Of a stretch of 40,616 bases of DNA, positions 1 through 40,616 are shown in pieces; positions within the stretch are counted from its first letter, which is position 1; each line of letters starts with the position of its first letter. The notes beneath the pieces are model-generated. The model searched no databases and had not been told where the DNA came from. It saw only the letters and a list, made by a program, of their open reading frames with translations. Both the position numbers and the translations under genes were made by a program. The DNA is from Escherichia phage EC.W1-9. Location of the stretch: sequence record PP445227.1; one strand, given 5' to 3'.

Positions 1-164
1 GACTTAAACGCTACTACACCGGAAAAACATGTAAGCACGGACATGACAGTGAACGCTGGGTTTACAACGGACACTGTGTTGAGTGCACCATGGAATCAAA
101 CCGTCGTATCAGGGCAGAGATTAAGCAGATCATGATTAATTCCTCCCCACAACATTCAAGCTGA
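1..164 (+). CDS. 3' end of a small zinc-ribbon-like protein (5'-truncated at window edge)
   Basis: Open frame with codons starting at nt 3 (…YTGKTCKHGHDSERWVYNGHCVEC…), stop TGA 162-164; CxxH…CxxC spacing; followed by SD-like AGCGGAG and the ATG at 180. Confidence 0.4.
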   Translation, partial: LKRYYTGKTCKHGHDSERWVYNGHCVECTMESNRRIRAEIKQIMINSSPQHSS

Positions 165-179
165 TAGCGGAGATTAATC

Positions 180-995
180 ATGAGCAGACATGCAACAGAT
201 TGGGCCTGGGAGACAGATCCAGGTAGCTCATCATTAAAGCTCATACTGCTCTCGATGGCTGACAGAGCCGATGAATATAACCTCTGCTACCCCAGCATAG
301 AACGCCTCGTTAAAGACACTTGCCTGAATAAAAAAACCGTGCAGGCCGGGCTTATATCGCTCATGAAAATGGGGCTTATTTCAGATACCGGAGAGAGAAA
401 GGGAGCGACAAAAAGAGTGCGGGTTTTCTCTCTTAATATAACCAAAAACGGGAACATTAAAGGCAACCGGGAGGGGGGCAATGAACCCGAAAACGGTAAT
501 GTTACCGAAAACGGGAATATACCCAAAAACGGGATGTTGAATGATCCCAAAAACGGGATGTTGAATGATCCCAAAAACGGGATCCAGAACCAGTCATATA
601 ACCAGTCATTTAACCAAGAGAGGGAGAGCAGGACAAAAAGCGGGGATTCTGTGCCTCATGACCCCGGAGCAAACAACGCCGTGATGAATAACTTTGTTCC
701 TCCTGGTGGGCCAGGGCAATTAGGCAAATTTGTCATGCATGAACAATGGCAGCCATCAGATGACTTTCTTCGGAAAAGCTCATTGCAGGGGATCTACCTG
801 GACAGTCTGCCAACGGCACAGGAACTTGCAGAGTTCAGAATTTACTGGATGGCTGAGGGTAAGGCATACCATCAGGCACAGTGGGAGCAGAAGCTGGCAA
901 GGCGGCTGCAGATTAGCAGACAGAAGCAATCAACATTACCTGATAACAACGTTCCGCACTGGAACAGCCCTGAAGCATGGGAGGATTTCTTGTGA
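180..995 (+). CDS. Replication initiation protein, lambda O-like (N-terminal winged-helix DNA-binding domain, internal iteron-encoded repeats)
   Basis: 271-aa ORF; N-terminus LKLILLSMADRADEYNLCYPSIERL typical of phage replication initiators; middle encodes PKNGMLNDPKNG repeats from DNA iterons; lies directly upstream of a P-like gene. Confidence 0.75.
   Translation: MSRHATDWAWETDPGSSSLKLILLSMADRADEYNLCYPSIERLVKDTCLNKKTVQAGLISLMKMGLISDTGERKGATKRVRVFSLNITKNGNIKGNREGGNEPENGNVTENGNIPKNGMLNDPKNGMLNDPKNGIQNQSYNQSFNQERESRTKSGDSVPHDPGANNAVMNNFVPPGGPGQLGKFVMHEQWQPSDDFLRKSSLQGIYLDSLPTAQELAEFRIYWMAEGKAYHQAQWEQKLARRLQISRQKQSTLPDNNVPHWNSPEAWEDFL
441..615. repeat. Iteron array (candidate replication origin) inside the O-like gene
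   Basis: At least six direct repeats of core AAAACGG(G/T)A at 444, 489, 507, 525, 549, 573 (two exact 24-bp copies CCCAAAAACGGGATGTTGAATGAT), followed by duplicated ACCAGTCAT(A/T)TAAC. Confidence 0.65.
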
Positions 996-1777
996 ACAAC
1001 GTTTTTACCGCGATACAAAACCGTGACGGAGAAGCCCTTTCTCGCATGTCAGGTTATGAGCATCAGTACGTCAACAATGACAATGTGGTGAACATGTCAG
1101 CAGAGAGGCTTGTTGATGCCCTTTTTAAACAGCTGAAACAACTGTTTCCGGCGGCAGTGGTAACCAACCTGAAGACGCCAGAGCAGGAAGTTGCTGCAAA
1201 ACAGCAGTGGATTGCTGCGTTTGCCGAAGGGGGGATCCGAACCCGTGAACAGGTTTCTGCTGGTATGCGCCACGCCCGCGCCAGTGAATCTCCGTTCTGG
1301 CCGTCTCCAGGGCAATTTATCAAGTGGTGCAAAGACAGCAAGATGGTTCTTGGCGTCACCATTGACGATGTGATGGCGGAGTTTCACCGGTACAGCAAGG
1401 AAAAAAGTTTATATCCTGGTGGTCCCGAAAGATTCCCGTGGCGACATCCGGTTATGTACTGGGTCGTATGTGATACCCGCCGTGCAATGTATCAGCGCCA
1501 GCTTAGCGAGATTGAGGTTGAGAAACACGCACGCAGGCTGCTCGATGATTGGGCGAAAAAGGTGGCTTCCGGACAGCAGATACCCGATCCGGTGATCAGC
1601 ATACAGGCAAAGCCAGAGCCCATGAGTACGCCTCCGGACACAGGGAGAGACGTTTACCATCCACCAGGGCGAAGTTTCGGGTGCATGCCTAACGCCGCCA
1701 CCCTTGGGGGAATAACACCGGCGCAGTGGCTGATGGAGGAATACAGGCGGGGAAAGGCGGCAGGATTTATCAAGTAA
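992..1777 (+). CDS. P: Replication protein P-like (DnaB helicase loader)
   Basis: Segment GGIRTREQVSAGMRHARASESPFWPSPGQFIKWCKD closely parallels lambda P (NGITTMEQVNAGMRVARRQNRPFLPSPGQFVAWCRE); GTG at 992 overlaps the O stop (GTGA) with GGAGG 7 nt upstream. The track's ATG at 977 is an alternative start. Confidence 0.8.
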   Translation: MNNVFTAIQNRDGEALSRMSGYEHQYVNNDNVVNMSAERLVDALFKQLKQLFPAAVVTNLKTPEQEVAAKQQWIAAFAEGGIRTREQVSAGMRHARASESPFWPSPGQFIKWCKDSKMVLGVTIDDVMAEFHRYSKEKSLYPGGPERFPWRHPVMYWVVCDTRRAMYQRQLSEIEVEKHARRLLDDWAKKVASGQQIPDPVISIQAKPEPMSTPPDTGRDVYHPPGRSFGCMPNAATLGGITPAQWLMEEYRRGKAAGFIK

Positions 1778-1814
1778 TACCAGCGCGATAGCGCATTTTT
1801 TTACGTCTATATGA

Positions 1815-1829
1815 TTACCTGGAAGGTAA
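1815..1829. promoter_or_regulatory. Palindromic site TTACC-N5-GGTAA (ATTACCtggaaGGTAAT)
   Basis: Perfect inverted repeat in the P/DUF1064 intergenic region. Confidence 0.5.
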
Positions 1830-1876
1830 TAAAATGTTCTAATCTCTATTGATTTCATGTCTTATGTGGTTTTTAA

Positions 1877-1891
1877 TTACCTAAGGGGTAA
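1877..1891. promoter_or_regulatory. Palindromic site TTACC-N5-GGTAA
   Basis: TTACCtaaggGGTAA overlapping the SD region of the gene starting at 1895. Confidence 0.5.
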
Positions 1892-1894
1892 ATC

Positions 1895-2242
1895 ATGAGA
1901 AAACAGATACAGGCTCTTGGTCGACTCAAAACAGGCCAGATGAACAAAACAGAATCTGCGTATTGCCAGCACCTTGAGCTGCGTAAACGTGCAGGGGAAA
2001 TCGCCTGGTATCGATTCGAGGGTATCAAGCTGCGGTTAGCTAATAACACGTTCTATACGCCCGATTTCGCTGTGATGCTCGCCACCGGCGAGATGGAGCT
2101 GCACGAAGTGAAAGGGGGATTCTGGACCGATGACGCCAGAGTGAAAACCAAAGTCGCCGCAGATCAGTATCCGTTCCGAATCATCGGGGTAACGGTTAAA
2201 CCAAAGAAAGCAGGTGGTGGCTGGAACATCGAAGAGTTCTGA
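1895..2242 (+). CDS. DUF1064-family phage protein
   Basis: 115-aa ORF with good SD (AAGGGG); sequence style of the DUF1064 proteins that follow replication genes in lambdoid phages (recalled, not searched). Confidence 0.6.
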   Translation: MRKQIQALGRLKTGQMNKTESAYCQHLELRKRAGEIAWYRFEGIKLRLANNTFYTPDFAVMLATGEMELHEVKGGFWTDDARVKTKVAADQYPFRIIGVTVKPKKAGGGWNIEEF

Positions 2243-2303
2243 ATCGACGATCTATTTAGTTATCAATGTAATCAATAAGTTATGTGGATAAGCGAGGGTA
2301 AAG

Positions 2304-2783
2304 ATGGAAAGTAATATCAAAGGGTTAGTTGCCGCCGGGCATGAGATGGCTTCGGAACTGAAAGCAGAATGTGGTGCCGTTGATATGCGCAGTGTGGCAA
2401 AGCTGATCAGCGATTTGGCAACGCAACTGGAAGTGCAACTGGTGCGTGCTAATGCGCTGGCGGCGGAGAGTGCGGCAATGCATGAAACTATTGAAGCCGT
2501 TCGGAGTGTTGCGGATAACTCCAGTGGAATTGCCGGATGGCATTTGAATGGCGATATCGCTACATGGGAAGAGATTCTTCCTGAAATTAACGATATCGAA
2601 ACTCCAGCCACCGATGCTTTCCTGGCTGAAGTACGTGCGCAGGCGTTTAATGACCTTTGCTCGGCGTTCGTTAAACACGCGAATCTCGCGGGAATGGATG
2701 ATGGTGAGCTAGTGAGGCTTAAATATGCGACGGACGCCCTGCTGCATTGTGCGGAACAGCTTCGCAAAGGAGGCAACCAGTGA
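2304..2783 (+). CDS. Hypothetical protein (nin-region-like)
   Basis: 159-aa ORF, SD GAGGG upstream, same strand as the operon. Confidence 0.55.
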   Translation: MESNIKGLVAAGHEMASELKAECGAVDMRSVAKLISDLATQLEVQLVRANALAAESAAMHETIEAVRSVADNSSGIAGWHLNGDIATWEEILPEINDIETPATDAFLAEVRAQAFNDLCSAFVKHANLAGMDDGELVRLKYATDALLHCAEQLRKGGNQ

Positions 2784-3325
2784 GTGTAACGGTTGAAAAG
2801 ATTGATGTGTTGTCATTCGTTATAACCGGTGCAGAGAGACTAGATCCGGTTCGAGTGATGATTGAAAACTATGAACCTGGAAAGGGAAGAATCACCATCA
2901 CCTGCTACGGAAAAGCGTGGACTGCGGCTTGGTTTGCTATGGGCGGTGATGATGTGCAGACGTTCATTAAGCGAGTCAGCAACGACTATCTAATCGACAA
3001 TTTCGACCCTCAACTGCGAAGCACGGTCGACGATGACAACGATGCAAATCTGCTTTTCGTGAAGTCAGAAATCATAAAGTTACGAAGAGAGAGAGAAATC
3101 GACGCCGTACTGGCTCGCGAAATGTGGTACGAGGCGGAAAACGCCGATGACGTAAAAGAAAGCTGCTGCTGTTTCGGCGTCGGTAACAAACTACTGAATC
3201 TCTTTGGTGATGAGCCGTGGTATGCCAACTGGCCAACGATACCAAACCCGAAATACCAGTATCTGGAACGCGTACTTAATGCAGTGAGAGACGGTCTTAA
3301 GCAAATAGAGAAGGTGGAACCATGA
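2780..3325 (+). CDS. Hypothetical protein
   Basis: GTG at 2780 preceded by AAGGAGG and overlapping the upstream stop; the track ORF begins earlier at 2747. Confidence 0.5.
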   Translation: MSVTVEKIDVLSFVITGAERLDPVRVMIENYEPGKGRITITCYGKAWTAAWFAMGGDDVQTFIKRVSNDYLIDNFDPQLRSTVDDDNDANLLFVKSEIIKLRREREIDAVLAREMWYEAENADDVKESCCCFGVGNKLLNLFGDEPWYANWPTIPNPKYQYLERVLNAVRDGLKQIEKVEP

Positions 3326-3621
3326 CTGTATGTCTTATTGATAAACGTCGACGTGGGCAACAAATACCATCTGTTGAAATGCCGAATCACACATGGTTTT
3401 GCGTACTTGATATCGATGGCATGGATAAGTTTGTTGACACTCGTCATTACTGCGATACCGCAACAGCTACTCCGGCGAAAGCAAAGAAAATGGCTGCTCT
3501 GATAGAAAACTGGACTCCACCTGATGGTTGGTGCAATGGGAATGATCGGGATTGGCATGAAAAAATGAAGGGCTATATCTGCGATTTTTTACGTAAATGC
3601 AACGGATTCAGGGTGATGTGA
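3322..3621 (+). CDS. Hypothetical protein
   Basis: ATG overlaps upstream stop (translational coupling), SD AAGGTGG. Confidence 0.5.
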   Translation: MTVCLIDKRRRGQQIPSVEMPNHTWFCVLDIDGMDKFVDTRHYCDTATATPAKAKKMAALIENWTPPDGWCNGNDRDWHEKMKGYICDFLRKCNGFRVM

Positions 3622-3622
3622 C

Positions 3623-4387
3623 ATGAGCAAGATTGACTATCAGGCACTGCGTGCCAAGGCAGAAAAAGCAACGTGTGGTGTATGGTCGCTCGAATATGGA
3701 GAGAGCCGATTTGATGGTGATGATGCGCTAATTCATCGTGAAGTTGCTGGATATATTCCTATTTGCAGAATTGAAGGAGCGCATCCAGAAAGCGGTTTCG
3801 ATGAAGATTTCCAAATGGAACAGCAGGCCAATGCTGAATTCATCGCCGCAGCCAGTCCATCTACCGTGCTGGCACTGCTGGATGAACGGGAAAGAAACCA
3901 GCAATACATCAAACACCGTGACCAGGAGAACGAGGATATTGCGCTAACGGTAGGGAAGCTGCGTGTTGAGCTTGAGGAAGCAAAATCAAAACTCAACGAG
4001 CAACGCGAGTATTACGAAGGTGTTATCTCGGATGGAAGTAAGCGTATTGCTGAACTGGAGAAAAGCGAAGAGCAACTCATTAACGAGCGTGACCATGCTG
4101 AGTCTGCTTTAGCTGATATGTATTTTGCAGCAACCGGGGATAGGCCTGAGTGGAGTAACTGGTTCGGTTTTTCAGATGCAGTAGATGCCGTAGTTGACAG
4201 AATTGCTGATTTAGAAGCTAAACAGCCATCGCCAGTAGTACCTGAAGGACTGATTAAAGCGGTGCGTTTTTATGAGCAGGTAAAACGTGAGAACCCGCCA
4301 GTCGAAACCGGAGCATGGAAAGACGCTGTTGACTGGGTGCTCAAAGAGGCTTGCCAGGCTGTAAACATTGGCATCAAAGGAGAGTGA
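3623..4387 (+). CDS. Ead/Ea22-like protein
   Basis: 254 aa, acidic coiled-coil centre, sequence style of lambdoid Ead/Ea22 family proteins (recalled). Confidence 0.55.
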   Translation: MSKIDYQALRAKAEKATCGVWSLEYGESRFDGDDALIHREVAGYIPICRIEGAHPESGFDEDFQMEQQANAEFIAAASPSTVLALLDERERNQQYIKHRDQENEDIALTVGKLRVELEEAKSKLNEQREYYEGVISDGSKRIAELEKSEEQLINERDHAESALADMYFAATGDRPEWSNWFGFSDAVDAVVDRIADLEAKQPSPVVPEGLIKAVRFYEQVKRENPPVETGAWKDAVDWVLKEACQAVNIGIKGE

Positions 4388-4388
4388 T

Positions 4389-4904
4389 ATGGCGTTAACA
4401 CACCGCGAACTCTGTCAGATTGCGTACAAGTTCCTTAAGCGCAACGGGTTCAAGGTTTGTTTTCATGACCGCTTTATAGCTGTAACCAGTACCGGAGAAC
4501 AGCCAGATGCTATGGGATTCAGAAATTCAGCATCATGCCTGATAGAGGCGAAGTGTTCTCGTGCTGACTTGTTGGCAGATAGAAAAAAGCGTTTTCGTAA
4601 AAATCCGTCTCTTGGAATGGGCGACTGGCGATTCTTTATTAGTGAGCCAGGAATTATTTCAATTGAGGATTTACCACCTGGCTGGGGATTACTTCACGTT
4701 GTTAACGGAAGAGTACGGAAAGTACATGGGTGGCCCAAGGGTAATTGCTGTTGGGGTAATCCTGACGATAAGCCATTTACTGGAAATAAGCAGGTTGAAT
4801 GCGATTACATGTTATCTGCATTAAGGCGCATGGAGTTGAGAGGGCACCTTAATGAAATATATGACGGTGTAATTGTTAATAAGAAAGAAGGAAACGCAGC
4901 ATGA
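4389..4904 (+). CDS. Putative PD-(D/E)xK-type nuclease
   Basis: ATG at 4389 after AAGGAGAG; motif QPDAMGF…CLIEAK fits the D…E-x-K catalytic spacing. Confidence 0.45.
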   Translation: MALTHRELCQIAYKFLKRNGFKVCFHDRFIAVTSTGEQPDAMGFRNSASCLIEAKCSRADLLADRKKRFRKNPSLGMGDWRFFISEPGIISIEDLPPGWGLLHVVNGRVRKVHGWPKGNCCWGNPDDKPFTGNKQVECDYMLSALRRMELRGHLNEIYDGVIVNKKEGNAA

Positions 4905-5830
4905 TCACTATTACCAAAGAACGCCTGCTGACAATCCAGCAGTGGCGCGAAACATACGGACCTGGTAGCAACGTTGTACTGCCAGCAGAAGAAGCGGAAG
5001 AACTGGCACGAATTGCTCTGGCATCGCTGGAGCAGAATGCACTATCTGGCAACTCTCGGCTTATTCCTGGTGAAGTGTTGTCCGCAATCCGGGAGGTTGC
5101 CAAGATTCGTGCCGATTTCGATGATTTTGACGGTGACAGGCGAGGTATCGGTGATTGTCTGGATGAGGCCGAGCAAGAGCTTATCGTTACCATTAACAAA
5201 TATGCCAGTCAGTTGGCAGCAGAACCGATAGCGACTAATGACGTTCGAGAGCAGCAGACAGCCGTTCCGCCAGTTCCGGAAATACAGGATGATGTCGCGC
5301 AAGCAATTGAAAATCTCAAGCAGAAGTTAGTGGAATGCAATCGCTATAACTACTGCGCAGATGCAGTTAAAGGCGTAGAGGATGCCTGCCACGCTGCCAT
5401 GCTTCATAGTGCCGAACCTGCAAGTAATCATGAAGAGTTGCCGCTTGATTATCTCCAAGGTCAAAAAGATGGTCTTGAATGGGCTGCGCAGCTTGCAGAA
5501 GCAAATCACCCACAAACTGGCGACTGGCTTTACGATGACCCGCTGGAGGTGGCTAAAGCTATCAGAAAAGGTCCTGACATGCCCGAATTCGATGGACCAA
5601 CTCCGGCAACTCCGGATGGTTGGATAAGCTGTAGTGAGCGAATGCCGAACGATAAACAGTATGTTTGGTGTTGGGGTAAGTCTTACGGCTGGACTGAGTG
5701 CGATACCTTCGAAGGGTATTACGATTGGTCGAGAAACAAATGGTGGGCAGTTACTGACGATGGGGAAGAACCGGCATCGAAAGTAACCCACTGGATGCCG
5801 CTACCAGAACCGCCGCAGGAGGTGAAGTGA
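4901..5830 (+). CDS. DUF551-domain phage protein
   Basis: 309 aa; C-terminal DGWISCSERMP…THWMPLPEPP resembles the DUF551 signature (recalled). Confidence 0.55.
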   Translation: MITITKERLLTIQQWRETYGPGSNVVLPAEEAEELARIALASLEQNALSGNSRLIPGEVLSAIREVAKIRADFDDFDGDRRGIGDCLDEAEQELIVTINKYASQLAAEPIATNDVREQQTAVPPVPEIQDDVAQAIENLKQKLVECNRYNYCADAVKGVEDACHAAMLHSAEPASNHEELPLDYLQGQKDGLEWAAQLAEANHPQTGDWLYDDPLEVAKAIRKGPDMPEFDGPTPATPDGWISCSERMPNDKQYVWCWGKSYGWTECDTFEGYYDWSRNKWWAVTDDGEEPASKVTHWMPLPEPPQEVK

Positions 5831-5952
5831 TGAACAAGTGCAACGCTCTGCTTTATGCCATGGTGATTGGTTTCGGCCTGGTTGCTGGTATCCGGGTTTA
5901 TATTACCTGGGAGTCATTAATCAATCTGGCGTGGAGTGCGATTCGTGGCTAA
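5830..5952 (+). CDS. Small hydrophobic protein (40 aa), not in the ORF track
   Basis: ATG overlaps upstream stop (TGATG), GGAGGTGA SD; translation MNKCNALLYAMVIGFGLVAGIRVYITWESLINLAWSAIRG has one predicted TM helix. Confidence 0.45.
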   Translation: MNKCNALLYAMVIGFGLVAGIRVYITWESLINLAWSAIRG

Positions 5953-6247
5953 ATCCCCCGCAGAACGCAAAGCCGCGCAGCGCGCTCGGCAGTCCGCCGC
6001 CGGTGAGCGCAAAATTGAACTGGTGCTGGATAAGCAGGAGCAGGAAATGCTGGCGCGGAACTGCGCCGCCCGGCGCCCTGGTCGCGATCCCTATGAAATG
6101 GCCGAGTACATCGCGCTGCTGATCCGCCAGGATGATGCACGTGTGCGCGGGCGTATAAAATCGATCAGCAGAAACTTTGCGGTAAGTGCGGCGAGAGAGT
6201 TCCCGTTAATTCATGCCCGTGTAATGGTGACTCGCAATGCTGGGTGA
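5936..6247 (+). CDS. Hypothetical basic protein in a locally GC-rich segment
   Basis: 103-aa ORF from GTG; Arg/Ala-rich; start uncertain and overlaps the small ORF. Confidence 0.35.
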   Translation: MRFVAKSPAERKAAQRARQSAAGERKIELVLDKQEQEMLARNCAARRPGRDPYEMAEYIALLIRQDDARVRGRIKSISRNFAVSAAREFPLIHARVMVTRNAG

Positions 6248-6331
6248 CTAAAGGCTGGCATGAAACGAAATTAATAGTGTGACATGTCACGAGTAGATTA
6301 TGCATGATGAATTTGATGGGTTTTGAATACT

Positions 6332-6358
6332 GCCGCCAACTATGGCGGCTTTATTTTG
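6332..6358 (+). terminator. Rho-independent terminator-like hairpin upstream of the terminase genes
   Basis: GCCGCC-aactat-GGCGGC followed by TTTATTTTG. Confidence 0.55.
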
Positions 6359-6368
6359 CATGGTACTA

Positions 6369-6383
6369 TTACCACAACGGTAA
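6369..6383. promoter_or_regulatory. Palindromic site TTACC-N5-GGTAA
   Basis: TTACCacaacGGTAA; a weaker second copy TTACCatggtGGTTA at 6387-6401. Confidence 0.45.
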
Positions 6384-6400
6384 CAATTACCATGGTGGTT

Positions 6401-6997
6401 ATGATGCCTGCTGAACCTAAAACCTATAAACGCAAATCAACGCAATTTAAGCCACTAACCGCAATGCAGGAGGCTTATTGCCAGTCATACATCAAAACGC
6501 CTGAAAACCAGACTCAGGCAGCGATTAACGCAGGATTCTCCCCAAATACAGCGGCAGTTAAAGCCAGTGTCATGATGCGCGATGAACGCATTCAAAAACG
6601 GATTGCCGAGTTGATGGAGGAGCGCAACAAACGAATGCGCGTCAGTGCCGATTACGTTCTCATGCGCCTGGTGGAGATCGACCAGATGGACGTGATTGAT
6701 ATCCTCAATGACGATGGGAGCCTTAAGCCAATCCGCGAGTGGCCGAAAATCTGGCGCACTACGCTTAGTGGCTTTGATCTGTCATCGACCATCATGAACA
6801 TGAACGAGGATTCGATAGAGACAATTCTCAAAAAAATTAAATGGCCTGACAAGGTGAAGAACCTCGAACTGATTGGTAAGCACGTCGACGTCAATGCATT
6901 CAAAGAACGCCTGGATGTTAATGTGAATGTGACAATTGCTGATCGCATAGCGGCAGCCAGGAAGCGACTCAAAGAACGTCAGGATGGTAATCAGTGA
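6401..6997 (+). CDS. Terminase small subunit
   Basis: AYCQSYIKTPENQTQAAINAGFSPNTAAVKAS region typical of phage small terminase; directly upstream of the large terminase. Start taken at the ATG at 6401 rather than the TTG at 6323. Confidence 0.7.
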   Translation: MMPAEPKTYKRKSTQFKPLTAMQEAYCQSYIKTPENQTQAAINAGFSPNTAAVKASVMMRDERIQKRIAELMEERNKRMRVSADYVLMRLVEIDQMDVIDILNDDGSLKPIREWPKIWRTTLSGFDLSSTIMNMNEDSIETILKKIKWPDKVKNLELIGKHVDVNAFKERLDVNVNVTIADRIAAARKRLKERQDGNQ

Positions 6998-8463
6998 CAG
7001 ATACAGCGTTATCTCCTGAAGAGCAGTTGATCGAGGATATTGCAGGGTTCACTCACGATCCGCTTGGCTATGCCCTCTATGCGTTCCCGTGGGGGGAAGA
7101 GGGGACTGAACTGGCACATGCTACCGGCCCACGTCAGTGGCAGGCTGATGCGTTCCGAGAGATACGTGATCACCTGCAGAATCCAGAGACGCGCTATCAG
7201 CCGCTTATGCTGGCACGCGCTTCTGGTCACGGTATTGGTAAATCCGCATTCATCTCAATGCTGATCAACTGGGGCATGTCCACTTGCGAGGATTGTAAGG
7301 TCGTGGTGACCGCCAACACCGACAACCAGCTACGAACGAAGACCTGGCCGGAAATTATCAAGTGGTCGAACCTTGCTATCACGAAAGACTGGTTTACCTG
7401 TACCGCTACTGCGATGTACAGCAATGATCCTGGGCACGACAAGCGGTGGCGAGCTGACGCAATCCCCTGGTCTGAGCACAACACTGAGGCATTCGCCGGA
7501 CTACACAACGAGCGCAAACGCATCATCGTGGTATTCGATGAAGCGTCGAACATTGCGGATCTGGTGTGGGAAGTTGCTGAGGGTGCGCTTACGGACGAAG
7601 ACACTGAGATTATCTGGGTGGCGTTCGGAAACCCTACACGTAATACCGGGCGTTTTCGCGAATGTTTCCGCAAATACAAACACCGCTGGAAAACTGCGCA
7701 GATTGACAGCCGGACGGTGGAAGGTACTAACAAACAGCAGTTGCAGAAATGGGTTGATGACTACGGGGAAGACAGCGACTTCGTTAAAATCCGTGTGCGC
7801 GGCATATTCCCTGATGCATCTGAATTGCAGTTTATCCCTACCGGTCTTACTGATGAGGCAATGAAACGGGTGGTAACCGCTGCGCAGGTTGCACATGCTC
7901 CGGTGATAATCGGCGTTGACCCGGCATACTCCGGAGTTGATGACGCTGTGATATACCTGCGGCAGGGGCTGCACAGTAAGGTGCTGTGGACTGGCAACAA
8001 GACCACTGACGATCTGATAATGGCGAAGCGTATCGCTGACTTTGAAGACCAGTACCAGGCTGACGCAGTGTTCATCGACTTCGGTTACGGAACTGGTCTG
8101 AAGTCAATCGGTGACGGCTGGGGTCGTACATGGCAACTTGTTCCGTTCGGTGGCGCGTCTACTGACCCGCAGATGCTCAACAAGCGTGGGGAGATGTTCA
8201 ACTCATGCAAGACATGGCTGAGGCTGGGCGGGATGCTGGATGACCAGGAAACAGCAGACGACCTGTCGACGGCAGAGTACAAAGTTCGCGTGGACGGTAA
8301 AATCGTTATCGAACCGAAGGAAGATATCAAAGAGCGACTTGGGCGTTCGCCGGGTAAAGGTGATGCGCTGCTGCTAACGTTCGCCTTCCCGGTAGCCAAG
8401 AAAACTAATGACCCACGGCAGCAGCAGGGGAAAGCTATTACTGAGTACGATCCGTTTTCATAA
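6994..8463 (+). CDS. Terminase large subunit
   Basis: 489 aa; Walker A-like ARASGHGIGKSAF; acidic nuclease-type C-terminal half; GTG start overlaps the small-subunit stop. Confidence 0.8.
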   Translation: MTDTALSPEEQLIEDIAGFTHDPLGYALYAFPWGEEGTELAHATGPRQWQADAFREIRDHLQNPETRYQPLMLARASGHGIGKSAFISMLINWGMSTCEDCKVVVTANTDNQLRTKTWPEIIKWSNLAITKDWFTCTATAMYSNDPGHDKRWRADAIPWSEHNTEAFAGLHNERKRIIVVFDEASNIADLVWEVAEGALTDEDTEIIWVAFGNPTRNTGRFRECFRKYKHRWKTAQIDSRTVEGTNKQQLQKWVDDYGEDSDFVKIRVRGIFPDASELQFIPTGLTDEAMKRVVTAAQVAHAPVIIGVDPAYSGVDDAVIYLRQGLHSKVLWTGNKTTDDLIMAKRIADFEDQYQADAVFIDFGYGTGLKSIGDGWGRTWQLVPFGGASTDPQMLNKRGEMFNSCKTWLRLGGMLDDQETADDLSTAEYKVRVDGKIVIEPKEDIKERLGRSPGKGDALLLTFAFPVAKKTNDPRQQQGKAITEYDPFS

Positions 8464-8467
8464 AGTT

Positions 8468-9073
8468 TTAAGCAGCATTGTCTGTGTTGCGATTGTTCCT
8501 TGAGTTAAACTTATTTGCAATTCTGGTATTGGATTTTATTTTTTCTTCTGCAAGTTCTTTTTCAAGCGCCATTATTTTTTCAATAAGGGAATCTCTTTCC
8601 TGCAAAAAAGAATTCAAAGACTCTTGGTGCTTGATTAAATCATTTTTATAGAATTGAATCTCAGACTCAAACTCAACCTTAACTCTGTCGTATGTAATGT
8701 CCCTTTGTGCCTCAAGCTTACGCAATTCTATGGCGTTTTTAACATCCCTGAGGCTTTTGTTGTGTTTGAAGTTATCGATGTTCTGTAGTGGAATTTTTTG
8801 AAACATCACCACTATATTGTTAAACCATGGAACTATTACACACAGCGCGAATGCACATAAAGCTGGATATAAGAGTGAGTGGTACGCATCACTATGGGAA
8901 GATATATAATTTATTTTTTCTTCAATTCCTGACTTACTGAAGAATAAAAATAATAGTGGATTCCAGTTAAAAGAACACCACGAAAACACAAATGCCCCAA
9001 GTGCTGGGTTGCGGACTCTCTCTGACGCTGTGCTAATAGCCGATGATGCGATCTCTTTAAATTGCTCGAACAT
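8468..9073 (-). CDS. Accessory (moron) membrane protein with C-terminal coiled coil
   Basis: 201-aa ORF on the opposite strand to the late operon, visibly AT-rich; two hydrophobic helices then a Lys/Glu-rich heptad region; palindromic site 33 bp upstream. Confidence 0.6.
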   Translation of the reverse strand: MFEQFKEIASSAISTASERVRNPALGAFVFSWCSFNWNPLLFLFFSKSGIEEKINYISSHSDAYHSLLYPALCAFALCVIVPWFNNIVVMFQKIPLQNIDNFKHNKSLRDVKNAIELRKLEAQRDITYDRVKVEFESEIQFYKNDLIKHQESLNSFLQERDSLIEKIMALEKELAEEKIKSNTRIANKFNSRNNRNTDNAA

Positions 9074-9105
9074 GTCTAAACCAGATGTTAAATGTTTTTG
9101 TTATC

Positions 9106-9120
9106 TTACCTTCAAGGTAA
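9106..9120. promoter_or_regulatory. Palindromic site TTACC-N5-GGTAA
   Basis: TTACCttcaaGGTAA upstream of the minus-strand moron gene. Confidence 0.5.
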
Positions 9121-9323
9121 CGTTCAGTCACCAGGCAAAAAAATGCCCGGCGAACCGGGCGAACTGGAAGCAATGAGTTATGCCTTCCGTGGCTGTACTG
9201 GTTTACAGCATGAAGTCATCGCAATGGCGTCCTGCTGTAAAAAGGGCGGTGATAGTCCTTCAAGGGAAACAGTCACCGCCAATCCCCTGGAACTTCTGGC
9301 ATCACGGTCCTTAGGCGTGATTC

Positions 9324-9400
9324 TGGCGTGGCATGCAGGATTCGAACCTGCGACCAACCGCTTAGAAGGCGGTTGCTCTGTCCAACTGAGCTAATGCCAC
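9324..9400 (-). tRNA. tRNA-Arg (anticodon UCU)
   Basis: Reverse complement folds as a cloverleaf: acceptor GTGGCAT/ATGCCAC, D-arm GCTC…GAGC, anticodon stem ACCGC/GCGGT with loop CTTCTAA, T-arm GCAGG-TTCGAAT-CCTGC, discriminator G, encoded CCA; 77 nt. Confidence 0.85.
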
Positions 9401-9729
9401 AACGCTGAGAGCACTGGTTTGGCTCGATATCAGGTAGGGTGGAACAGCCCGCTAATATCCAATGCTCTCATCGTTGTACCCTCGTCTCTTCCGAGGCGTC
9501 ACACCGAATCGCCGGGATGGTGAATCCCCGTGCGCGGAATAAAACCGCTCGACTTGCACATTCCGGCTACCTGGTTCGTTTGCCCGAGCAAGGGAGGGTG
9601 CCCCTTAAACGTATCCAGACCGCTATCGTCGCATGTGCCATACGCCGTACTGCTCAAAATAAAAGCTCACTCCACCTGTTCAATTTAACGACAAGCCAGT
9701 CAGGTTAGTAACCGGAATGAACTCTTTGG

Positions 9730-9744
9730 TTACCTTAAAGGTAA
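9730..9744. promoter_or_regulatory. Palindromic site TTACC-N5-GGTAA
   Basis: TTACCttaaaGGTAAT upstream of the head-gene cluster. Confidence 0.5.
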
Positions 9745-9834
9745 TAATTCGTGCATTAAATGTCAACTGTCTACGATAAATAAATCATATGTGGTTAAAT
9801 TGGTAATAATTTAATTGCGTACGGAGTCATTGAT

Positions 9835-10041
9835 ATGTGCATGGGTAGCTCACCATCAGTGCCTGCAACACCAGAAGTTCAGGCAGCACCACAGGAGCAG
9901 GATGCCGCCGTTGTTGATGCCCGCGACGAAGAAACTCGTCGCCGTCGCGCTGCTGCTGGTCGTAGTTCTACGCTGCTTACCGGTTCTCAGGGCGACACAT
10001 CAACCGCTAATACCAGCGGTAAAACGCTGCTTGGTCAGTAA
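9835..10041 (+). CDS. Small hydrophilic protein
   Basis: 68-aa ORF, GGAG 7 nt upstream of the ATG; low-complexity, Arg/Ala-rich. Confidence 0.45.
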   Translation: MCMGSSPSVPATPEVQAAPQEQDAAVVDARDEETRRRRAAAGRSSTLLTGSQGDTSTANTSGKTLLGQ

Positions 10042-10055
10042 CCGGAGTCATTGAA

Positions 10056-11735
10056 ATGGCGGAAACAACTAAAGAGCGATTGAACAAACAGTTCGCACAA
10101 CTTGAAAGCGAGCGTCAATCGTTCGAGCCGCACTGGCGCGAGTTGAGTGATTACATCAACCCGCGTGGTTCCCGCTTTCTGACTTCTGAGGTCAACCGTA
10201 ACGATCGACGCAATACACGTATTATTGATTCGACCGGGACTATGGCGGCGCGCACTCTCGCCAGCGGCATGATGTCAGGCATCACAAGCCCCGCGCGTCC
10301 GTGGTTTCGCCTGGCTACGCCAGATCCTGAAATGATGGATTATGGCCCTGTTAAGTTGTGGCTTGAGGCGGTGCAGAACCGCATGAACGATATGTTCAAT
10401 AAGTCGAATCTCTATCAGTCTCTGCCGCAGTTATACGGAAGCCTCGGCACATACAGCACTGGTGCAATGGCAGTGCTGGAGGATGACGAGGACATCATTC
10501 GCACAATGCCATTCCCGATAGGCAGTTACTACCTGGCTAACTCACCTCGTGGCAGTGTGGACACCTGTTTTCGCAAGTTCTCTATGACTGTTCGTCAGCT
10601 TGTTCAGGAGTTCGGGCTAAATAACGTCAGCGAATCCGTAAAAAGCATGTGGGAAAGCGGCACCTACGAGAAGTGGATTGAAGTGATGCATTCGGTTTAC
10701 CCGAACATTGACCGCGATGCATCGAAGCTGGATAGCAAGAACAAGCCATTCAAATCGGTTTATTACGAGGTTGGTGGCGATAACGACAAGTTGTTGCGCG
10801 AGTCCGGATTCGATGAGTTTCCAATTATGGCTCCGCGCTGGGAAGTTAACGGCGAAGATGTTTATGGATCATCATGCCCGGGTATGCTGGCGCTTGGACC
10901 TGTTAAGGCATTGCAGCTTCTCCAGAAGCGCAAGTCGCAGTTGATTGATAAAGCCACCAATCCGCCGATGGTTGCTCCGACTTCCCTCAAGAATCAGCGC
11001 GCCTCCCTTCTTCCTGGCGACATCACGTATATCGATCAGATTACTGGTCAGGATGGCTTCAGGCCTGCTTATCTGGTTAACCCCAGTACAGCAGATTTGG
11101 TGGCAGACATTCAGGACACTCGTCAAATCATTAACAGCGCCTACTTCGTCGATCTGTTCATGATGTTGCAGAACATCAATACCCGCTCAATGCCTGTTGA
11201 AGCGGTGATCGAAATGAAAGAAGAAAAGCTTCTGATGTTGGGGCCGGTTCTGGAGCGTCTGAACGACGAATGTCTTAATCCTCTCATTGACCGCGCTTTC
11301 TCGATGATGGTGCGTAAAAACATGCTGCCGCCACCGCCTGACGCGATGGAAGGTATGCCCCTGAAGGTCGAATACATTTCTGTCATGGCTCAGGCGCAGA
11401 AGTCTATCGGCCTGTCCAGTCTGGCGTCCACGGTTAACTTCATTGGTCAACTTGCGCAAGCGAAACCAGAAGCTTTCGACAAACTCAACGTTGATCAGGC
11501 GATCGATGCATTCGCTGATATGTCCGGAGTGTCTCCAACCGTCATTGTTCCGCAGGAACAGGTTGAGCAGGCTCGCCAGCAACGGGCACAGCAACAACAG
11601 CAGCAACAAATGATGGCGATGGGGATGGCGGCGGCACAGGGTGCCAAGACGCTAAGCGAAGCTAAAACTTCGGATCCGAGTGTTTTGTCAGCTATGGCGA
11701 ATGCAGTTAGTGGTCAGGGTGGGCAATCACAATGA
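10056..11735 (+). CDS. Portal (head-to-tail connector), T7 gp8-like
   Basis: 559 aa, follows the terminase; Gln/Met/Ala-rich C-terminal tail (QQQQQQQMMAMGMAAAQGA) parallels the T7 gp8 C-terminus. Confidence 0.75.
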   Translation: MAETTKERLNKQFAQLESERQSFEPHWRELSDYINPRGSRFLTSEVNRNDRRNTRIIDSTGTMAARTLASGMMSGITSPARPWFRLATPDPEMMDYGPVKLWLEAVQNRMNDMFNKSNLYQSLPQLYGSLGTYSTGAMAVLEDDEDIIRTMPFPIGSYYLANSPRGSVDTCFRKFSMTVRQLVQEFGLNNVSESVKSMWESGTYEKWIEVMHSVYPNIDRDASKLDSKNKPFKSVYYEVGGDNDKLLRESGFDEFPIMAPRWEVNGEDVYGSSCPGMLALGPVKALQLLQKRKSQLIDKATNPPMVAPTSLKNQRASLLPGDITYIDQITGQDGFRPAYLVNPSTADLVADIQDTRQIINSAYFVDLFMMLQNINTRSMPVEAVIEMKEEKLLMLGPVLERLNDECLNPLIDRAFSMMVRKNMLPPPPDAMEGMPLKVEYISVMAQAQKSIGLSSLASTVNFIGQLAQAKPEAFDKLNVDQAIDAFADMSGVSPTVIVPQEQVEQARQQRAQQQQQQQMMAMGMAAAQGAKTLSEAKTSDPSVLSAMANAVSGQGGQSQ

Positions 11736-12028
11736 CAGATTACGAAGACGATCAACTGAAAGAAGAAAACGCCCGTAAGCAACGTGACATGGCACAGCGT
11801 GAAATTGATGACATTCGCTTTGTCATGAGCAGTGAACAGGGGCGTCGCGTTGTCTGGTCTGTGCTGGAGAAAGGCCGGGTGTTTTCCGCTATCTCACCGA
11901 TGGACGCTATGGCAATGGCATTTAATGAGGGGCAACGCAATCTGGCGCTGGAACTGTTTCAGCGCGTTATGGCGCATTGCCCTGAACAGTATTTGAAGAT
12001 GGCCAAAGAGGCCAGTGAACAGGAGTGA
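11732..12028 (+). CDS. Hypothetical head-module protein
   Basis: 98 aa; ATGA overlap with the portal stop. Confidence 0.55.
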   Translation: MTDYEDDQLKEENARKQRDMAQREIDDIRFVMSSEQGRRVVWSVLEKGRVFSAISPMDAMAMAFNEGQRNLALELFQRVMAHCPEQYLKMAKEASEQE

Positions 12029-12030
12029 TC

Positions 12031-12726
12031 ATGAATTTATTTGAGCGTTTGCTGTATCGCCGTCTTTGCAATGAGCAACCAGTCGATGGTGGAGCAGCTC
12101 CGGCTGCGTCAGAACCGTCAGCGCCTGCAGGTGATAACCCTGCTCCAGTTGGTGATCCATCACAACAGGAAGGTGATAAGCCACAACCTGTTGCTGATGG
12201 CGATAAACCTGCTGATGACAAAAAGCCTGAAAACGATAAGCAGGATGAAAAAAAGGACGGCGATAAACCAGAGGGTGCGCCTGAGAAGTACGAGTTTCAG
12301 GCTGCCGAAGGCGTAGAGCTGGATACAGAAGCGTTGAAGGAGTTCGAGCCGGTGGCGCGAGAACTTAACCTGACCAACGAGCAAGCGCAAAAGCTGGTTG
12401 ATGCTTATCCGAAAATTCTGGCAGGTGTTCAGCAGCGCCAGGCAGAAGCCTGGCAGAAAACAACCGAGCAGTGGGCTGCGGATGTAAAAGCTGACAAAGA
12501 AATCGGTGGCGACAAGTTGATTTCTAACCTTAGCGCCGCACAGCGTGCGCTTGACCAGTTCGGGACACCTGAACTCAAAGAATATCTGAACACCACCGGG
12601 CTGGGTAATCACCCTGATCTGGTCAAAACGTTCGTGAAAATCGGAAAGGCTATGTCTGAAGATGGCATGGTCACCGGTGGTAATGAAGGCCAGCGTAGTG
12701 CGGCCGAAGTGCTCTATGGCAAATAA
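12031..12726 (+). CDS. Scaffolding protein
   Basis: Highly acidic Pro/Asp/Glu/Lys-rich N-terminus and helical C-terminus, between portal and capsid; ATG at 12031 after AGGAG. Confidence 0.65.
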   Translation: MNLFERLLYRRLCNEQPVDGGAAPAASEPSAPAGDNPAPVGDPSQQEGDKPQPVADGDKPADDKKPENDKQDEKKDGDKPEGAPEKYEFQAAEGVELDTEALKEFEPVARELNLTNEQAQKLVDAYPKILAGVQQRQAEAWQKTTEQWAADVKADKEIGGDKLISNLSAAQRALDQFGTPELKEYLNTTGLGNHPDLVKTFVKIGKAMSEDGMVTGGNEGQRSAAEVLYGK

Positions 12727-12740
12727 GAGAGGAGATAACA

Positions 12741-13727
12741 ATGTCTGTTAAAGGCTTAACTGCGCTAACGCTGGCTGACTGGGGTAAGCGCGTCGATCCA
12801 AATGGGAAAGTCGATAAGATTATCGAGCTTCTCAATCAAACTAACCCAATTCTTCAGGATATGCCTTTTGTTGAAGGAAACCTTCCTACCGGACACCGAA
12901 CCACCATTCGTTCTGGTTTACCTTCTGCTACCTGGCGTTTGCTGAACTATGGCGTACAGCCAAGCAAATCAACCACAGTGCAGGTCACCGATTCCATTGG
13001 CATGCTGGAAACCTATGCTGAAGTCGATAAGTCTCTGGCTGATCTGAACGGTAATACTGCCGAATTCCGTCTGTCTGAAGACCGAGCATTTATTGAAGCG
13101 ATGAATCAGGCGATGGCGCAGACACTGTTTTACGGTGATTCCAGCGTTAACCCTCAGCAGTTTATGGGACTGTCCTCCCGCTATTCCAGCCTGTCTGCGG
13201 GTAATGCTCAGAACATCATTGATGCTGGTGGCACGGGTACAGATAACACTTCAATCTGGTTAGTGGTGTGGGGCGAAAACACCGTGCATGGCATCTTCCC
13301 GAAAGGACAGAAGGCTGGCATTCAGATGGAAGATAAAGGCCAGGTGACACTGGAAGATGCTAAAGGCGGCAAGTACGAAGGTTATCGTACCCATTATAAG
13401 TGGGACAACGGGCTGACATTACGTGACTGGCGCTATGTAGTTCGTATCGCAAACATTGATGTCAGTAATCTTGACGCTCCTTCTACTGCCGCGAATATCG
13501 CAAAACTGATGATTCGTGCCCTTCATCGAATCCCAAATCGTGGGATGGGACGTCCTGTTTTCTACATGAACAGAACCATTAACGAAGTGCTTGACCTGCA
13601 ATCTCTGGAGAAGAGTTCTCTGGCGATCAGCGTGAAAGAGACAGAAGGCGAATGGTGGACAGCACTTCGTGGTGTGCCGATTCGTGAAACTGACGCACTT
13701 CTGGAAACAGAAGCCCGCGTGGTGTAA
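12741..13727 (+). CDS. Major capsid protein
   Basis: 328 aa, strong SD GAGAGGAG, follows the scaffold, stem-loop immediately downstream. Confidence 0.75.
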   Translation: MSVKGLTALTLADWGKRVDPNGKVDKIIELLNQTNPILQDMPFVEGNLPTGHRTTIRSGLPSATWRLLNYGVQPSKSTTVQVTDSIGMLETYAEVDKSLADLNGNTAEFRLSEDRAFIEAMNQAMAQTLFYGDSSVNPQQFMGLSSRYSSLSAGNAQNIIDAGGTGTDNTSIWLVVWGENTVHGIFPKGQKAGIQMEDKGQVTLEDAKGGKYEGYRTHYKWDNGLTLRDWRYVVRIANIDVSNLDAPSTAANIAKLMIRALHRIPNRGMGRPVFYMNRTINEVLDLQSLEKSSLAISVKETEGEWWTALRGVPIRETDALLETEARVV

Positions 13728-13743
13728 CGCCTGTTATTAACCT

Positions 13744-13763
13744 GTGGGCCGCAACAGGCCCAC
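13744..13763 (+). other. Stem-loop downstream of the capsid gene (GTGGGCC-gcaaca-GGCCCAC)
   Basis: 7-bp perfect inverted repeat; no clear U-run, so more likely an attenuator or RNA-stability element. Confidence 0.4.
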
Positions 13764-13778
13764 TAATGGAGAAAGAAG

Positions 13779-14216
13779 ATGATCACCGACAAACTGTTGA
13801 TGTTCTCCGAAGCACAGGCGGTAACTGATACCGCGGCTTCTACTGACGTAATCGATCTCGGTCCAATTGACGGAAACCGTCGCGATATCGGTGTGGGTTA
13901 CCCGCTTGAGTTTTGGGTGCTGGTTAACGAAGCCGCCACGGCAAGTGGTGAGGCAACTGTAAACATCCAGTTGCAGACGAGTGAGAATAACAGCTCATGG
14001 TCCACTATTTATGATAGTGGCGCACTGGCAAAGGCCACCCTGACAGCAGGTAAGCGAGTTGTTTCTGCAAAGGTGCCTGCCGGTGTTCAGCGATATCTGC
14101 GTGTTAACTACTCCGTCGCAACTGGCCCACTAACGGCTGGCAAATTCACTGCGGGTATCAATCTTGATGTTGATGCCAATACGCCGTATCCGATCCGCTC
14201 AAAAGTAACTGGTTAA
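13779..14216 (+). CDS. Hypothetical virion-associated protein (possible decoration protein)
   Basis: 145 aa, Thr/Ala/Gly-rich beta-type composition, immediately after the capsid gene. Confidence 0.45.
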   Translation: MITDKLLMFSEAQAVTDTAASTDVIDLGPIDGNRRDIGVGYPLEFWVLVNEAATASGEATVNIQLQTSENNSSWSTIYDSGALAKATLTAGKRVVSAKVPAGVQRYLRVNYSVATGPLTAGKFTAGINLDVDANTPYPIRSKVTG

Positions 14217-14226
14217 GGTGATATTG

Positions 14227-14562
14227 ATGTCAGGTGAGAAACCAAGATACCGCGTTCTGCGCCTCTCTCATATCCATAACACTCTGTGGCCGGAGGGGGC
14301 AGAAATCGAATACGAAGGTGAGCCTGGTAGCGCACTGGAACCTGTTAACGATGCAGCCAGACAGGCAAAAGCAAAAGTTGCAGGAAAGGTGTCAATGGCA
14401 GCAACCAGCACCAAAATCATCAACGATGTGTCAGATGATGGTGAACTGGATAAGCTCCGTGAAGAGTACGAATTGCTCTTTAACGAGAAGCCACACCATA
14501 ACGCCAAAGCCGAAACGCTCCGCGAGAAGATCGCAGATAAGCGTAAAGAACTGGGCGTGTAA
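14227..14562 (+). CDS. Hypothetical protein
   Basis: ATG at 14227 after AAGGTGA; acidic/basic helical C-terminus. Confidence 0.45.
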   Translation: MSGEKPRYRVLRLSHIHNTLWPEGAEIEYEGEPGSALEPVNDAARQAKAKVAGKVSMAATSTKIINDVSDDGELDKLREEYELLFNEKPHHNAKAETLREKIADKRKELGV

Positions 14563-14580
14563 GCCTCGCGAATCAGACAA

Positions 14581-14601
14581 GGGGCTTCGGCCCCTTTATT
14601 G
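14581..14601 (+). terminator. Hairpin with TTCG tetraloop and short T-run
   Basis: AGGGGC-ttcg-GCCCCT followed by TTATT. Confidence 0.45.
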
Positions 14602-14618
14602 CAGGAGTATAGAAACTT

Positions 14619-15224
14619 ATGGCCTCTGTAGTAGAGATCTGCAATCGTGCGCTGTCCAATATTGGCAACAGCCGCAGTATTAACAGCCTGACGGAAGCCA
14701 GCAAGGAAGCGGGGGAATGTTCGCTGCACTTTGAGGCCTGCCGTGATGCTGTGCTTTCTGATTTTGACTGGAACTTTGCTACCAAACGCGTGGCGCTTGC
14801 AGATACGAGCAATCCACCGCCTGACTGGGAATATGCGTACCAGTACCCGTCCGATTGTCTGCGCATTACTGAAATTATGCTTCCTGGTGTACGCAATCCA
14901 ACAGCAGCAATGCGCGTTCAGTACGAAGTTGGTGCAGACACCAACGGAACAGGAAAGTTGATCTACACAGACCAGCCGCAGGCATGGCTCAAGTATGTAT
15001 CTCGCGTTTCAGATGTGAACATGTTTGATGCCATTTTTATGGAGGCGTTGGCCTGGCGTCTTGCGGCAGCCATTAACATGGCGCTGACTGGGAATGCAGA
15101 CCTCGGTACGTTTGCCCTCAATATGTACAATCGCGTGATTCTTAGTGCTGGCTCGCATAGCCAGAATGAATCACAGGAACCACAGCCACCGGTTGACGAG
15201 TTTACCATTGCGAGGTTGTCCTGA
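14619..15224 (+). CDS. Tail tubular protein A-like (T7 gp11-like adaptor)
   Basis: 201 aa (T7 gp11 is 196); N-terminal ICNRALSNIG…SINSL pattern resembles the gp11 N-terminus; immediately precedes an 823-aa gene. Confidence 0.55.
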   Translation: MASVVEICNRALSNIGNSRSINSLTEASKEAGECSLHFEACRDAVLSDFDWNFATKRVALADTSNPPPDWEYAYQYPSDCLRITEIMLPGVRNPTAAMRVQYEVGADTNGTGKLIYTDQPQAWLKYVSRVSDVNMFDAIFMEALAWRLAAAINMALTGNADLGTFALNMYNRVILSAGSHSQNESQEPQPPVDEFTIARLS

Positions 15225-17695
15225 TGGCTATCAGTTGGATCCAGCCCAGCTTTGCCGGTGGTGAGATTGGACCGTCGTTGTACGGACGTATCGACATGGC
15301 GAAGTACCAGGTGGCATTGCGCAAGTGCGATAACTTTATCGTGCGGCAGTATGGCGGCGTTGAGAATCGACCAGGTACGCGTTTTGTCGGTGCCGCAAAA
15401 TACCCAAATCGGAAATGCCGCCTGATCCCGTTCCAGTTCTCGACGGTTCAGACCTATGCTCTGGAGTTCGGACACCAGTACATGCGCGTTATCAAAGATG
15501 GTGCGTTGGTGCTGAACAGCAGCAATGTTATTTATGAAATTGCCACGCCATATACTGAAGCCGATCTGTTCCGAATTAAATTCACGCAAAGCGCCGACGT
15601 GCTTACGCTGGTTCACCCGGCATACCCGCCGAAAGAGTTGCGCCGCTACGCGCATGACAACTGGCAACTGGTTGATGTGGTAACGAAGAACGGGCCATTT
15701 GAAGATATCAATATTGACGAGTCAGTGACGGTTTATGCCAGCGCCAGCACCGGGACAATTACGTTAACGGCAAGCGCCTCTATTTTTGGCGCGGAGCAGG
15801 TAGGCAAATTGTTCTATCTGGAACAGCCTGCAGTGGATTCAGTGCCGGTATGGGAAACCAGTAAGAGTACGTCGATTGGCGATATTCGCCGTGCAGACAG
15901 TAATTACTATCGCGCCGTTACAGCAGGCAAAACAGGCACTTTGCGCCCTTCGCATACAGAAGGCACATCATGGGATGGCTGGGGCGGCTCCGGTGATGAT
16001 GATACTGGCATTGAGTGGGAGTATCTGCACAGTGGTTTTGGCATTGCCCGTATCACTGCTGTAAACGGCACTACTGCAACTGCCGAGGTGATTTCCTATA
16101 TCCCTTCGCAGGTCGTTGGCGAGGATAATGCCAGCTATAAATGGGCTAAATATGCCTGGAACAGTGTTAATGGTTATCCTGGCACTGTTGTTTATTATCA
16201 ACAACGTCTTTACTTCGCCGCATCGACTGCGTTCCCTCAGACTATCTGGGCCAGCCGTACCGGGGATTATAAGGATTTTGGCAAAAGCAATCCTACGCAG
16301 GATGACGACAGAATTATCTACACCTATGCCGGGCGTCAGGTTAATGAGATCCGCCACCTGATTGATGTTGGTTCGCTGGTGGCGCTGACTTCCGGAGGTG
16401 AGTACGTCATCACCGGCGACCAGAACAAAGTGTTAACCCCATCATCATTTGCATTCAGCTCTCAGGGATCAAATGGCTCAAGCAACGTCCCACCAATTGC
16501 TGTGGCGAATATTGCTCTGTTCGTCCAGGAGAAAGGCAGTGTTGTCCGTGATCTGGCCTACTCATTCGATGTTGACGGCTATCAGGGGAACGACCTTACT
16601 ATCCTTGCCAATCATCTTTTTCAGAAGCACAGCATTGTTGACTGGTGCTTCTCTATTGTCCCTTACTCCAGCGCCTTCTGCATTCGTGATGACGGTAAAT
16701 TACTGGTGATGACCTATTTGCGTGATCAACAGGTTTTTGCATGGGCACCACAGTCCAGTACCGGAAAATATGAAAGCACATGCAGTATCAGCGAAGGCAA
16801 TGAAGATGCGGTGTATTTCGTCATTAACCGAACCGTTAACGGGCAAACAGTGAGATACATCGAGCGACTGTCCAGCCGTTTATTTACCAGCGATGAAGAT
16901 GCTTTCTTTGTTGATTCTGGCCTTAGCTATGATGGAAGAAATACGTCTGACAGAACGATGACCATCACTGGTGGTTCTGGTGAATGGGATTACCGTGCGG
17001 AATATACAATCAGTGTTTCTGGTGGTGCGTACTTCACCAGTAGTGATGTCGGCGCGCAACTACAGTTCCCTTATACCGGAACTGATCCTGATACTGGCGA
17101 TGAAGTGTCAAAAGAATTACGTTGCGACATTATTTCTGTAACCAGCAATACCGCAGTAGTGGTTCGTGCTAACAGGAACGTCCCGCCATCCCTCAGGAAT
17201 GTGGCCACCACGAACTGGCAGATGGCGCGCCGGACATTTGGCGGCTTGTCTCATCTTGAAGGCCAGACCGTAAACATCCTCTCTGATGCGAACGTGGAAC
17301 CACAAAAAGTGGTTTCCGGAGGTGCCGTCACGCTGGAATCACCGGGGGCTGTTGTGCACATCGGCCTGCCAATAACTGCTGAATTCGAAACACTGGATAT
17401 CAACATTAACGGACAGGAAACGCTGCTGGACAAAAAACAGGTGATCCCGTCCGTTACTCTGGTTGTGAATGCCAGTCGCGGCATCTGGGCGACTACGCCC
17501 GGCGGTAAATGGTACGAATATCCACAGCGTGAATTCGAGTTCTACGATGATCCTGTTGATGATGCTACCGGAAAAGTAGAAGTGAAGCTGGACAGTAACT
17601 GGGGCAAAAACGGGCGTGTAAAAATCCGTCAGCTTGACCCGTTGCCGCTGTCTGTTCTTGCCGTTATTCCTCGCCTTACTGTTGGGGGATTCTGA
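15224..17695 (+). CDS. Tail tubular protein B-like (T7 gp12-like nozzle)
   Basis: 823 aa, beta-rich, position and size match gp12; start overlaps upstream stop. Confidence 0.55.
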   Translation: MAISWIQPSFAGGEIGPSLYGRIDMAKYQVALRKCDNFIVRQYGGVENRPGTRFVGAAKYPNRKCRLIPFQFSTVQTYALEFGHQYMRVIKDGALVLNSSNVIYEIATPYTEADLFRIKFTQSADVLTLVHPAYPPKELRRYAHDNWQLVDVVTKNGPFEDINIDESVTVYASASTGTITLTASASIFGAEQVGKLFYLEQPAVDSVPVWETSKSTSIGDIRRADSNYYRAVTAGKTGTLRPSHTEGTSWDGWGGSGDDDTGIEWEYLHSGFGIARITAVNGTTATAEVISYIPSQVVGEDNASYKWAKYAWNSVNGYPGTVVYYQQRLYFAASTAFPQTIWASRTGDYKDFGKSNPTQDDDRIIYTYAGRQVNEIRHLIDVGSLVALTSGGEYVITGDQNKVLTPSSFAFSSQGSNGSSNVPPIAVANIALFVQEKGSVVRDLAYSFDVDGYQGNDLTILANHLFQKHSIVDWCFSIVPYSSAFCIRDDGKLLVMTYLRDQQVFAWAPQSSTGKYESTCSISEGNEDAVYFVINRTVNGQTVRYIERLSSRLFTSDEDAFFVDSGLSYDGRNTSDRTMTITGGSGEWDYRAEYTISVSGGAYFTSSDVGAQLQFPYTGTDPDTGDEVSKELRCDIISVTSNTAVVVRANRNVPPSLRNVATTNWQMARRTFGGLSHLEGQTVNILSDANVEPQKVVSGGAVTLESPGAVVHIGLPITAEFETLDININGQETLLDKKQVIPSVTLVVNASRGIWATTPGGKWYEYPQREFEFYDDPVDDATGKVEVKLDSNWGKNGRVKIRQLDPLPLSVLAVIPRLTVGGF

Positions 17696-18159
17696 TGGTC
17701 GATGTTCAAATTATTCCCGCTACCGAAGAGCATCTTCAGATGATTTTGCCGGATGTTCGTCAGGCTGATATTGACGAACTGTATGCGGTATCGCTGATGA
17801 CTACCGAAGATGCGCTGCGTGTTGGTCTGCGCACTGCGACTATGGCCTGGTCAGGATTTGCGAACGGAGAACTGGTAACCATGTTTGGCGTATCTCCGGC
17901 GTCAATGATCGGTGGCAATGGTACGCCCTGGCTGGTAGGAACCAGCCGTATTGAAAAATATCAGAAGACATTTCTGCGCCACTGCCGCCCTGTATTGCAG
18001 CAGATGCTGGCAGTTTATCCGCGCCTGGAAAACTACGTCGACGAGCGAAACCATGTTGCCAAAGCATGGCTGCACTGGCTTGGATTCAGGCTTGAAGAAG
18101 CCGCGCCTTATGGTGCTCTTGGTCTTAATTTCCACAGATTTCACATGGAGAGAAAATAA
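17695..18159 (+). CDS. Virion protein (gp13 position)
   Basis: 154 aa, translationally coupled within the tail/ejection gene block. Confidence 0.4.
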   Translation: MVDVQIIPATEEHLQMILPDVRQADIDELYAVSLMTTEDALRVGLRTATMAWSGFANGELVTMFGVSPASMIGGNGTPWLVGTSRIEKYQKTFLRHCRPVLQQMLAVYPRLENYVDERNHVAKAWLHWLGFRLEEAAPYGALGLNFHRFHMERK

Positions 18160-18734
18160 TGTGCGATCCGGTTATTGCTGGTGGCGCAATGCTCGCCATG
18201 AGTGGCATTCAGGCATACACCCAGTACCAACAGGGAAAGTATGCCTCGAAGGTTGCAGAAGCGAACGCAGATATAGCCACAGCTCAGGCAAATGATGCAA
18301 TAAACAGAGGTAACGCTGAAGCTGAGCAACGACGCAGAGAGACCCGACAGCGGCTTGGTACACAGGCGGCGACAATGGGGGCTACCGGCGCTGATTTATC
18401 TACAGGTAACGCGCTGGATATATTTGGCGACACTGCCCAGTTTGGCGCTCTTGATTCGCTGACGACGGTGAATAACGCGCAACGCGAGGCTTACGGTTAT
18501 CAGGTTCAGGCTGCCAACTATAAAGCAGAAGCCAGTTCAGCCCGTAAACAGGGGAATGTAGGAGCAGCAACAACATTGCTCACTGCGCCTCTGAAGGCAT
18601 ACGGTGCGTACCAGATGTTTGGTGGGACGTGGAGTCCGTTCTCTAAAGGAAGTACATCTAGTGGTGGGACGCCAATGTTATCTAACTCAGGTTTTATGAA
18701 TTCTGACTCCCGATTCAAAATAGGAGGTTACTGA
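18159..18734 (+). CDS. Internal virion/ejection protein (T7 gp14-like position)
   Basis: 191 aa, Ala/Gln-rich low-complexity, start overlaps upstream stop. Confidence 0.45.
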   Translation: MCDPVIAGGAMLAMSGIQAYTQYQQGKYASKVAEANADIATAQANDAINRGNAEAEQRRRETRQRLGTQAATMGATGADLSTGNALDIFGDTAQFGALDSLTTVNNAQREAYGYQVQAANYKAEASSARKQGNVGAATTLLTAPLKAYGAYQMFGGTWSPFSKGSTSSGGTPMLSNSGFMNSDSRFKIGGY

Positions 18735-21481
18735 TGCCTGTTGTTCCTACTACATCCGGACGTCAGGTGCAAAGTCGTGGTGTGCAAACCGGTGGTTTTC
18801 AGATCTTCGATGTTCCTCAAGCAGATCAGGTGCTGGCGAATGTCGCAGATCAGTATGCGGTGGCATATGGTGAAGCCAGGCAGAAAGCGAATGTTGCTAT
18901 GGCCCAGGAGGCGTTACTGCAATTTAACCAATTTGCAGATGACCAGATTAACAACCCTGAAAGTGGGCTGATTTCTAAACAGGGTAAAAACGCTCTTGGT
19001 CAGAGTGACGCTGTTATGAAAAATATGCAGGAAAGGGCTCAGGCATTATTAGGCTCAATTCCTGAAAGTGAGGAAAGGAATAAATTATCCTTTCAACTCC
19101 AGCAGTCTATGCAGTCTTATTACAATCAGGCACGTCGATATGAAGTTGGGCAGTTTCAGCAATTCCAAGATCAAACGTATTTGTCAGGAAATGCATTGGC
19201 TGTCACTCAGTCTGCGGGGCTATATAGCGATAACCAAGCATTTGTCGATTTAGCCAAGCAGCGATTTGAATCTATTGATCAATACGCTGATGCGCATGGG
19301 CTTCCTGATGAGTGGCGTGTTCAGCAGAAAACTCAGCTCAAGGAACAAATGGGGCAGCAAGCATGGATAGGAAATATCGCTCAAAAATACAACGAGTTTC
19401 TTCAGGTTAATGGAGAGCCAGGGGATCTTGATGGTGTGAGTCGTGCAATATCACATGGTAATTCATTGGATGCTCGTGGTTTACGTAATAATAACCCTGG
19501 TAATATTGAAGCGAGCAAATCTAACCCGTGGGAAGGTCAGATCGGTAGCGATGGACGTTTTGCAACGTTTGCTACCCCTGAGCATGGAATCCGCGCGTTG
19601 GGTAAAAATATGTTGTCTTACCAGCGTCAAGGCTATGACACCGTTAGCGAGATTGTTAATCGCTATGCTCCGGCTAGTGATGGTAATAATACTGATGCTT
19701 ATATTAGGGCATTGTGTGGTGAGCTTGGTGTTGGGGAGAATGATCAGCTTGATATCTCTAACCCAAAGACACTAGCTGCTTTATGTGCTGGGATTATTAA
19801 ACACGAAAATGGCAGTATGCCTTATAGCACCGAACAGCTTGAAACTGGTATCTCGGCAGCCCTTGGTCTAACTAACCTTGATTCACCTAAGCGTTATACA
19901 GGCAATGCGGCATTTGATGCTATGAGCCCTCAAATGCAAATACAGGCATTGAGGCAGGCTAATGAGCTGAGAAATCAGTACCGCCAGCAGTATGCGGACC
20001 AGCTTAGCACCGTAGTTAAAGATGCATATTCAGCCCTTGATGAAGGATTGAAACCTGAGAAGTTACCTTCTGAGGACGATTTTATCCGGGCCAATGGTCC
20101 GCGCATTGGCGCTATGAAGTGGAAGGATATGCAGGCGCAGATACAATATGGAGGTGTCATTGGTGCCGCTAAAGACCTCACTCCAGAAGGACGACAAGAC
20201 ATTCTTGAACGTTTACGTCCACAGGATCCAAACGCTCCTGGATTTGCAGCTAACCAGCAACGCTGGGAGAAAATGCAGGCCAAATTTAAAGAGATGGATA
20301 GGGAGTGGGAGATTCAGCAGGGAAGAAACAGGTTCGTGTCTTCAATGCAAAATAACTTCCCGCTGGACCCGAACGACAAAAACAATCAGGCAGCGGTAGA
20401 CCGTTATTTCGCGCAGGATATCGCGCCTTCGTTTTCCATATCTGATCCGCAGAGCATCAATACACTGGTCACCGTCACAACTAAAAGCGGCATGATACCA
20501 ACTCAGGTTAAAACAATGCTTAACAGTGGAGCAACATCAAGAGATCCTGCGCTGGTTGTCCCGATGGCAAAATTCTACGGTCAGTTATTCGATAATAATC
20601 CGGCGGCAGCGGCAACACTTGATAAAAGTACGATGGCATTTTACGGCAAGGTTTACGATTATTCCCGCGCTGGCGTGCCGGAGGATAAGGCTGTTGATAT
20701 GGCTTACAGCCAGGTGTTCCAACAGGATGACCGAATGAAACAGATGCTTTCCACTGCCATGCGAGACAAAAAATATGTCGCGGCGAGGGCAACTGCTGCA
20801 CAAAATAACGCCAGCAGTCTGACTTCCTTTGGTTCGTGGTCTCCGGATATTACCGATCCAGGAAAATCAAATGCGGCCTATCAGCGAGATTACCAGACAA
20901 TTTACGATGCTAACTTTGTACAGACAGGTGGCGATGCAGAACAGGCTGAGAAAATGACCAATGCCATGATCAGAACCACCTGGGGAGTTTCTACGGTTAA
21001 TGGCAAAGCAGAGGTTATGAAGTATGCACCTGAGGCATTGTACGGAGTAAATAATGGTGCTGGTAACTGGATACAGGGGCAGTGGGAGCAGGAAAAACGC
21101 GAGCTTAAATCAAAATCCTTTGGCGGTCCTCGCAGTGATACGGACTTAATACTTGTTTCTGATGGCCTTACGGCAAGGGATAGGAGTTATGCTGTTATGG
21201 TTTTACAGCCTGACGCAAACGGAGCGATAGAACCGAGAAATTATATTGGAGAAAATGGTCTCCCTGTTCGTTTCAAGCCGGATCAGCTGACATCTCCAAT
21301 GTACAGGCAAACCATTAAGTTCCAGCAACAGCGTGTTGATGAGGCTAGAGTGCGGAGAGAAGGCAATCCGCTGCCGCAGTTCAGCAATAAAGATGGATAT
21401 ACTCCTCCAGATCTGACCAAACCATTCGGTTATGGTTCAGCCAATTACCTTCCGAGCAATATATACGCAGGGGGCAAATAA
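18734..21481 (+). CDS. Internal core/ejection protein (T7 gp15-like position)
   Basis: 915 aa, coupled starts; contains a conserved-looking block ARGLRNNNPGNIEASKSNPWEGQ…GIRALGKNMLSYQRQGYDTVSEIVNRYAP that may be a cell-wall-directed domain. Confidence 0.5.
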   Translation: MPVVPTTSGRQVQSRGVQTGGFQIFDVPQADQVLANVADQYAVAYGEARQKANVAMAQEALLQFNQFADDQINNPESGLISKQGKNALGQSDAVMKNMQERAQALLGSIPESEERNKLSFQLQQSMQSYYNQARRYEVGQFQQFQDQTYLSGNALAVTQSAGLYSDNQAFVDLAKQRFESIDQYADAHGLPDEWRVQQKTQLKEQMGQQAWIGNIAQKYNEFLQVNGEPGDLDGVSRAISHGNSLDARGLRNNNPGNIEASKSNPWEGQIGSDGRFATFATPEHGIRALGKNMLSYQRQGYDTVSEIVNRYAPASDGNNTDAYIRALCGELGVGENDQLDISNPKTLAALCAGIIKHENGSMPYSTEQLETGISAALGLTNLDSPKRYTGNAAFDAMSPQMQIQALRQANELRNQYRQQYADQLSTVVKDAYSALDEGLKPEKLPSEDDFIRANGPRIGAMKWKDMQAQIQYGGVIGAAKDLTPEGRQDILERLRPQDPNAPGFAANQQRWEKMQAKFKEMDREWEIQQGRNRFVSSMQNNFPLDPNDKNNQAAVDRYFAQDIAPSFSISDPQSINTLVTVTTKSGMIPTQVKTMLNSGATSRDPALVVPMAKFYGQLFDNNPAAAATLDKSTMAFYGKVYDYSRAGVPEDKAVDMAYSQVFQQDDRMKQMLSTAMRDKKYVAARATAAQNNASSLTSFGSWSPDITDPGKSNAAYQRDYQTIYDANFVQTGGDAEQAEKMTNAMIRTTWGVSTVNGKAEVMKYAPEALYGVNNGAGNWIQGQWEQEKRELKSKSFGGPRSDTDLILVSDGLTARDRSYAVMVLQPDANGAIEPRNYIGENGLPVRFKPDQLTSPMYRQTIKFQQQRVDEARVRREGNPLPQFSNKDGYTPPDLTKPFGYGSANYLPSNIYAGGK

Positions 21482-24400
21482 TGCCGATATATGAACAGGA
21501 TCCTAAAGAGTTGCTTGGCGAGGATATTCAGCAAATAGCAGCACCTGATGACAGTAATTTCTATATGGAAACACCTTCTTTGCTTTCTGCTGTGAACCCA
21601 TTTACCAGTGATCAACGCGTTCAAAGGTCTAGACAAGCAGCATTTCGTATAGATAACACGCTGGGTAGCTTTATTGCCAGTGCTCCTTTCAGTCAGTTTG
21701 ACAGGGTTGAAGGATATAACCCATTTGATAACGATGCAGCAGATATTAAAGGCTATGAAGATTTTGCAGATTCGTTTATCAACTCCGGTTCGCATGAAGA
21801 AACAATGGCAATTAAACATCGAATCGATCAGCAGAGAGCTGACATGGAATACAATTCAGGCTTGGGATTTGCTGGTACAGTCTCTTCTGTAGCAATGAGA
21901 TTAGCAGATCCATTCAATGCGATTTCTATGTTTATTCCGTTCGGCGCTGTCGTTCGTGGCGGTCGTATTGCAGAAACAGCCGGACGTTTTGCTTTAGCCA
22001 ATGCTGCTGGCAGTGTTGCTTCAGAGGCCGCATTGCAGGCCACTCAGGAAGCTCGCTCACCGATGGAGAGCGTATCGAACGTTGTTGTTGATGCTCTCGT
22101 TGGTGGGATCCTTGGTGCTGGTGCACAGCTACTTGCTGGACCTAGCGCGCGCGAGGCAGTGGTTAACTCAGTAGGTAATCATTTGCGAGGTATGGATTCT
22201 CCTCAAAGCATTGGTGCAGCTCAGGTTTTCAATACCACACTCGATCAGGAACAGCTTGCTGGACTTGGACTTGCTAACAAAACGTTGAGTGTCACTCCTG
22301 CTGGCCGCTTGGCGCAATCACCATCTCTTGTTTCCCGTCAGATTAACCAGCAGCTTGCCGAAAATAACTATTTCTTCGCCAAAAATGATGAGGGGTTGGC
22401 TACGTTTACGGCAGTCGAGACTAAGATTAAGCAATACGACGCCATGCTTTATAAGCAGATGGAAGCTACTCGTGATGCTTACCAGCAGTACAGCAAATCT
22501 GTCAGCGCCCGCGGCGTGAAGAGGATGAACTTTATTGATTTCAATGAAGCTGTTGGCATGGCTATGCGCCGTGGTGATCAGAGTGATATTCCTGAGGTTT
22601 CACAAGCAGCCGCCAGAATCCGCCCCATTTTTGAGACCACAAAAGCCCGTATGCAGGAATTGGGGATCCTTCCTGAGGATATCGATGTCGTGACGGCGAA
22701 GAGTTATCTTCCCCGCATTTATAAGTTCGATAAGATACTTTCCGACCGCACTGAATTCAGAGGGCGAATTGCCAACTGGATACAAGGGATTAGTGCCAAA
22801 GGTGCTGACAAAGCAGGTCAGCGAATTGAAAAGATAAATTCATTGCTAAAAACTGCAGAGGAATCAGCACCGCGCGCTGATGCTCTCGCTAGTGAAATCG
22901 CTGAAGCGGAGAAATGGTCTGGTAAAAAAATTCTACTCATGGAAGAACTGGATAAACGAAATAAGCTTATATCTCAGGAGACTGACACACAGGCGCGTCT
23001 TACAAGAATAGAAAAAGAGTTGGCCGAGACTTCATCAGAAAAACTTCAGGCAAGAATGATGAAAGAAAGCTCTGACCTTAAAACACGCCTTGATGATATA
23101 GCGCAGGCAAAGAGTGAGCTTCCTGTCTATCAGCGCCATATGGAGTTGCTGGATAATCCACGGAAATATCGTTCTGAGCTTCGCCGACTGCAAAAACGGG
23201 CAAATTCAACCACAAGGCTGAATGCAAGCCGCGAGCGAGCACTGAAGCAGATGGAGCCTCTATCCCGAGAGGAAGCAGAGGACGCTGCTGACGAGATCGT
23301 GAATAAAATAATAGGCGCACCTTCCGGGCTTGTACCAGCCGATATTATCCCAGAGAGACTCGTTGGTCGGGCTGGTTTCACTAAAAGCCGAACGCTGCTT
23401 ATTCCTGATGAGCGTATAGAAGATTTTCTTGAATCAGATGTTAACTACATCATGGAAAGTTATCTCCGGCAGGTGGCACCAGAAATTGAGCTGACTGCGC
23501 AGTTTGGCCGTAAAGATATGGGGGAGCAAATCCGTCAGGTTAGTGAGGAATATACCCGGCTAATAAAAGAGGCTAAAACACCTAAACGACGTGCAGCTCT
23601 TGAGAAGCAACGGGAGGCTGATATTAGGGATATTACGGCTATGCGTGACCGACTGCTTGGTACTTACGGCGCACCTCAAGATCCACGCAGTTTCTTTGTT
23701 CGTGCCGGGCGAGTTGCTAGGAATATTAACTTCCTCCGTTTGCTTGGTGGAATGACCGTCTCCGCTGCAACTGATCTGATGCGACCGATGATGCAGCATG
23801 GCCTGAGAAAATCTCTCGGACCAATGGTAAGCATGCTTAAAAATATGGACTCAGTGAAAATTGCAACCAGGGATTTGCGAGAAATGGCAGTTGGGCTTGA
23901 TTATGTCCTGTCTACGCGCACAAAGGCTATAGCGGATCTTACTGACCCCTATAGCCGGAGAAGCGCCGCTGAGCGAGGTCTGAACTGGATGACGCAGAAA
24001 TTCGGTAACTGGACGCTGATGAATCAGTGGAACAGCGCACTTAAATCATGGTCTGGGATGATAGTGCAGTCGAGGATACTTGACGCGGCTCGCCAAGTTT
24101 CTGCTGGTGGCACGCTCTCCAAAAGTGAAATGCGGAAGATGGCACAGGTCGGCATCAATGAAGATGTTCTGCGCCGAATCGGGGAGCAATTCGGGAAGCA
24201 CGGAGAGGATATGGACGGGCTGTTAACCGGGCATAGTCATCTGTGGGATGACCGTTTCGCTAGAGAGATTTTCCAGTCTGCAGTGCTGAAAGATGTAGAC
24301 TCAGTGATTGTAACGCCTGGCGTAGGTGATACACCGCTGTTTTTTAGTAAAGAAGGCTGGAAGATGATCACGCAGTTCAAAACGTTTATCTTCGCACAGC

Positions 24401-24870
24401 ATAACAGGGTGCTAGTATCTGGTATCCAGCAGGGCGATGCTGCATTCTATCTTGGTGCGCTTGGCACGATTGCGCTTGGCTCAATGGTCTATATGATGAA
24501 ACAGAAGTTAAGCGGTCGCGATATCGACTACAGCTGGAATAACCTTGTGAAAGAGGGGATCGACCGGGGCGGAATGCTTGGCTGGCTCTCTGAGCCGCTG
24601 AATACCGTTGAGAACATAAGCGGCGGTAGGTTTGGTCTTGGCGCGATGTTTGGTGCGCCTCCGGTATCAAGGTTTCAGAGTCGTAATGCTATTGGTGCTT
24701 TACTTGGTCCTACCTTTGATCTTGGCGGTGATGCCGCGACGGTTGCAAATGGTGTACTTAACGGAGAATTTGACAGCCAGCAAACCCACGCTGTCCGTAA
24801 AATGCTACCTTTTCAGAATCTGTGGGCGATATCACCATTACTAAATAAAGTTGAAGAGCAGATGAAATAG
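21481..24870 (+). CDS. Large internal core/ejection protein (T7 gp16-like position)
   Basis: 1129 aa, last gene of the ejection block, long coiled-coil centre. Confidence 0.5.
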   Translation: MPIYEQDPKELLGEDIQQIAAPDDSNFYMETPSLLSAVNPFTSDQRVQRSRQAAFRIDNTLGSFIASAPFSQFDRVEGYNPFDNDAADIKGYEDFADSFINSGSHEETMAIKHRIDQQRADMEYNSGLGFAGTVSSVAMRLADPFNAISMFIPFGAVVRGGRIAETAGRFALANAAGSVASEAALQATQEARSPMESVSNVVVDALVGGILGAGAQLLAGPSAREAVVNSVGNHLRGMDSPQSIGAAQVFNTTLDQEQLAGLGLANKTLSVTPAGRLAQSPSLVSRQINQQLAENNYFFAKNDEGLATFTAVETKIKQYDAMLYKQMEATRDAYQQYSKSVSARGVKRMNFIDFNEAVGMAMRRGDQSDIPEVSQAAARIRPIFETTKARMQELGILPEDIDVVTAKSYLPRIYKFDKILSDRTEFRGRIANWIQGISAKGADKAGQRIEKINSLLKTAEESAPRADALASEIAEAEKWSGKKILLMEELDKRNKLISQETDTQARLTRIEKELAETSSEKLQARMMKESSDLKTRLDDIAQAKSELPVYQRHMELLDNPRKYRSELRRLQKRANSTTRLNASRERALKQMEPLSREEAEDAADEIVNKIIGAPSGLVPADIIPERLVGRAGFTKSRTLLIPDERIEDFLESDVNYIMESYLRQVAPEIELTAQFGRKDMGEQIRQVSEEYTRLIKEAKTPKRRAALEKQREADIRDITAMRDRLLGTYGAPQDPRSFFVRAGRVARNINFLRLLGGMTVSAATDLMRPMMQHGLRKSLGPMVSMLKNMDSVKIATRDLREMAVGLDYVLSTRTKAIADLTDPYSRRSAAERGLNWMTQKFGNWTLMNQWNSALKSWSGMIVQSRILDAARQVSAGGTLSKSEMRKMAQVGINEDVLRRIGEQFGKHGEDMDGLLTGHSHLWDDRFAREIFQSAVLKDVDSVIVTPGVGDTPLFFSKEGWKMITQFKTFIFAQHNRVLVSGIQQGDAAFYLGALGTIALGSMVYMMKQKLSGRDIDYSWNNLVKEGIDRGGMLGWLSEPLNTVENISGGRFGLGAMFGAPPVSRFQSRNAIGALLGPTFDLGGDAATVANGVLNGEFDSQQTHAVRKMLPFQNLWAISPLLNKVEEQMK

Positions 24871-24871
24871 G

Positions 24872-25723
24872 ATGAAAAAAATAAATTTGTTTTTTGGCAT
24901 AGTGCTTTCAATAGTCTCTGTAAATCCTACAGCTGCCAGTTCATTGCAATGCAATAAGGATAACTTTGATGCATGCAAAACGTGCGAACAATTATCAAAG
25001 GCTATCGACTTAAAAGAACCTAATCGTGGCGATTACTATAGAGGGGCTTTATGGAATGGGCTTTACGCCTCTTATGTAATTAATTGCCCTGTGGTTGCAG
25101 AGAAGTTACTGAGCCATGGTGCTATACCATCATATGGCGGATATATGGGGTCTATGGGGGCGGTTCTGACAGGAAAATGGCCTCATAACAATGAATCAAT
25201 AAATCTTTCATGGGCAGATTTGCTTATAAAACATGGATTTGATGTTAATAGGCATACGGGGAATTATAAATCAGCTACTGAAGTATGGGCTATAGATAAA
25301 AAACAGATTGAATATAAGTCAGTTTTTGACAAGTTAATTCAATCCAGCGAAGTAAAACCACTCGATCCTTCAAGAAATTTAGAATGGTGTGCGTCTGAAG
25401 GGTATCGCTCAGTTGTCGTTTATTCCCTTAACTCATGTATAGAAAATGCTATAAAACGTTTGGATGACGGTGTTTCTTCAGCGTCTGATATTTCATCAGC
25501 AGCCGTAAATTCCTGTACTAGCGATGTAGAAAATTTCAATAAGCATTTGGCATGCAAAGCAGCTGTTAAAGAAAACTCTGATAAAGAGAGAAGCAACGTT
25601 TACCAGTTATTAACCAGTGATAGTCAAATGAATAAAAATGTTATTGATATGCTGAAGGAAAGAAATATTGAAACGGTTCTTGAATTTAGAGCTGAAAATC
25701 GATCAGCGAAAACTGCACAGTGA
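24872..25723 (+). CDS. Secreted cysteine-rich accessory protein
   Basis: N-terminal signal peptide (MKKINLFFGIVLSIVSVNPTAAS), many Cys, visibly AT-rich; followed by a terminator hairpin. Confidence 0.55.
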   Translation: MKKINLFFGIVLSIVSVNPTAASSLQCNKDNFDACKTCEQLSKAIDLKEPNRGDYYRGALWNGLYASYVINCPVVAEKLLSHGAIPSYGGYMGSMGAVLTGKWPHNNESINLSWADLLIKHGFDVNRHTGNYKSATEVWAIDKKQIEYKSVFDKLIQSSEVKPLDPSRNLEWCASEGYRSVVVYSLNSCIENAIKRLDDGVSSASDISSAAVNSCTSDVENFNKHLACKAAVKENSDKERSNVYQLLTSDSQMNKNVIDMLKERNIETVLEFRAENRSAKTAQ

Positions 25724-25730
25724 TCAAACA

Positions 25731-25755
25731 GGCCGCTTTCGCGGCCTTGTTTTTA
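25731..25755 (+). terminator. Rho-independent terminator (GGCCGC-tttc-GCGGCC + T-run)
   Basis: Hairpin then TTGTTTTTA; identical 16-nt hairpin recurs at 28984. Confidence 0.6.
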
Positions 25756-25914
25756 ACGAATGCCACCGCCGCCAGGGCGGGAATCCGCAGAACGCCCACC
25801 GCAGCGGGAGCCGTCAGCGGCAGTATCGCTGTCGTGCTGACAACGACCGGCAAAGGCCTGAGTTGAAGCTACCAGAGACAACAAAACGAACAGTGCAGCA
25901 AATGCTTTTTTCAT
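25753..25914 (-). CDS. Small secreted peptide (53 aa)
   Basis: Translation MKKAFAALFVLLSLVASTQAFA|GRCQHDSDTAADGSRCGGRSADSRPGGGGIR; signal peptide with an AFA-G cleavage-like site; weak SD. Confidence 0.4.
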   Translation of the reverse strand: MKKAFAALFVLLSLVASTQAFAGRCQHDSDTAADGSRCGGRSADSRPGGGGIR

Positions 25915-25984
25915 TGTGAAATTTCCATCTATAAGCCACCTCAATGTGGCGTCAATGAGTGTAGCACTGACTTTTGTTTCGTCC

Positions 25985-26006
25985 ACAAAAAAGCCCGCAG
26001 CGCGGG
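25985..26006 (-). terminator. Rho-independent terminator for the minus-strand operon
   Basis: On the minus strand GCCCGC-gct-GCGGGC followed by TTTTTTGT. Confidence 0.6.
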
Positions 26007-26007
26007 C

Positions 26008-26556
26008 TTACTTTTCTTCAGGTTTGTTGTCTTCAGATTTCTTCTTGATGCTTGGTTTTTGTCTAAGAACGAAAATACCAGCCACTGCAACAACTGTACC
26101 GATCACTGTGCCAGCTAGAACTTCATGACCTGTTAAACCTAATAATGTTGCACAAGCTACTGTAAAAATAGTTGCACTCAGGCCAAACCACTGCCCACGT
26201 TTATCTCTATTAATAGCCCCGTCAAGTGCCTTTTCCTCCATTTTCTGGCGGTGAGCAAACTCCTTCTCCGTCAGCTGGAAGATGCGTTCGGGGGCATCAG
26301 GTAAAATATCCTGATACCCGCGAAGCAGATAGGGGGGAGGAAGCGGACCCTGAAACGCATGGTGAGCGACAACTATCTCCTGAATTTCAGGGCGATCAAG
26401 AACTCTTGTGAAGGCATCTGGGTGTTGAATGATCTCGTTACTTAGCCCTTCCTCAACTTCCTCGAACTCAGTTTCTTCGTTATCACTTGGTTGCCCAATA
26501 GATTTTTGCATATTTGTCGAAGGACATTCCTTTAGCTTCTGGTTTTCCTCTTGCAT
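26008..26556 (-). CDS. Membrane protein (acidic N-terminal domain, two C-terminal TM helices)
   Basis: 182-aa ORF; C-terminal WFGLSATIFTVACATLLGL…TVIGTVVAVAGIFVL hydrophobic segments; sequence style reminiscent of DUF2335 proteins (recalled, uncertain). Confidence 0.5.
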   Translation of the reverse strand: MQEENQKLKECPSTNMQKSIGQPSDNEETEFEEVEEGLSNEIIQHPDAFTRVLDRPEIQEIVVAHHAFQGPLPPPYLLRGYQDILPDAPERIFQLTEKEFAHRQKMEEKALDGAINRDKRGQWFGLSATIFTVACATLLGLTGHEVLAGTVIGTVVAVAGIFVLRQKPSIKKKSEDNKPEEK

Positions 26557-26809
26557 TTGAGTTTTTCCCTGTCACTATTGCCCATTTTCCGCCAGCAGGC
26601 GCTGCAATTTTTTTTCCGTTCTTTACTATATATTCAGCATAAACACGATTTTCTGACCGTCTGAGATCGTCTCCGACCATATTCATGTCTCTTGATATAA
26701 CTTTGACGACAGAGTCTCGGTTTAAAGCCTTGGCATAGTTGGAGCCAGGAACGATACCCAAAGGGGTGCCAGACTCTATAGCCAGCTCCTTGACATATCT
26801 TCTGCTCAT
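26483..26809 (-). CDS. Hypothetical protein, first gene of a minus-strand accessory operon
   Basis: ATG at 26809 with GAGGT 4 nt upstream; palindromic site in its promoter region. Confidence 0.5.
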   Translation of the reverse strand: MSRRYVKELAIESGTPLGIVPGSNYAKALNRDSVVKVISRDMNMVGDDLRRSENRVYAEYIVKNGKKIAAPAGGKWAIVTGKNSNARGKPEAKGMSFDKYAKIYWATK

Positions 26810-26830
26810 ATGAACCTCAACCAATCGACT

Positions 26831-26845
26831 TTACCAATCGGGTAA
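26831..26845. promoter_or_regulatory. Palindromic site TTACC-N5-GGTAA
   Basis: TTACCaatcgGGTAAT about 22 bp upstream of the 26809 start. Confidence 0.5.
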
Positions 26846-26930
26846 TTTTAAACATGAGTATAATGCTTTTAACTGCAACGAGTGTAAACAATTATTGATA
26901 ATTGTAGGCACATCCCTGTGCCGCCGCCCG

Positions 26931-27623
26931 TCAGAAGAACCCTGCTTTGTCGTTGATGTACTCCGCGTGCGTCTGGATATCACGCAGGCATTTGCTCACA
27001 CCGACGATGTAGCAGAACATGGTGGTCAACTCCGCCGCCGCGCCCGATACGTCGTGCCCGTCTTCCTGTAACTGGTTTAGCAGATTCATCAGCAGTGAGT
27101 TCTCCGTCAGGCCGAGAACACCAGACGGCGAATGAATCAGGCTGCGGTAGCCGGGCTTCAGTGGGGCGCTGTAGGTTTTGTTCTCTACCTTCATTGCCTG
27201 CATCACTGCTGATGCTGTGGCGTTGGCTACCTGGTCGGCAACCATCTTTATGCGTTCTTCCTGCGGGAGCGAGTTTTTAATGTAACTTCCGGTGCGGCGG
27301 ATCTGAGGAAGAACCTCACCTGTAACCCATTCAAGAAATCTGAATGCTCTCGTTCCCTCAGTCATTGCCTCTTTGCAACGCAGAATAAGGATGTAGAGAC
27401 CTGATTCTGAAACGATGGATAGTTCTTGTATTCCACCAGGGGTCTGTATTGAATACAGCCCCTTTTTGTTCCAGCCTTTTTTATCAAGTTTTCTCGCTTG
27501 TGTAACATCAATATTCAAAGCATTGCACACATCTTTGGTGACAAACCAAGGTTCTCCGTCAATCATGAACATACGGATCTGGCAGGATGACTCAAAGGAA
27601 AAGATGGAAGGTTTGGTATTCAT
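26931..27623 (-). CDS. Antirepressor (Bro-N / KilA-N-type N-terminal domain)
   Basis: N-terminus FSFESSCQIRMFMIDGEPWFVTKDVCNALNI…GLYSIQTPGGIQELSIVSESGLYILI matches the Bro-N antirepressor fold pattern; ATG at 27623 after AAAGGTGA. Confidence 0.7.
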   Translation of the reverse strand: MNTKPSIFSFESSCQIRMFMIDGEPWFVTKDVCNALNIDVTQARKLDKKGWNKKGLYSIQTPGGIQELSIVSESGLYILILRCKEAMTEGTRAFRFLEWVTGEVLPQIRRTGSYIKNSLPQEERIKMVADQVANATASAVMQAMKVENKTYSAPLKPGYRSLIHSPSGVLGLTENSLLMNLLNQLQEDGHDVSGAAAELTTMFCYIVGVSKCLRDIQTHAEYINDKAGFF

Positions 27624-27889
27624 AGCGATCACCTTTGTAGTTAGGTTAATCACCACCGCTGAGACCAATCAGATGGTGGTGAACTGTGCAGAGTTGGTCT
27701 TACCGGCTACAAAGGAACCCGGCGCACCTTTCGGTGCCCCCACACAGCCCACCATAGAATAGGTGCGCTTTACACATAAAAAAACCGCTTATGCGGCATA
27801 TGTGCCTCTGTAGTAATCCGGGAGACCAATCCCGGCACTGGATTTTGCCAGTGCCCGATTACTATGGCACAAGAGGAGTGCAATGTAAA

Positions 27890-27904
27890 TTTACCGAAAA
27901 GGTA
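27890..27904. promoter_or_regulatory. Palindromic site TTACC-N5-GGTAA
   Basis: TTACCgaaaaGGTAAT; TATATGGTTTGAT follows about 35 bp downstream. Confidence 0.5.
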
Positions 27905-28066
27905 ATAATAAATGCATAACTCACGTTATTTCAACCCTATATGGTTTGATTTATCCCATTTCAGAAAATACCTGCCTATTTTTTTGCCAGTATGCGTATA
28001 CTTTCGATAGAATGTTTACCCTAGAGGTAGTTGGGGGTGCCCGTGAACACGAAGAGAGCTACAGTA

Positions 28067-28486
28067 ATGCAGCATTTGAGGAAATCAGAAAAAAATAAAG
28101 ACCATGAAATATTGAGTAAGGCCATTGTTCGGGCTTCCAATAATACTGTTATACCTCATGCTGAAGAGTCTGGACAGAAATTTCTTATTCGGTATTTCAC
28201 TGAAAATAGTGCAGTTGAGGAGATTTTAAAACATCAGGGAGGGGAATTTAAATGTGGAAAACTGGCAGATTATGTTCGTCGTGAAACGTCTGAACAAGAA
28301 GTATATTATGCTGATATTAATCATAAGTCAGGTGTGAAAATTGTAATAGGCTATTACACAACTCCCAAAAATGTTATGCATGAGGTCCCAAAGATGTCCG
28401 TCGAGAAATCTCATGCAATCTCGCGCAGGATGTTTGCACGCACTGCCGAAGATATGGCTCAGGAGCTCTACGACGATGCTGAATAA
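28067..28486 (+). CDS. Hypothetical protein, first gene of a two-gene accessory cassette
   Basis: ATG at 28067 after GAAGAGAG; 139 aa; overlaps the next gene by 11 nt. Confidence 0.5.
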   Translation: MQHLRKSEKNKDHEILSKAIVRASNNTVIPHAEESGQKFLIRYFTENSAVEEILKHQGGEFKCGKLADYVRRETSEQEVYYADINHKSGVKIVIGYYTTPKNVMHEVPKMSVEKSHAISRRMFARTAEDMAQELYDDAE

Positions 28487-28982
28487 ATTCCAGGGGTTGG
28501 TTCACCCTGGAATTTTTGGGAAGGACCCTGAGCTAATACCTATCAAAAACGCGTTCATAGATCACTGGCGCTACGGTCATCATAAGGATTTCGGAAAGGA
28601 CACTCTGTTTCGGGATCCACCGAAAGAAATGCTGGAATATCACATACGCCACGTTCACGTAAACATCGGAAACTATACTGACAAGTTTGGTGAGAGCGGT
28701 ACGGAACAATGCTGGAAAAACTGGGCGTCTGGGAAGAAAGACAAGACCACTAACAAGCATAAAAAGATCCCAACCAGTGACGTGTATGTGATTTATCTGG
28801 TCACATCTGAACGCCATGCCTTCCTTCTGGATTATTGGGATGAACCAGCACATAAGACAGTAGAAATTGACGAGCAGAAGCAAAAATTAGTTGTCGAGTG
28901 TGACAGAATTTTGCGGCTGAAAAAGTTAGAATCCATGCCGCGCGATGCTAGTTTGTGGGACCCAGAATTTTACGACTGTTAA
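28476..28982 (+). CDS. Hypothetical protein, possible toxin-like component (weak YafO-like motifs)
   Basis: 168 aa; motifs HVHVN and AFLLDYWDEPAHK resemble YafO-family toxin blocks as recalled from memory; followed by a terminator. Confidence 0.4.
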   Translation: MLNKFQGLVHPGIFGKDPELIPIKNAFIDHWRYGHHKDFGKDTLFRDPPKEMLEYHIRHVHVNIGNYTDKFGESGTEQCWKNWASGKKDKTTNKHKKIPTSDVYVIYLVTSERHAFLLDYWDEPAHKTVEIDEQKQKLVVECDRILRLKKLESMPRDASLWDPEFYDC

Positions 28983-28983
28983 T

Positions 28984-29008
28984 GGCCGCTTTCGCGGCCT
29001 TTTCTTTA
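28984..29008 (+). terminator. Rho-independent terminator (GGCCGC-tttc-GCGGCC + TTTTCTTTA)
   Basis: Same 16-nt hairpin as at 25731. Confidence 0.6.
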
Positions 29009-29263
29009 TGTGGTTTGTTTTCGTAATTGTTCGGCACAATAGTCGAGATGTGTTTGCAGATCCTGCATAGACATCTGTGAGCTGGTGACGTAGTTAATCA
29101 GTGCAGTCAGTTCGGCAAGTGGGCCATCGACATTAAATCCATCCTTATCGAGATCCCGGAGTAATTTCATCAAGTGCGATCCCTCCACCAGTGACCTGAC
29201 GCCTCCCGGCGTGTGAATCCTTTCGGTAAATCCGTCTTCCAGTGGATAGTGATACTGCTGCAT
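29006..29263 (-). CDS. Small protein paralogous to the antirepressor C-terminal domain
   Basis: ERIHTPGGVRSLVEGSHLMKLLRDLDKDGFNVDGPLAELTALINYV aligns by eye with the C-terminus of the 26931-27623 protein; ATG at 29263 after GGAGAAG. Confidence 0.5.
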   Translation of the reverse strand: MQQYHYPLEDGFTERIHTPGGVRSLVEGSHLMKLLRDLDKDGFNVDGPLAELTALINYVTSSQMSMQDLQTHLDYCAEQLRKQTT

Positions 29264-29339
29264 CTTATCTTCTCCATGCAATAACTGTATGTTTATACAG
29301 TAACAAATAATTTGTTTGCTATCCAGCACGTTTTGCAAA

Positions 29340-29354
29340 TTACCCGAAAGGTAA
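29340..29354. promoter_or_regulatory. Palindromic site ATTACC-N5-GGTAAT (perfect)
   Basis: In the divergent intergenic region between the 29263 gene and the tailspike. Confidence 0.55.
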
Positions 29355-29458
29355 TATCTATTGGTATTTATAGTCTTTTTATCCATATATGGTTTTTCAG
29401 GTAATAGAATAACCAGATATGCGGCGCAACGGGTGCTGCGACTATCTGGAGATTTAAC

Positions 29459-31333
29459 ATGACGGTCTCAACCGAAGTTGACCACAACGAATACACCGGT
29501 AACGGCGTTACGACATCGTTTCCGTATACTTTTCGAATTTTCAGAAAATCAGACCTGGTTGTTCAGGTGTCTGATCTGAACGGAAACGTAACAGAATTGG
29601 TCCTGGATACCGGTTATACGGTAACTGGGGCGGGCACTTATAGTGGCGGTTCTGTGGTTCTTCCGTCTCCGCTTGCTACTGGATGGCGAATTACGATAGA
29701 TCGTGTGCTTGATGTAGTGCAGGAGACAGACCTTCGCAATCAGGGAAAATTTTTCCCCGAAGTGCATGAAGATGCCTTTGACTACCTGACGATGCTGATC
29801 CAGCAATGTTTTGGGTGGTTCAGACGTGCATTGATGAAGCCCTCTCTGCTTGCAAAATATTACGATGCAAAGCAAAACAGAATTTCTAACCTTGCAGATC
29901 CATCACTTGAGCAGGATGCTGTAAATAATCGCTCAATGCGTAATTATGTCGATGCTGCAATCGCCGGGGTTGTTGGTGGTTTTGGTTGGTTTATTCAGTA
30001 TGGTTCTGGGGCTGTGTACCGAACGTTCCAGGATAAGATGAGAGACACCATTAGTGTTCGTGATTTTGGTGCAAAAGGAGACGGCATAACAGATGATACT
30101 GTAGCAATTCAAAATGCTATTAATGCAGTACCAGAAGGGGCTATACTTGGATTTTATGGTGGTGAATTTGTTTTTGATAAGGTTGAATTGTTTAAGCCAA
30201 TAACATTAGTTGGTGATGCAACGTTAATTCACAACGGATTTAGAATAAAATCTAGCAGAATCCGATCACTTTTATCTGGCGTTCAGAAATGCAAGGATTA
30301 CTCCGAGTCTTCAAGAGCATTTTATTGCTATGCAAATGAAGACCAAAGAGATTATGACGATATTCAGATTTTATTTAATAGATTTGAAGGTTTCTTTTAC
30401 TCTACGGCATTTGTTGCAAAAAACTATTATTTGGAGAATGACCCTAATTCAAGAATTGTCAAAAACACAAAAGTAATAGGGTGTACATCAGTTGCTCCTG
30501 ATTCTGTAAATGCCGGTCATTTTCAACATATAGGCGTTACAAATGCTGAAACATCACATAACTCAACTTATGGCGGACAAAATGCAACATCATACAACTT
30601 CATTAACCAGAATGGATTTGTAAGGATTATAGGAAATTATGACCATAACAATAGCTATGGTTCATGTGAGCTTGAGAACTCAATGGTGAGTAACTCAGTC
30701 ATATCAGGTAATACGTTTTCGTCATATTTATGGGTGGATGATACAAGTAATGTTACTATTTCTGGAAATACAGTTTCATCAAGGATCAAAGTAACATCGC
30801 AAACTGACGATGTTCATAATATAACCATATCAGCAAATACCACAAAACGGATTACTATAGAGCAATTTGGAGAATCTCCAACAGGTCTGGTATATGGTGC
30901 ATTAATTTCCTGCAACACTATTACTGGCGACAGTGATGGAAGTTCAGACATTTTATGTACGTCACTTGTTACAGGTGAAATTTCATCAAATTATTGTCAT
31001 GGATCAGAAAAAAATATATCAATTGTCCGCCTGGATTCTTCTGATATAACTGTTAGAAATAATAAAGGAAACAAAGGATTACTTACAATAAGTAACGATG
31101 GTGGAAGGATAATTGAATATGGCAATGATTCTATGGTTCTGTCTGGAAGCATAGATAGCAGACATATACATAATTTATTACATCCAGACACATCGTATTT
31201 AGACCTACCGGGGAAATATCTGCACGGAACTAAATATACTGGCAGTATCCCCCCGGTTCCACAGGAATTGTATCACTTCAAATACCATCAGGGGCAAGCC
31301 TTGTTTTCAGGGGTGTTTCTATATGGGTTCTAA
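29459..31333 (+). CDS. Tailspike: T7 gp17-like N-terminal adaptor domain plus right-handed beta-helix (pectate-lyase-like) domain; frame broken near the 3' end
   Basis: N-terminus EYTGNGVTTSFPYTFRIFRKSDLVV resembles the gp17 N-terminal domain; RDFGAKGDGITDDTVAIQNAI is a beta-helix hallmark; the frame ends 26 codons after a C6 run while a second frame continues. Confidence 0.7.
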   Translation: MTVSTEVDHNEYTGNGVTTSFPYTFRIFRKSDLVVQVSDLNGNVTELVLDTGYTVTGAGTYSGGSVVLPSPLATGWRITIDRVLDVVQETDLRNQGKFFPEVHEDAFDYLTMLIQQCFGWFRRALMKPSLLAKYYDAKQNRISNLADPSLEQDAVNNRSMRNYVDAAIAGVVGGFGWFIQYGSGAVYRTFQDKMRDTISVRDFGAKGDGITDDTVAIQNAINAVPEGAILGFYGGEFVFDKVELFKPITLVGDATLIHNGFRIKSSRIRSLLSGVQKCKDYSESSRAFYCYANEDQRDYDDIQILFNRFEGFFYSTAFVAKNYYLENDPNSRIVKNTKVIGCTSVAPDSVNAGHFQHIGVTNAETSHNSTYGGQNATSYNFINQNGFVRIIGNYDHNNSYGSCELENSMVSNSVISGNTFSSYLWVDDTSNVTISGNTVSSRIKVTSQTDDVHNITISANTTKRITIEQFGESPTGLVYGALISCNTITGDSDGSSDILCTSLVTGEISSNYCHGSEKNISIVRLDSSDITVRNNKGNKGLLTISNDGGRIIEYGNDSMVLSGSIDSRHIHNLLHPDTSYLDLPGKYLHGTKYTGSIPPVPQELYHFKYHQGQALFSGVFLYGF

Positions 31334-31587
31334 TTAGAGATGTTAGCAATAACAATATATCGTCATTCAGAATTGATGGTTCATATAGAGTTGTTGGTGG
31401 AAGTGTTGGTCTTAGTTTTGCTGATGCTTATTCGAAACTCGGGGTGGATGCAAACTCTATAACAGTGTCAAACAATAACAGCACTTCTGACAATATCAGC
31501 ATAGCAATTAAAAACACAGATTCATCAAAAACCCTTCAGGTTACTGTTATGCCTGAGGTTTCAAGCAGGTTAGGTATTGAGGAATAG
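31234..31587 (+). pseudogene. Alternative-frame continuation of the tailspike C-terminus
   Basis: Frame with codons at 31234… is open to TAG 31585-31587 and encodes beta-rich …GSTGIVSLQIPSGASLVFRGVSIWV…ISSFRIDGSYRVVGGSVGLSFADAYSKLGVDANSITVSNNNSTSDNISIAIKNTDSSKTLQVTVMPEVSSRLGIEE; the two frames meet at CCCCCC 31249-31254. Confidence 0.5.
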
Positions 31588-31663
31588 CATCATATATAAT
31601 TATTTTAATGTTAATGCCGTCTTCTTGTTGGCGGCTTATTTGTGAAAATGGAATGAGTTATTT

Positions 31664-31963
31664 ATGATGAATATAGATGTTGATATAACACCAATTCTTC
31701 ACGCACTTTGCGCTGTTGTCGCACAAGTTCTGGTCGGTCTTTTTACCGGAAACTGGGCTTACGGTGCGATAGCCGGTTGTACGTTCTTCATTGCGCGTGA
31801 ACACACCCAGGCAGAATATCGCTGGATAGAAAAGTTTGGGAAAGGGAAACGTATCAACATGCCGTGGTGGGGAGGTTTTGATCCGCGCGTATGGGATGTT
31901 GGAAGCCTGTTTGACTTTGTTGTTCCTGTTACTGTTTGTTTTTGTGTTTATTTCTCTATTTGA
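31664..31963 (+). CDS. Small membrane protein
   Basis: 99 aa with two hydrophobic segments; between the tailspike and the lysis cassette. Confidence 0.45.
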   Translation: MMNIDVDITPILHALCAVVAQVLVGLFTGNWAYGAIAGCTFFIAREHTQAEYRWIEKFGKGKRINMPWWGGFDPRVWDVGSLFDFVVPVTVCFCVYFSI

Positions 31964-32185
31964 CTGCTACCGCGCCATTTGATGGTGCGGAATTCAACTA
32001 ATCCTCTATATTTTGAATCATTTCTGTACTGCAATCTCTTCAGAGTTATGTAAAAGGCAAGCCTTATTATCGACATGAAAGGAAGGGGATTGACAATGCA
32101 TGGGTAACAAAAAACCATAAATGGTTTATCATGCGTAATGCCTTTACTATTCAGGAGGTAGTTATGCATATAAACGGTGGAAAAC

Positions 32186-32590
32186 ATGTCAGCTCAACTA
32201 ACCAGTGAAACTTTAAATCAGTGGCTTAGCATGAGTTCTCTGGCGGCGGTGATAGCAGGAGTTCCTCCTGAGGTTGCTTTGGGGGCTTTGGCTGGGGCGG
32301 TAATTTTTGTTACCTCTGCGGTAGAGTATCCTATTCGTCGTCGTGTACTCTTGTCGATGCTTAGCTTTCTCTGCGGCCTTCTTTTTTATAAACCAGCAGC
32401 ATCAATTCTTATCGGCATAGCCAGCCTGATCCCTACCATCACGCAGGACTCTTTTGAAAAAGGGATTGTTTTCTCAGCTGGCGCATTCGTGTCAGCAATT
32501 GTTGCTGTGCGTATTGGTATATGGCTCTATCACCGTTCCGATAATCCACGCGAGTTAATTCCGGGGAGAAAAGACGATGGTAACGCATGA
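32186..32590 (+). CDS. Holin-like membrane protein
   Basis: Three hydrophobic helices, charged C-terminus, first gene of the lysis cassette; ATG at 32186 after GGTGGA. Confidence 0.55.
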   Translation: MSAQLTSETLNQWLSMSSLAAVIAGVPPEVALGALAGAVIFVTSAVEYPIRRRVLLSMLSFLCGLLFYKPAASILIGIASLIPTITQDSFEKGIVFSAGAFVSAIVAVRIGIWLYHRSDNPRELIPGRKDDGNA

Positions 32591-32885
32591 GTTTTTTTTG
32601 CTTATCACCAATGCAGTTATTTGTACTGGCATAGCAATTCGCGTTGTCACATTCCGGCGTAACGGCTCTCAACATCGAAGATGGGGAGGGTGGCTTGCTT
32701 ATTTCCTTATTGTTGCTGCGGCCAGTATTCCTGTTCGTGTCGTCTATGCAATCTGGTTACGCACGCCAATGGCTGTGGATTTATCTGAGGTCATTATCAA
32801 CGCTGTCATGCTTGCCGCGGTTATTAAAACACGCGGTAACGTTGTTCAGATTTTCAAAATATCGAGGTCTAAACATGGAGATTAA
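32577..32885 (+). CDS. Holin/antiholin-like membrane protein
   Basis: 102 aa, three hydrophobic segments, GGGGAGAA SD, overlaps both neighbours. Confidence 0.55.
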
Positions 32886-33504
32886 ACAATTCCAGCGAGC
32901 TGCTGGTATTAGCGAGTCGCTGGCCGCACGCTGGTTCTCGCATATAACTTCTGCGATGAAAGAGTTTGGTATCAGCAAAGCAGAAGATCAGGCAATGTTT
33001 ATTGCTCAGGTCGGGCATGAGTCTGGGGGCTTCACCCGGTTGCAGGAGAATTTCAACTACAGCGTCAGCGGACTGGCTAACTTTGTTCGGGCTGGGCGTC
33101 TCACTCAGGGACAGGCCAACGCATTGGGGCGACGCGCAGGCGAACCACCATTGCCACTTGAGCGCCAGAGAGCGATTGCCAATCTGGTGTACAGCAAACG
33201 CATGGGGAACAATGCCCCCGGCGATGGCTGGAATTACCGTGGCCGCGGACTTATCCAGATTACCGGTTTGAATAACTATCGTGATTGCGGAAACGGCCTG
33301 AAAGTGGACCTGCTGGAGAATCCTGAACTGTTGGCGCAGGACGAATACGCGGCTCGTAGCGCGGCGTGGTTCTTCTCCAGCAAAGGTTGCATGAAGTATA
33401 CCGGCGATATTGCACGTGTAACTCTGATTATCAATGGTGGCAGGAATGGCATCGACGACCGGCGCGCGCGGTACGTCACTGCCAGTAAGGTGCTGGCTGT
33501 ATGA
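32875..33504 (+). CDS. Endolysin, glycoside hydrolase family 19-like
   Basis: [10 protein letters not shown]…[12 protein letters not shown] pattern typical of GH19 phage endolysins; ATG at 32875 chosen over the upstream track start. Confidence 0.7.
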
Positions 33505-33983
33505 TCTGGTCATTCGTAAAAGCATACCGTAAACAGTTGATTATCATGGCGGTGCTTGCTGTTCTGGTCATATCAGGAGTTGTTGCCTGGAATGTGCACG
33601 GCAGTCGTCAGTACGACGCTGGGTATGCACAGGCGAAAGAAGACCGCAAAACAGAAGATGAGAGAGTTCGTCAGCACTACGAACAGGAGAAATCGATCAA
33701 TGAACGTGAAGCGCAGCAGAGGATCGACCAGGCGCGCAATGATGCTCTTGATGCTGCCGCTCGCGCTGGCCGGTTGCAGCAACAGCTCGTTGCCATCCGT
33801 GAGCAGCTCAGGCACTATAACGCCATTGTCGGCGCTGGGTCGTCAGCCGCAGACACCGGAGTTTTGCTTGCCGACGTGTTCAGCAAATCTCTCGAGAGAA
33901 ATAGACAACTGGCAGAGTATGCTGACCGGGCAGCCGAAGCCGGAAGAGTCTGCGAAAAACAGTACGACACCCTGACCAGATAG
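33501..33983 (+). CDS. i-spanin (Rz-like)
   Basis: N-terminal TM helix then Gln/Arg/Glu-rich coiled coil; ATGA overlap with the endolysin stop. Confidence 0.7.
33739..33975 (+). CDS. o-spanin (Rz1-like lipoprotein) embedded in the +1 frame of the i-spanin gene
   Basis: [17 protein letters not shown]… lipobox LAGC, Pro-rich mature part, wholly nested in the Rz-like gene. Confidence 0.65.
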   Translation: MMLLMLPLALAGCSNSSLPSVSSSGTITPLSALGRQPQTPEFCLPTCSANLSREIDNWQSMLTGQPKPEESAKNSTTP

Positions 33984-34155
33984 CATGGCATTTTTCATGG
34001 TACTGATTTCCGGTGACGGTATATAAAACGGTACGAGAAAAATTCATATTTGGAAAAATGTTATCACTCAATTGGTTATGGTATCCGTAAATAATTGAGT
34101 GGGAATGATTAACAGCTAACTCATAGCAAATCATTCCTATTCAGATGCCAACTCA

Positions 34156-34187
34156 ACCCTCTGTTTTTGCAGAGGGTTTTTGTTTTT
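34156..34187 (+). terminator. Rho-independent terminator after the lysis genes
   Basis: ACCCTCTG-tttttg-CAGAGGGT followed by TTTTTGTTTTT. Confidence 0.65.
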
Positions 34188-34243
34188 ATGTATTCATTTC
34201 TATTCACTCTACACCATATTTTTCGGCGGTACAGGTGACGGTA

Positions 34244-34258
34244 TTACCTTAAAGGTAT
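34244..34258. promoter_or_regulatory. Palindromic site TTACC-N5-GGTAt (imperfect)
   Basis: ATTACCttaaaGGTATA upstream of the integrase. Confidence 0.4.
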
Positions 34259-34300
34259 ACTCTCATACCGTCATGAAAATGGTTTCTATACGGGTGAATT

Positions 34301-35551
34301 GTGCTTACCGATACAAAATTAAAAAACCTCAAGCCGCAGGACAAACTGTACAAGGTCTCCGATCGTGACGGGCTGTATGTAGCTGTGCTTACGTCAGGCA
34401 CGGTCTCATTTCGTTATGACTACCGTATCAACGGTCGCCGCGAAACACTGGTAATCGGGCAGTATGGGCGTGACGGTATCAGCCTGGCAGAAGCGCGGGA
34501 AGAACTGATTGCTGCAAAGAAGCTGCTTAAAGCAGGCCAGTCACCGGCTGCGGCTAAACGTGACGGTATCAAAAAGATTCGTGGTGCCGAAACGTTTGCG
34601 GTACATACCGACAGTTATATGAAACACGTCATCCTGGCTGAAAGTACCCGCGCAATGAAGCAGGCAGTGATCGACCGTGACATACTTCCGGTTCTTGGCA
34701 ACAAAATGATGGCTGAAATTACCACATCGATGGTTCGTGATTTGTGTGACCGGATTGTCGAACGCGGTGGCCGGGCAACAGCAGTGCAGGCCAGGGAGAT
34801 CATCAGCAGCGTATACCGTCACGCCAATGACCGTGGTCATGGTTTGTTTAATCCTGCGGCTGACATTAAGCCTTCGTCTATCGCCATATTTAAACCACGA
34901 GAGCGAACACTGACACCAGAAGAAATTGGCCTGTTCTTCCGCACGTTGGATGCCATTGGTGCTATGGGCACTATGAAAATGGCTTTAAAACTGGTGCTTA
35001 TCACTATGGTTCGTAAGGGCGAATTCACCAATGCAACGTGGGATGAAATAGATTTTAAAAAATGGACATGGACAATTCCTTCAGACCGCATGAAGGGAAG
35101 CCGGGCGCATGTTATTTACCTGCCTAAACAGGCTCAGGATATATTGGTCGGGTTGCAGATGTGCGCTGGTGGAAGTGAATATCTGGTTCCTGGTCGTTAC
35201 AATTTCCGGAAGCCATTATCTAATGCCGCGCTGAACTCTCTGATCGACAGAACGGTGAAAATAATAAATGAAGATGGTGAGCATATTCAGGATTTCACCG
35301 TACACGATATGCGCCGTACAGCCAGTACGTTGTTGCATGAGGCTGGTTATCCTTCAGACTGGATTGAAAAGGCTCTGGCACATGAGCAGAAAGGTGTGCG
35401 CGCCGTATATAACAAAGCGGAATACGCCAGACAGCGCGCCTACATGTTGCAGCAGTGGGCCGATATGATAGATTCCTGGATTAACGGGGAGCATACGGAT
35501 CTGATTCCGTTCTCCCCGTCGAAGTTTGAGAAGTGGATGGCGAGGGAATAA
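34301..35551 (+). CDS. int: Tyrosine integrase
   Basis: N-terminus (M)LTDTKLKNLKP…DGLYVAV typical of the DUF4102-type integrase arm domain; C-terminal catalytic region with HDMRRT and AHEQ…VRAVYNKAEY (Tyr) signatures. Confidence 0.85.
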   Translation: MLTDTKLKNLKPQDKLYKVSDRDGLYVAVLTSGTVSFRYDYRINGRRETLVIGQYGRDGISLAEAREELIAAKKLLKAGQSPAAAKRDGIKKIRGAETFAVHTDSYMKHVILAESTRAMKQAVIDRDILPVLGNKMMAEITTSMVRDLCDRIVERGGRATAVQAREIISSVYRHANDRGHGLFNPAADIKPSSIAIFKPRERTLTPEEIGLFFRTLDAIGAMGTMKMALKLVLITMVRKGEFTNATWDEIDFKKWTWTIPSDRMKGSRAHVIYLPKQAQDILVGLQMCAGGSEYLVPGRYNFRKPLSNAALNSLIDRTVKIINEDGEHIQDFTVHDMRRTASTLLHEAGYPSDWIEKALAHEQKGVRAVYNKAEYARQRAYMLQQWADMIDSWINGEHTDLIPFSPSKFEKWMARE

Positions 35552-35554
35552 CGT

Positions 35555-35749
35555 TTAATTATTCTGCTGATTTTCTTCCATCTCGGCTTCTGCTGCCAGT
35601 GATTCAATTTTATCTGTGAATATTGCTGACAGTGTTGCAAATTCAGCATCAGTGACAGCGGGAATTGGAACAAACCTGATCCCGCTGTGTGCAAGCATGT
35701 TTGCAGTTTCAAGGCATTTCCTTAAATCTGCTGGTGATGCCCTGTTCAT
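35555..35749 (-). CDS. Small hypothetical protein, last gene of the leftward operon
   Basis: ATGA overlap with the methyltransferase stop; 64 aa. Confidence 0.45.
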   Translation of the reverse strand: MNRASPADLRKCLETANMLAHSGIRFVPIPAVTDAEFATLSAIFTDKIESLAAEAEMEENQQNN

Positions 35750-36396
35750 GCTGCACGCTCCCGCCCCTGGTTGTCTGTTGGTGACAGCGGAGCATTGCTG
35801 AATGCATTTGTTAATCTGGCAATATCCAACGCGTATCCAGGGTGTAGTTGCACTGCCGGGTCTTCGCACTGATTACCCCAAACATCGAAACCATGAGACG
35901 ACTGGCGGGCGAACAGTTCAATGCGAGAAACATCGCCTAACAATTGCACAAGTTTTTCACGAACGATATCTGGTTTTCTTGAATGCTCAAGCCGCGGTGC
36001 GGTAAATGACTGAACGATCCCTGCATTAATGCGCGTAGGTAGTTTTCCCTTTACTGCAAACAGGCAATCTTCACTATTGGCGCGAGTCATGTGACCCATA
36101 CCCATAACCAGTTTATCTGGTTGTCGACTACCACATTTTATCCACGTGAATCCCTTCATGGTCATCAGACGGAATCCCCAGGCCTCAACAACTTTTAGTG
36201 CTTCGAGTGGTTGTGTTGGCACCCACCACATGGCCAACAGACAGTTTTCATCGGCCAAATCCCACACAGGAAGGCGGCAGATATCCAGCACACTCATAAC
36301 CGGATATTTAAAACCGGCACCGCGATTACCATCTGCGGCTTTGTCCCGGTATACCCAGGGTGGATCTGCATAGATTAGTGTGTATTTCTTAGTCAT
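35746..36396 (-). CDS. MT-A70-family DNA N6-adenine methyltransferase
   Basis: Catalytic DPPW motif (LIYADPPWVY); ATG at 36396 after GGGGTGG. Confidence 0.75.
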   Translation of the reverse strand: MTKKYTLIYADPPWVYRDKAADGNRGAGFKYPVMSVLDICRLPVWDLADENCLLAMWWVPTQPLEALKVVEAWGFRLMTMKGFTWIKCGSRQPDKLVMGMGHMTRANSEDCLFAVKGKLPTRINAGIVQSFTAPRLEHSRKPDIVREKLVQLLGDVSRIELFARQSSHGFDVWGNQCEDPAVQLHPGYALDIARLTNAFSNAPLSPTDNQGRERAA

Positions 36397-36640
36397 AAAC
36401 CACCCCACAACATCCTATGCCGCTATAGTCGCCACGGCGAAGGCCGTTACCTTTTGTGATACATTGGTCCCTGCGAACCGCGATCCTTGCACGCTCAACA
36501 TCACCAGAAGCAACATCCATACACTGAAGCCAAAGGTGAGCGGCAATGCGGAACTGCCCTTTTTTCTCTCTTTCAATCGCGCGTTTTTCGATCTCTATCG
36601 CCGCAGGAGTAACGGCGACAATCTTTGACGGACTGCGCAT
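36389..36640 (-). CDS. Hypothetical small protein
   Basis: Start taken at the ATG at 36640 (AAGGT upstream); overlaps the methyltransferase start by 8 nt. Confidence 0.4.
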   Translation of the reverse strand: MRSPSKIVAVTPAAIEIEKRAIEREKKGQFRIAAHLWLQCMDVASGDVERARIAVRRDQCITKGNGLRRGDYSGIGCCGVVYD

Positions 36641-36797
36641 TGAAACCTTGTTCATGTGATATTTTTCAAGTCGGCTTAACTTTCTCACTTAATCCAACCC
36701 TCTCTGAAAATTAATGCCAGCAGATAAAGCCATGCTGAAACAGAGGCCAGGAATAAGTACCATCCTGACCATTTGCTCCAGTGCCTTAGCAGCACAC

Positions 36798-37046
36798 TCA
36801 TGCCGCGTTGCTCACGGGACGATATACACGTTGCTGAACAGGAGGTTTTTTACCCTGGAACTCTGCCGGGCTTGCTGCCTGACGTTCATCAAGCCAACGC
36901 TCAACTTCATCACGGTTCCATGCGCAGCGTTTATCGGTGATATACCAGCGTTTAGGAAATTCCCCTGCGCGCTCCATACGGTCGATAGTGCTCCATGACA
37001 GTGGAACCACCGCCAGGAGTTCCTTCTTACCTAATGCACCTTTCAT
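36798..37046 (-). CDS. AlpA/Xis-like small DNA-binding protein
   Basis: KKELLAVVPLSWSTIDRMERAGEFPKRWYI matches the AlpA-type HTH pattern; GAGAGG SD. Confidence 0.65.
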   Translation of the reverse strand: MKGALGKKELLAVVPLSWSTIDRMERAGEFPKRWYITDKRCAWNRDEVERWLDERQAASPAEFQGKKPPVQQRVYRPVSNAA

Positions 37047-37095
37047 AAATACCTCTCTTGGTTGCAGTGCGGCGCGCGTGGCGCCGCGGTGGTGG

Positions 37096-38037
37096 TTACA
37101 TAGATGTTTCGTTTAATTCTTCCCGACGAACGCTGTAAACGTCGGTGGCTTTTGCCAGCAGTTCGTCATCATCTGAAAGTTTTTGTGCAATGTATTTGTA
37201 AGCCTTATCCAGTTCGGAGACAGTGCTGTAATTCATCGCTGCGCTGGTAAAGGCCATCAGCATTTCTTCTGGATCACGGCTGTCCGATTTACGCGTTTGC
37301 TCATCAGGCTTTTTCGCTGGTTTAGCGTTGATCAGACTGTTCATTCCCGCAGCAGTGGTCGTTTGCGGAGTAATGTCTCGCTCAACGCGCGGTGCCGTTT
37401 CCTGTAATTCGTCTGGGGTGTAGACGCCCATGATTACGTCAGGACAGTGCAGGCGAGACCAGCGTTTTGTCGCAAGGTATGCGAGTTGTTGTTTCGGATC
37501 ACTGGCCCAAAGTGTGGAGTTTCTTACCTGTGCTTGAGACAGCATTAACTCAAGCACTCGAGGTTGATCCTCGCCCTTCATGGTTGCCCATACGCGAACA
37601 CCGCAGCCTTCTTCGTCTTTTAGAGTCCAGCCTGGTGCGATATATGGATTGCCGTTTTTGGATGTTTTCTCAACAAACTTACCGATCACGCGTTCCCACG
37701 GCCCGAACCACTCGTAGTTGATGCGATCTTTTGTTGGCGACATCGTTGAGATAACTGCGTTTACTAATTGGGCTTCATAACCTAGCGTGCCGTTCACAAC
37801 ATGGGTTTTCTGAGCCACGGCAAACGGGTTCATTCCCCACTGCGCAGCCTGCATTGCCACGGCCATGCAATCAGCTGGTTTCCCGGCGAGGTGCGCCGGT
37901 ACCGTTACGCGGCTTTGCGCCATTACCTCGGCGAATTTCATCAGTTGGTTCAAGCCGTCTGGGCTGAAAATAGTTGCAGCAGTTCCAGCGATTGCTGTGT
38001 CTACTGGTGCGTTGATGTTTGCGATGTCGTTGCTCAT
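37096..38037 (-). CDS. recT: RecT-family single-strand annealing protein
   Basis: RecT-like length and sequence pattern; ATG at 38037 overlaps the upstream exonuclease stop (ATGA). Confidence 0.7.
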   Translation of the reverse strand: MSNDIANINAPVDTAIAGTAATIFSPDGLNQLMKFAEVMAQSRVTVPAHLAGKPADCMAVAMQAAQWGMNPFAVAQKTHVVNGTLGYEAQLVNAVISTMSPTKDRINYEWFGPWERVIGKFVEKTSKNGNPYIAPGWTLKDEEGCGVRVWATMKGEDQPRVLELMLSQAQVRNSTLWASDPKQQLAYLATKRWSRLHCPDVIMGVYTPDELQETAPRVERDITPQTTTAAGMNSLINAKPAKKPDEQTRKSDSRDPEEMLMAFTSAAMNYSTVSELDKAYKYIAQKLSDDDELLAKATDVYSVRREELNETSM

Positions 38038-38855
38038 ATGTACATATCCTGTTTGCGTGCCCACTCAGGGCGTTTAATGATTTCCACACCGCCCCATTCA
38101 TCATTGATGCGGCATTCGTGATAGGTATTCAGATCCCGGCGGAACAGAGCGTGCCCGGCATCGACATCCTGCGCATCCAGCTCGAACACGCGTACCGGAT
38201 ACCGACCACAATCAATGCTTTCGCTCACGGCAAGAAAGAAAAAACCATGCGGCTGACCAGTAACCCTCATTGCGCCTTCGCGGTACATTGCGTCCTGCAC
38301 GTGGTAGCGGAATTCCTCGATGTGGCGTGCAAAACGGTCCATATCTGCAACCTTTTTCACGTCGACGATCACGTTGTGCTCGTTCAGCCATTTGTCTGGA
38401 CGAATTCGGCACAACTCCCCCGTCTCTTCATCGTTCCAGTACATTGATGCTTCGCAGTAACCAGGTGCTTCCAGCATCCAGCGTGCCGCCGGGTGAGCCA
38501 TTGCGCTATCACGCATCAGCTCCAGTTTCCGCCACTGCTCGGCATCAAGTACCGTAATCCCCATATCCGCCACATCACGAAGAAATTCCTCTTCGTCAGC
38601 TTTACCTTGTTTCGTCCGACGATCGAATTTCGGTGAAACAATGAAGCGTTTGTCGAACTCTCCAGGCTCCAGAAGCAGACAGTGCAATGCGGTTCCCATA
38701 TCCAGTGCAGACTTTTTCTCTTCGTCTTCTGGTGCTGCCTGAACCCATTTAAGAAGCGCCGGATTCTTGGCAACCATGTCCAGTTGCGACTTACTCACGC
38801 CGTCACCGGCGTGGTAGTCTTCGTTGCTGATGTCGAAATAAATTCCCGGTTTCAT
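38034..38855 (-). CDS. RecE-like 5'-3' exonuclease (PD-(D/E)xK, exonuclease VIII C-terminal domain type)
   Basis: N-terminus GIYFDISNEDYHAGDGVSKSQLD and later D…E-x-K motifs resemble the RecE nuclease domain; paired with RecT. Confidence 0.65.
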   Translation of the reverse strand: MKPGIYFDISNEDYHAGDGVSKSQLDMVAKNPALLKWVQAAPEDEEKKSALDMGTALHCLLLEPGEFDKRFIVSPKFDRRTKQGKADEEEFLRDVADMGITVLDAEQWRKLELMRDSAMAHPAARWMLEAPGYCEASMYWNDEETGELCRIRPDKWLNEHNVIVDVKKVADMDRFARHIEEFRYHVQDAMYREGAMRVTGQPHGFFFLAVSESIDCGRYPVRVFELDAQDVDAGHALFRRDLNTYHECRINDEWGGVEIIKRPEWARKQDMYI

Positions 38856-39151
38856 GCCGCGTCCCTCTGTCCATCAAGCTGATCCGCCAGATCCCAGCGG
38901 GCGATAATTGCCATTGCCTCTCGCCGATAGGCATCCATCAGTTCTTCGAACTCAGGGCTGTCTTTAGCAGCCTCCAGTACTTCCTGGCGAACGCCTTTAA
39001 CTGTTACAACGTCGAAAGTTGATGCCAGTTGATGAAGCCGGATACTCTCAATCAGTTCAACTTGTCGGTCATATAGCTGTTCTGACAGACGGTAGTCCTT
39101 GTCGAATGCCAGCATGATTTTTTGAAGATTTTTCTGCTGATTAACGTTCAT
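38852..39151 (-). CDS. Hypothetical protein
   Basis: ATG at 39151 preceded by GGGAGGG; overlaps the RecE start (ATGA). Confidence 0.5.
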   Translation of the reverse strand: MNVNQQKNLQKIMLAFDKDYRLSEQLYDRQVELIESIRLHQLASTFDVVTVKGVRQEVLEAAKDSPEFEELMDAYRREAMAIIARWDLADQLDGQRDAA

Positions 39152-39153
39152 TA

Positions 39154-39306
39154 TCAGCCCTCCCATATCTCGTTATCGTTGGCCACATCGCGAGCTTCTT
39201 TGCTGACGAAAGCCCACTTAATGCCTTCCTGTAAGGTGCGGAACTTCCAGCTCATGAATCCGCATGCAGTAACGCAGTACCAACCGTTGATGATTTTCCA
39301 CTGCAT
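39154..39306 (-). CDS. Small Cys/Trp-rich protein (50 aa), first gene of the leftward operon; not in the ORF track
   Basis: Translation MQWKIINGWYCVTACGFMSWKFRTLQEGIKWAFVSKEARDVANDNEIWEG; SD GAGGTAA upstream; stop 2 nt before the next gene's SD-ATG. Confidence 0.45.
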   Translation of the reverse strand: MQWKIINGWYCVTACGFMSWKFRTLQEGIKWAFVSKEARDVANDNEIWEG

Positions 39307-39325
39307 AACTTGTTACCTCGGTCTG

Positions 39326-39340
39326 TTACCGTTGAGGTAA
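39326..39340. promoter_or_regulatory. Palindromic site TTACC-N5-GGTAA
   Basis: TTACCgttgaGGTAAT 20 bp upstream of the leftward operon's first gene; an extra TTACC half-site at 39313. Confidence 0.5.
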
Positions 39341-39387
39341 TAATTATGCGTATATGGTTTGATGTCAATAGATATGAGTTAAAAAAA

Positions 39388-39402
39388 TTACCCGTTAGGT
39401 AA
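39388..39402. promoter_or_regulatory. Palindromic site ATTACC-N5-GGTAAT (perfect)
   Basis: Second site in the same control region. Confidence 0.5.
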
Positions 39403-39414
39403 TCGAATAGGCAA

Positions 39415-39438
39415 TAAAAAAGCCGCCATAAGGCGGCT
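39415..39438 (-). terminator. Rho-independent terminator after the repressor-like gene
   Basis: On the minus strand GCCGCC-ttat-GGCGGC followed by TTTTTT. Confidence 0.65.
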
Positions 39439-39459
39439 TACTTACTGAAAAATATGGTT

Positions 39460-40044
39460 TTATTGTTTGTTTTTTTCGTTCTGGTTGATGACAAATTCAA
39501 TGTAACTTTCGATCTTTGCTTTCTCGGTTTCGGGTAACAATGCGTAGCGCGAGCGATCATAGTTGATGGTCGCAGGGTCGTGCGGGTGAATCAGTAATTC
39601 ATAGCCGTGACGCCCGAATGCGGATGCAACATTCTCCAGGGTGGAAATGGAAACGCTGACCTCATTGTTTAACAGGCGGCTGATTGTCACCTGGGCTACG
39701 CCGGATGCGCGGTGAAGTTTTCCCTGTGTTGAAAGGTCGCGGCTTTCGCTCATCCAGCGTTCCAGGTTGTGAGCCGCCAGCTGGCCAATGTCGCTTGGGC
39801 CGACAGGCTGAAAACCTTCCTGAGAAAGCGAGCGATCGATATCAAGCCAGTTACGGGGTTTATTGGCGGCAGCTTCAATTTTTCGCGCAACCTGATCGCC
39901 GATAACCTTCTTACCAAGAGCCCAGCGGTTTACCAGATTTGCCTGAGTTCCAAGTTTTTCAGCCATCCGCGTCTGAACACCATTGAATTCACGGTCGATC
40001 AAGTCGTTGAGATTTTGCCTGCGGACGTCCTGGATACTTTTCAT
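39460..40044 (-). CDS. Repressor-like DNA-binding protein with two HTH-like segments
   Basis: 194 aa; segments LGTQANLVNRWALGKKVIGDQVARKIE and SGVAQVTISRLLNNEVSVSISTLENVASAFG look like XRE-type HTH units; divergent from a Cro-like gene across a triple-site region; no S24 peptidase motif noticed. Confidence 0.5.
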   Translation of the reverse strand: MKSIQDVRRQNLNDLIDREFNGVQTRMAEKLGTQANLVNRWALGKKVIGDQVARKIEAAANKPRNWLDIDRSLSQEGFQPVGPSDIGQLAAHNLERWMSESRDLSTQGKLHRASGVAQVTISRLLNNEVSVSISTLENVASAFGRHGYELLIHPHDPATINYDRSRYALLPETEKAKIESYIEFVINQNEKNKQ

Positions 40045-40098
40045 TTTCTGGAAAATCGCCTCATATATGAATCAGTAGATGATTCAATTTAAAGCAAT

Positions 40099-40113
40099 AT
40101 TACCCAACAGGTA
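40099..40113. promoter_or_regulatory. Operator-like site 1 of the divergent control region (ATTACCcaacaGGTAAA)
   Basis: TTACC-N5-GGTAA between the repressor-like and Cro-like genes. Confidence 0.55.
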
Positions 40114-40115
40114 AA

Positions 40116-40130
40116 TGCACCTCATGGGTA
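40116..40130. promoter_or_regulatory. Operator-like site 2 (GCACCtcatgGGTAA, imperfect)
   Basis: Centre 17 bp from site 1. Confidence 0.35.
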
Positions 40131-40146
40131 ACTATCCTTGATTTTT

Positions 40147-40161
40147 GTTACCTTATGGGTG
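40147..40161. promoter_or_regulatory. Operator-like site 3 (TTACCttatgGGTGA, imperfect)
   Basis: Centre 31 bp from site 2; triplet arrangement. Confidence 0.45.
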
Positions 40162-40198
40162 AATATTTATTATCTGAAATAAATATCAGGCAATAGCT

Positions 40199-40429
40199 AT
40201 GAGCGATAACGGACATTTCGATTTCAAAAAGCACTGGCTTGCACTTACTCCGGATGAGCGTGAAGCCTTCGCACAGGAAGCCGGAACGACGAGTCACTAT
40301 ATCCAGACTCACTTAACAGGTAAGCGCAAAATGCCAGGTAAAGTATTGATGAATGGGCTTTTTAAAGCCTGTAAAACAAGACAATGGCTGCGCTCAAAAG
40401 CAGAACTGGCATACTTCTTCTACTCATGA
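40199..40429 (+). CDS. Cro-like small DNA-binding protein
   Basis: 76 aa, transcribed divergently from the repressor-like gene, followed by a terminator; possible HTH in FAQEAGTTSHYIQTHLTGKR. Confidence 0.45.
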   Translation: MSDNGHFDFKKHWLALTPDEREAFAQEAGTTSHYIQTHLTGKRKMPGKVLMNGLFKACKTRQWLRSKAELAYFFYS

Positions 40430-40461
40430 TATCCAGCTACAACCCTCTGTAGACCGCCACC

Positions 40462-40483
40462 CGGCGGTCTTTTCATATCTATT
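40462..40483 (+). terminator. Rho-independent terminator downstream of the Cro-like gene
   Basis: GACCGCC-accc-GGCGGTC followed by TTTT. Confidence 0.6.
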
Positions 40484-40484
40484 C

Positions 40485-40499
40485 GTACCTCAAAGGTAA
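40485..40499. promoter_or_regulatory. Palindromic site gTACC-N5-GGTAAT (imperfect)
   Basis: Directly after the terminator; AACCAAATATGGTT follows. Confidence 0.4.
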
Positions 40500-40579
40500 T
40501 AAAAAACCAAATATGGTTGATATTTTTTTTGTGTCAGCACAAAATGACCGTAATCCCAATACTAATAACAGGGCTTACC

Positions 40580-40616
40580 ATGGAAATCATTACACGTATT
40601 GATGCCGCAAAGCGCG
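40580..40616 (+). CDS. 5' end of a gene truncated by the window edge (MEIITRIDAAKR…)
   Basis: ATG at 40580; the frame runs off the window and is in phase with the partial ORF at nt 1-164 if the sequence is circular. Confidence 0.4.
   Translation, partial: MEIITRIDAAKR

Follow-up and report, generated by a model that had tools for sequence, protein, structure and literature searches.

The 40,616-nucleotide sequence of Escherichia phage EC.W1-9 (record PP445227.1; hereafter the window, meaning the whole stretch analyzed) begins and ends inside open reading frames, which raises the question of whether it is an entire phage genome with joining ends or a segment of a chromosome. In the frame started by the ATG at 40580, the last codon has only its first base, 40616, at the window end; its other two bases are 1-2, and the frame stops at TGA 162-164, giving an uninterrupted 66-codon ORF once 40616 is joined to 1. 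The product is MEIITRIDAAKRGLKRYYTGKTCKHGHDSERWVYNGHCVECTMESNRRIRAEIKQIMINSSPQHSS, of 66 aa and not 65 aa as originally predicted. The gene is divided as follows:

40580..40616, plus strand: 5' part of the split 66-aa gene (12 codons plus 1 base; full-length phrog_1081 match)
1..164, plus strand: 3' part of the split 66-aa gene (stop codon 162-164; Cys/His motif C23-x3-H27 ... C38-x2-C41)

The original prediction held that the last ORF continues in phase into the first, with the reservation that a one-in-three chance match cannot be excluded. Judged on the window alone, the figure of about 1 in 3 is sound (at the start of the window two frames out of three stay open for more than 40 codons, and at its end a single frame is open), but the reservation no longer applies. 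The joined protein covers 1-66 of the 67 positions of the phrog_1081 profile (E = 1.8e-42), the gene is annotated as a single 201-bp CDS (WP_000402896.1) in the ST648 and IR53017 prophages and is likewise undivided in the annotation of hundreds of E. coli prophages, and the 66-codon ORF is intact in 119 of the 120 IMG/VR loci having the junction 42-mer; these results confirm the continuation and remove chance as its explanation. Furthermore, an artificial 3-kb junction running from the window end into its start matched at least 20 E. coli chromosomes as one BLAST piece, with all 3,000 bases identical, was covered to at least 80% in 420 of 5,426 genomes, and was contiguous at 98.0-98.8% in the isolated phages phiV10, PAS61, phiv142-3, and PH444. 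No direct overlap of the window ends was found at lengths of 5-399 bases. The 66-aa protein matched no family in Pfam or NCBIfam, and the structure model of a 53-residue part (encoded by 3-161), a beta-hairpin followed by a helix, was of low confidence (pLDDT 62); the zinc-ribbon-like character proposed for the protein is therefore plausible only.

The window also contains a phage attachment site:

34094..34110, plus strand: attP core ATTGAGTGGGAATGATT, 17 bp (from BLAST segment overlap, attP/attL/attR alignment, and the published core)

The core is identical in sequence to the 3'-terminal codons of the host's guaA (IEWE-stop) and is present once in the window, with phage DNA on both sides; when attP is aligned with attL and attR, identity ends exactly at the core edges. 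The integrase begins 190 bp downstream, and both the 17-bp core and the 190-bp spacing to int have been published for phiV10, epsilon15, and ZX5 (PMC9782041). The window core is attP, neither attL nor attR. The Rz-attP-int stretch is unbroken in virion-derived genomes, and in 567 of 572 E. coli records the att region is broken at the core or close to it. Rotated to the att core, the window is identical at 40,616/40,616 bases to the guaA-yfgI prophage of E. coli IR53017, and it differs from the ST648 prophage at five positions. No host DNA or host genes were found within the 40,616 bp, and the 40.6-kb length falls within the 38.4-41.8 kb span of isolated relatives. Free forms are also on record for this phage group, as 41,027-bp circular entries deposited as plasmids and as attP-form metagenome contigs of 36.9-39.2 kb. 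A search of metagenomes with the window's exact 48-base attP junction gave no match (a 32-base version matched seven stretches), and nothing in the plasmid collection came closer to the window than 92%. The sequence ends are thus contiguous in independent genomes, and the window is exactly one unit, in attP form. Junction contiguity, identity to the IR53017 unit, and attP with phage arms uphold the prediction of a complete phage genome with joining ends, as opposed to a chromosomal segment; "circularly permuted" is borne out only for the sequence as written, which is rotated.

Uetakevirus members share roughly 70% identity over the whole genome as the genus criterion. The window shows 96-97% identity in the aligned parts, which cover only 46-59% of each half-window query. 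The partition or maintenance genes of phage-plasmids such as P1 or N15 (parAB, repA, telomerase) are absent from the PGAP annotation of the identical prophage, which has an integrase and attP instead. We conclude, with a probability of roughly 0.9, that the window represents one complete unit of a temperate E. coli Uetakevirus (phiV10/epsilon15-like podophage) that integrates at guaA, and that this unit has the configuration of the excised phage or the virion. Read as a circle from attP, its gene map is:

34301..35551, plus strand: tyrosine integrase (Pfam Arm-DNA-bind_3, Phage_int_M, Phage_integrase)
35555..39306, minus strand: leftward early operon, with DUF1382, MT-A70 methyltransferase, PerC-like, small HTH (AlpA-like), RecT, PD-(D/E)XK nuclease, and two small ORFs (PGAP annotation of the identical prophage mapped onto the window)
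39460..40044, minus strand: repressor (HTH_3 domain; identical to the ZX5/phiV10 repressor family)
40199..40429, plus strand: cro-like regulator (phrog_35 transcriptional repressor)
40451-40470, after the cro-like gene: terminator-like hairpin (terminator scan)
180..995, plus strand: replication initiator (HTH_36 plus DnaT domain)
992..1777, plus strand: lambda P-type helicase loader (Pfam Phage_lambda_P, E = 1.5e-56)
1895..6282, plus strand: nin-like region of small genes (DUF7739, Ea22-like, DUF551 fragment, and others)
6323-6997, plus strand: terminase small subunit, TerS (Pfam Terminase_2)
6994-8463, plus strand: terminase large subunit, TerL (phrog_2)
10056..14562, plus strand: head genes (portal, protease, epsilon15 GP7-type major capsid protein, Bbp16-family cement protein, one small ORF)
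14619..25723, plus strand: tail and internal virion (ejection) protein genes, including a T7 gp14-family core protein and a DUF919 protein
29459..31588, plus strand: tailspike gene (ORF as written ends at 31333)
32186..33983, plus strand: lysis cassette (two holin-like genes, GH19 endolysin, DUF2514 Rz-like spanin)

The major capsid protein matches Pfam GP7 (PF20911, E = 1.5e-148), and the portal is a podophage head-to-tail connector (Pfam Head-tail_con, PF12236, E = 7.5e-187). The early region is of the lambda type, with divergent HTH_3 repressor and phrog_35 cro-like genes, a DnaT/HTH_36 initiator with iterons, Phage_lambda_P, and a nin-like region. The iteron-like repeats lie at about 444-583 inside the initiator gene (four exact motif matches against 0.19 expected) and probably mark the origin. 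No lysis genes were found upstream of terS, where the lambda-type late order would place Q and lysis between nin and terminase. The lambdoid order that had been proposed for the window therefore holds for the early region (int, recombination, repressor, cro-like, O/P-like, nin-like) but not for the lysis cassette, which, as in epsilon15, follows the tailspike and precedes attP. Similarly, the expected modules are mostly all present, the exceptions being the deleted gp10 and the truncated tailspike ORF.

The capsid staple gene gp10 is cleanly absent after 14562 (324 bp), and tblastn of the window returned no match to it. It was present in every isolated member found (phiV10, PAS61, ZX5, Tyrion, epsilon15, SPN1S, and BPP-1), and about 1 in 8 related prophages lack it. 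We note that gp10 is a conserved feature of Uetakevirus, not a formal taxonomic criterion. The tailspike ORF is shortened because its poly-C run is one base shorter: the C6 tract at 31249-31254 gives an ORF of 624 aa, and C7 restores 709 aa. The absence of gp10 together with the tailspike frameshift weakens a virion origin of the window, and the lineage may be one without infectious virions. TerS belongs to Pfam Terminase_2, which is only suggestive of headful (pac) packaging, and TerL had no sequence match in PDB, Pfam, or NCBIfam and only the broad phrog_2 match; the accessible literature, including that on ZX5, Ab31, OVC8, PAS61, and ZX1, yielded no data on virion termini of epsilon15/phiV10-type phages. 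Virion DNA would presumably be terminally redundant through headful packaging.

We infer that the physical source was virion DNA or an excised or replicating circle, and that the sequenced molecule was circular. The attP configuration arises when integrase recombines the 17-bp cores of attL and attR, at the 3' end of guaA, so that the prophage leaves as a circle; virion DNA has this configuration too. An assembler or the depositor then probably circularized the sequence and wrote it from an arbitrary base in codon 13 of the 66-aa gene, which separates the cro-like gene from the replication initiator; opening of the circle inside this gene is why the last ORF is in phase with the first.

An unlikely variant of the free form is that a virion-defective lineage remains able to excise and is maintained, or replicates, in its host as a free circle of 40.6 kb, in a plasmid-like carrier state, the window then being an episome and not virion DNA. 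Such a state is hinted at by the 41-kb relatives deposited as circular "plasmids".

It is quite improbable that the window was cut, as a single unit, from a chromosomal tandem double lysogen (attL-phage-attP-phage-attR) and is not a free molecule, even though such tandems exist. Five complete E. coli chromosomes keep the attP region whole, each matching in three places; strain 97-3250 has the order portal...lysis-attP-int...terminase-portal again; and a 92.8-kb IMG/VR contig of more than two phage units has the window's exact 48-base attP junction. Tandems nevertheless account for about 1% of carriers (5/569 genomes), and a slice of exactly one unit (40,616) with perfectly meeting ends would be an extreme coincidence. 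We also give very little weight to a computational product with no free DNA behind it, that is, an integrated prophage circularized in silico or a collapsed repeat contig. Identity to the IR53017 prophage unit would fit such a product, and the missing gp10 and the tailspike frameshift are expected of a resident, possibly defective prophage; however, prophage predictors give attL-to-attR segments that open at att, usually with host flanks, whereas the window opens 6.5 kb from att inside a gene, and graph-based collapse of an integrated copy would probably break contigs at the att core. A chance phase match between unrelated partial ORFs at the two ends of an ordinary piece of chromosome, for which the 1-in-3 prior speaks, has a negligible probability given the full-length phrog_1081 membership, a junction contiguous in hundreds of genomes, and no host genes; we rejected it, together with the ordinary single-prophage reading, on these grounds and on the IR53017 identity and the split att region of the 567/572 records.

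The excised or virion-form Uetakevirus unit is the ordinary outcome of assembling a circular or circularizable phage genome, and its biology is already known; the junction itself yields no new biology, and the result serves mainly for housekeeping. The partial ORFs at the two ends belong to a single gene, and annotation should treat the record as circular, ideally re-opened at terS or attP. The element is pinned down as a Uetakevirus that integrates at guaA and is identical to a prophage often found in E. coli, both ST648-type and other; gp10 loss and the poly-C tailspike frameshift offer minor clues to how prophages decay or vary.

The closest known relative is the IR53017 guaA prophage (NZ_CP064103.1, ~1,492,592-1,533,207), which after rotation is identical to the window, with the same C6 tract and likewise without gp10; it is integrated, with attL and attR next to guaA and yfgI, whereas the window is the attP form without host DNA. 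Near-identical prophage copies occur in ST648, FDAARGOS_497, Ecol_881, and others. The type E. coli Uetakevirus, phiV10 (DQ126339 / NC_007804), shares the attP core, integrase, and overall gene order, with 98% identity in the immunity/replication region across the junction and 97% in the head genes; unlike the window, it has gp10, a different tailspike, and an O-antigen acetyltransferase. Similarity to phiV10 ends at 18640, beyond which lies another ejection-protein module, and its record opens just upstream of terS, whereas the window opens inside the 66-aa gene. The best overall nucleotide matches are phiv142-3, vB_EcoP_PAS61, and vB_EcoP_ZX5 (97% over 59% of the first 25 kb), but these have gp10, and their ejection, tailspike, and moron regions are unlike those of the window. 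Two 41,027-bp complete Uetakevirus genomes from duck E. coli, pHL15EC-2 and its twin (NZ_CP079771.1, NZ_CP079768.1), are recorded as circular "plasmids"; Rz-attP-int is contiguous in both, with ~88-92% identity to the window in the att region, but they carry gp10 and an acyltransferase/SGNH module. Salmonella phage epsilon15 (AY150271) has another host and other serotype-conversion genes, and its nucleotide identity to the window is only ~77-86% in the conserved parts, yet it shares the att core and the terminase-portal-GP7 capsid-tail-tailspike-lysis-attP-int-early architecture.

An open reading frame that runs in phase from the end of the window into its start, as the original prediction held, is confirmed by the frame itself, by a profile match and by its annotation elsewhere. 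An ATG opens the final 37 bases (40580-40616), one base is left after the last whole codon, the codon at the junction (base 40616 joined to base 1) is completed by bases 1-2, and the same frame then runs to the TGA at 162-164. The joined product is 66 aa (MEIITRIDAAKRGLKRYYTGKTCKHGHDSERWVYNGHCVECTMESNRRIRAEIKQIMINSSPQHSS), not the 65 aa first proposed. Of the three frames at the start of the window, two stay open for more than 40 codons, so the phase match is about a one-in-three event, as had been cautioned, and weak evidence from the window alone; comparison of the two ends found no direct overlap of 5-399 bases. The joined 66-codon ORF is a real gene: it matches phrog_1081 (PHROG) over residues 1-66 of the 67-position profile (E = 1.8e-42) and is annotated in E. 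coli prophages as a single 201-bp CDS (WP_000402896.1). It is intact in 119 of the 120 IMG/VR loci with the 42-base junction string, and the copy encoded by phiV10 is 98.5% identical. The protein has no family match in Pfam or NCBIfam; distant homologues occur in many Vibrio, Klebsiella, and Xanthomonas phages, and a few of these matches fall under genes annotated as HNH endonuclease or endonuclease VII. A low-confidence single-sequence model places a beta-hairpin, then a helix, in residues 14-66; the protein may plausibly carry a small metal-binding motif of Cys and His residues.

The junction is contiguous elsewhere. An artificial 3-kb query (the window's last 1,500 and first 1,500 bases) aligns unbroken, with 100% identity, to no fewer than 20 complete E. 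coli chromosomes, and at least 80% of it was covered in 420/5,426 genomes. It is also a single piece, at 98.0-98.8%, in phages that were isolated or deposited, among them phiV10, vB_EcoP_PAS61, and PH444; phiv142-3 covers it at 98.5%, but in two pieces.

The window aligns to the ST648 prophage, located between guaA and yfgI, as two blocks: 34094-40616 (the integrase-side part, 100%) and 1-34110 (the remainder, 99.985%). The blocks share a 17-base overlap, and this core (ATTGAGTGGGAATGATT), the final codons of guaA (IEWE-stop), is found at both ends of the prophage. Identity of the window to attL and attR ends exactly at the core edges, and its single core is flanked on both sides by phage DNA and is therefore attP. 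The integrase starts 190 bp downstream; core sequence and spacing are those of the published attP of phiV10, epsilon15, and ZX5, and attB, attL, and attR of ZX5 were verified by PCR and Sanger sequencing (PMC9782041). Rotated to the core start, the window equals the IR53017 prophage from the attL core up to, but not including, the attR core (40,616/40,616 bases). Separately, ST648 and the window differ by a 1-bp indel at 8563 and one substitution at 8863, within 8468-9400, and at 26608, in a region of reverse-strand small ORFs, where T8 in the window is T7 in ST648, a further homopolymer-length difference between otherwise identical prophages.

The window is the product expected if integrase recombines the attL core with the attR core, equivalently the virion genome order, closed into a circle and then opened arbitrarily within codon 13 of the 66-aa gene. 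The end-to-start ORF is a bookkeeping effect of putting a circular sequence into linear form. The contiguous junction, attP, and the identity to IR53017 support the original reading of a complete phage whose ends join, with minor corrections.

We used a 1-kb query spanning attP to tell the free from the integrated form. It is contiguous in virion-derived genomes (e.g., phiV10, ZX5, epsilon15, and SPN1S) and breaks at or near the core in 567 of the 572 E. coli records matching it; it is whole in five, each with three match places. Among carrier genomes of guaA-integrating Uetakeviruses (assembled chromosomes), 5/569 have an internal attP, and tandem double lysogens do exist there: E. coli 97-3250 (NZ_CP027599.1; positions 1-41001 of the extracted locus) reads from portal through lysis, attP, and int to terminase and portal again. 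Several head genes are frameshifted in its second copy. The main rival source, a slice of such a tandem lysogen, can draw on the five records with a whole attP region and on a 92.8-kb IMG/VR contig (IMGVR_UViG_651053022_000007) with the window's exact attP junction, but the slice must be exactly one genome length, to the base, and we consider it very unlikely.

We infer instead that the DNA sequenced came either from virions or from a circle, excised or replicating. Records of free circular forms exist for this group. Two 41,027-bp circular E. coli "plasmids" (NZ_CP079771.1, pHL15EC-2; NZ_CP079768.1) are complete Uetakevirus genomes in attP form, and they probably represent phage DNA, excised or replicating, that was assembled as its own replicon; attP-form metagenome contigs measure 36.9-39.2 kb, with attP near both ends in one of them. 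More tentatively, the Terminase_2 small subunit and the epsilon15 paper, which reportedly speaks of a "nonredundant genome", suggest headful packaging, by which virion DNA would be physically permuted and terminally redundant; TerL had no sequence match in the PDB, Pfam, or NCBIfam that would place it in a class.

Gene order, from the annotation of the identical IR53017 prophage mapped onto the window
1. 40580-164, across the junction: 66-aa gene
2. Initiator (DnaT/HTH_36), iteron-like repeats inside (444-583)
3. P-type loader
4. nin-like genes
5. terS, terL
6. 8468-9400, minus strand, between terL and portal: 201-aa gene (phrog_4780) and tRNA-Arg(TCT)
7. Portal, protease, capsid, cement proteins
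8. Tail and ejection proteins; ejection-protein module at 18640-25723 (915-aa, 1129-aa DUF919, and 283-aa proteins)
9. Reverse strand: DUF2335 and BRO-N antirepressor genes
10. 28043-28982, between antirepressor and tailspike: YafO-family toxin pair
11. 29459-31588: tailspike
12. Holins, endolysin, spanin
13. attP, integrase
14. Leftward early genes: MT-A70, PerC, HTH, RecT, nuclease
15. Repressor
16. cro-like gene, then terminator-like hairpin

The YafO-family type II toxin (28476-28982) and its overlapping upstream partner ORF are a probable moron or addiction module. The iteron-like repeats (region 444-616; AAAACGGGA-type motif, 18-bp and perfect 24-bp tandem units) are probably the replication origin, by analogy with lambda, whose ori likewise lies inside gene O. 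In the NCBI annotation of the identical prophage, several nin-region ORFs (4389-6282) are marked frameshifted or partial, and the 309-aa ORF at 4901-5830 seems to join an N-terminal fragment to a C-terminal one of DUF551.

The claim that all modules are present is not quite true: gp10 is missing and the tailspike ORF is cut short. A clean deletion between 14562 and 14619 has removed the 324-bp gene of the capsid staple protein, gp10; every isolated relative found keeps it, out to BPP-1 and BcepC6B, and the gp10-less form occurs in ~8 of 60 (~13%) evenly sampled related E. coli prophages, in several host lineages. The tailspike ORF stops at 31333 (624 aa) because its poly-C run (within 31241-31260) has six Cs; one added C gives a 709-aa tailspike. 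Among 37 complete E. coli genomes that carry the segment, 35 have C7, and C6 is shared only by IR53017 and CUVET19-970. The shorter run could be an error in sequencing the homopolymer or a real frameshift, inactivating or phase-variable.

The window is a temperate podophage of the phiV10/epsilon15 kind, assigned to the genus Uetakevirus, and public databases already contain the element itself, along with its att site, gene order, and even exact sequence. Pfam families include an epsilon15 GP7-type capsid protein, podophage connector, and Terminase_2 small subunit, and, among early genes, a lambda P-type helicase loader, DnaT/HTH_36 initiator, HTH_3 repressor, and arm-type tyrosine integrase. 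Over the aligned parts, nucleotide identity is 96-97% to phiv142-3, PAS61, O157 typing phages 9 and 10, TL-2011b, ZX5, and phiV10, and epsilon15 matches at 77%. Similarity to phiV10-type E. coli phages ends at 18640; unlike theirs, the ejection-protein module resembles that of Klebsiella phage ST512-KPC3phi13.3 (~81%), which indicates mosaic exchange of internal virion protein genes. The lambdoid order originally proposed stands for the early region, which resembles that of lambda, whereas the lysis cassette adjoins attP rather than lying upstream of the terminase genes, the same arrangement as in epsilon15.

What the first reader, a model, noticed from the sequence alone, without database searches (positions are those of the whole stretch)
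441..615. Origin-like iterons embedded in the O-like gene and translated as a PKNG repeat linker
Direct repeats with 18-24 bp spacing lie inside the coding sequence, as lambda ori lies inside O, supporting a theta-type origin bound by the initiator's N-terminal domain. The repeat unit differs from lambda's, implying a distinct initiator specificity.
Basis: partly seen in the sequence, partly recalled or inferred. Interest (0 to 1): 0.35.

Follow-up and report, generated by a model that had tools for sequence, protein, structure and literature searches.

The report
Replication origin inside a phage initiator gene
Six copies of a short palindromic DNA site sit inside the replication-initiator gene of an E. 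coli phiV10-like phage; relatives in distant bacteria keep the same site in any reading frame, so it is most likely the phage's replication origin, built like the classic lambda origin but never described for this initiator family.

Summary
Six copies of (A/C)CC(A/G)AAAACGG(G/T)A lie at 441-582, spaced 45, 18, 18, 24 and 24 bp. They are followed by three 12-nt (A/T)(G/T)AACC units at 587-622 and a purine run. All of this lies in the linker of a 271-aa initiator (180-995) with an HTH_36 winged-helix N-domain and a DnaT-like C-domain, just upstream of a lambda-P-like helicase loader.

Conservation acts on the DNA, not the peptide. In 71 loci encoding homologous N-domains, the palindrome CCRAWWWYGG occurs 184 times in the 330 nt after the domain and 5 times in 200 kb elsewhere. 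24% of copies lie in other reading frames and 37% of spacings are not multiples of 3. Iteron variants track recognition-helix variants. Proteins with the same C-domain but another N-domain carry other repeats.

Two qualifications apply:
- The unit resembles lambda's iteron (TCCC-A-tract-GGGA) rather than being unrelated, yet the protein is not a lambda O family member.
- The AT-rich unwinding element is weak.

It is a new member of a known kind, of moderate interest.

The parts
180..995 (+). Replication initiator gene (271 aa). It has a winged-helix N-domain, a repeat-encoded linker and a DnaT-like C-domain.
   Evidence: ORF. Pfam HTH_36 covers aa 18-67 and DnaT (PF17948) covers aa 184-252. 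PHROG 1032 'replication initiation protein', E 1e-108. 97-98% identical to phiV10 p43 and relatives.
180..446 (+). N-terminal winged-helix domain (aa 1-89), the presumed iteron-binding domain.
   Evidence: AlphaFold2 model from a 61-sequence alignment has mean pLDDT 89.6. The topology is H-H-b-H-H-b-b, and pLDDT falls below 50 from residue 90. The nearest solved folds are MarR, Fur, ArsR and BlaI-type winged helices, with weak E-values around 3e-3. The nearest viral models are HTH_36 phage initiators, including AB1gp53 and Min27 O.
434..453 (+). Iteron 1, TAATATAACCAAAAACGGGA (core 442-451). It is set apart by 45 bp and is variable among close relatives.
479..498 (+). Iteron 2, CAATGAACCCGAAAACGGTA (core 487-496).
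497..516 (+). Iteron 3, TAATGTTACCGAAAACGGGA (core 505-514). This 18-bp unit is duplicated once or twice in some relatives.
515..534 (+). Iteron 4, GAATATACCCAAAAACGGGA (core 523-532).
539..558 (+). Iteron 5, GAATGATCCCAAAAACGGGA (core 547-556). It contains a GATC.
563..582 (+). Iteron 6, GAATGATCCCAAAAACGGGA (core 571-580). Relatives carry from one fewer to five more copies of this 24-bp unit.
587..622 (+). Three 12-nt units: AGAACCAGTCAT, ATAACCAGTCAT and TTAACCAAGAGA. They keep only the left flank (RAAY) of the iteron unit. This is the least stable duplex of the region and the candidate unwinding or half-site element.
   Evidence: TRF reports period 12 at 588-616. phiV10 has one more unit. 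RGAAY units at 10-13-nt period follow the last iteron across the family, at 43.8 versus 4.7 per kb. The least stable 40-mer of 430-700 is 581-620. Only 1 site in 29 is polymorphic.
616..646 (+). Purine-rich tract, AAGAGAGGGAGAGCAGGACAAAAAGCGGGGA (28 of 31 purines). It stands where relatives and lambda have an A-rich tract.
   Evidence: Read directly from the sequence. Comparison with relatives and lambda.
717..974 (+). DnaT-like C-terminal domain (aa 180-265).
   Evidence: phmmer against PDB matches E. coli and Klebsiella DnaT C-domain chains 9zbt_D, 6aep_A, 4ou6_A and 4ou7_A at E 7e-21 to 2e-19. Pfam PF17948.
977..1777 (+). Lambda-P-like helicase loader gene. phiV10 annotates the start at the GTG at 992, which overlaps the initiator's stop codon.
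   Evidence: Pfam PF06992, E 1.5e-56. PHROG 109 'P-like helicase loader'. phiV10 p44 annotation.

Best explanation
Window 434-646 is the vegetative replication origin of this phiV10-type (Uetakevirus) phage. It is embedded in the linker-coding part of the phage's own initiator gene, as oriLambda is embedded in gene O.

Proposed mechanism, with the status of each step:
1. Inferred. After de-repression the initiator is made. Its N-terminal winged-helix domain binds the six roughly 20-bp iterons (RAAY-N4-CCRAAAAYGG-GA), probably as a dimer on each palindromic core. The three invariant, 24-bp-spaced copies nearest the 12-mers form the essential core. The A5 tracts, spaced 18 or 24 bp apart (mean about 21 bp, near two helical turns), would help wrap the DNA into an O-some-like complex.
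2. Inferred. Wrapping stress opens the adjacent, least stable stretch: the three RAAY 'half-iteron' 12-mers and the purine tract at 587-646.
3. Inferred. The DnaT-like C-domain binds that single strand and/or the P-like loader, which delivers host DnaB. Replication then proceeds bidirectionally (theta), as early in lambda.

Shown here: the repeats, their family-wide conservation at the DNA level, their co-variation with the N-domain, the domain architecture and the gene context. Inferred: binding, unwinding, loader recruitment and the replication mode.

Because the origin is also coding sequence, it is translated as a disordered PKNG-rich linker whose length varies with iteron number.
For: 1. 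Six clustered copies against 0.87 expected in 40 kb, with none elsewhere on the + strand.
2. Conservation in relatives:
   - In 71 loci with a homologous N-domain (42-87% identity, many genera), CCRAWWWYGG occurs 184 times in the 23.1 kb zones just after the domain and 5 times in 200.6 kb outside (8.0 versus 0.025 per kb).
   - 34 loci have at least 3 copies.
   - Loci that fail the pattern carry variant iterons at the same place.
3. Selection is on DNA, not peptide.
   - Copies fall in frames 1, 0 and 2 (140, 17 and 27) and encode PKNG, PKTE and TQKRD.
   - 50 of 136 spacings are not multiples of 3. Examples are 17 and 22 bp in Bcep176 and 25, 34, 33, 22 and 23 bp in EBPR podovirus 1.
   - In the window, all 4 Pro codons of the array are CCC, a codon that makes up 6% of Pro codons in the phage's long ORFs.
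   - The core is a palindrome, which has no coding rationale.
4. Modularity.
   - The same N-domain with other C-domains keeps the iterons: lambda-O C-domain in GF-2, and others in Vibrio Her, AB1/AP22 and Bcep176.
   - The same DnaT C-domain plus P loader with another N-domain (Tyrion, Klebsiella ST512 phage) has different repeats.
   - Recognition-helix variants track iteron-centre variants: AAAAAC, AACAAY and AAAAGT.
5. The N-domain is a confident winged helix ending exactly where the array starts.
6. Layout equals oriLambda: iterons in the inter-domain linker of the initiator, a less stable purine-skewed stretch next to them, and a P-like loader gene next (PMC3349717; PMC7466680).
7. Among 67 haplotypes of close relatives, 516-639 is the least polymorphic 124-nt window of the gene: 4 segregating sites against a mean of 16.7 (Fisher p = 2e-4, window chosen post hoc). 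This fits lambda, where the iterons next to the AT-rich tract suffice (PMC7466680).
Against: - No experimental evidence exists for this phage or any family member. Literature searches found nothing.
- The unwinding element is weak. The least stable 40-mer next to the array has z = +1.4 (91st percentile of the window), against z = +3.4 for lambda's AT-rich tract. Several intergenic regions of the window are far less stable.
- Within close relatives, iterons 1-3 are no less polymorphic than the spacers between them (Fisher p = 0.82).
- The low diversity of 516-639 could partly reflect concerted evolution of perfect tandem copies.
- Sequence homology of the N-domain to lambda O is not demonstrable (hhalign probability 2.6%).
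- Iteron binding could serve autoregulation or copy control rather than, or as well as, initiation.
Confidence: 0.8

Rival explanations
1. The repeats are only a slippage-prone, low-complexity coding repeat. They would form a flexible PKNG-rich peptide linker between two domains, with no function as DNA.
For: - All six copies in the window are in one frame, and the spacings are multiples of 3.
- The 24-bp units are 100% identical.
- Copy number varies freely among E. coli prophages, giving proteins of 271 to 311 aa.
- The structure model loses confidence at residue 90.
Against: - Across the family, 24% of copies are in other frames and encode unrelated peptides, and 37% of spacings break the frame.
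- The conserved object is a DNA palindrome with a conserved 5' flank (AA at -7/-6 in about 150 of 161 copies).
- The rare codon CCC is used 4 out of 4 times.
- Repeats change when the N-domain changes, not when the C-domain changes.
Confidence: 0.04
2. The sites are bound by the initiator but act mainly in regulation rather than as the place where replication starts. Possible roles are autorepression or a roadblock of rightward transcription, titration or handcuffing, or exclusion of related phages. The true origin would lie elsewhere, for example in an AT-rich intergenic region such as 1780-1895.
For: - The adjacent unwinding element is weak, while 1801-1890 is 28% GC.
- Cloned lambda iterons can silence replication of lambda-type phages in trans (PMC3349717, PMC4488673). 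Iteron arrays can therefore have regulatory or exclusion effects.
- Neighbouring iteron arms form terminator-like hairpins on the minus strand.
Against: - No iteron copy lies anywhere else on the + strand of the genome, so an origin elsewhere would lack initiator sites.
- The conserved RGAAY units and A-rich or purine tract always follow the last iteron in relatives, with a mean maximal AT of 0.70 against 0.54 for the locus.
- The arrangement copies the experimentally proven lambda layout.
- Regulation and initiation are not mutually exclusive.
Confidence: 0.12
3. The array is a site for another DNA transaction, such as packaging (pac), recombination, or a host factor such as SeqA or Dam (three GATC within 42 bp).
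For: GATC occurs at 543, 567 and 581, inside the invariant core. Tandem repeats are also common at pac or cos regions in some phages.
Against: - GATC is not conserved in the family. The -1 to -4 positions fit GATC in at most about 17% of copies.
- The array follows the initiator N-domain through phages with unrelated virion and packaging modules: podoviruses, myoviruses such as AP22/AB1, and siphovirus-type prophages.
- Total GATC count is at chance level.
Confidence: 0.03

Closest known systems
Bacteriophage lambda oriLambda within gene O (also Stx phages 933W and P27, with six iterons)
   Same: - Multiple directly repeated, internally palindromic sites with a central A-tract lie in the linker-coding middle of the initiator gene. 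Lambda's unit is ATCCCTCAAAACGAGGGA; here it is ATCCCAAAAACGGGAT.
- Spacing is about two helical turns: 20, 24 and 23 bp in lambda, and 18 and 24 bp here.
- A less stable, purine-skewed stretch follows.
- A P-family helicase-loader gene lies immediately downstream and overlaps the initiator's stop.
- Iteron number varies between relatives: 4 versus 6 in lambda and Stx phages, and 5 to 11 here.
(PMC3349717; PMC7466680)
   Different: - The N-domain is Pfam HTH_36, not Phage_rep_O, and there is no significant profile match to lambda O.
- The C-domain is DnaT-like, not the lambda O C-domain.
- The iteron is 3 bp shorter between its arms.
- There are six iterons in two spacing classes.
- The AT-rich tract is weak: 60-62% AT against 78-80% in lambda.
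- Between the iterons and the purine tract lie 12-nt RAAY 'half-iteron' units. I saw no counterpart to them in the lambda ori sequence.
Edwardsiella phage GF-2 gp62 / PHROG 391 'replication initiation O-like' hybrids
   Same: The N-domain family is the same (57% identity). The iteron type is the same (AATGATCCCAAAATTGGGA x3 plus 2 weaker copies, 24-bp spacing). The same CAGAAYCAGTCA units follow the last iteron, and a P-family loader lies downstream.
   Different: GF-2 joins this N-domain and origin to a lambda-O-type C-domain (PHROG 277/2357), whereas the window has a DnaT-type C-domain. The iteron centre is AAAATT rather than AAAAAC.
Iteron-containing plasmid origins (RK2 TrfA, R6K pi, pPS10 RepA, F RepE)
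   Same: Directly repeated initiator sites of about 17-22 bp lie next to an unwinding element that itself contains short repeats. The initiator is a winged-helix protein. Copy-number effects of iteron number are known. This comparison rests on established knowledge and was not tested here.
   Different: Plasmid iterons are usually intergenic and are bound by monomers with two winged-helix domains. Here there is a single winged helix, the core is palindromic, and the origin is inside the gene. No handcuffing or copy-control evidence is available.
E. coli DnaT (primosomal protein I), C-terminal ssDNA-binding domain
   Same: Residues 180-265 align with DnaT 85-170 at about 55% identity, E about 1e-20.
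   Different: The DnaT N-terminal domain is replaced by an origin-specific winged helix. The protein is encoded next to a P-like loader in a phage replication module, so it is an initiator rather than a restart factor.

Membership tests
Lambda-type origin embedded in the initiator gene (functional class) | Three or more directly repeated initiator sites (iterons) inside the initiator's own coding sequence, between its two domains. | tested here: met
   Six copies at 441-582, between HTH_36 (aa 18-67) and DnaT (aa 184-252). Far above chance.
Lambda-type origin embedded in the initiator gene (functional class) | Iterons are conserved as DNA, independent of reading frame, and co-vary with the DNA-binding domain of the initiator. 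| tested here: met
   184 versus 5 hits inside and outside the zone in 71 loci. All three frames are used, and 37% of spacings break the frame. Repeats change when the N-domain is swapped, and helix variants track iteron variants.
Lambda-type origin embedded in the initiator gene (functional class) | An AT-rich DNA-unwinding element lies directly next to the last iteron. | tested here: inconclusive
   The least stable 40-mer of 430-700 does start right after iteron 6 (581-620), but only at z +1.4, against +3.4 for lambda. Relatives show A-rich tracts there, with a mean maximal AT of 0.70 against a locus mean of 0.54.
Lambda-type origin embedded in the initiator gene (functional class) | A helicase-loader or helicase gene lies immediately downstream of the initiator gene. 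| tested here: met
   PF06992 Phage_lambda_P, E 1.5e-56, at 977/992-1777. Relatives have a P-like loader or a DnaB-like helicase there.
Lambda-type origin embedded in the initiator gene (functional class) | The initiator binds the iterons, and replication starts there in vivo. | not testable with these tools
   Needs EMSA or footprinting, a minimal-replicon test, and marker-frequency analysis.
Lambda O protein family (Pfam PF04492 Phage_rep_O plus lambda O C-domain) | The N-terminal origin-binding domain matches PF04492. | tested here: not met
   The window protein matches PF13730 HTH_36 only. Lambda O matches PF04492 only. hhalign of the N-domain profile against lambda O gives probability 2.6%. 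The only indirect link is shared weaker hits to PHROG 678 and 345.
Lambda O protein family (Pfam PF04492 Phage_rep_O plus lambda O C-domain) | The C-terminal P-interacting domain is of lambda O type (PHROG 277/2357). | tested here: not met
   The C-domain is DnaT-like (PF17948; PDB DnaT chains at E 1e-20). There is no hit to PHROG 277 or 2357.
HTH_36-type phage replication initiators (PHROG 1032, 391, 6643) | An N-terminal HTH_36 winged helix above Pfam's gathering score, in a phage replication module. | tested here: met
   HTH_36 scores 40.9 bits (cut-off 25). PHROG 1032, E 1e-108. The model is a winged helix with pLDDT 89.6. The protein is encoded between a cro/cII-side gene and a P-like loader.
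DnaT (primosomal protein I) | Full-length DnaT architecture: DnaT N-domain plus C-terminal ssDNA-binding domain. | tested here: not met
   Only DnaT residues 85-170 are matched. The N-terminal 180 residues are a winged helix plus linker. Database names such as 'primosomal protein I' or 'DnaT' for this gene therefore describe one domain only.

The most novel reading that the evidence does not exclude
The short RGAAY-containing 10-13-nt units that follow the last iteron (587-622 here) are conserved across the HTH_36 initiator family whatever the C-domain. They may be a specific second class of initiator site: iteron half-sites that lead the initiator oligomer off the duplex array and onto one strand of the unwinding region, comparable to DnaA-trios next to DnaA boxes or the 13-mers of RK2 oriV.

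In the phiV10 group the captured DnaT ssDNA-binding domain would then take over that strand and pass DnaB from the P-like loader. If so, a replication-restart module has been rewired into an origin-specific initiator. This family would then use sequence-specific strand capture in place of a strongly AT-rich unwinding element.
Probability: 0.15. Interest if true: 0.6.

Novelty: new member of a known kind. Interest (0 to 1): 0.38.

Why it matters
This module is present in 424 of 5426 complete E. coli genomes. There it is annotated only as a 'DnaT-like ssDNA-binding' or 'primosomal' protein, with no origin marked.

Recognising the origin gives several practical returns:
- a defined cis element for building phiV10-type replicons and reporter phages;
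- a predicted incompatibility or exclusion determinant between related prophages;
- an explanation for why assemblies break at this spot.

More generally, the work shows that the lambda design (origin inside the initiator gene, N-domain and iterons moving together as one module, C-domain and loader as another) extends to a separate winged-helix initiator family found across gamma-, beta- and deltaproteobacterial phages. It also supplies a family-wide iteron consensus (RAAY-N4-CCRAAAAYGG) and natural specificity variants, which can be used to study how initiator and origin specificity co-evolve.

Tried and rejected
- A first attempt to scan genome contigs with the 8-sequence N-domain alignment failed because no stretch was conserved enough. 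A 5-sequence alignment worked.
- The viral-contig scan with the full protein returned only relatives at 95% identity or more. These were useful for polymorphism but not for the conservation test.
- Typing phages 9 and 10 looked like N-domain swaps, because their match starts at 464 or 480. This turned out to be an assembly gap of N's ending in the array. Rejected as evidence.
- Within-population comparison of iterons against spacers showed no difference overall (p = 0.82). Only the origin-proximal half is invariant.
- Sequence comparison with lambda O gave no significant similarity by BLASTP or hhalign.
- The fold search gave only generic winged helices in PDB (best E 3e-3). Lambda O was not among the top 50 viral models. 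The AFDB library was unavailable.
- DnaA boxes: one perfect box at 2283-2291, but counts are at chance level. Not part of the origin.
- GATC clustering is not conserved in the family.
- The promoter scan found nothing in 1-2400. The terminator-like hits inside the array are by-products of the iteron arms.
- Literature: the epsilon15 and phiV10 genome papers are not held. No held paper describes these iterons.
Full report
**What the window is.** The window is a circularly permuted, complete genome of a phiV10/epsilon15-type podovirus (genus Uetakevirus). Bases 1-2300 are 97-98% identical to phages phiv142-3, PAS61 and phiV10. The end of the window joins the start in phiV10 coordinates.

The finding lies in ORF 180-995 (+), which encodes a 271-aa protein. 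Pfam finds an HTH_36 helix-turn-helix at aa 18-67 and a DnaT DNA-binding domain at aa 184-252. PHROGs places it in family 1032, 'replication initiation protein' (E 1e-108). The next gene (977/992-1777) is a lambda-P-family helicase loader (PF06992, E 1.5e-56). phiV10 annotates the pair as 'putative primosomal protein' and 'replication protein P', with no origin feature.

**The observation.** The repeats are real.
- CCCAAAAACGGGA with up to 2 mismatches hits 441, 486, 504, 522, 546 and 570, all on the + strand. There is only one other hit in 40.6 kb, against 0.87 expected, and no shuffle reaches 7.
- TRF reports a period-18 array at 485-534 and a perfect period-24 array at 522-583.
- Spacings are 45, 18, 18, 24 and 24 bp.
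- The core is a near-palindrome, TCCC-AAAAAC-GGGA.
- With its conserved left flank, the full unit is about 20 bp: (T/G/C)AAT-N4-CC(A/G)AAAACGG(G/T)A, at 434-453, 479-498, 497-516, 515-534, 539-558 and 563-582.
- A second repeat follows: three 12-nt units, AGAACCAGTCAT, ATAACCAGTCAT and TTAACCAAGAGA, at 587-622.
- After that comes a run with 28 purines in 31 nt, at 616-646.
- In the window all six iterons are read in one frame, as TKNG, PENG, TENG, PKNG, PKNG and PKNG.

tblastn against phage genomes gave relatives at 29-58% identity. All of the following carry 3 to 7 copies of the same core directly after the N-domain:
- Edwardsiella GF-2
- Vibrio Her
- Acinetobacter AB1 and AP22
- E. coli PPompW prophages
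- Burkholderia Bcep176
- EBPR podovirus 1

A scan of one genome per species added 63 loci at 42-87% identity, from Vibrio, Pseudoalteromonas, Marinomonas, Providencia, Acinetobacter, Edwardsiella, Desulfovibrionaceae and others.

Over all 71 loci, the degenerate palindrome CCRAWWWYGG gives these counts:

| Region | Hits | Length | Density |
|---|---|---|---|
| Zones covering nt 241-570 of each gene | 184 | 23.1 kb | 8.0 per kb |
| Remainder of the loci | 5 | 200.6 kb | 0.025 per kb |

Thirty-four loci have at least three copies. Loci that miss the pattern have variant iterons at the same place, for example GTCCCAACAATGGGAC in an Acinetobacter subgroup and CCCCCGAAC-N2-GGTTC in Desulfovibrionaceae.

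Decisively, 44 of the 184 copies are in the other two reading frames, where they encode PKTE or TQKRD instead of PKNG. In addition, 50 of 136 neighbour spacings are not multiples of three, with 17 and 22 bp common.

Inside the window, all four proline codons of the array are CCC, which makes up only 6% of proline codons in the phage's long ORFs. A purely peptide-level repeat does not explain these facts.

**Modularity.**
- The iterons travel with the N-domain, not the C-domain. GF-2 joins this N-domain and iteron type to a lambda-O-type C-domain (PHROG 277/2357). Vibrio Her, AB1/AP22 and Bcep176 have other C-terminal parts.
- Enterobacter phage Tyrion and a Klebsiella ST512 phage have the same DnaT-like C-domain and an about 80% identical P gene, but an unrelated N-terminal part. 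They carry different short repeats.
- Within the family, variants of the predicted recognition helix go with variants of the iteron centre: AAAAAC or GAAAAC, AACAAY, and AAAAGT. This is confounded by phylogeny but is as expected for co-evolving partners.
- An AlphaFold2 model of aa 1-93, built from 61 diverse sequences, is a confident winged helix (pLDDT 89.6). Confidence collapses at residue 90, exactly where the array begins.
- Solved neighbours are generic dimeric winged-helix DNA binders such as MarR, Fur, ArsR and BlaI (weak). Viral neighbours are HTH_36 phage initiators.

**Rest of the origin anatomy.** In lambda, four 18-bp iterons are joined to a 38-bp AT-rich tract inside O (PMC3349717). 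The iterons next to the AT tract are the ones that matter most (PMC7466680).

Here the least stable 40-mer between 430 and 700 starts right after iteron 6, at 581-620. It is only mildly unstable: z +1.4, at the 91st percentile of the window, against z +3.4 for lambda's tract in the same calculation.

Across the family, the last iteron is followed by two or three RGAAY units at a 10-13-nt period, at 43.8 against 4.7 per kb. An A-rich or purine-rich tract usually comes next; mean maximal AT is 0.70 against a locus mean of 0.54. The RGAAY units repeat the conserved left flank of the iteron unit without its palindrome.

Among 67 haplotypes of close relatives, 516-639 (iterons 4-6 plus the 12-mers) is the least polymorphic 124-nt window of the gene. 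It has 4 segregating sites against a mean of 16.7 (p = 2e-4, window chosen post hoc). Iterons 1-3 and the spacer at 460-483 vary freely.

Copy number is polymorphic. Proteins of 271, 279, 283, 287, 291, 292 and 311 aa differ by whole 18- or 24-bp units, which gives 6 to 11 iterons. One genome has a 24-bp shorter gene. phiV10 has a fourth 12-mer.

**Best explanation.** Bases 434-646 are the phage's replication origin, built on the lambda plan. The steps below are inferences by analogy; none is shown.
1. The initiator's winged helix binds the palindromic iterons.
2. The A-tract-containing array is wrapped.
3. The adjacent 12-mer and purine stretch opens.
4. The DnaT-like C-domain engages the single strand and/or the P-like loader, which brings host DnaB. 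This domain is about 55% identical to E. coli DnaT residues 85-170, a region solved as an ssDNA-binding domain.

Confidence that this is the origin is about 0.8. The main rival is that the bound array acts chiefly in regulation or exclusion, with initiation elsewhere. That rival is weakened because no other iteron copy exists on the + strand of the genome, but it is not excluded, given the weak unwinding element.

**Comparison with what is known.** It works like oriLambda, but the protein is not a lambda O family member.
- Its N-domain is HTH_36, not Phage_rep_O.
- Profile comparison with lambda O is not significant.
- Its C-domain is DnaT-like, not lambda-O-like.
- The iteron itself is strikingly similar in design to lambda's. 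Lambda has TCCCTC-AAAAC-GAGGGA and this phage has TCCC-AAAAAC-GGGA.

Database names such as 'primosomal protein I' or 'DnaT' describe only the C-terminal third of the protein.

**Novelty and interest.** An origin inside the initiator gene is textbook for lambdoid phages. What appears undescribed is this initiator family's iteron consensus, its frame-independent conservation across many genera, the half-iteron units next to it, and its fusion to a DnaT domain in the phiV10 group. I found no description in the held literature, and the original epsilon15 and phiV10 papers could not be read.

I rate it a new member of a known kind, with interest about 0.38. It is solid and useful, and mildly surprising in detail, but not a new principle.

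Noticed in passing
window 9324-9400 (-): A tRNA-Arg gene with anticodon TCT is carried by the phage genome.
   Followed up: no
window 1814-1830 and 1877-1891: Two related palindromes lie 63 bp apart in the 28% GC gap between the P-like gene and the DUF1064/resolvase-like gene: ATTACCTGGAAGGTAAT and TTACCTAAGGGGTAA, both of the form TTACC-N5/6-GGTAA. The second abuts the start codon at 1895. They look like operator sites for an unknown regulator.
   Followed up: no
window 2283-2291 (-): A single perfect DnaA box, TTATCCACA, lies in the 2243-2303 intergenic gap. The count of near-matches in the window (12) is at chance level (9.9 expected), so its meaning is unclear.
   Followed up: partly
window 543, 567, 581: Three GATC (Dam) sites lie within 42 bp, inside the invariant origin core. 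Two are part of the 24-bp unit. They are not conserved in the wider family, but they could couple this origin to Dam or SeqA in E. coli.
   Followed up: partly
window 530-573 (-): Neighbouring iteron arms (GGGAT ... ATCCC) followed by the T-run of the next iteron score as intrinsic-terminator-like hairpins on the minus strand. This is probably a by-product of iteron symmetry, but they would face leftward transcription.
   Followed up: no
L002 (KP869107, E. coli O157 typing phage 9) 1901-2000; also proteins P0121-P0235: An assembly gap of N's ends exactly inside the iteron array. Many database homologues are fragments of 50-167 aa on short contigs that stop in the array. The repeats evidently break short-read assemblies and cause truncated gene calls.
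   Followed up: partly
L003 1278-2045 and L004 1280-2047 (Klebsiella ST512-KPC3phi13.3, Enterobacter phage Tyrion): These phages keep the same DnaT-like C-domain and P loader but have an unrelated N-terminal part with no Pfam match. They carry their own short repeats: TACGGTAC-type motifs and GGATCAG x3. This is presumably another origin specificity on the same chassis.
   Followed up: partly
window 717-974 (aa 180-265 of the initiator): The C-domain is about 55% identical to E. coli DnaT residues 85-170. This suggests either a fairly recent capture of the host restart factor's ssDNA-binding domain by phage initiators, or the reverse.
   Followed up: partly
L093 1790-1855 (Stx2 phage 24B gene O): The 24B/Min27-type 'O' protein has a distantly related HTH_36 N-domain (29% identity). 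It carries a quite different GC-rich triple repeat, GGGGTGGGGCAGGAGCTGCCC, at 21 and 24 bp spacing in the same position, translated as GGAGAA repeats.
   Followed up: no
E. coli genome collection: The initiator gene occurs in 424 of 5426 complete E. coli genomes, almost always once per genome and on the chromosome. It is annotated as 'DnaT-like ssDNA-binding domain-containing protein'.
   Followed up: partly

What the first reader, a model, noticed from the sequence alone, without database searches (positions are those of the whole stretch)
1815..40499. A 17-bp palindrome ATTACC-N5-GGTAAT recurs at about 15 intergenic junctions across the whole genome
Sites at 1815, 1877, 6369, (6387), 9106, 9730, 26831, 27890, 29340, 34244, 39326, 39388, 40099, 40116, 40147 and 40485 share the inverted-repeat core TTACC-N5-GGTAA, usually with A/T flanks. 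All lie in intergenic DNA at operon starts or module boundaries (replication/nin, terminase, both accessory insertions, tailspike, integrase, leftward operon). Three lie as a triplet between the divergent repressor-like and Cro-like genes, the geometry of a lambdoid OR. This looks like one dimeric DNA-binding protein controlling a genome-wide regulon that includes the accessory genes, which is far more distributed than the two-operator lambda scheme. It could alternatively be a module-boundary sequence used in mosaic recombination.
Basis: seen in the sequence. Interest (0 to 1): 0.85.

Follow-up and report, generated by a model that had tools for sequence, protein, structure and literature searches.

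The report
Repressor operators of an epsilon15-like phage
The repeated 17-bp palindrome is real and is almost certainly the binding site of this phage's own lysogeny repressor, but the same sites at the same genome positions are already annotated in its relative, Salmonella phage epsilon15, so the finding is correct but not new.

Summary
TTACC-N5-GGTAA occurs 11 times exactly against 0.04 expected. All 11 exact sites and 5 of the 6 one-mismatch sites lie in the 10% of the genome that is non-coding.

The window is a complete, circularly permuted genome of an epsilon15/phiV10-like podophage (Uetakevirus), not a lambdoid phage.

- **The binder.** The gene at 39460-40044 is 100% identical to the phiV10 repressor. 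It is a full-length homologue of the SPC32H Rep repressor (PDB 5D50).
- **The switch.** Rep's partner antirepressor Ant (29006-29263) is present, with a LexA box upstream.
- **Conservation.** The same palindrome is the most frequent palindrome of its type in phiV10, epsilon15, SPC32H, Tyrion and a Klebsiella relative. It sits at the same genome positions with the same spacings (62 bp, 18 bp, 17+30 bp).
- **Prior annotation.** The epsilon15 GenBank record already labels seven of these sites "repressor" binding sites scattered over the genome.

Best explanation: these are Rep operators at about ten promoter regions, often in pairs, which fits a tetrameric Rep. The module-boundary idea fits only a few junctions.

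Verdict: already known, low interest. A second conserved motif, CAWATNNGGTT, lies beside several operators at the same promoters in all relatives and remains unexplained.

The parts
39460..40044 (-). rep: lysogeny repressor (194 aa), the proposed binder of the palindrome
   Evidence: 100% identical to phiV10 Rep. Full-length match to SPC32H Rep, PDB 5D50_A, E=4e-42. Pfam finds only HTH-type domains and no S24 peptidase. The N-terminal motif NLVNRW is invariant across five Rep proteins that are only 42-78% identical overall.
40099..40163 (.). Operator triplet between rep and the cro-like gene: 40099-40115 (exact core), 40116-40132 (2 mismatches), 40147-40163 (1 mismatch)
   Evidence: A predicted rightward promoter, TTGTTA-17-TATTAT at 40145-40173, overlaps the third site. 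Site spacing of 17 and 30-31 bp is conserved in epsilon15 and SPC32H.
40199..40429 (+). cro-like gene (76 aa), first gene of the rightward operon
   Evidence: Matches PHROG 35, 'transcriptional repressor', E=5.6e-13. Syntenic with phiV10 p41 and epsilon15 gp39.
39325..39403 (.). Operator pair at the leftward early promoter: 39325-39341 and 39387-39403, centres 62 bp apart
   Evidence: Exact cores. A predicted leftward promoter, TTGACA-17-AATTAT at 39368->39340, lies between them with its -10 abutting the left site. The 62-63 bp spacing is conserved in phiV10, Tyrion, epsilon15, SPC32H and BUCT711. Two of the homologous epsilon15 sites are annotated 'repressor'.
1814..1892 (.). Operator pair after the replication genes: 1814-1830 and 1876-1892, centres 62 bp apart. 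The second site covers the ribosome-binding site of the gene starting at 1895
   Evidence: Exact cores and sequence context. The 62-bp spacing is conserved in all six relatives. The epsilon15 homologue at 35906-35922 is annotated 'repressor'. A promoter between the sites (TTGATT 1849-1854) is my own reading; the consensus scan did not find it.
6368..6402 (.). Adjacent operator pair 6368-6384 and 6386-6402, between a terminator (6332-6349) and the terminase small-subunit start codon (6404)
   Evidence: The 18-bp spacing is conserved in phiV10, epsilon15 and Tyrion. The epsilon15 site at 12-27 is annotated 'repressor'. No sigma-70-like promoter is recognisable here.
9105..9121 (.). Operator just upstream of the leftward accessory gene 8468-9073
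   Evidence: Exact core and context. Homology to phiV10 and TL-2011b resumes 24 bp away, at 9137.
9729..9745 (.). Operator upstream of the gp3/portal structural operon
   Evidence: Exact core. Conserved at the same position in all 8 genomes compared. The epsilon15 homologue at 2931-2947 is annotated 'repressor'. A predicted leftward promoter at 9773->9744 abuts it.
26830..26846 (.). Operator just downstream of a predicted leftward promoter (26888->26860) for accessory genes 26483-26809 and 26008-26556 (DUF2335)
27890..27906 (.). Operator overlapping the -10 of a predicted leftward promoter (27934->27905) for the Bro-N antirepressor-like gene 26931-27668
   Evidence: Homology to phiV10 ends within 3 bp of this site.
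28015..28031 (.). One-mismatch operator directly after a predicted rightward promoter (27984-28013, TTGCCA-18-TAGAAT).
29339..29355 (.). Operator between the divergent ant and tailspike genes
   Evidence: Perfect 17-mer. Conserved at the same position in all relatives. The epsilon15 homologue at 19895-19911 is annotated 'repressor'.
29006..29263 (-). ant: small antirepressor (85 aa)
   Evidence: E=1.3e-47 to the SPC32H anti-repressor, PDB 5D50_E.
29285..29300 (.). LexA-box-like sequence CTGTATGTTTATACAG upstream of ant
   Evidence: and context. Conserved as a CTGT...ACAG-type sequence upstream of ant in relatives.
34243..34259 (.). One-mismatch operator (ATTACCTTAAAGGTATA) between the attP core (34094-34110) and the integrase start (34301)
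   Evidence: The same one-mismatch form is conserved in phiV10, epsilon15, Tyrion, SPC32H and BUCT711.
40484..40500 (.). One-mismatch operator after the cro terminator, upstream of a predicted promoter (40517-40545) for the next rightward gene, which runs across the window ends

Best explanation
The palindromes are the operators of the phage's own lysogeny repressor, Rep (39460-40044).

**How it is proposed to work.** Pairs of Rep's N-terminal helix-turn-helix domains recognise the two TTACC half-sites, whose centres are one helical turn (10 bp) apart. By homology with SPC32H Rep, the protein works as a tetramer carrying two such DNA-binding pairs, so one tetramer can hold two operators at once. 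This fits the conserved pairs: 62 bp apart around the leftward early promoter and the post-replication promoter, and 17-18 bp apart at the rep/cro region and before the terminase gene.

**In the lysogen.** Rep bound at about 17 sites in about ten regions would directly shut off nearly every transcription unit. These are the two early operons, the post-replication (nin-like) genes, terminase, the structural operon, tailspike, ant, integrase and the accessory genes. This differs from lambda, where two operator regions control a cascade.

**Induction.** By homology, induction would run through LexA-controlled Ant, which takes Rep off the DNA.

**Shown here:** site enrichment, intergenic bias, overlap with predicted promoters, conservation of position and spacing, and homology of Rep and Ant to solved proteins.

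**Inferred:** actual Rep binding at each site, tetramer bridging, and repression of each promoter.
For: - Enrichment: 11 exact cores against 0.04 expected. All 11 exact and 5 of 6 one-mismatch sites are in the 10.4% non-coding DNA.
- Rep is a full-length homologue of SPC32H Rep, PDB 5D50, E=4e-42, and is 100% identical to phiV10 Rep.
- Published description of SPC32H Rep: it binds palindromic DNA as a tetramer in which the DNA-binding pairs come from different dimers (PMC9638917; PMC9986798).
- Overexpressing the identical repressor in phage ZX5 cut endolysin and holin transcripts by more than 99.9% (PMC9782041).
- The epsilon15 record AY150271.2 annotates seven 'protein_bind: repressor' features. 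They read ATTACC-N5-GGTAAT and lie before terminase, before gp3, before tailspike, at the left operon and after the replication gene.
- TTACC-N5-GGTAA is the most frequent 5+5 palindrome in six Uetakevirus genomes and is absent from an unrelated Pseudomonas phage.
- Positions and spacings are conserved across E. coli, Salmonella, Enterobacter and Klebsiella phages.
- The predicted recognition segment NLVNRW is invariant although the Rep proteins are only 42-78% identical.
- Predicted promoters overlap or abut the sites at 39340, 40145, 27905, 28013, 26860 and 9744.
- Ant (E=1e-47 to 5D50_E) and a LexA box are present.
Against: - No binding or expression data exist for this genome, and none can be produced here.
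- The three primary papers (Kropinski 2007; Kim and Ryu 2013; Kim et al. 2016) are not in the held library. The operator sequence used in the SPC32H experiments therefore could not be checked.
- Several sites do not overlap a recognisable sigma-70 promoter: 1814, 6368/6386, 34243 and 40484. Their mode of action (auxiliary looping site, roadblock, or block of translation start) is guesswork.
- The promoter scans found no more promoter-like sites than shuffled sequence gives, so each promoter assignment is weak on its own.
- The cro-like protein could share some or all of these sites.
- All Rep variants compared recognise the same core, so there is no covariation test between protein and site.
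Confidence: 0.9

Rival explanations
1. The palindrome is mainly a module-boundary or linker sequence. As a short sequence shared between otherwise different phages, it would serve as a crossover point for mosaic recombination, with no regulatory role of its own.
For: Some homology breakpoints between the window and its relatives fall very close to sites: 9137 (24 bp from the 9106 site), 27895 (3 bp from 27891), 27911, 40521 and 1898. The sites do flank variable accessory regions.
Against: Most breakpoints are hundreds to thousands of bp from any site, for example 2461, 8393, 14611, 18640, 29805, 35540 and 37521. Many sites lie inside regions that are collinear in all relatives: the rep/cro triplet, the left-operon pair, the terminase pair and the gp3 site. 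The fixed 62-, 18- and 17-bp spacings and the overlap with promoters are not expected of a recombination linker. Occasional crossovers at conserved operators are better seen as a by-product.
Confidence: 0.05
2. The sites are bound chiefly by another regulator rather than Rep. Candidates are the cro-like protein (40199-40429), another phage helix-turn-helix protein, or a host transcription factor recruited by the phage.
For: The cro-like gene matches a 'transcriptional repressor' family. In lambdoid phages Cro shares the repressor's operators (established knowledge). Nothing here directly shows which protein binds.
Against: The epsilon15 annotators assign the sites to the repressor. Rep's homologue is reported to bind palindromic DNA. 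The motif travels with Rep through four host genera and is absent from an unrelated phage, which argues against a host factor. Binding by Cro would add to Rep binding, not replace it.
Confidence: 0.04
3. The palindromes act as nucleic-acid hairpins, as terminators or RNA processing or stability signals, not as protein-binding DNA.
For: Each can form a 6-7 bp hairpin, and two of the four tested fold better than all 200 shuffles. Several lie near the ends of transcription units.
Against: The hairpins are weak (-3.2 to -4.1 kcal/mol), A/T-rich and lack a following T-run. Proper G+C-rich terminators stand separately next to several sites, at 6332-6349, 39420-39439 and 40451-40470. The stem sequence itself is conserved without compensatory changes, while the loop varies freely. 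That is the signature of sequence-specific protein recognition.
Confidence: 0.01

Closest known systems
Repressor-binding sites of Salmonella phage epsilon15 (GenBank AY150271.2; Kropinski et al. 2007, Virology 369:234)
   Same: Same genus, same 17-bp palindrome ATTACC-N5-GGTAAT, and the same genome positions: before terminase, gp3 and tailspike, at the left operon, and after the replication genes. The record labels them 'repressor / lysogeny'.
   Different: The window's Rep is only 42% identical to epsilon15 Rep. Its operator spacers contain more G/C. The window has extra sites at accessory genes (9105, 26830, 27890, 28015). The epsilon15 record annotates only 7 of the roughly 14 sites I find there and omits the rep/cro triplet.
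Rep-Ant-LexA lysis/lysogeny switch of Salmonella phage SPC32H (Kim and Ryu 2013, J Virol; Kim et al. 2016, PNAS; PDB 5D50 and 5D4Z)
   Same: Rep and Ant are full-length homologues (E=4e-42 and 1e-47). A LexA box lies upstream of ant. SPC32H carries the same palindrome at the same positions. The tetrameric Rep with two DNA-binding pairs fits the paired operators.
   Different: Rep is 42% identical. No experiments exist for the window's allele beyond the ZX5 overexpression study. The window also carries a second, Bro-N-type antirepressor-like gene with its own operator.
Lambda-type immunity region (CI/Cro with OR and OL)
   Same: Divergent repressor and cro-like genes with three operators between them, and a second operator cluster at the leftward early promoter.
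   Different: There are about ten operator regions rather than two. Rep has no S24 self-cleavage domain and is predicted to be inactivated by an antirepressor. No late-gene antiterminator was identified.
Genome-wide repressor sites in other temperate phages: mycobacteriophage L5/L1 'stoperators' and the 17-bp conserved inverted repeats of Streptomyces phage phiC31
   Same: One immunity repressor with many sites spread over the genome, in contrast to lambdoid phages. For L5/L1 see the abstract of PMC1934351. The phiC31 case is from my own memory of Wilson, Ingham and Smith 1995.
   Different: L5-type sites are asymmetric and, from my own memory, biased to one orientation. The sites here are palindromic, mostly at promoters, and often in fixed-spacing pairs. 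The repressors are unrelated.

Membership tests
Uetakevirus (epsilon15/SPC32H-type) Rep operator system | A Rep-family repressor gene, divergent from a cro-like gene | tested here: met
   Full-length hit to PDB 5D50_A, E=4e-42. Aligns end to end with Rep of epsilon15, SPC32H, Tyrion and BUCT711. Synteny.
Uetakevirus (epsilon15/SPC32H-type) Rep operator system | 17-bp palindrome ATTACC-N5-GGTAAT identical to the sites annotated as repressor-binding in epsilon15 | tested here: met
   The epsilon15 annotated features read ATTACC-N5-GGTAAT. The window has 11 exact cores.
Uetakevirus (epsilon15/SPC32H-type) Rep operator system | Sites at the same genome positions and with the same spacing as in relatives | tested here: met
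   Spacings of 62 bp, 18 bp and 17+30/31 bp are conserved. Upstream regions of gp3, tailspike, terminase, p42 and the nin-like gene were aligned.
Uetakevirus (epsilon15/SPC32H-type) Rep operator system | A small Ant antirepressor under a LexA box | tested here: met
   Ant E=1.3e-47 to 5D50_E. CTGTATGTTTATACAG at 29285-29300.
Uetakevirus (epsilon15/SPC32H-type) Rep operator system | Rep physically binds the sites and represses the adjacent promoters | not testable with these tools
   Needs EMSA, footprinting or ChIP. The only indirect support is the ZX5 overexpression result with the identical Rep.
Lambda-type two-operator immunity (CI/Cro, OR/OL) | Tripartite operator between divergent repressor and cro genes | tested here: met
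   Sites at 40099, 40116 and 40147.
Lambda-type two-operator immunity (CI/Cro, OR/OL) | Operators confined to two regions, with later genes controlled by an antitermination cascade | tested here: not met
   17 sites in about ten regions.
Lambda-type two-operator immunity (CI/Cro, OR/OL) | Repressor with a RecA-stimulated self-cleaving S24 domain | tested here: not met
   Pfam finds only HTH-type domains in Rep. An Ant homologue is present instead.
Mycobacteriophage-type stoperators | Many repressor sites spread across the genome | tested here: met
Mycobacteriophage-type stoperators | Asymmetric sites (PMC1934351), in one orientation relative to transcription and inside transcribed regions where they block elongation (my own memory) | tested here: not met
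   The sites are palindromic and intergenic, and many overlap promoters. A roadblock role for the terminase pair (6368/6386) cannot be excluded.
Intrinsic terminators | G+C-rich stem followed by a T-run | tested here: not met
   A/T-rich 6-7 bp stems of -3.2 to -4.1 kcal/mol with no T-run.
Mosaic-boundary (linker) sequences | Homology breakpoints between related phages coincide with the sequence | tested here: inconclusive
   A few breakpoints lie within 30 bp of a site, but most are far away.

The most novel reading that the evidence does not exclude
The Rep operators may be only one layer of control. A second conserved element, CAWATNNGGTT (in its full form the palindrome AACCATATATGGTT), sits next to Rep operators at the same promoters in all eight genomes compared: those of gp3/structural genes, tailspike, lysis and p42, and the left operon in some. 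At the three late units it lies at a fixed distance, 7 bp upstream of a -10-like hexamer, with no recognisable -35. It could be the target of an unidentified phage regulator, for example the PerC-like activator at 36389-36688 or the cro-like protein. That would define an activator-dependent late-promoter class not annotated in the six annotated relatives' records fetched and give the phage a two-tier circuit without an antiterminator.
Probability: 0.3. Interest if true: 0.45.

Novelty: already known. Interest (0 to 1): 0.18.

Why it matters
The finding illustrates a way of wiring a temperate phage that differs from lambda. One repressor sits directly on nearly every promoter region, including those of accessory genes, and an SOS-controlled antirepressor removes it.

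This matters for reading phiV10-like prophages of pathogenic E. coli. It predicts that their accessory genes stay silent in the lysogen and are released together on induction.

The principle and the sites themselves are already recorded for epsilon15, and the Rep/Ant pair has been characterised structurally for SPC32H. The window therefore adds another example and a fuller site list, not a new mechanism.

Tried and rejected
- **Primary literature.** I tried to read Kropinski 2007 (PMID 17825342, PMC2698709), Kim and Ryu 2013 (DOI, PMC3807360) and Kim et al. 2016 (DOI, PMC4983836). None is held. Text searches for the operator sequence and for the second motif returned only unrelated primer hits.
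- **Protein/site covariation.** I looked for a relative whose Rep differs and whose motif differs with it. All Uetakevirus Rep proteins compared (42-100% identity) go with the same core, so this test gives no information.
- **Terminator or hairpin reading.** Rejected.
- **Module-boundary reading.** Tested by BLAST breakpoints; only a minority coincide with sites.
- **Promoter support.** The promoter scans are not enriched over shuffles, so they support individual sites only weakly.
- **Second motif as a host-factor site.** From memory of the consensus sequences, the motif does not convincingly fit IHF, DnaA, PhoP or sigma-54 sites.
- **Second motif geometry.** I could not find one promoter geometry that fits every copy. 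It lies at about -30 to -20 at the three late promoters, about -48 to -38 at the p42 promoter, and inside the spacer at the leftward early promoter.

Full report
**1.

The core TTACC-N5-GGTAA occurs 11 times exactly in the 40.6-kb window. Dinucleotide-preserving shuffles give 0.04. The 17-mer ATTACC-N5-GGTAAT with up to two mismatches occurs 18 times against 1.2 expected. I built a gene map from the ORF list and from synteny with annotated relatives; it covers 89.6% of the genome as coding.

| Mismatches in core | Found | Expected | Non-coding |
|---|---|---|---|
| 0 | 11 | 0.01 | 11 |
| 1 | 6 | 0.8 | 5 |
| 2 | 21 | about 11 | 1 (40117) |

The two-mismatch matches look like background, except 40117, which is the middle site of the triplet between the divergent regulator genes. 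One more site, 28015-28031, sits directly after a predicted promoter. The match at 32310 is inside a gene and is probably chance.

**2. What the genome is.**

The window is not lambdoid. It is 96-99% identical over long stretches to Escherichia phages phiV10, PAS61 and phiv142-3, and more distantly related to Enterobacter phage Tyrion, Salmonella phages epsilon15 and SPC32H, and Klebsiella phages. All belong to the genus Uetakevirus, the temperate epsilon15-like podophages. Homology to phiV10 runs off the window's end and continues at its start. The window is therefore a complete, circularly permuted genome. The attP core reported for this group (PMC9782041) is at 34094-34110.

**3. The likely binder.**

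The product of 39460-40044 is 100% identical to the phiV10 repressor. It matches the SPC32H repressor Rep over its full length (PDB 5D50_A, E=4e-42). Pfam finds only helix-turn-helix-type domains and no self-cleaving S24 peptidase. Published descriptions say SPC32H Rep binds palindromic DNA as a tetramer. Each DNA-binding pair of N-terminal domains comes from different dimers, and the tetrameric antirepressor Ant takes Rep apart (PMC9638917; PMC9986798).

The window also encodes Ant (29006-29263, E=1.3e-47 to 5D50_E). A LexA-box-like CTGTATGTTTATACAG lies just upstream. From my memory of Kim and Ryu 2013, this matches the SOS-controlled antirepression switch of SPC32H. In phage ZX5, which has the identical repressor, overexpressing it removed free phage and cut endolysin and holin transcripts by more than 99.9% (PMC9782041).

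**4. The sites are already annotated in a relative.**

The GenBank record of epsilon15 (AY150271.2) carries seven 'protein_bind: repressor, lysogeny' features. They lie before the small terminase gene, before gp3, before the tailspike gene, three at the left operon, and one after the replication gene. Read out, each is ATTACC-N5-GGTAAT. Searching for 5+5 palindromes in each genome, TTACC-N5-GGTAA is the most frequent in the window, phiV10, epsilon15, Tyrion, SPC32H and Klebsiella phage BUCT711, at 8-11 exact copies each. It is absent from an unrelated Pseudomonas phage whose repressor shares only weak N-terminal similarity.

Positions and spacings are conserved in the relatives compared:

| Location | Arrangement |
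|---|---|
| Leftward early promoter | pair, 62-63 bp apart |
| After the replication genes | pair, 62 bp apart |
| Immediately before the terminase start codon | pair, 18 bp apart |
| Between rep and the cro-like gene | triplet, spaced 17 and 30-31 bp |
| Upstream of gp3 | single site |
| Between ant and the tailspike gene | single site |
| Between the attP core and integrase | single site, always with the same one mismatch |

The Rep proteins of these phages are only 42-78% identical to the window's. A segment in the N-terminal domain, NLVNRW, is invariant. That fits the unchanged half-site.

**5. How it most likely works.**

Where the consensus scan finds promoters, the operators overlap or abut them:

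- The leftward early promoter (TTGACA-17-AATTAT, 39368->39340) lies between the 39325 and 39387 sites, with its -10 touching the first.
- The rightward promoter (40145-40173) is covered by the third site of the triplet.
- The promoters at 27934->27905, 27984-28013, 26888->26860 and 9773->9744 each end at or just before a site.

The fixed pairs fit a tetramer with two DNA-binding units holding two operators at once. At 62 bp (about six helical turns) the two sites face the same side of the helix and bracket a promoter. I therefore read the system as Rep sitting directly on about ten regulatory regions. It would silence nearly all transcription units in the lysogen, including accessory genes: the 201-aa gene at 8468-9073, the DUF2335 gene, a Bro-N antirepressor-like gene, and the gene at 28371-28982. 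LexA-controlled Ant would release it.

Binding, bridging and repression at each site are inferred, not shown. Four locations have no recognisable sigma-70 promoter: 1814, the terminase pair, 34243 and 40484. They may be auxiliary looping sites, roadblocks, or blocks to translation initiation. The 1876 and 6386 sites cover ribosome-binding sites. The promoter scans as a whole are no richer than shuffled sequence, so individual promoter calls are weak.

**6. Rival explanations.**

- **Module-boundary sequence.** Some homology breakpoints fall within 3-30 bp of a site (9137, 27895, 27911, 40521, 1898), but most are far from any site. Many sites lie in regions collinear in all relatives. Crossovers at conserved operators look like a by-product.
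- **Hairpin or terminator.** The stems are weak and A/T-rich, without T-runs. Genuine terminators stand separately nearby. The stem sequence is conserved without compensatory change while the loop varies.
- **Another binder.** A host factor is unlikely because the motif travels with Rep across four host genera. The cro-like protein (PHROG 'transcriptional repressor') may share sites but would not replace Rep.

**7. Comparison with known systems and novelty.**

This is the repressor-operator system of epsilon15-like phages. It is already annotated in epsilon15, and its Rep and Ant proteins have been characterised structurally in SPC32H. It resembles lambda only in the divergent rep/cro genes with three operators. 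It fails the lambda tests of two operator regions and a self-cleaving repressor. It shares the genome-wide distribution of mycobacteriophage stoperators and, from memory, of the phiC31 conserved inverted repeats. Unlike stoperators, its sites are palindromic, promoter-associated and paired.

The window contributes a fuller site list. It has 17 sites, whereas the epsilon15 record annotates 7 of the roughly 14 I find there. It also shows that accessory genes carry their own operators. I rate it 'already known', with low interest.

**8. Unexplained side observation.**

A second motif, CAWATNNGGTT (full form AACCATATATGGTT), is enriched: 6 matches against 0.84 expected; the related TATRTGGTT gives 6 against 0.43, all on the + strand. 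Across eight genomes, 29 of 30 plus-strand matches fall at the same few promoter regions: gp3, tailspike, lysis, p42, and the left operon in Tyrion. At the three late units it lies 7 bp upstream of a -10-like hexamer (TAATAA, TAATAG, TATAAT/TATGAT) with no -35. At the p42 promoter it lies just upstream of the -35. At the leftward early promoter it lies in the spacer.

I found no mention of the motif in the searchable literature, and no host-factor consensus that fits. It may mark a second regulator's regulon. This is the most novel reading left open.

Noticed in passing
window 9786-9796, 29384-29394, 32113-32126, 40505-40518, 27933-27946, 39351-39359, 1863-1871; the same positions in L001-L005, L007, L008: A second conserved motif, CAWATNNGGTT (full palindrome AACCATATATGGTT), lies next to Rep operators. 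It is enriched (6 against 0.84 expected). 29 of 30 plus-strand matches in eight genomes fall at the gp3, tailspike, lysis, p42 or left-operon promoter regions. At the three late units it sits 7 bp upstream of a -10-like hexamer with no -35. Its function and binder are unknown.
   Followed up: partly
window 29006-29300: A complete SPC32H-type antirepression module is present: a small Ant gene (E=1e-47 to PDB 5D50_E) with a LexA-box-like CTGTATGTTTATACAG upstream, beside the 29339 operator. Induction is therefore probably by antirepressor rather than repressor cleavage.
   Followed up: yes
window 26931-27668 with operator 27890-27906: There is a second, unrelated antirepressor-like gene (Bro-N domain; PHROG 'anti-repressor Ant') with its own Rep operator over the -10 of its predicted promoter. 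A terminator-like hairpin (27797->27784) lies between promoter and gene. Two antirepressors in one phage.
   Followed up: no
window 1 and 40616: The window is a complete, circularly permuted genome. Homology to phiV10 continues from the window's end to its start, and the small gene starting at 40591 runs across the junction.
   Followed up: yes
operator spacers, window compared with L002/L004 and L005: The five central, non-palindromic bases differ by Rep lineage. They are mixed G/C in the phiV10-type phages (for example CGTTA, GTTGA, CAACA), A/T-rich in epsilon15 and SPC32H, and almost pure A/T in the Klebsiella phage. This might tune affinity or immunity specificity although the core is shared.
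   Followed up: no
L002 (epsilon15) 33341-33404, 24704, 35969; L001 (phiV10) 41-121: Public annotation is incomplete. The epsilon15 record does not mark the operator triplet between rep and gp39 or several other exact sites. The phiV10 record marks no operators and starts the small terminase gene upstream of both operators, which is probably too early (compare the epsilon15 start right after the second site).
   Followed up: partly
window 32113, 27895, 9137: Some mosaic junctions with relatives fall exactly at regulatory motifs. Homology to phiV10 and Tyrion resumes at the first base of the AACCATAAATGGTT motif (32113), ends 3 bp from the centre of the 27891 operator, and resumes 24 bp from the centre of the 9106 operator.
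   Followed up: partly
window 9193-9208: A second perfect CTGT-N8-ACAG sequence (CTGTACTGGTTTACAG) lies in the variable region between the 9105 and 9729 operators. It may be chance: 3 such sequences were found against 0.63 expected.
   Followed up: no
window 34243-34259: The site between the attP core (34094-34110) and integrase always carries the same one-base departure (GGTATA) in all six genomes. This suggests a deliberately weak operator, or a sequence that also serves integrase or attP function.
   Followed up: no

Follow-up and report, generated by a model that had tools for sequence, protein, structure and literature searches.

A 14-bp palindrome in helical phase with Rep operators is most likely a second operator class at lytic promoters of a phiV10/epsilon15-like phage

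Introduction

Which protein reads the second recurrent intergenic motif of Escherichia phage EC.W1-9? The stretch of DNA analysed here (the window; 40,616 nucleotides, PP445227.1) is the complete, circularly permuted genome of a phiV10/epsilon15-like temperate podovirus (Uetakevirus). The dyad ATTACC-N5-GGTAAT is the known operator of the repressor Rep: the epsilon15 GenBank record lists sites of this sequence type under protein_bind as 'repressor', and the window contains 11 matches with at most one mismatch, against 0.09 expected. The first-pass annotation had associated a second motif, TAT(A/G)TGGTTT, with these sites and had suggested a bipartite control region served by two regulators, or by a regulator and a promoter element. 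The motif is unannotated in the epsilon15 and phiV10 records, and a paper describing it was not found in the literature searched.

Results

The motif is the better-preserved side of a 14-bp palindrome

The motif is indeed non-random. The exact word TATRTGGTTT occurs five times in the window (1863, 27938, 29007, 29386 and 39351), on the + strand every time, against 0.18 expected, and none of 100 shuffles attained five. The looser core T(A/G)TGGTT occurs 22 times, with 8 occurrences in the 8.5% of the window classed here as non-coding, and ATATGGT, ATGGTTT and TATGGTT are the most enriched intergenic 7-mers after the operator words. The unit is not the 10-mer originally proposed: TAT(A/G)TGGTT makes up the right-hand side of a 14-bp imperfect palindrome with the layout A-W-C-C-N6-G-G-W-T, N6 being AT-rich (consensus ATCCATATATGGTT). 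The palindromic form noticed earlier at 32112 and 40503 is real, and is the general form rather than an occasional one. Searching for the 14-mer AACCATATATGGTT with up to three mismatches gave nine matches, against 1.85 expected and attained by 0 of 100 shuffles. A weight matrix trained on relatives only and then scanned on the window returned as its top six intergenic sites, at 18.6-26.3 bits, those starting at 29381, 32113, 9783, 40505, 27933 and 39346; on shuffles the best score averaged 13.6, with a maximum of 20.9.

Of the ten copies listed in the first-pass annotation, seven belong to the palindrome; the other three comprise a relic and two chance occurrences. Those at 9788, 27937, 29386, 32118, 39351 and 40511 are strong members. 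The copy at 1863 scores weakly, yet its position matches that of homologous sites in all relatives, such as AACCGTATATGGAT in Tyrion and ATCCGTTTATGGTT in BUCT711. At 29007 only a right half remains, its score being within the shuffle range; this relic is a homologue of the P_ant palindrome of phiV10 (AACCTTATCTGGTT), and an inserted gene cassette (28031-28982) lies between it and the copy at 27933. Its position is the 3' end of the small Ant gene. The remaining two, at 34276 (absent from epsilon15) and 39451 (with a G to A change in phiV10), have low scores.

Table 1. Palindrome copies, Rep operators and candidate regulator genes in the window; promoter hexamers are consensus matches.
Feature	Position	Strand	Sequence, score or size	Setting
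Palindrome, DUF1064	1858-1871		degenerate left half, TGTCTTATGTGGTT; 10.1 bits	spacer of rightward promoter of DUF1064...p55 operon (TTGATT 1849-1854, TTTAAT 1872-1877)
Palindrome, portal	9783-9796		AATCATATGTGGTT; 21.1 bits	5' of gp3-like/portal operon; followed by Rep half-site GGTAAT 9802-9807
Palindrome, ant	27933-27946		AACCCTATATGGTT; 19.1 bits	leftward isrK-C4-ant promoter; 2-nt overlap with -35 TTGAAA 27934-27929; -10 TATTAT 27910-27905
Relic palindrome	29002-29015		right half only, TTCTTTATGTGGTT; 11.2 bits	
Palindrome, tail fibre	29381-29394		ATCCATATATGGTT; 26.3 bits, best in window	5' of tail-fibre gene (29459); followed by GGTAAT 29400-29405 and -10-like TAGAAT 29405-29410
Palindrome, lysis	32113-32126		AACCATAAATGGTT; 23.7 bits	5' of lysis cassette (32177); preceded by half-site GGGTAAC and 4 nt
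Palindrome, pL	39346-39359		degenerate left half, ATGCGTATATGGTT; 18.6 bits	spacer of leftward early promoter pL (TTGACA 39368-39363, AATTAT 39345-39340)
Palindrome, p42	40505-40518		AACCAAATATGGTT; 21.0 bits	promoter of p42/replication operon; 2-nt overlap with -35 TTGATA 40517-40522; -10 CAAAAT 40540-40545
Rep operator pair	1814-1892		1814-1830 ATTACCTGGAAGGTAAT, 1876-1892 ATTACCTAAGGGGTAAA	62 bp apart
Rep operator pair	39325-39403		39325-39341, 39387-39403	pL; 62 bp apart
Rep operator	9729-9745		GTTACCTTAAAGGTAAT	control region of portal operon
Rep operator	27890-27906		TTTACCGAAAAGGTAAT	overlaps -10 of leftward isrK-C4-ant promoter
Rep operator	29339-29355		ATTACCCGAAAGGTAAT	between LexA-controlled small-Ant promoter and tail-fibre promoter
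Rep operator, degenerate	40484-40500		CGTACCTCAAAGGTAAT	4 nt 5' of p42-promoter palindrome
Three Rep operators	40099-40163		~40099-40115, 40116-40132, 40147-40163	rep/cro-like intergenic region
rep gene	39460-40044	-	194 aa	match to SPC32H Rep structure 5d50, E 4e-42
Rep N-terminal HTH	~40035-39841	-	residues 21-61	YdaS-like HTH
Rep middle HTH_3 domain	~39795-39595	-	residues 106-147	Pfam HTH_3, E 1.2e-9
Cro-like gene (phiV10 p41 homologue)	40199-40429	+	76 aa	PHROG 35 'transcriptional repressor', E 5.6e-13

Palindromes lie at promoter cores beside Rep operators

The copies sit within or directly beside the cores of seven lytic promoters. All good copies occupy promoter regions beside Rep operators, and a Rep half-site (GGTAA/TTACC) lies within 14 nt of 31 of 35 palindromes, compared with 6% of random positions, in agreement with the bipartite control region suggested at the outset. 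Relative to the inferred core hexamers, the palindrome centres vary (about -19.5, -26.5 to -29.5, and -42.5), which lends no support to a simple -35/-10 role; the first-pass annotation had also set aside a fixed -35/-10 pair. A position that differs among promoters relative to the -10 fits a repressor, but the promoters are themselves consensus matches and the start sites are likewise predicted.

Alternatively, the palindrome could be built into the promoter as something that RNA polymerase itself recognises: an atypical -35, for example, an extended -10 or part of the spacer. It is always found inside or adjoining a predicted core promoter, and its last TT starts the -35 in two cases (GGTTGATA and GGTTGAAA), but the gap to the inferred -10 ranges from 0 nt (DUF1064 and pL) through 7-10 nt (late promoters) to 20-22 nt (p42 and ant), the orientation relative to transcription differs among promoters, and the element is a dyad. 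The spacers of sigma-70 promoters are, as is well established, not conserved in sequence, which further argues against such a feature, and we consider it extremely unlikely. The palindrome is most likely a second operator class, besides the 17-bp Rep operators.

Conservation and helical phasing

Six other Uetakevirus genomes (phiV10, epsilon15, SPN1S, Tyrion, BUCT711 and BUCT554) keep the palindrome at these seven promoters, as do 8 prophage fragments from Citrobacter, Erwinia, Kluyvera, Buttiauxella, Pseudocitrobacter, Scandinavium and Klebsiella, and 67 metagenomic loci. The portal block TAT(G/A)TGGTTAAATTGGTAATAATTTAA is identical in seven genomes except for one A/G position; the lysis palindrome is perfect (AACCATATATGGTT) in phiV10 and Tyrion, with TATGAT or TATAAT 7 nt downstream in relatives; and the order operator, 4 nt, palindrome, GATC at p42 is found in all seven genomes and in 8 of 8 prophage fragments covering the region. 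At pL, the palindrome is degenerate in epsilon15-type genomes, and one prophage (L015) has the operator-like ATTACCAAAATGGTTAT in its place in the spacer, suggesting that the two kinds of site may be interchangeable there.

The spacing to the Rep operator, initially described as variable, does differ among promoters but is quantised, and constant for each promoter class. The centre-to-centre distance is 52.5 bp at the portal promoter, measured from the operator at 9729-9745 (in the five genomes where the scan found the site), 40.5 bp at the tail-fibre promoter, measured from that at 29339-29355 (six genomes), 43.5 bp at the lysis promoter (four relatives), 41.5 bp at the ant promoter (window, phiV10 and Tyrion) and 19.5 bp at p42. 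At DUF1064, the copy is 42.5 and 19.5 bp from its two flanking operators in all relatives scanned, and at pL it is 19.5 bp from the operator at 39325-39341 and 42.5 bp from that at 39387-39403. Within a class, the distance is identical in all genomes where both sites were found, while the spacers, including the 25-nt spacer of the tail-fibre promoter, have diverged in sequence almost without indels. Among the 67 distinct metagenomic loci, the distance of 19.5 bp was counted 62 times and that of 42.5 bp 79 times. All distances fall within 1.5 bp of 21, 42 or 52.5 bp; 19.5, 40.5-43.5 and 52.5 bp correspond to about two, four or five helical turns.

Such a fixed helical phase would suit an architectural factor, and the palindrome could be the site of a conserved host protein of Enterobacterales, for instance a DNA-bending protein or global regulator, that aids or modulates Rep-mediated looping. 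The motif does not vary among phages of E. coli, Salmonella, Klebsiella, Enterobacter and Citrobacter, and it remained constant while phage proteins diverged (portal down to 57-60%, Rep to ~40%). We nevertheless judge a host reader very improbable: read directly, the palindrome fits neither the LexA core CTG-N10-CAG nor the IHF consensus WATCAANNNNTTR, we know of no E. coli regulator consensus that matches it, and the occurrence of this operator type next to homologous repressor genes of Pseudomonas-type phages suggests that phages carry the reader themselves. All Uetakevirus relatives share one motif, so there is no covariation tying the palindrome to one protein.

Two Rep domains resemble repressors linked to two operator types

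Rep has two HTH domains and a C-terminal part for tetramerisation and Ant binding (domain names follow PMC9986798). Residues 1-68 share 38% identity (E 1e-10) with the CI protein of Psychrobacter phage pOW20-A, which, like its relatives L180-L183, is flanked by TACC-N5-GGTA operators; the AT-rich ANCC-N6-GGNT dyad is absent beside the repressor gene in all of these. Residues 84-143 share 40% identity (E 1e-11) with the DNA-binding domain at the N terminus of PAJU2 cI, a repressor of the classical kind that combines HTH and S24 peptidase domains. PAJU2 cI is flanked on each side by three 14-bp ANCC-N6-GGNT dyads (e.g. ATCCATCCGTGGAT, ATCCGCCTGCGGTT and ATTCATATACGGTT), six within ~150 bp against ~0.2 expected, and their position around cI suggests that they are its operators. 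Ten viral contigs (L022-L031) encode an HTH and S24 repressor with a PAJU2-type DNA-binding domain; ATTACC-N5-GGTAAT is absent from all ten, and in the six whose flanks were read, AGCC/AACC-N6-GGNT dyads adjoin the repressor gene (e.g. AGCCGTATATGGTT and AACCGTATATGGAT). A six-frame search of the whole window gave the rep middle domain as the sole significant match to the PAJU2-type DNA-binding domain (E 3e-12). Because this is the window's only homologue of the domains associated with ANCC-N6-GGNT, the comparison favours one regulator with two DNA-reading domains over the two regulators, or regulator and promoter element, proposed at first.

In the six-frame search, pOW20-A Cro matched p41, a small HTH protein encoded at the place typical of Cro, which might bind the palindrome beside or instead of Rep in lytic growth, turning down early promoters and perhaps turning up others. 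Its recognition helix, GTTSHYIQ(T/V)HLT, is as invariant in six genomes as the motif itself (apart from the one T/V position), its homologues in the phage collection occur only in Uetakevirus and one Psychrobacter phage, and the palindromes in the spacers of pL and DUF1064 are where a Cro-type repressor would be expected. However, the only p41 homologue outside the genus belongs to pOW20-A (E 1.6e-11), in which every operator between CI and Cro is of the TACC-N5-GGTA type and the intergenic regions hold no such palindrome; p41's own promoter region also lacks one. Strict helical phasing with the Rep operator would be unexpected for two proteins acting at separate times, and the sites at late promoters make little sense for Cro, all of which renders p41 an improbable reader.

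The best palindromes are found at the late promoters (lysis, tail fibre and portal), whose -35 hexamers are poor, and a Q-type antiterminator is not recognisable in the genus annotations examined. This would suit another phage regulator of temporal control, e.g. one activating late promoters that lack a -35, and small candidates are conserved genus-wide: the ribbon-helix-helix/zinc-finger protein p55, an AlpA-family protein, a PerC-like protein and the zinc-finger protein p42. Against this, p55 has a homologue (59% identical) in Pectobacterium phage ZF40, in which the motif has zero matches, p55 is frameshifted in the window and in several relatives that retain the motif, the zinc-finger domain of p42 is common in unrelated lytic phages, and nothing links the AlpA or PerC proteins to the palindrome sequence. 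The site positions given above, from about -19.5 to -42.5, are atypical for a single activator, and none of the four accounts for the phasing with Rep operators or the likeness to PAJU2-type operators. We therefore regard a further phage regulator as unlikely.

Discussion

Taken together, the comparisons lead us to favour, with only slightly better than even confidence, a single two-headed Rep repressor that reads a bipartite operator. A dimer of the middle HTH_3 domain would bind the 14-bp palindrome, and the 17-bp operators, which lie on the same DNA face at a distance of 4 nt or of roughly four to five helical turns, would be bound by the N-terminal HTH domains of that Rep oligomer. In the lysogen, tetrameric Rep would clamp each lytic promoter through both contact types, the high-affinity 17-bp site serving as an anchor and the 14-bp site lying over the -35, spacer or -10 region and excluding RNA polymerase; break-up of the tetramer by antirepressor would free both contacts. 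At the tail-fibre, lysis and portal promoters, 55-75 bp separate the inferred -10 from the only complete 17-bp operator upstream, and a two-contact clamp would explain how they can be silenced despite that distance.

Several observations count against Rep as the reader. The rep-cro intergenic region contains three 17-bp operators and no copy of the palindrome. The consensus is constant although the recognition helix of the middle domain varies (AQVTISR, AQATINR and GQATVNR, with GPATVNR in the epsilon15 type). As summarised in PMC9986798, the published structural work on SPC32H Rep terms the N-terminal domain DNA-binding and the middle domain dimerisation, and the recognition helices of the middle domain may be inaccessible or set at the wrong distance. 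In favour of Rep, most of its middle domains keep the recognition-helix signature Q-x-T-(I/V)-x-R, and the weaker sequence relatives of this domain with solved structures are nearly all DNA-binding HTH proteins. The palindrome tentatively assigned here to the middle domain of Rep, with its AT-rich centre between A-W-C-C and G-G-W-T, matches the 4-6-4 layout of the phage 434 operators.

Genome organization

Five phages, phiV10, phiv142-3, PAS61, ZX5 and TL-2011b, match most of the window's length at 95-97%, epsilon15, SPN1S and Tyrion are more distant matches, and without exception the matched relatives are temperate podoviruses of the genus Uetakevirus. A zinc-finger gene homologous to p42 of phiV10 (MEIITRIDAAKRGLKRYYTGKTCKHGH...) is formed by 40586-40616 joined to 1-164; because this gene crosses both ends, the window represents a complete, circularly permuted genome, and its gene order is that of phiV10.

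Gene blocks of the window and the seven copies of the 14-bp dyad
Feature	Position (nt)	Strand	Sequence or remark
Replication genes	180-1777
Nin-like block	to about 6280
Terminase, portal, head and tail genes	6323 to 25723
Antirepressor region	26008-29386
Tail fibre	29459
Lysis genes	32177-33983
Integrase	34301
Leftward early operon	to 39166
rep	39460-40044	minus
cro-like gene	40199-40429
Dyad	1858		weaker left half
Dyad	9783		AATCATATGTGGTT
Dyad	27933		AACCCTATATGGTT
Dyad	29381		ATCCATATATGGTT
Dyad	32113		AACCATAAATGGTT
Dyad	39346		weaker left half
Dyad	40505		AACCAAATATGGTT

Three adjacent tandem-repeat arrays with periods of 18, 24 and 12 occupy 485-616, inside the gene of a DnaT-like replication initiator (180-995); the 2.6 copies of the 24-bp unit show 100% identity, and the arrays are probably origin iterons. 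Between the terminase genes and the portal operon, the minus strand encodes a tRNA-Arg (anticodon TCT; 9324-9400). Its transcription may start from a leftward promoter-like site, TAGACA-18-AATTAT (9773-9744), the -10 of which overlaps the operator at 9729-9745. The G+C content goes down to 0.376 over 30001-32000, which covers the 3' portion of the tail-fibre gene as well as the next gene (31664-31963) and suggests a host-range or conversion module exchanged recently.

The recurrent motif is one half of a 14-bp dyad

The first-pass annotation had reported a recurrent intergenic motif of ten bases, TAT(A/G)TGGTTT, and its recurrence is real. TATRTGGTTT is found in 5 exact copies compared with 0.18 expected, the core T[AG]TGGTT is present 22 times, with 8 of the 22 in the non-coding 8.5% of the window, and among the enriched intergenic 7-mers the words of the motif rank directly after those of the repressor operator. 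The unit is, however, a dyad of 14 bp, AWCC-N6-GGWT, of which the copies make up the right half. The consensus of 32 distinct sites from relatives, A-(T/A)-C-C-(A/G)-T-A-T-(A/G)-T-G-G-T-T, has an AT-rich centre, and A1, C4, T8, G11, G12 and T14 are invariant in all 32. A weight matrix built from the relatives alone scored six sites of the window at 18.6-26.3 bits, against best scores in shuffled sequence with a mean of 13.6 and a maximum of 20.9. Two of the copies listed initially, at 34276 and 39451, are better taken as chance occurrences, with low scores, the former being absent from epsilon15 and the latter carrying a G to A change in phiV10. The copy at 29007 retains a right half only and can be considered a relic, its phiV10 homologue being a full site, AACCTTATCTGGTT, beside the end of the small antirepressor (Ant) gene.

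The dyad is annotated in neither the epsilon15 nor the phiV10 record; one epsilon15 copy falls where a predicted RNase III site begins. A full-text search on the operator words, CCATATATGG and Uetakevirus promoters yielded no account of the motif, and the ZX5 paper gives four predicted promoters and nothing more on this. As far as we could check, neither this operator class nor a DNA-reading role of the middle domain of Rep, the phage repressor, has been described so far.

The dyad accompanies Rep operators at conserved promoters

The other motif of the intergenic regions, ATTACC-N5-GGTAAT, occurs 11 times in the window with at most one mismatch (0.09 expected). Considering that the GenBank record of epsilon15 lists sites of this type as protein_bind "repressor", and that Rep of the window is homologous to the SPC32H repressor (structures 5d4z and 5d50; E 4e-42), we identify these sites as the known Rep operators. 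The dyad is kept at the corresponding promoter regions of phiV10, epsilon15, SPN1S, Tyrion, Klebsiella phage BUCT711 and Enterobacter phage BUCT554, namely upstream of the gp3/portal operon, the tail fibre, the lysis cassette, the p42/replication operon and the DUF1064 or RuvC operon, at the leftward early promoter pL, and in the ant region; it is absent from the rep-cro region. The three copies near rep (p42, pL and DUF1064) recur in 8 prophage fragments from seven Enterobacterales genera. When aligned promoter by promoter, the dyad and the operator stand out as islands of identity in diverged spacers. A covariation analysis of nine prophage loci, collected via the Cro-like protein p41 (seven genera, eight loci with usable flanks), revealed no change of specificity that could be exploited, because all these loci carry the same operator and palindrome.

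Variant sites were observed in several places. In the Scandinavium prophage L015, an operator-like sequence, ATTACCAAAATGGTTAT (3149-3165), takes the place of the palindrome in the pL spacer, and the second operator of the terminase promoter in the window, ATTACCATGGTGGTTAT (6386-6402), has the same GGTTAT right arm. A 'split' operator is found in the p42 leader of epsilon15 (L002, 33789-33816; ATTACC, 18 nt, GGTAAT), with similar ones in L009 and L010, and another in Psychrobacter phage pOW20-A (L017; ATACC, 15 nt, GGTAT). An ATTACC half-site directly 3' of the p42 promoter -10, CAAAAT, is kept across most of the genus; this position reads GACC in the window and is variant in a few relatives. 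Between the portal operator and the palindrome, a GTCAA(T/C)-N5-CTACG block is present at about 9759-9775 and at the homologous positions in six genomes; its minus strand reads TTGACA, with the nearest -10-like hexamer only 11 nt off.

Spacing is phased with the operators and varies relative to the promoters

Spacing between the two motifs had been described as variable, yet the distance is constant for each promoter when measured from operator centre to dyad centre across all genomes in which the scan found both sites. It amounts to 52.5 bp at the portal, 40.5 bp at the tail-fibre, 43.5 bp at the lysis, 41.5 bp at the ant and 19.5 bp at the p42 promoter, and at DUF1064 and pL the dyad is 19.5 and 42.5 bp from two flanking operators, themselves 62 bp apart. 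The spacing is quantised, with every distance no more than 1.5 bp from 21, 42 or 52.5, i.e. about 2, 4 or 5 turns of B-DNA, implying that the dyad and the operator lie on the same face of the helix. The DNA between the sites (24-36 nt) is strongly diverged with almost no indels, and in 67 distinct metagenomic Uetakevirus loci a distance of 19.5 bp was found 62 times and one of 42.5 bp 79 times. In addition, a GGTAA/TTACC half-site lies no more than 14 nt from 31 of 35 palindromes compared with 6% of random positions, the usual gap being 4-5 nt. Some dyads, such as that at 32113, have no full operator as a neighbour. The earlier idea of a bipartite control region holds in outline, as a dyad and a Rep operator in phase; compared with the two regulators, or regulator plus promoter element, suggested for it, one two-headed repressor is likelier.

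To relate the dyad to transcription, we used promoters defined by consensus matches and conserved hexamers rather than by mapped start sites. Each of the seven dyads is found in or beside consensus -35/-10 matches or conserved -10-like hexamers of these predicted promoters. At DUF1064 and pL the dyad forms the promoter spacer (TTGATT, 3 nt, dyad, TTTAAT and TTGACA, 3 nt, dyad, AATTAT, respectively); at p42 and isrK-C4-ant it overlaps the first two bases of the -35, with its centre near -42.5; and at the lysis, portal and tail-fibre promoters, where no good -35 is present, it ends 7-10 nt before a -10-like hexamer, with its centre near -26.5 to -29.5. The gap between the dyad and the inferred -10 is 0 nt in the first group, 7-10 nt in the last and 20-22 nt at p42 and ant. 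A protein bound to the dyad would clash with RNA polymerase at every one of these predicted promoters. Such a varying position speaks against both a recognition element of the polymerase and a single activator of the classical kind; that the dyad is an intrinsic promoter element is highly improbable, for all its closeness to promoter hexamers. A sigma-70 hexamer or an extended -10 requires a fixed position, which a gap ranging from 0 to 20-22 nt does not provide. Class II activation at the late promoters was dropped as no -10 lies 20-22 nt downstream, and an RNA hairpin was dropped as most copies are upstream of the inferred start sites.

A host factor reading the dyad is very unlikely. No palindrome copy matches the LexA box (CTG-N10-CAG with an AT-rich centre), the IHF site (WATCAANNNNTTR) fits neither the copies nor their flanks, with the predicted IHF sites of the epsilon15 record located elsewhere, and a direct reading of the copies showed no fit to a sigma-54 site, a DnaA box or a CRP half-site.

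Homologues of the two heads of Rep go with separate putative operator types in other phages

Residues 106-147 of Rep match Pfam HTH_3 (E 1.2e-9), the sole such match in the 10 window proteins scanned. This region corresponds to the middle domain of the published scheme for SPC32H Rep, which, in the domain summary of Kim et al. 2016 given in PMC9986798, comprises an N-terminal DNA-binding, a middle dimerisation and a C-terminal tetramerisation/Ant-binding domain. A search of the middle domain against phage genomes led outside the genus to the classical cI of Pseudomonas phage PAJU2, whose N-terminal DNA-binding domain is 40% identical to Rep residues 84-143 (E 1e-11). The flanks of PAJU2 cI contain six ANCC-N6-GGNT dyads in about 150 bp, compared with about 0.2 expected: ATCCATCCGTGGAT, ATGCGCATGCGGAT and ATCCGCCTGCGGTT to the left of cI, and ATCCGTATGCGGCT, ATTCATATACGGTT and ATCCATGAATAGAT between cI and cro. 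From their position only, we infer that dyads of this type are cI operators. Ten viral contigs (L022-L031) encode an HTH+S24 repressor with a PAJU2-type head; the 17-bp operator was found in 0 of the 10, and AGCC/AACC-N6-GGNT dyads flank the repressor gene in all six contigs whose flanks were read, several being nearly identical to copies in the window (e.g. AGCCGTATATGGTT, AACCGTATATGGAT). Position 2 of the arm is T in PAJU2, G in L030 and A/T in the dyad of the window.

The N-terminal head leads to the other site type. Residues 1-68 of Rep are 38% identical (E 1e-10) to the N-terminal domain of CI of pOW20-A, a protein whose C-terminal part is a peptidase. Between CI and Cro of this phage are operators of the first-motif type, ATACC-N5-GGTAT, and its intergenic regions contain no AT-rich ANCC-N6-GGNT. 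In four viral contigs with a pOW20-A-type head (L180-L183), the repressor gene is preceded by three TACC-N5-GGTA sites and has no such ANCC-N6-GGNT dyad next to it; these contigs came from a scan led by the pOW20-A sequence, whereas one led by the Rep N-terminal domain yielded nothing but identical phiV10-type loci. When the whole window was searched in six frames, PAJU2-type heads matched significantly only in the middle of rep (39592-39783, E 3e-12), the pOW20-A CI head matched the rep N-terminus and pOW20-A Cro matched p41. At the sequence level the association is two-way, the N-terminal head and the Cro-like protein going with TACC-N5-GGTA and the middle HTH_3 head with ANCC-N6-GGNT. In Uetakevirus, the two heads are united in Rep, and the two site types are neighbours at the promoters.

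A weak point in assigning the dyad to Rep is that the recognition helix of the middle domain varies (Q-V-T-I-S-R, Q-A-T-I-N-R, P-A-T-V-N-R) while the dyad consensus is constant. Further weak points are the lack of a dyad between rep and cro and the published description of the middle domain as a dimerisation module. The alternative that p41 reads the dyad gains from its own recognition helix, invariant but for one T/V position. The one p41 homologue outside the genus, however, sits in pOW20-A in the Cro position opposite the CI-like repressor, where TACC-N5-GGTA is the only site type of the Cro region, a single case in which the recognition helix differs at several positions. Because of these pOW20-A operators p41 was downgraded, and we regard it as quite unlikely to be the reader.

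Among other phage regulators, p55 has a ribbon-helix-helix-like N-terminus and a CGKCG...CPC zinc-finger C-terminus (5936-6282), and it is an unlikely candidate because Pectobacterium phage ZF40 has a 59% homologue and no match to the dyad motif at up to 3 mismatches. In the window p55 is also frameshifted, the frame ending at 6247 and the zinc-finger part continuing in another frame. The same two-piece match is seen in phiv142-3, HEMP4 and the O157 typing phages 9 and 10. The zinc-finger domain of p42 is generic and present in many unrelated lytic phages, which speaks against this protein. Overall, a further regulator of the phage as the reader appears rather unlikely.

Other approaches to the middle domain gave little. 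A single-sequence AlphaFold model of Rep had a mean pLDDT of 45, too poor for use; Ralstonia phage Dina, with a distant homologue of the domain, presented no interpretable operators; and a word-index protein search with the 68-aa domain returned five near-identical fragments only. The likeness to HipB (recognition helix QATIS, hhalign probability 72%) is a generic HTH_3 resemblance. The HipB half-site is TATCC.

The antirepressor region

Rfam places a C4 antisense RNA at 27672-27759 (78.6 bits) and the Hfq-binding RNA isrK at 27778-27854 (74.7 bits), both on the minus strand and directly upstream of a large antirepressor gene (26931-27668, minus strand). Together they constitute an immI-like, RNA-controlled ant module driven by a predicted, Rep-controlled leftward promoter. 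A small homologue of the SPC32H-type antirepressor (minus strand, 29006 to about 29277) has upstream of it a consensus LexA box, CTGTATGTTTATACAG (29285-29300), which overlaps a TGGATA-17-TACTGT promoter and is kept in seven genomes. The leader of the cro-like gene contains a weaker CTG-N10-CAG, CTGAAATAAATATCAG (40174-40189).

A moron-like insertion at 27984-28999, not present in phiV10, occupies the position of the phiV10 dyad AACCTTATCTGGTT. It comprises two genes (28031-28982), a promoter-like site of its own (TTGCCA-18-TAGAAT), a degenerate operator (28015-28031) and a terminator (28984-28999). The right half of the palindrome is duplicated, with one copy on either side of the insertion (27938-27948 and 29007-29017), and this repeat may have been the junction for recombination.

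A two-headed repressor as the proposed reader of both sites

PMC9638917 and PMC9986798 describe Rep as a tetramer that the antirepressor splits into dimers with weakened DNA binding. From homologous heads found among such dyads, we infer that the middle domain may bind this DNA and repress. In the mechanism that we propose, a middle-domain dimer would cover the core promoter by binding the 14-bp dyad, the N-terminal domains would occupy the 17-bp operator or the adjacent half-site, 4 nt or 4-5 helical turns off on the same face, and the DNA between the two would be wrapped or looped. Such an arrangement would account for the phase-locked spacing, the neighbouring half-sites and the placement over the -35, spacer or -10, for the silencing of promoters whose sole full operator is far upstream, and for the exchange of the pL dyad for an operator-like site in one prophage. 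The most likely reader of dyad and operator is a single repressor with two heads, a view that we hold with slightly more confidence than doubt. The wider proposition, for which we see about an even chance, is that Rep is a fusion of two repressor heads from two immunity families, that one tetramer reads TACC-N5-GGTA and AWCC-N6-GGWT, phased at every lytic promoter, and that the middle "dimerization domain" is a fully functional head.

If correct, recognition would be bipartite and POU-like, a mode that has so far been described for no phage repressor, and a repressor of solved structure would be re-read, its "dimerisation" domain being a DNA-binding head as well. It would explain how the late, lysis and tail-fibre promoters are silenced despite a sole 17-bp operator far upstream, and would represent a new regulatory logic obtained by fusing two immunity modules, with a bearing on heteroimmunity and on the evolution of operator grammar. 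PMC9986798 states that the repression mode of Rep has "not been extensively characterized". The full operator set also matters for promoter engineering, as phiV10-type phages serve as reporter phages for E. coli O157 and epsilon15/SPN1S-type phages as Salmonella tools.

Comparison with known systems

The nearest comparison is the 17-bp Rep operator itself. Both elements occur in the same genomes and promoters, always together and in helical phase, and both have dyad symmetry with CC...GG arms; they probably share one protein complex. They differ in that the arms of the dyad are 6 nt apart and read (A/T)CC and GG(A/T), whereas those of the operator are 5 nt apart with invariant ACC/GGT, and in that the inner six bases of the dyad are conserved and AT-rich, (A/G)TAT(A/G)T, whereas the operator N5 is free. 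The pattern ATTACCNNNNNGGTAAT, allowing up to 2 mismatches, captures no palindrome copy.

Operators of the HTH_3 (Xre-family) repressors of phage 434 and the P22 type are 14-bp dyads of 4-6-4 layout, e.g. ACAA-N6-TTGT. The dyad likewise has 14 bp, four-base arms and a six-base AT-rich centre, a putative cognate HTH_3 domain is part of the phage repressor, and the sites overlap predicted core promoter elements. Unlike the 434-type operators, it has a different arm sequence and is scattered over seven promoters instead of three sites at OR and three at OL, and the HTH_3 domain of Rep lies in the middle of three domains and has been presented to date as a dimerisation module. With PAJU2 and related CI-like (HTH + S24 peptidase) repressors the dyad shares the ANCC-N6-GGNT frame, including near-identical sites such as ATTCATATACGGTT, AGCCGTATATGGTT and AACCGTATATGGAT; there, however, the head is N-terminal in a self-cleaving repressor, the putative sites form OR/OL triplets, and the PAJU2 centre is richer in G+C.

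Eukaryotic POU-domain proteins recognize bipartite sites through two tethered DNA-binding domains. They offer a functional analogy to Rep, with two heads in one polypeptide and sub-sites in more than one spacing and orientation, but there is no homology, and the heads of Rep would act within a tetramer and over distances of up to five helical turns. For tetrameric looping repressors with a p53-like tetramerisation domain, namely Rco of plasmid pLS20 and SPC32H Rep (PMC9986798), a tetramer is expected to bridge two sites, and the whole-turn spacing reported here fits looping or wrapping; those models pair operators of a single type, whereas the second site proposed here belongs to another sequence class.

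Follow-up and report, generated by a model that had tools for sequence, protein, structure and literature searches.

How are the late genes of a prophage switched on when no late activator can be recognized in its genome? The question is raised by positions 5953-6400 of Escherichia phage EC.W1-9 (record PP445227.1; the whole stretch of 40,616 nucleotides that was analysed is referred to below as the window), in which an earlier note had seen a likely late-control checkpoint ahead of the terminase genes. In a megablast search of phage records, the segment 4800-7100 matched Escherichia phages TL-2011b, ZX5 and phiV10 and, more distantly, Salmonella phage epsilon15, and the annotated maps of these four phages agree with the window gene for gene, which identifies the window as an epsilon15/phiV10-like (Uetakevirus) genome. 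Phages of this type serve as reporters for O157 and Salmonella and often occur as prophages in E. coli, and we know of no description of their late switch. A 66-codon open reading frame (ORF) seems to run from the end of the window into its start when the two are joined by eye; if so, the sequence would be a closed circle, one phage genome.

At 5953-6400, the early-right operon of this Uetakevirus prophage meets its packaging/late operon. The order of terminator, repressor site and terS is as in epsilon15. The reading as an early/late boundary is supported, and the terminator, the ATTACC sites and the ORF 5936-6247 listed in the earlier note were all found in their places. As in epsilon15, phiV10, TL-2011b and ZX5, a gp49-like gene is followed by the terminator, the repressor site and terS, but the window differs from the epsilon15 type by 18 extra nucleotides (a mini-ORF) between a palindrome at the end of the gp49-like gene and the terminator. 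It also differs from these relatives in that its gp49 homologue is frameshifted and in that it lacks the second palindrome, which in most Uetakevirus loci stands after terL, beside the terminator of a leftward moron. The gene of the small terminase, terS (6404-6997, + strand), which is the first late/packaging gene, was assigned by homology to the annotated terS of TL-2011b, ZX5, phiV10 and epsilon15, and is followed by terL (6994-8463). Its start is most likely ATG 6404, as in the phage records, and not TTG 6323, as called by PGAP, since the latter would put the terminator inside terS. An Rfam scan of 5900-6450 gave no match.

We scanned every ORF within 180-6282 and, of the other ORFs that are small or unassigned, the majority (all but a few) against Pfam and PHROG. 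Among the scanned ORFs there was no Q-type antiterminator (PF03589, PF06530, PF06323), no sigma factor and no named late activator; the families encountered were those of replication proteins, Ead/Ea22, DUF551, DUF1064, PerC-like, Ant, Rep, Cro-like and lysis proteins, and unknowns. This agrees with the earlier failure to recognize a Q-type or any other late activator, and the proteins encoded within 2304-6247, for which an HMM search had been suggested, gave no antiterminator or sigma-like match in the scans of 180-6282. Nor was there, in the palindrome-terminator interval of the relatives, a conserved late promoter of the kind that a Q-type mechanism requires after the gp49-family gene. Matches to boxA, an element of N-type antitermination (CGCTCTTWA, at most one mismatch), numbered 11 as against 15.7 expected, and none of them was near P_L or P_R. 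The ZX5 paper contains nothing on late control, and no transcriptome of a Uetakevirus turned up in a search of the literature.

The early-right operon ends at a predicted intrinsic (rho-independent) terminator on the + strand (6332-6358), the top-listed + strand terminator site within 1-12000. Its stem, GCCGCCA/TGGCGGC (6332-6349), has 7 bp, six of which are G-C pairs, and a 4-nt loop (AACT / ACTA region), and is followed directly by the T-tract TTTATTTT (6350-6357); the folding energy of the hairpin is -13.8 kcal/mol. The site aligns with 39646-39672 of epsilon15 (AY150271.2), which is annotated there, computationally as far as the record shows, as a rho-independent terminator. It is kept across genera, and the changes seen in Buttiauxella preserve the pairing via G-U. 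Its hairpin and U-tract make 6332-6358 a canonical intrinsic terminator, and it is strong-looking, as the earlier note had claimed. No strong terminator was found on the + strand from 6404 to 25730, so one late transcript could span the terminase and structural genes.

Behind the terminator, the hexamer ATTACC occurs at 6368-6373 and 6386-6391. In the window as a whole it was found 46 times versus 15.9 expected, a number reached in none of 100 shuffles. Each of the two hexamers at the junction forms the left arm of a palindrome of 17 bp, ATTACC-N5-GGTAAY. A search of the whole window for ATTACC-N5-GGTAAT with up to two mismatches gave 18 sites versus 1.2 expected; 15 of the 18 are intergenic, as placed by us against the ORF list, and the sites occupy the immunity region and most transcription-unit boundaries. 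The first site at the junction, O1 (ATTACCACAACGGTAAC, 6368-6384), has one mismatch and overlaps the -10 hexamer and the predicted start of the promoter described below, and the second, O2 (ATTACCATGGTGGTTAT, 6386-6402), also with one mismatch, overlaps the Shine-Dalgarno sequence GGTGG (6394-6398) and borders on the start codon of terS. Across genera, a second ATTAC[CT]-N5-GGTAA-like site is kept at a distance of 18-20 bp from O1, centre to centre.

The same motif surrounds the prophage repressor gene, rep (39460-40044, - strand), with operators at 39325, 39387 and 40099 (0-1 mismatch) and at 40484 (2 mismatches); the promoter-like sites P_L/O_L (39325-39403) and P_R/O_R (40099-40173) flank the gene. 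In epsilon15, positions 12-27, a protein_bind feature labelled 'repressor', align with O1, and the label is shared by this pre-terS site and five others at homologous places; the sites of the window are positional homologues of those at 12-27, 2931-2947, 32479-32632 and 35906-35922, all of which are, as far as the records show, computational annotations. The immunity operators of epsilon15 have the same consensus as the motif of the window. Rep was assigned by its homology to the repressor of the Salmonella podophage SPC32H (PDB 5d50; E 4e-42 over residues 1-190) and to PHROG transcriptional regulator/repressor families. The SPC32H Rep is reported to occupy palindromic sites as a tetramer and to be dismantled by the antirepressor Ant (PMC9638917). 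The window encodes homologues of both proteins, with ant at 26931-27668 and C4 antisense RNA and isrK ahead of it, and a tetrameric Rep fits the paired O1 and O2; the operator sequence of the window, however, was derived from the repeats and not from the SPC32H work. We thus regard O1 and O2 as predicted operator-type sites of Rep, of the same kind as those at P_L, at P_R, at the antirepressor promoter and at about a dozen other intergenic places, and Rep would be expected to bind to them. The ATTACC sites can therefore be retained as putative regulatory protein-binding sites, given the operator motif and the 'repressor' label in epsilon15, but not as late-specific ones, because the same motif is found genome-wide.

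The segment between the terminator and the operators probably contains the promoter of the packaging/late operon, an extended -10 sigma-70 promoter on the + strand (6361-6369) with TG at 6361-6362, G at 6363 and TACTAT at 6364-6369, and with no -35 element; transcription is predicted to start near 6376. TGn stands here before a hexamer with A in the second and T in the sixth position, as in other promoters of this class. The sequence TGnTA[CGT]TAT followed by ATTAC[CT]-N5-GGTAA showed no variation ahead of terS among 9 sequences representing 9 genera or types, and it persists together with the operator even in loci where something else has taken the place of the terminator, of the palindrome or of the upstream gene. 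The -10 hexamer and O1 overlap by 2 nt ('..TAT|TACC'), a geometry that recurs at P_L (TTGACA-17-AATTAT|TACC), at P_ant (TTGAAA-18-TATTAT|TACC) and at a leftward promoter (9773-9744). On these grounds we infer promoter activity at 6361-6369. As the -35 element is lacking and TACTAT has only 4 of 6 consensus matches, the promoter may be weak and may need a helper. Alternatively, the 'TAT' of the hexamer could be conserved as a piece of an extended operator and not as part of a promoter.

The reading that we prefer, with a probability of about 0.6, is that the junction is a terminator-operator-promoter module gated by Rep and needs no Q-type factor. Early transcription would stop at the intrinsic terminator 6332-6358, and the -35-less extended -10 promoter TGgTACTAT (6361-6369) would drive terS-terL, with the transcript probably continuing through the structural genes to the next strong terminator at 25730. 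With O1 lying over the -10 hexamer and the start site and O2 over the ribosome-binding site, a tetrameric Rep of the SPC32H type bound to both would shut the late operon directly in the lysogen, and upon induction Ant would release all units gated by Rep. No activator would then be required for the late operon. A module of terminator and operator would in this way gate nearly every transcription unit of the genome. The same order of terminator and operator is found at 40451/40484, behind the cro-like gene, at about 1784/1814, behind the P-like gene, at 34155/34243, ahead of int, and at 9160/9121 on the minus strand. Its repetition at these other unit boundaries indicates that 6332-6402 is a generic module and not a dedicated late checkpoint, and in this respect the likely late-control checkpoint of the earlier note was not borne out. 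Two gaps indicate that read-through or a further factor may still be needed. The lysis cluster (from 31664), which lies behind a strong terminator (31616-31635), has no operator-like site; thus, gating by Rep leaves at least one late unit unexplained, and this unit may depend on read-through or on another factor. We also found no pair of rightward promoter and operator with the above geometry immediately ahead of the portal gene, and the operator at 9729 fits the leftward promoter.

Dispersed operators of this kind have precedents in the C1 operators of P1 and the stoperators of mycobacteriophage L5, where one repressor has a dozen or more intergenic sites, including sites before late genes, that are located right after terminators or over start sites. 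The L5 sites differ in being asymmetric and orientation-dependent, whereas those of the window are symmetric 17-bp palindromes; unlike in P1, no Lpa-type late activator was found in the window, and the repressors are unrelated.

The gene upstream of the terminator is of a different kind. The ORF 5936-6247 is real, with a G+C content of ~0.60 as against ~0.50 nearby, and represents the front (5') part of a frameshifted pseudogene (5945-6282, + strand) of the epsilon15 gp49 / N15 gp46 family (PHROG 536). An alignment with TL-2011b and ZX5 revealed a 1-nt deletion in the A-run 6172-6174 (AAA for AAAA); the intact gene would cover 5945-6282 and encode 112 aa. The product of the window retains residues 1-76, which comprise the ribbon-helix-helix (RHH) part; beyond them the reading frame is shifted until a stop codon at 6245-6247, so that the zinc ribbon is lost. 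An identical copy in an ST648 prophage is labelled 'frameshifted' by PGAP, and the allele is 100% identical in 24 complete E. coli genomes among those listed, which indicates a real mutation of the lineage and no read error. A rescue by programmed frameshifting was considered and rejected, as no X XXY YYZ slippery heptamer was seen by eye around 6172 and PGAP calls a pseudogene.

Intact homologues have 112 aa, with a basic N-terminal helix, an RHH domain and a C-terminal zinc ribbon with four Cys residues. WP_001130062.1 is an intact member of the family, and the strain 2017.15.01CC carries an intact allele. The family shows the strand, helix, helix arrangement of the RHH (MetJ/Arc/CopG) superfamily, and in its C-terminal third Cys79, Cys82 and Cys99 are invariant and accompanied by a fourth Cys, a conserved set that points to a zinc ribbon. 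The family is large (786 hits at 90% clustering, 143 clusters at 50%), and the PHROG that it matches, 536, is named 'transcriptional regulator'. It has no matching model in Pfam or NCBIfam, a BFVD fold search matched only a fragment of the family itself, and all source names of its members among those listed are 'hypothetical', 'uncharacterised' or 'phage protein'. A TraR/DksA-like zinc finger was rejected, as the profile matches reached only E 0.3-0.5 and the Cys spacing differs. The ORF proposed earlier as a candidate regulator is thus GC-rich, as described, and the proposal was a fair guess, since the family is one of DNA-binding proteins, but what the window carries is a frameshifted pseudogene. 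The protein may modulate the boundary in the intact relatives, and its gene, placed at the end of early operons, is for that reason still a candidate late modulator; the full-length protein is not functional in the window.

A perfect 12-bp palindrome, GTGACATGTCAC (6279-6290), overlaps the stop codon with which the gene 5945-6282 ends (TGA, 6280-6282). The sequence GTGAC-NN-GTCAC was also found at or adjoining the 3' end of the gp49-family gene in epsilon15, N15 (gp46), ZF40, an IMG/VR contig (L228) and many prophages, and in Vibrio-type relatives it lies 11-19 nt upstream of the terS start. Vibrio phage K308, N15 and ZF40 have three perfect copies each, as against about 0.04 expected per genome. 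From this distribution, 6279-6290 is probably the recognition site of the RHH/zinc-ribbon protein. A literature search for the palindrome sequence gave no paper containing it. Late promoters of the P1 Lpa type consist of a -10 hexamer and an inverted repeat centred near -22 that replaces the -35 element. With the palindrome placed at -22, only the window and ZF40 would accord with such a promoter, and we did not adopt this reading; a -10-like hexamer follows the palindrome by 3 nt in the window (TAGATT) and in ZF40 (TATAAA), and in none of epsilon15, the type C/D loci, K308 and N15.

The half-sites of the palindrome are the same as those of matS, a 13-bp site (GTGACRNYGTCAC; PMC6907758), and the fold of the gp49 family resembles that of MatP. 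In every copy seen, however, the phage site has 12 bp and its centre only 2 bp, against 3 bp in the centre of matS, and the gp49 family has a zinc ribbon where MatP has a four-helix bundle and a coiled coil. Homology to MatP was rejected (hhalign probability 0.2%; no MatP among the PDB profile matches). It is conceivable, although we would not expect it, that the gp49/N15-gp46 family and its palindromes form an undescribed phage boundary system, which would set the early-to-late transition by bridging sites or by blocking and releasing RNA polymerase. Such a system would place a few matS-like sites in each genome, frequently as pairs spaced by 2.3-3.1 kb, beside terminators or just before terminase or lysis genes, and would extend over several unrelated groups of temperate phages, namely Uetakevirus, N15-like phages, Vibrio siphophages, ZF40 and some P2-like phages. 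If it exists, the window would be a natural knock-out, with the gene frameshifted and the second site absent.

The interval between the palindrome and the terminator varies among the relatives. It is 23 nt long in epsilon15, 41 nt in the window and 227 nt where it holds a 70-aa gene of PHROG 1541, or it contains a LexA box and a umuD-like moron. In the window it carries a mini-ORF of eight codons on the + strand (6300-6326; ATG CAT GAT GAA TTT GAT GGG TTT TGA, MHDEFDGF*), which corresponds to the start and the last six codons of the 70-aa gene and is a remnant of it. About 100 loci have the mini-ORF and about 70 the full gene, with a shared C-terminus DEFDG[FL]*; the epsilon15 type has none, and a 1-nt deletion breaks the mini-ORF in 6 loci. 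By its sequence, the 41-nt interval is a gene remnant, and neither a promoter nor a pause module. A Q-like PR'-qut-tR' layout at 6271-6358, either TTAATA-17-TAGATT, whose spacer would hold the palindrome, or GTGACA-18-CATGAT, was rejected for the same reason and because the interval varies in the relatives.

Could the gp49-family protein itself be the missing late regulator in the intact phages? By binding to one palindrome where its own gene ends and to a second after terL, it might cause a Q-like read-through, or act as a roadblock or insulator that seals terS-terL together with the terminators, and the window would then be late-defective or re-wired. The place of the gene is suggestive: it is the last gene of the early operon, ahead of the lysis or terminase genes, in Uetakeviruses, K308 and ZF40, and it follows gene A in a P2-like Yersinia phage, and such a distal position in early operons across unrelated phages is the classic one for a late regulator. 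The RHH fold with a zinc ribbon is confident, and palindrome and gene co-occur in distant phages at 70-100 times the chance level. The palindromes are often located between the end of a gene and the terminator behind it, or precede a start codon by 9-23 nt (that of terS in K308 and L229), and the two palindromes of the relatives bracket terS-terL, each beside a terminator. The arrangement also recalls that of lambda (Q, PR', qut, tR'), with the gene of a small zinc-containing DNA-binding protein, a short region, a strong terminator and the late genes. However, the gp49 family is RHH, has no sequence or fold relation to Q (families of Q-lambda, Q82 and Q21) and has no Pfam match. No conserved promoter or pause element accompanies the palindrome, and its distance from the terminator and the content of the interval, a gene remnant of variable length, change from 23 nt to 41 nt, to the 70-aa gene or to the LexA-controlled umuD-like moron. 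Moreover, N15 has its own Q (gp40), the Yersinia phage has, beside the gp49 homologue, another small gene (71 aa) that is named 'transcriptional regulator' and by its position alone corresponds to ogr of P2, palindromes of ZF40 and N15 also lie inside unrelated genes, and the presence of the frameshift allele in the 24 listed complete E. coli genomes suggests that the gene is dispensable for prophage maintenance. We therefore consider this role of the protein rather unlikely.

A translation-sensitive gate is less probable still, and we would give it little credit. A ribosome ending the mini-ORF (or the 70-aa gene) would mask the 5' arm of the hairpin and allow read-through to terS, whereas untranslated RNA would terminate. 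Ribosomes near a hairpin reduce termination efficiency, and the stop codon of the mini-ORF precedes the terminator stem by 5 nt, a spacing found in every lineage despite differing spacers (ATACT, CAATG, ATGCG, CGCAG, ATACG), which suggests a possible coupling to translation termination; the start codon, an SD-like purine run and the DEFDGF* of the mini-ORF are kept in four genera. Against it, the mini-ORF is missing from epsilon15-type genomes and frameshifted in the 6 loci mentioned, its Gly codon is a mutational hot spot (G/V), and it is conserved at the nucleotide level (GATGAATTTGATGG) as much as at the peptide level; a deletion remnant is the simplest reading. It is highly improbable that the palindrome, the ATTACC region or both are a pac or cos recognition site of the terminase and no transcription signal at all. 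The region does adjoin terS, as does the palindrome of the Vibrio-type phages, and in Uetakeviruses two palindromes flank terS-terL; but ATTACC-N5-GGTAAT is the operator motif of the immunity region and is dispersed over the genome, the palindromes of N15 and ZF40 are distant from the terminase genes and cos, and the public records start at arbitrary and different points, that of phiV10 right after the stop codon and that of epsilon15 after the terminator.

Gating by Rep thus remains our preferred reading of the junction, which looks like an ordinary, largely pre-annotated module of a known phage genus, with the gp49-family gene and its palindrome being the only new-looking part. If Rep directly gates each transcription unit, including the terminase operon, a Q-like activator of these phages may simply not exist. 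The pair of a conserved, unnamed DNA-binding protein and its site at the early/late boundary could be the missing modulator, and its natural inactivation in the lineage of the window allows the inducibility of prophages with the intact and the frameshifted gene to be compared.

The start of terS has been placed at two positions. RefSeq/PGAP annotates it at TTG 6323 (6323-6997, 675 nt), so that terS would read through the terminator (6332-6358) and both putative Rep operators, O1 (6368-6384) and O2 (6386-6402). Phage records place it at ATG 6404 (6404-6997, 594 nt), in agreement with the conserved Shine-Dalgarno sequence GGTGG. RNA folding predicted a hairpin at 6371-6399, formed by CCAC...GUGG plus GGUAA/UUACC, within which the terS Shine-Dalgarno sequence is paired; its GGUAA/UUACC part corresponds to the right half of O1 and the left half of O2. 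The left arm of this hairpin would be missing from RNA that is initiated near 6376. We therefore speculate that terS might be translated poorly from read-through RNA, and well from promoter-proximal RNA.

Just before the terminator lies a mini-ORF of 8 codons (6300-6326; MHDEFDGF and a stop), whose stop is 5 nt ahead of the terminator stem. In relatives, two genes, of 70 aa (PHROG 1541) and 85 aa (PHROG 2100), end with the same C-terminus and the same stop-to-stem spacing, and the GATGAATTTGATGG of the mini-ORF region is kept across genera at the nucleotide level.

In most relatives a second GTGACATGTCAC copy is located immediately 3' of terL, directly adjacent to the terminator that belongs to a leftward moron (9646-9657 in L003, a relative with an intact gp49-family allele, and 2142-2153 in epsilon15, L005). 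Thus, in these genomes terS-terL is bracketed by two palindromes about 2.27 kb apart. No second copy was found in the window at 8464-8500, and the post-terL position is occupied there by a different moron, a 201-aa ORF (8468-9073, minus strand). Between terL and the portal gene there is also a tRNA-Arg(TCT) (9324-9400, minus strand). Both are transcribed leftward, apparently from a putative Rep-gated promoter (9773-9744), which would set this unit in opposition to the late operon.

Perfect GTGAC-NN-GTCAC palindromes occur at three sites per genome in N15 (L093; 28550, 33237 and 39269), ZF40 (L094; 5125, 7622 and 14944) and K308 (L092; 21342, 33227 and 35942), three unrelated phages with a gp49-family gene. 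Several pairs are spaced by 2.3-3.1 kb, and some sites fall in the interval from the end of a gene to a terminator. E. coli matS has the same half-sites as the phage palindrome.

The interval from the palindrome to terS is occupied in some relatives by a LexA box (TACTGT-N8-ACAGTA) that comes with a promoter of its own, together with a umuD-like or other small gene (L047, L052, L062, L063 and L065, at about 3336-3450; L097 and L099). The junction of early and late genes is a hot spot for morons under SOS control.

In the early region, three more genes (4368-5830) are frameshifted or partial according to the PGAP annotation of an identical ST648 prophage, and the nin-like region may be decaying in this prophage lineage. 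The first gene past the cro terminator, pieced together by eye, is a 66-aa ORF (40581-40616 joined to 1-165; PHROG 1081, motif CKHGH...CVEC), which could encode another small zinc-binding regulator. As this ORF apparently spans both ends, the window seems to represent a complete, closed circular genome. Apart from Rep, the Cro-like protein and Ant, the sole activator-type annotation among the scanned proteins of the window is a PerC-family "transcriptional activator" in the early-left operon (36389-36688, minus strand; Pfam PF06069, E 6e-7; PHROG 868).

Immediately upstream of the antirepressor gene (26931-27668, minus strand), Rfam identified a C4 antisense RNA (27672-27759, 78.6 bits) and the Hfq-binding RNA isrK (27778-27854, 74.7 bits), both on the minus strand. 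This is a Uetakevirus genome with a P1 immI/Gifsy-like ant control region.

What the first reader, a model, noticed from the sequence alone, without database searches (positions are those of the whole stretch)
8468..9120. Opposite-strand AT-rich moron between terminase and portal encoding a membrane plus coiled-coil protein
A single gene of deviating composition and orientation is inserted at a classic moron position, carries its own upstream ATTACC-type site and sits next to a phage-borne tRNA. The architecture (two TM helices, long charged coiled coil) fits superinfection-exclusion or abortive-infection effectors, but I recognise no family, so it may be an undescribed single-gene defence or lysogenic-conversion function.
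Basis: partly seen in the sequence, partly recalled or inferred. Interest (0 to 1): 0.6.

Follow-up and report, generated by a model that had tools for sequence, protein, structure and literature searches.

The report
Phage accessory membrane protein, candidate exclusion gene
A real, foreign-looking gene sits backwards between the DNA-packaging and portal genes of an E. coli prophage; it encodes a small inner-membrane protein with a long helical stalk from a large, unstudied family that many phages carry as swappable cargo, and it is a plausible but untested phage-exclusion factor.

Summary
ORF 8468-9073 (minus strand, 201 aa) has 36% GC against 52-54% in its flanks. It lies between terL and a tRNA-Arg/portal unit of a phiV10/epsilon15-like (Uetakevirus) prophage. 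It encodes two transmembrane helices followed by a roughly 110-residue helix.

It is not an orphan. It belongs to a large uncharacterised family (PHROG 4780 and relatives; 235 clusters at E<=1e-10) with no Pfam, NCBIfam, PADLOC or PDB relative. Family members occupy this same slot in most related phages sampled. They also occur in a lambdoid phage, in Vibrio filamentous phages, in decayed prophage remnants, and alone in Bacteroidota chromosomes.

The N-terminal membrane module is conserved and the C-terminal end is hypervariable and recombines. Each slot allele has its own sigma-70-type promoter overlapped by the phage-wide palindrome TTACC-N5-GGTAA. That palindrome is probably the immunity operator, so the gene may be silent in the lysogen.

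The best reading is a membrane-level phage-exclusion or abortive-infection protein (about 0.4). Function is unproven. This exact protein is already listed, untested, as a "predicted novel defense gene" by DefensePredictor (log-odds 4.36).

The parts
8468..9073 (-). CDS, 201 aa, membrane protein of the PHROG 4780-type family (identical to WP_024946521.1)
   Evidence: ORF listing; PGAP annotates the same CDS in E. coli IMT16316; PHROG 4780 E=6.5e-52; dN/dS 0.36 against the Klebsiella copy, and dS saturated with dN 0.23 against the Kluyvera copy.
9014..9070 (-). Codons 2-20: N-terminal amphipathic helix, carrying the start of the family motif (ER-x-[KR]-NP)
   Evidence: AF2 helix 2-20; R19 98% and P23 94% conserved in 100 members.
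8936..9007 (-). Codons 23-46: transmembrane segment 1, kinked at N36-W37 (motif G-A-F-x-F-S-W-x-x-F-N-W)
   Evidence: Hydropathy; AF2 helices 23-35 and 37-45; G26, F28, W32, N36 and W37 are at least 90% conserved.
8801..8878 (-). Codons 66-91: transmembrane segment 2, continuous with the stalk helix
   Evidence: Hydropathy up to 2.1; AF2 helix 63-200; P70 99% and P82 95% conserved.
8471..8800 (-). Codons 92-201: charged alpha-helical stalk (heptad pattern at about aa 127-175) and a short basic, Asn-rich tail; predicted to be cytoplasmic
   Evidence: AF2 pLDDT at least 90 over most of it; heptad scan; positive-inside counts over 100 members: N-terminus +1.1, loop -0.7, after TM2 +1.9. It is the variable part of the family.
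9103..9131 (-). Predicted sigma-70-type promoter: -35 GTGACT (9126-9131), 17-nt spacer, -10 TAAGAT (9103-9108)
   Evidence: Read from the sequence. The same layout, (G/A)TGAC(T/C) - 17 nt - TAnnnT, is conserved upstream of about 35 slot alleles with different -10 hexamers (TATACT, TAGAAT, TACAAT, TATAAT). It matches 8 of 12 consensus positions, which is below the threshold of the scan.
9106..9120 (.). Palindrome TTACC-TTCAA-GGTAA, a copy of the phage-wide operator-like site, lying in the promoter spacer and overlapping the -10
   Evidence: 17 copies in the window against 0.61 expected. Pairs of copies flank the HTH_3 repressor-like ORF 39460..40044. The same arrangement is present in Klebsiella phage BUCT711.
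9137..9160 (-). Intrinsic terminator of the upstream tRNA-Arg unit (GCCCGGTTCGCCGGGC plus T-run). It marks the right-hand boundary of the variable cassette and insulates the gene from tRNA transcription
   Evidence: Terminator scan; alignment with phiV10 and phiv142-3, where homology resumes at the A/T run.

Best explanation
Shown or well supported: the gene is intact and under purifying selection. It encodes a small protein with an N-terminal amphipathic helix, a two-helix membrane hairpin and a roughly 110-residue helical stalk. Charge distribution predicts that both termini are cytoplasmic. It belongs to a large uncharacterised family with no enzymatic domain and no conserved partner gene. 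In Uetakevirus-like phages the family is the usual cargo of the slot between terL and the tRNA-Arg/portal unit. There it is read against the late genes from its own sigma-70-type promoter. The N-terminal membrane module is conserved. The C-terminal end is hypervariable and is exchanged by recombination.

Inferred, and the mechanism I commit to: it is a single-protein, membrane-level phage-exclusion factor, acting either as a superinfection-exclusion block at the inner membrane or as an abortive-infection membrane effector. The conserved hairpin is the anchor or effector. The variable cytoplasmic tip is the specificity determinant that meets components of an incoming phage.

The promoter is overlapped by the probable immunity operator. 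I therefore expect the gene to be off in a stable lysogen. It should be switched on after infection or induction, and be constitutive in repressor-less prophage remnants. That would make it a lytic-phase exclusion function like T4 Imm rather than a classical lysogenic-conversion gene.
For: - Accessory status: the slot is empty in phiv142-3 and holds an unrelated Gp49-family gene in phiV10. The 201-aa allele is in only 25 of 5426 complete E. coli genomes, while 504 carry the flanking tRNA region.
- Foreign composition.
- Same slot, opposite strand, in 31 of 37 IMG/VR contigs that carry a relative, and in Rahnella and Advenella prophages.
- Cargo of unrelated elements: a lambdoid Klebsiella phage, between the replication and nin genes; Vibrio inoviruses, with hmmsearch E=2e-30 and 1e-24; a Chryseobacterium prophage.
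- Kept intact next to a truncated terL in Klebsiella michiganensis and Kluyvera remnants, with dN/dS 0.36 overall and 0.16 in the membrane half.
- Arms-race-like modularity: 34 unique alleles among 43. Mean pairwise identity is 57% (aa 1-95), 47% (aa 96-175) and 18% (aa 176-end). There is an intragenic recombination breakpoint between the 282-aa and 272-aa alleles: dS is 0.07 for codons 1-100 and saturated beyond.
- No partner gene and no fused domain in 100 members.
- Independent prediction: this exact protein, WP_024946521.1, is listed as 'Predicted novel defense gene' with mean log-odds 4.36 (strict cutoff 4) in Table S5 of DefensePredictor (PMC13092281). In that study 45% of cloned predicted units validated overall.
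- Architectural analogy: P22 sieA is also an opposite-strand, own-promoter, inner-membrane-protein gene placed against the late operon.
Against: - There is no experimental datum for any family member.
- There is no detectable homology to any validated defence or exclusion protein. PADLOC gives only coiled-coil noise. hhalign against P22 SieA and SieB gives probability below 1%. Fold searches return only long-helix matches.
- Many Bacteroidota homologues are single genes among housekeeping genes, not in defence islands or prophages.
- The operator predicts repression in the lysogen, which removes the usual rationale for a prophage defence moron.
- The machine-learning score is only just above the strict cutoff (sd 2.05, minimum 0.83), and the gene was not among the units tested (it does not occur in Tables S6 or S7).
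- The Shine-Dalgarno sequence is weak.
- Long-standing residence in a single slot of one phage lineage could equally mean that it serves the phage's own cycle.
Confidence: 0.4

Rival explanations
1. It is an early, phage-serving factor: counter-defence, host take-over, or membrane organisation of the carrier phage's own infection. It would be expressed when repressor is absent. The variable tip would bind host membrane-associated targets, such as host defence proteins, rather than rival phages.
For: The promoter is overlapped by the probable immunity operator, so expression is predicted in the lytic or derepressed state. The family has kept the same slot across Uetakevirus-like phages of E. 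coli, Klebsiella, Rahnella and Advenella. A hypervariable end in a fixed accessory slot is also typical of counter-defence genes (general knowledge of phage accessory regions; the gene was not found in the accessory-gene screen checked).
Against: It is dispensable: phiV10 and phiv142-3 lack it. It is retained intact in decayed, non-functional prophage remnants. It is present as stand-alone chromosomal genes in Bacteroidota. It is also present in non-lytic filamentous phages. A context-aware model scores it as defence-like.
Confidence: 0.25
2. It is a host-physiology or envelope factor unrelated to phage conflict, for example a membrane scaffold, a stress function or a division-related function. 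Phages would simply carry it as a fitness cargo gene.
For: Most family members retrieved with the broad profile are Bacteroidota chromosomal proteins of about 277 aa. They lie next to housekeeping genes such as TGT, ACCase, RNR, PFK, LptF/G, der and thi. There is no enzymatic domain. The architecture (membrane hairpin plus cytoplasmic coil) is common among scaffolds.
Against: No neighbourhood or partner is conserved, which would be expected for a housekeeping complex. C-terminal variability and recombination are extreme within a single phage lineage. It recurs in accessory regions of four unrelated phage types.
Confidence: 0.15
3. It is a lysis-timing protein (a holin, antiholin or pinholin-like protein): two TM helices with N-in/C-in topology and a charged cytoplasmic C-terminus.
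For: The predicted topology and the charged C-terminal domain resemble class II holins (holin topology from established knowledge).
Against: It is two to four times longer than class II holins. It is not in the lysis cassette; in the related phage BUCT711 the annotated holins lie at 13835-14525, next to the lysis genes and far from this slot. It gives no hit to any holin PHROG or Pfam family. It is present in filamentous phages, which do not lyse their hosts, and in chromosomes.
Confidence: 0.07
4. It is a non-functional or decaying ORF. Under this reading the 201-aa form is a truncated remnant of the usual 250-280-aa protein.
For: It is the shortest allele type. It lacks the roughly 55-80-residue variable tail of the other slot alleles. 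One other 201-aa allele (L052) is clearly a truncation of a 246-aa type.
Against: The short form, with the same C-terminal end, is conserved in E. coli, Klebsiella michiganensis (203 aa, 89% identity) and Kluyvera (73% identity). Against Kluyvera, synonymous sites are saturated while dN is only 0.23. It is 100% identical in 25 E. coli genomes from unrelated sources. The promoter is intact.
Confidence: 0.03

Closest known systems
P22 SieA (superinfection exclusion, Lederbergvirus)
   Same: Both are single genes on the strand opposite to the late structural operon, with their own promoter. Both encode a small inner-membrane protein and exist as several highly divergent sequence types. SieA blocks DNA delivery at the inner membrane (PMC10883804; P22 annotation).
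   Different: There is no sequence relationship (hhalign probability 0.7%). SieA is 162-164 aa with three predicted TM segments and no long stalk. SieA is expressed from the prophage, whereas the gene here carries an operator-like site over its promoter.
T4 Imm (and other lytic-phase exclusion proteins)
   Same: Imm is a small membrane protein made by the infecting phage early in infection that excludes later-arriving phages at the DNA-entry step (established knowledge). This matches the expression timing predicted here from the operator.
   Different: T4 is a virulent phage. Imm is about 80 aa and has no stalk. No PHROG or Pfam match links the two proteins. The comparison is an analogy from memory, not a test.
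Two-TM membrane effectors of abortive-infection systems (SLATT-type or 2TM effectors of CBASS, retrons and Pycsar; RexB-like proteins)
   Same: They share a short membrane hairpin with cytoplasmic termini and conserved polar residues in the membrane (here N36, N85). Such a hairpin could depolarise the membrane when triggered.
   Different: Those effectors work with a sensor or signal-generating partner encoded next to them. Here there is no conserved partner. There is no Pfam SLATT or PADLOC match in 100 members.
PHROG 4780 / 13369 / 35327 / 22645 (function unknown)
   Same: This is true family membership: E=6.5e-52, 2e-20, 2.6e-17 and 5e-06 over the N-terminal 100-200 residues.
   Different: Those profiles are 275-348 positions long. 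The window protein stops at about position 199 of 275 and so lacks the usual C-terminal tail.
DefensePredictor 'predicted novel defense genes' (PMC13092281)
   Same: This exact protein, WP_024946521.1, is in their Table S5 with mean log-odds 4.36.
   Different: It is a prediction only. The protein is not in their lists of cloned or validated systems. Its only 'homologue' there is a coiled-coil match to LmuB (q_cov 0.12, probability 57).

Membership tests
Unnamed 2TM-plus-stalk family (PHROG 4780 and relatives) | N-terminal motif ER-x-[KR]-NP-x-x-G-[AST]-F-x-x-S-W-x-x-F-N-W and conserved prolines in TM2 | tested here: met
   R19, P23, G26, F28, W32, N36, W37, P70 and P82 are each at least 90% conserved in 100 members, and all are present in the window protein.
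Unnamed 2TM-plus-stalk family (PHROG 4780 and relatives) | Significant profile match over the membrane module and the proximal stalk | tested here: met
   PHROG 4780 E=6.5e-52. In the exhaustive hmmsearch, 235 clusters score E<=1e-10, and the top hits align from residue about 1 to about 180.
Unnamed 2TM-plus-stalk family (PHROG 4780 and relatives) | Variable C-terminal tail after the stalk (typical total length 250-330 aa) | tested here: not met
   The window protein is 201 aa and the median of 100 members is 287 aa. The tail is absent. This is a short subtype, not a reason for exclusion from the family.
Moron (Hendrix-type accessory transcription unit) | Lies between genes that are adjacent in a related phage | tested here: met
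   In phiv142-3, terL is followed directly by the terminator and tRNA region.
Moron (Hendrix-type accessory transcription unit) | Deviating base composition | tested here: met
   GC 0.36 against 0.52-0.54; GC3 0.38 against 0.58-0.59.
Moron (Hendrix-type accessory transcription unit) | Own promoter and own terminator; expressed from the repressed prophage | tested here: inconclusive
   A promoter is predicted and is conserved across alleles. Downstream there is only a weak hairpin (8472-8490). The operator-like palindrome over the -10 argues against expression in the lysogen. Expression itself cannot be tested with these tools.
P22 SieA family | Sequence or profile homology to SieA | tested here: not met
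   hhalign of the 100-member profile against P22 SieA: probability 0.7%. No PHROG annotated as superinfection exclusion was matched.
P22 SieA family | Inner-membrane location and a block of DNA injection | not testable with these tools
   This needs cell fractionation and injection assays, as done in PMC10883804.
P22/lambda SieB family | Sequence or profile homology | tested here: not met
   hhalign probability 0.4%.
Known anti-phage systems (PADLOC-DB v2.0.0) | Match to any system protein model outside coiled-coil regions | tested here: not met
   The window protein gives only CARF_HEPN at E=0.0014, over the stalk. In 100 members the only matches are to SMC-like coils such as LmuB and JetC.
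SLATT / 2TM effector modules | Pfam SLATT domain and an adjacent sensor or signalling gene | tested here: not met
   No SLATT hit in 100 members. No conserved neighbour in about 20 contexts.
Class II holins | Small size (about 65-95 aa) and location in the lysis cassette | tested here: not met
   The protein is 201 aa and lies between terL and the portal gene. The holins of the related phage BUCT711 are annotated elsewhere. There are no holin family hits.

The most novel reading that the evidence does not exclude
The family is a widespread polymorphic single-protein phage-exclusion system. It would have a conserved two-helix membrane module and a recombining, hypervariable cytoplasmic tip that sets target specificity. 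It would be shared by tailed temperate phages, filamentous phages and bacterial chromosomes. In Uetakeviruses it would be wired directly to the immunity repressor through one of about 17 genome-wide operators. Exclusion would then be switched on only during lytic growth, or in repressor-less remnants.
Probability: 0.25. Interest if true: 0.65.

Novelty: new variant of a known kind. Interest (0 to 1): 0.45.

Why it matters
If the exclusion reading is right, this adds a new, very widespread single-gene family to the membrane-level anti-phage repertoire (235 clusters at 50% identity score E<=1e-10). The family has a natural set of swappable specificity modules that could be used to map what it recognises. 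It would also be a case where a temperate phage places an exclusion gene under direct repressor control, so that protection is a lytic-phase trait. Practically, the gene is short, has no partner and is already flagged by an independent predictor, so the test is cheap. If the reading is wrong, the family is still one of the larger unannotated membrane-protein families shared by phages and Bacteroidota.

Tried and rejected
- Pfam, NCBIfam and PADLOC scans of the protein and of 100 relatives returned only sub-threshold coiled-coil matches such as SMC, Rad50, myosin, LmuB and JetC. I rejected these as compositional.
- The PDB sequence-profile search gave coiled-coil noise only.
- A first AF2 run with 5 close sequences was poor (pLDDT 61.6) and was discarded in favour of the 100-sequence run.
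- Homology to P22 SieA and SieB was rejected.
- Rfam found only the tRNA in 8300-10200.
- The word-indexed homologue search with the single protein found only 6 hits. The exhaustive search was needed to see the family.
- The search for related loci with the 100-member alignment failed because no stretch was conserved enough. A 16-member subset gave only 10 genome loci, so the chromosomal context sample is small.
- I looked for a conserved partner gene and found none.
- Literature: there were no papers for the accessions or the motif strings. The gene was not in the accessory-gene screen supplements. The epsilon15 genome paper and Brenes & Laub 2025 are not held. My recollection that epsilon15 has an ATTACC...GGTAAT operator consensus is therefore unverified.
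- The plus-strand ORFs inside the gene (8478..8651, 8654..8788) and the ORF across the tRNA (9092..9394) were dismissed as antisense artefacts.

Full report
**1. What is there**

The window is a phiV10/epsilon15-like (genus Uetakevirus) prophage of E. coli. Its terS-terL-portal region matches phiV10, phiv142-3, ZX5 and others at 96-98% identity. The match is interrupted exactly at the finding.

The ORF is 8468..9073 on the minus strand, with an ATG start and 201 aa. NCBI's pipeline annotates the same CDS as a hypothetical protein, WP_024946521.1. GC falls to 0.34 in 8501-9000 against about 0.52 on both sides. The CDS has GC3 of 0.38 against 0.59 in terL and 0.58 in the portal gene.

The neighbours are as follows.
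- terL (6994..8463, +) ends 4 nt from the stop codon of the gene.
- Upstream of the gene on its own strand lie a strong intrinsic terminator (9160..9145 plus a T-run) and tRNA-Arg(UCU) (9324..9400).
- A 68-aa ORF and the portal gene (10056..11735) follow.

**2. The protein**

Hydropathy gives two membrane-length segments, aa 23-46 and 66-91. With a 100-sequence alignment AlphaFold2 gives a confident model (mean pLDDT 93.3). It has an amphipathic helix at 2-20, a kinked helix at 23-35/37-45, a short loop helix at 50-60, and one uninterrupted helix from 63 to 200. TM2 thus runs straight into a stalk of about 110 residues.

Over 100 family members the net charge is +1.1 before TM1, -0.7 in the loop and +1.9 after TM2. 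By the positive-inside rule both ends, and so the stalk, are cytoplasmic. This is an inference and has not been shown.

A regular heptad pattern is convincing only for about aa 127-175. I therefore describe the C-terminal part as a long charged helix with a coiled-coil-like core.

**3. It has a family, but the family has no name**

Pfam, NCBIfam and PADLOC give nothing except sub-threshold coiled-coil matches. PHROGs gives strong matches to four families of unknown function, the best being phrog_4780 at E=6.5e-52.

An exhaustive profile search of 1.84 billion representatives found 1694 clusters at E<=1e-3, 235 at E<=1e-10 and 9 at E<=1e-30. The best hits align from residue about 1 to about 180 and are mostly 250-330 aa long.

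The nearly invariant positions are all in the membrane module: R19, P23, G26, F28, W32, N36, W37, P70 and P82. No member of 100 carries an additional recognisable domain.

Structure and sequence comparison with solved or predicted structures returns only generic long helices. Profile comparison with P22 SieA and SieB is negative.

**4. Where the family lives**

*(a) The same slot.* Other E. coli Uetakevirus prophages carry a 282-aa paralogue (40% identity) or a 272-aa paralogue between terL and the tRNA, on the opposite strand. Klebsiella phage BUCT711 carries a 263-aa one. Of 37 IMG/VR contigs with a relative, 31 have it in this slot, and so do prophages of Rahnella and Advenella.

In E. coli complete genomes the counts are as follows.

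| Slot content | Genomes |
|---|---|
| 201-aa allele | 25 |
| 282/272-aa types | 56 (18 full length) |
| Gp49 family (as in phiV10); this family also occurs in other phages | 243-445 |
| Flanking tRNA region | 504 |

*(b) Other phages.* A lambdoid Klebsiella phage has a copy on the opposite strand between its replication and nin genes. A Chryseobacterium prophage has one after its portal gene. Vibrio filamentous phages carry members in their accessory regions, confirmed by hmmsearch at E=2e-30 and 1e-24.

*(c) Remnants.* The closest relatives of the window protein are in Klebsiella michiganensis (89% identity) and Kluyvera (73%). They sit beside a terL stump that keeps only the last 172 codons. 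They still carry the upstream terminator, promoter and palindrome.

*(d) Chromosomes.* In Bacteroidota and Wielerella the gene stands alone among housekeeping genes, with no conserved neighbour.

**5. Selection and modularity**

Against the Klebsiella copy dN/dS is 0.36, with 0.16 in the membrane half and 0.65 in the stalk. Against the Kluyvera copy synonymous sites are saturated while dN is 0.23. The gene is therefore real and constrained.

Among 43 slot or near-slot copies there are 34 distinct alleles. Mean pairwise identity falls from 57% (aa 1-95) to 47% (aa 96-175) and to 18% (aa 176-end), with about ten unrelated tail types.

The 282-aa and 272-aa E. coli alleles are nearly identical for codons 1-100 (dS 0.07) and saturated beyond. 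The tail of the 272-aa allele matches that of the lambdoid phage copy. This indicates recombination inside the gene.

The window allele is the shortest type and lacks the tail. The same short form is conserved in three genera.

**6. Regulation**

Read on the minus strand, the terminator T-run is followed by GTGACT (9131-9126), 17 nt, and TAAGAT (9108-9103). The ATG follows 29 nt after the -10.

The same layout recurs upstream of essentially all slot alleles: (G/A)TGAC(T/C), 17 nt, then a TAnnnT hexamer that differs between alleles (TATACT, TAGAAT, TACAAT, TATAAT). This argues for a genuine promoter.

Inside the spacer and overlapping the -10 lies TTACC-N5-GGTAA (9106-9120). The palindrome occurs 17 times in the window against 0.61 expected, mostly in intergenic regions. 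Pairs of copies flank the HTH_3 repressor-like ORF 39460..40044 on both sides. The same sites, in the same places, exist in Klebsiella phage BUCT711.

The most economical reading is that this is the immunity operator and that it controls many promoters in the genome, including this one. That is an inference. It predicts that the gene is silent in a stable lysogen and is expressed on infection or induction. It also predicts constitutive expression in remnants that have lost the repressor.

In several other alleles the site is degenerate (CTACC...GGTAT), so control may differ between alleles.

**7. What it most likely does**

The protein has no catalytic domain and no partner, so it must act by binding or by perturbing the membrane. 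Several features fit a conflict gene acting at the inner membrane:
- dispensability;
- foreign composition;
- carriage by four unrelated kinds of phage, including non-lytic ones;
- retention in dead prophages;
- a conserved membrane module joined to a recombining, hypervariable tip.

An independent, context-aware predictor lists this exact protein as a 'predicted novel defense gene' (mean log-odds 4.36, strict cutoff 4). It was not among the units they cloned, and their overall validation rate was 45%.

I therefore put a membrane-level exclusion or abortive-infection role first, at about 0.4. The expression timing would resemble T4 Imm and the genetic placement would resemble P22 sieA.

The rivals are listed here.

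| Rival | Probability | Basis |
|---|---|---|
| Phage-serving early function, such as counter-defence | 0.25 | Favoured by the operator and by the long residence in one slot |
| Host-physiology function | 0.15 | Favoured by the Bacteroidota chromosomal copies |
| Lysis timing | 0.07 | Topology resembles class II holins |
| Decay | 0.03 | Shortest allele type, lacks the tail |

**8. Novelty and verdict**

The 'no family' statement is not accurate, and the 'lysogenic conversion' idea is weakened by the operator.

The family is catalogued but uncharacterised, and this protein has already been flagged computationally as a defence candidate. Nothing found here is categorically new.

If it is a defence protein it is a new family within a known kind, namely single-gene membrane exclusion proteins of phages. 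It would be unusual for its polymorphic C-terminus and for direct repressor control. Interest is moderate at 0.45. It is a good, cheap experimental candidate rather than a surprise.

Noticed in passing
window 1815, 1877, 6369, 6387, 9106, 9730, 26831, 27891, 28016, 29340, 32310, 34244, 39326, 39388, 40100, 40148, 40485: There are 17 copies of the palindrome TTACC-N5-GGTAA (11 exact; 0.61 expected), mostly intergenic and often merging into a -10-like TAATAA/TAATAT. Pairs flank the repressor-like gene 39460..40044. Single copies sit before terS, the portal unit, the tRNA unit, the DUF1064 gene and others. This looks like a genome-wide operator network, as with P1 C1 or mycobacteriophage stoperators, rather than a lambda-like immunity region. 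The same sites occur in Klebsiella phage BUCT711.
   Followed up: partly
window 9137-9773, minus strand: The tRNA-Arg(UCU) appears to be its own transcription unit. A promoter-like site lies at 9773..9744 (TAGACA-18-AATTAT, with a perfect TTGACA nearby) and abuts palindrome 9730-9744. It is followed by a leader of about 340 nt, the tRNA, and a conserved trailer of about 160 nt with two terminator-like hairpins (about 9275-9235 and 9160-9145). The trailer is 97-98% conserved in E. coli relatives and 75-80% in Salmonella and Klebsiella phages. Part of it even precedes the paralogue in the lambdoid phage KO-TP1. There is no Rfam match, and the folding z-score is only -1.7.
   Followed up: partly
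window 9092-9394 (+); phiV10 gp04 (L001 2555-2806): A 100-aa plus-strand ORF runs antisense across the tRNA-Arg gene. The equivalent is annotated as a hypothetical protein in phiV10 and TL-2011b. It is probably a spurious annotation over the tRNA and its trailer.
   Followed up: no
L001 2161-2532 (phiV10 gp03) and 243-445 E. coli genomes: The commonest alternative occupant of the same slot is an unrelated 123-aa protein of the Gp49/Sf6 gp66 family (PF13876, E=6e-35). It is also on the minus strand, but it starts right after the tRNA terminator and has no palindrome. The slot therefore alternates between two accessory families of unknown function.
   Followed up: partly
window about 8400-8463 (3' end of terL): The last roughly 20 codons of terL diverge between the window and phiV10/phiv142-3, while the rest is about 97% identical. 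The left recombination boundary of the cassette therefore lies inside terL. The Klebsiella and Kluyvera remnants keep this same terL end attached to the gene.
   Followed up: partly
window 27939, 29387, 30823(-), 39352, 39452, 40511: The octamer ATATGGTT occurs 6 times (1.46 expected; no shuffle reached 6). Five copies are on the plus strand, a short and variable distance downstream of a palindrome copy. Its meaning is unknown.
   Followed up: no
window 30001-31500: The second-lowest GC in the window (0.35-0.37) lies inside the 624-aa pectate-lyase-like ORF 29459..31333, the probable tailspike. This suggests a horizontally exchanged receptor-binding part.
   Followed up: no
L016/L017 (Klebsiella michiganensis) 5000-12600: The prophage remnant that retains the gene lies next to a KilA-N/ANT protein, an AlpA-like regulator, and a Rap1a (T6SS immunity-like) gene followed by an 848-aa protein. 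The gene thus persists in a mixed conflict or mobile island.
   Followed up: no
L020 6075-7603 (Vibrio inovirus 10N.261.55.E6_PE001); L019 6001-6771 (vB_VipaK): Filamentous Vibrio phages carry family members in their accessory regions. In PE001 the neighbour is a DUF2726 protein. In the f237-like vB_VipaK the gene lies beside the ORF9 homologue, where f237-type phages vary.
   Followed up: partly
L052 5001-5603 (IMG/VR contig 2636416133_000008): A second, independent 201-aa allele is a premature-stop version of the 246-aa type found in L050 and L060. Tail-less forms therefore arise repeatedly.
   Followed up: no
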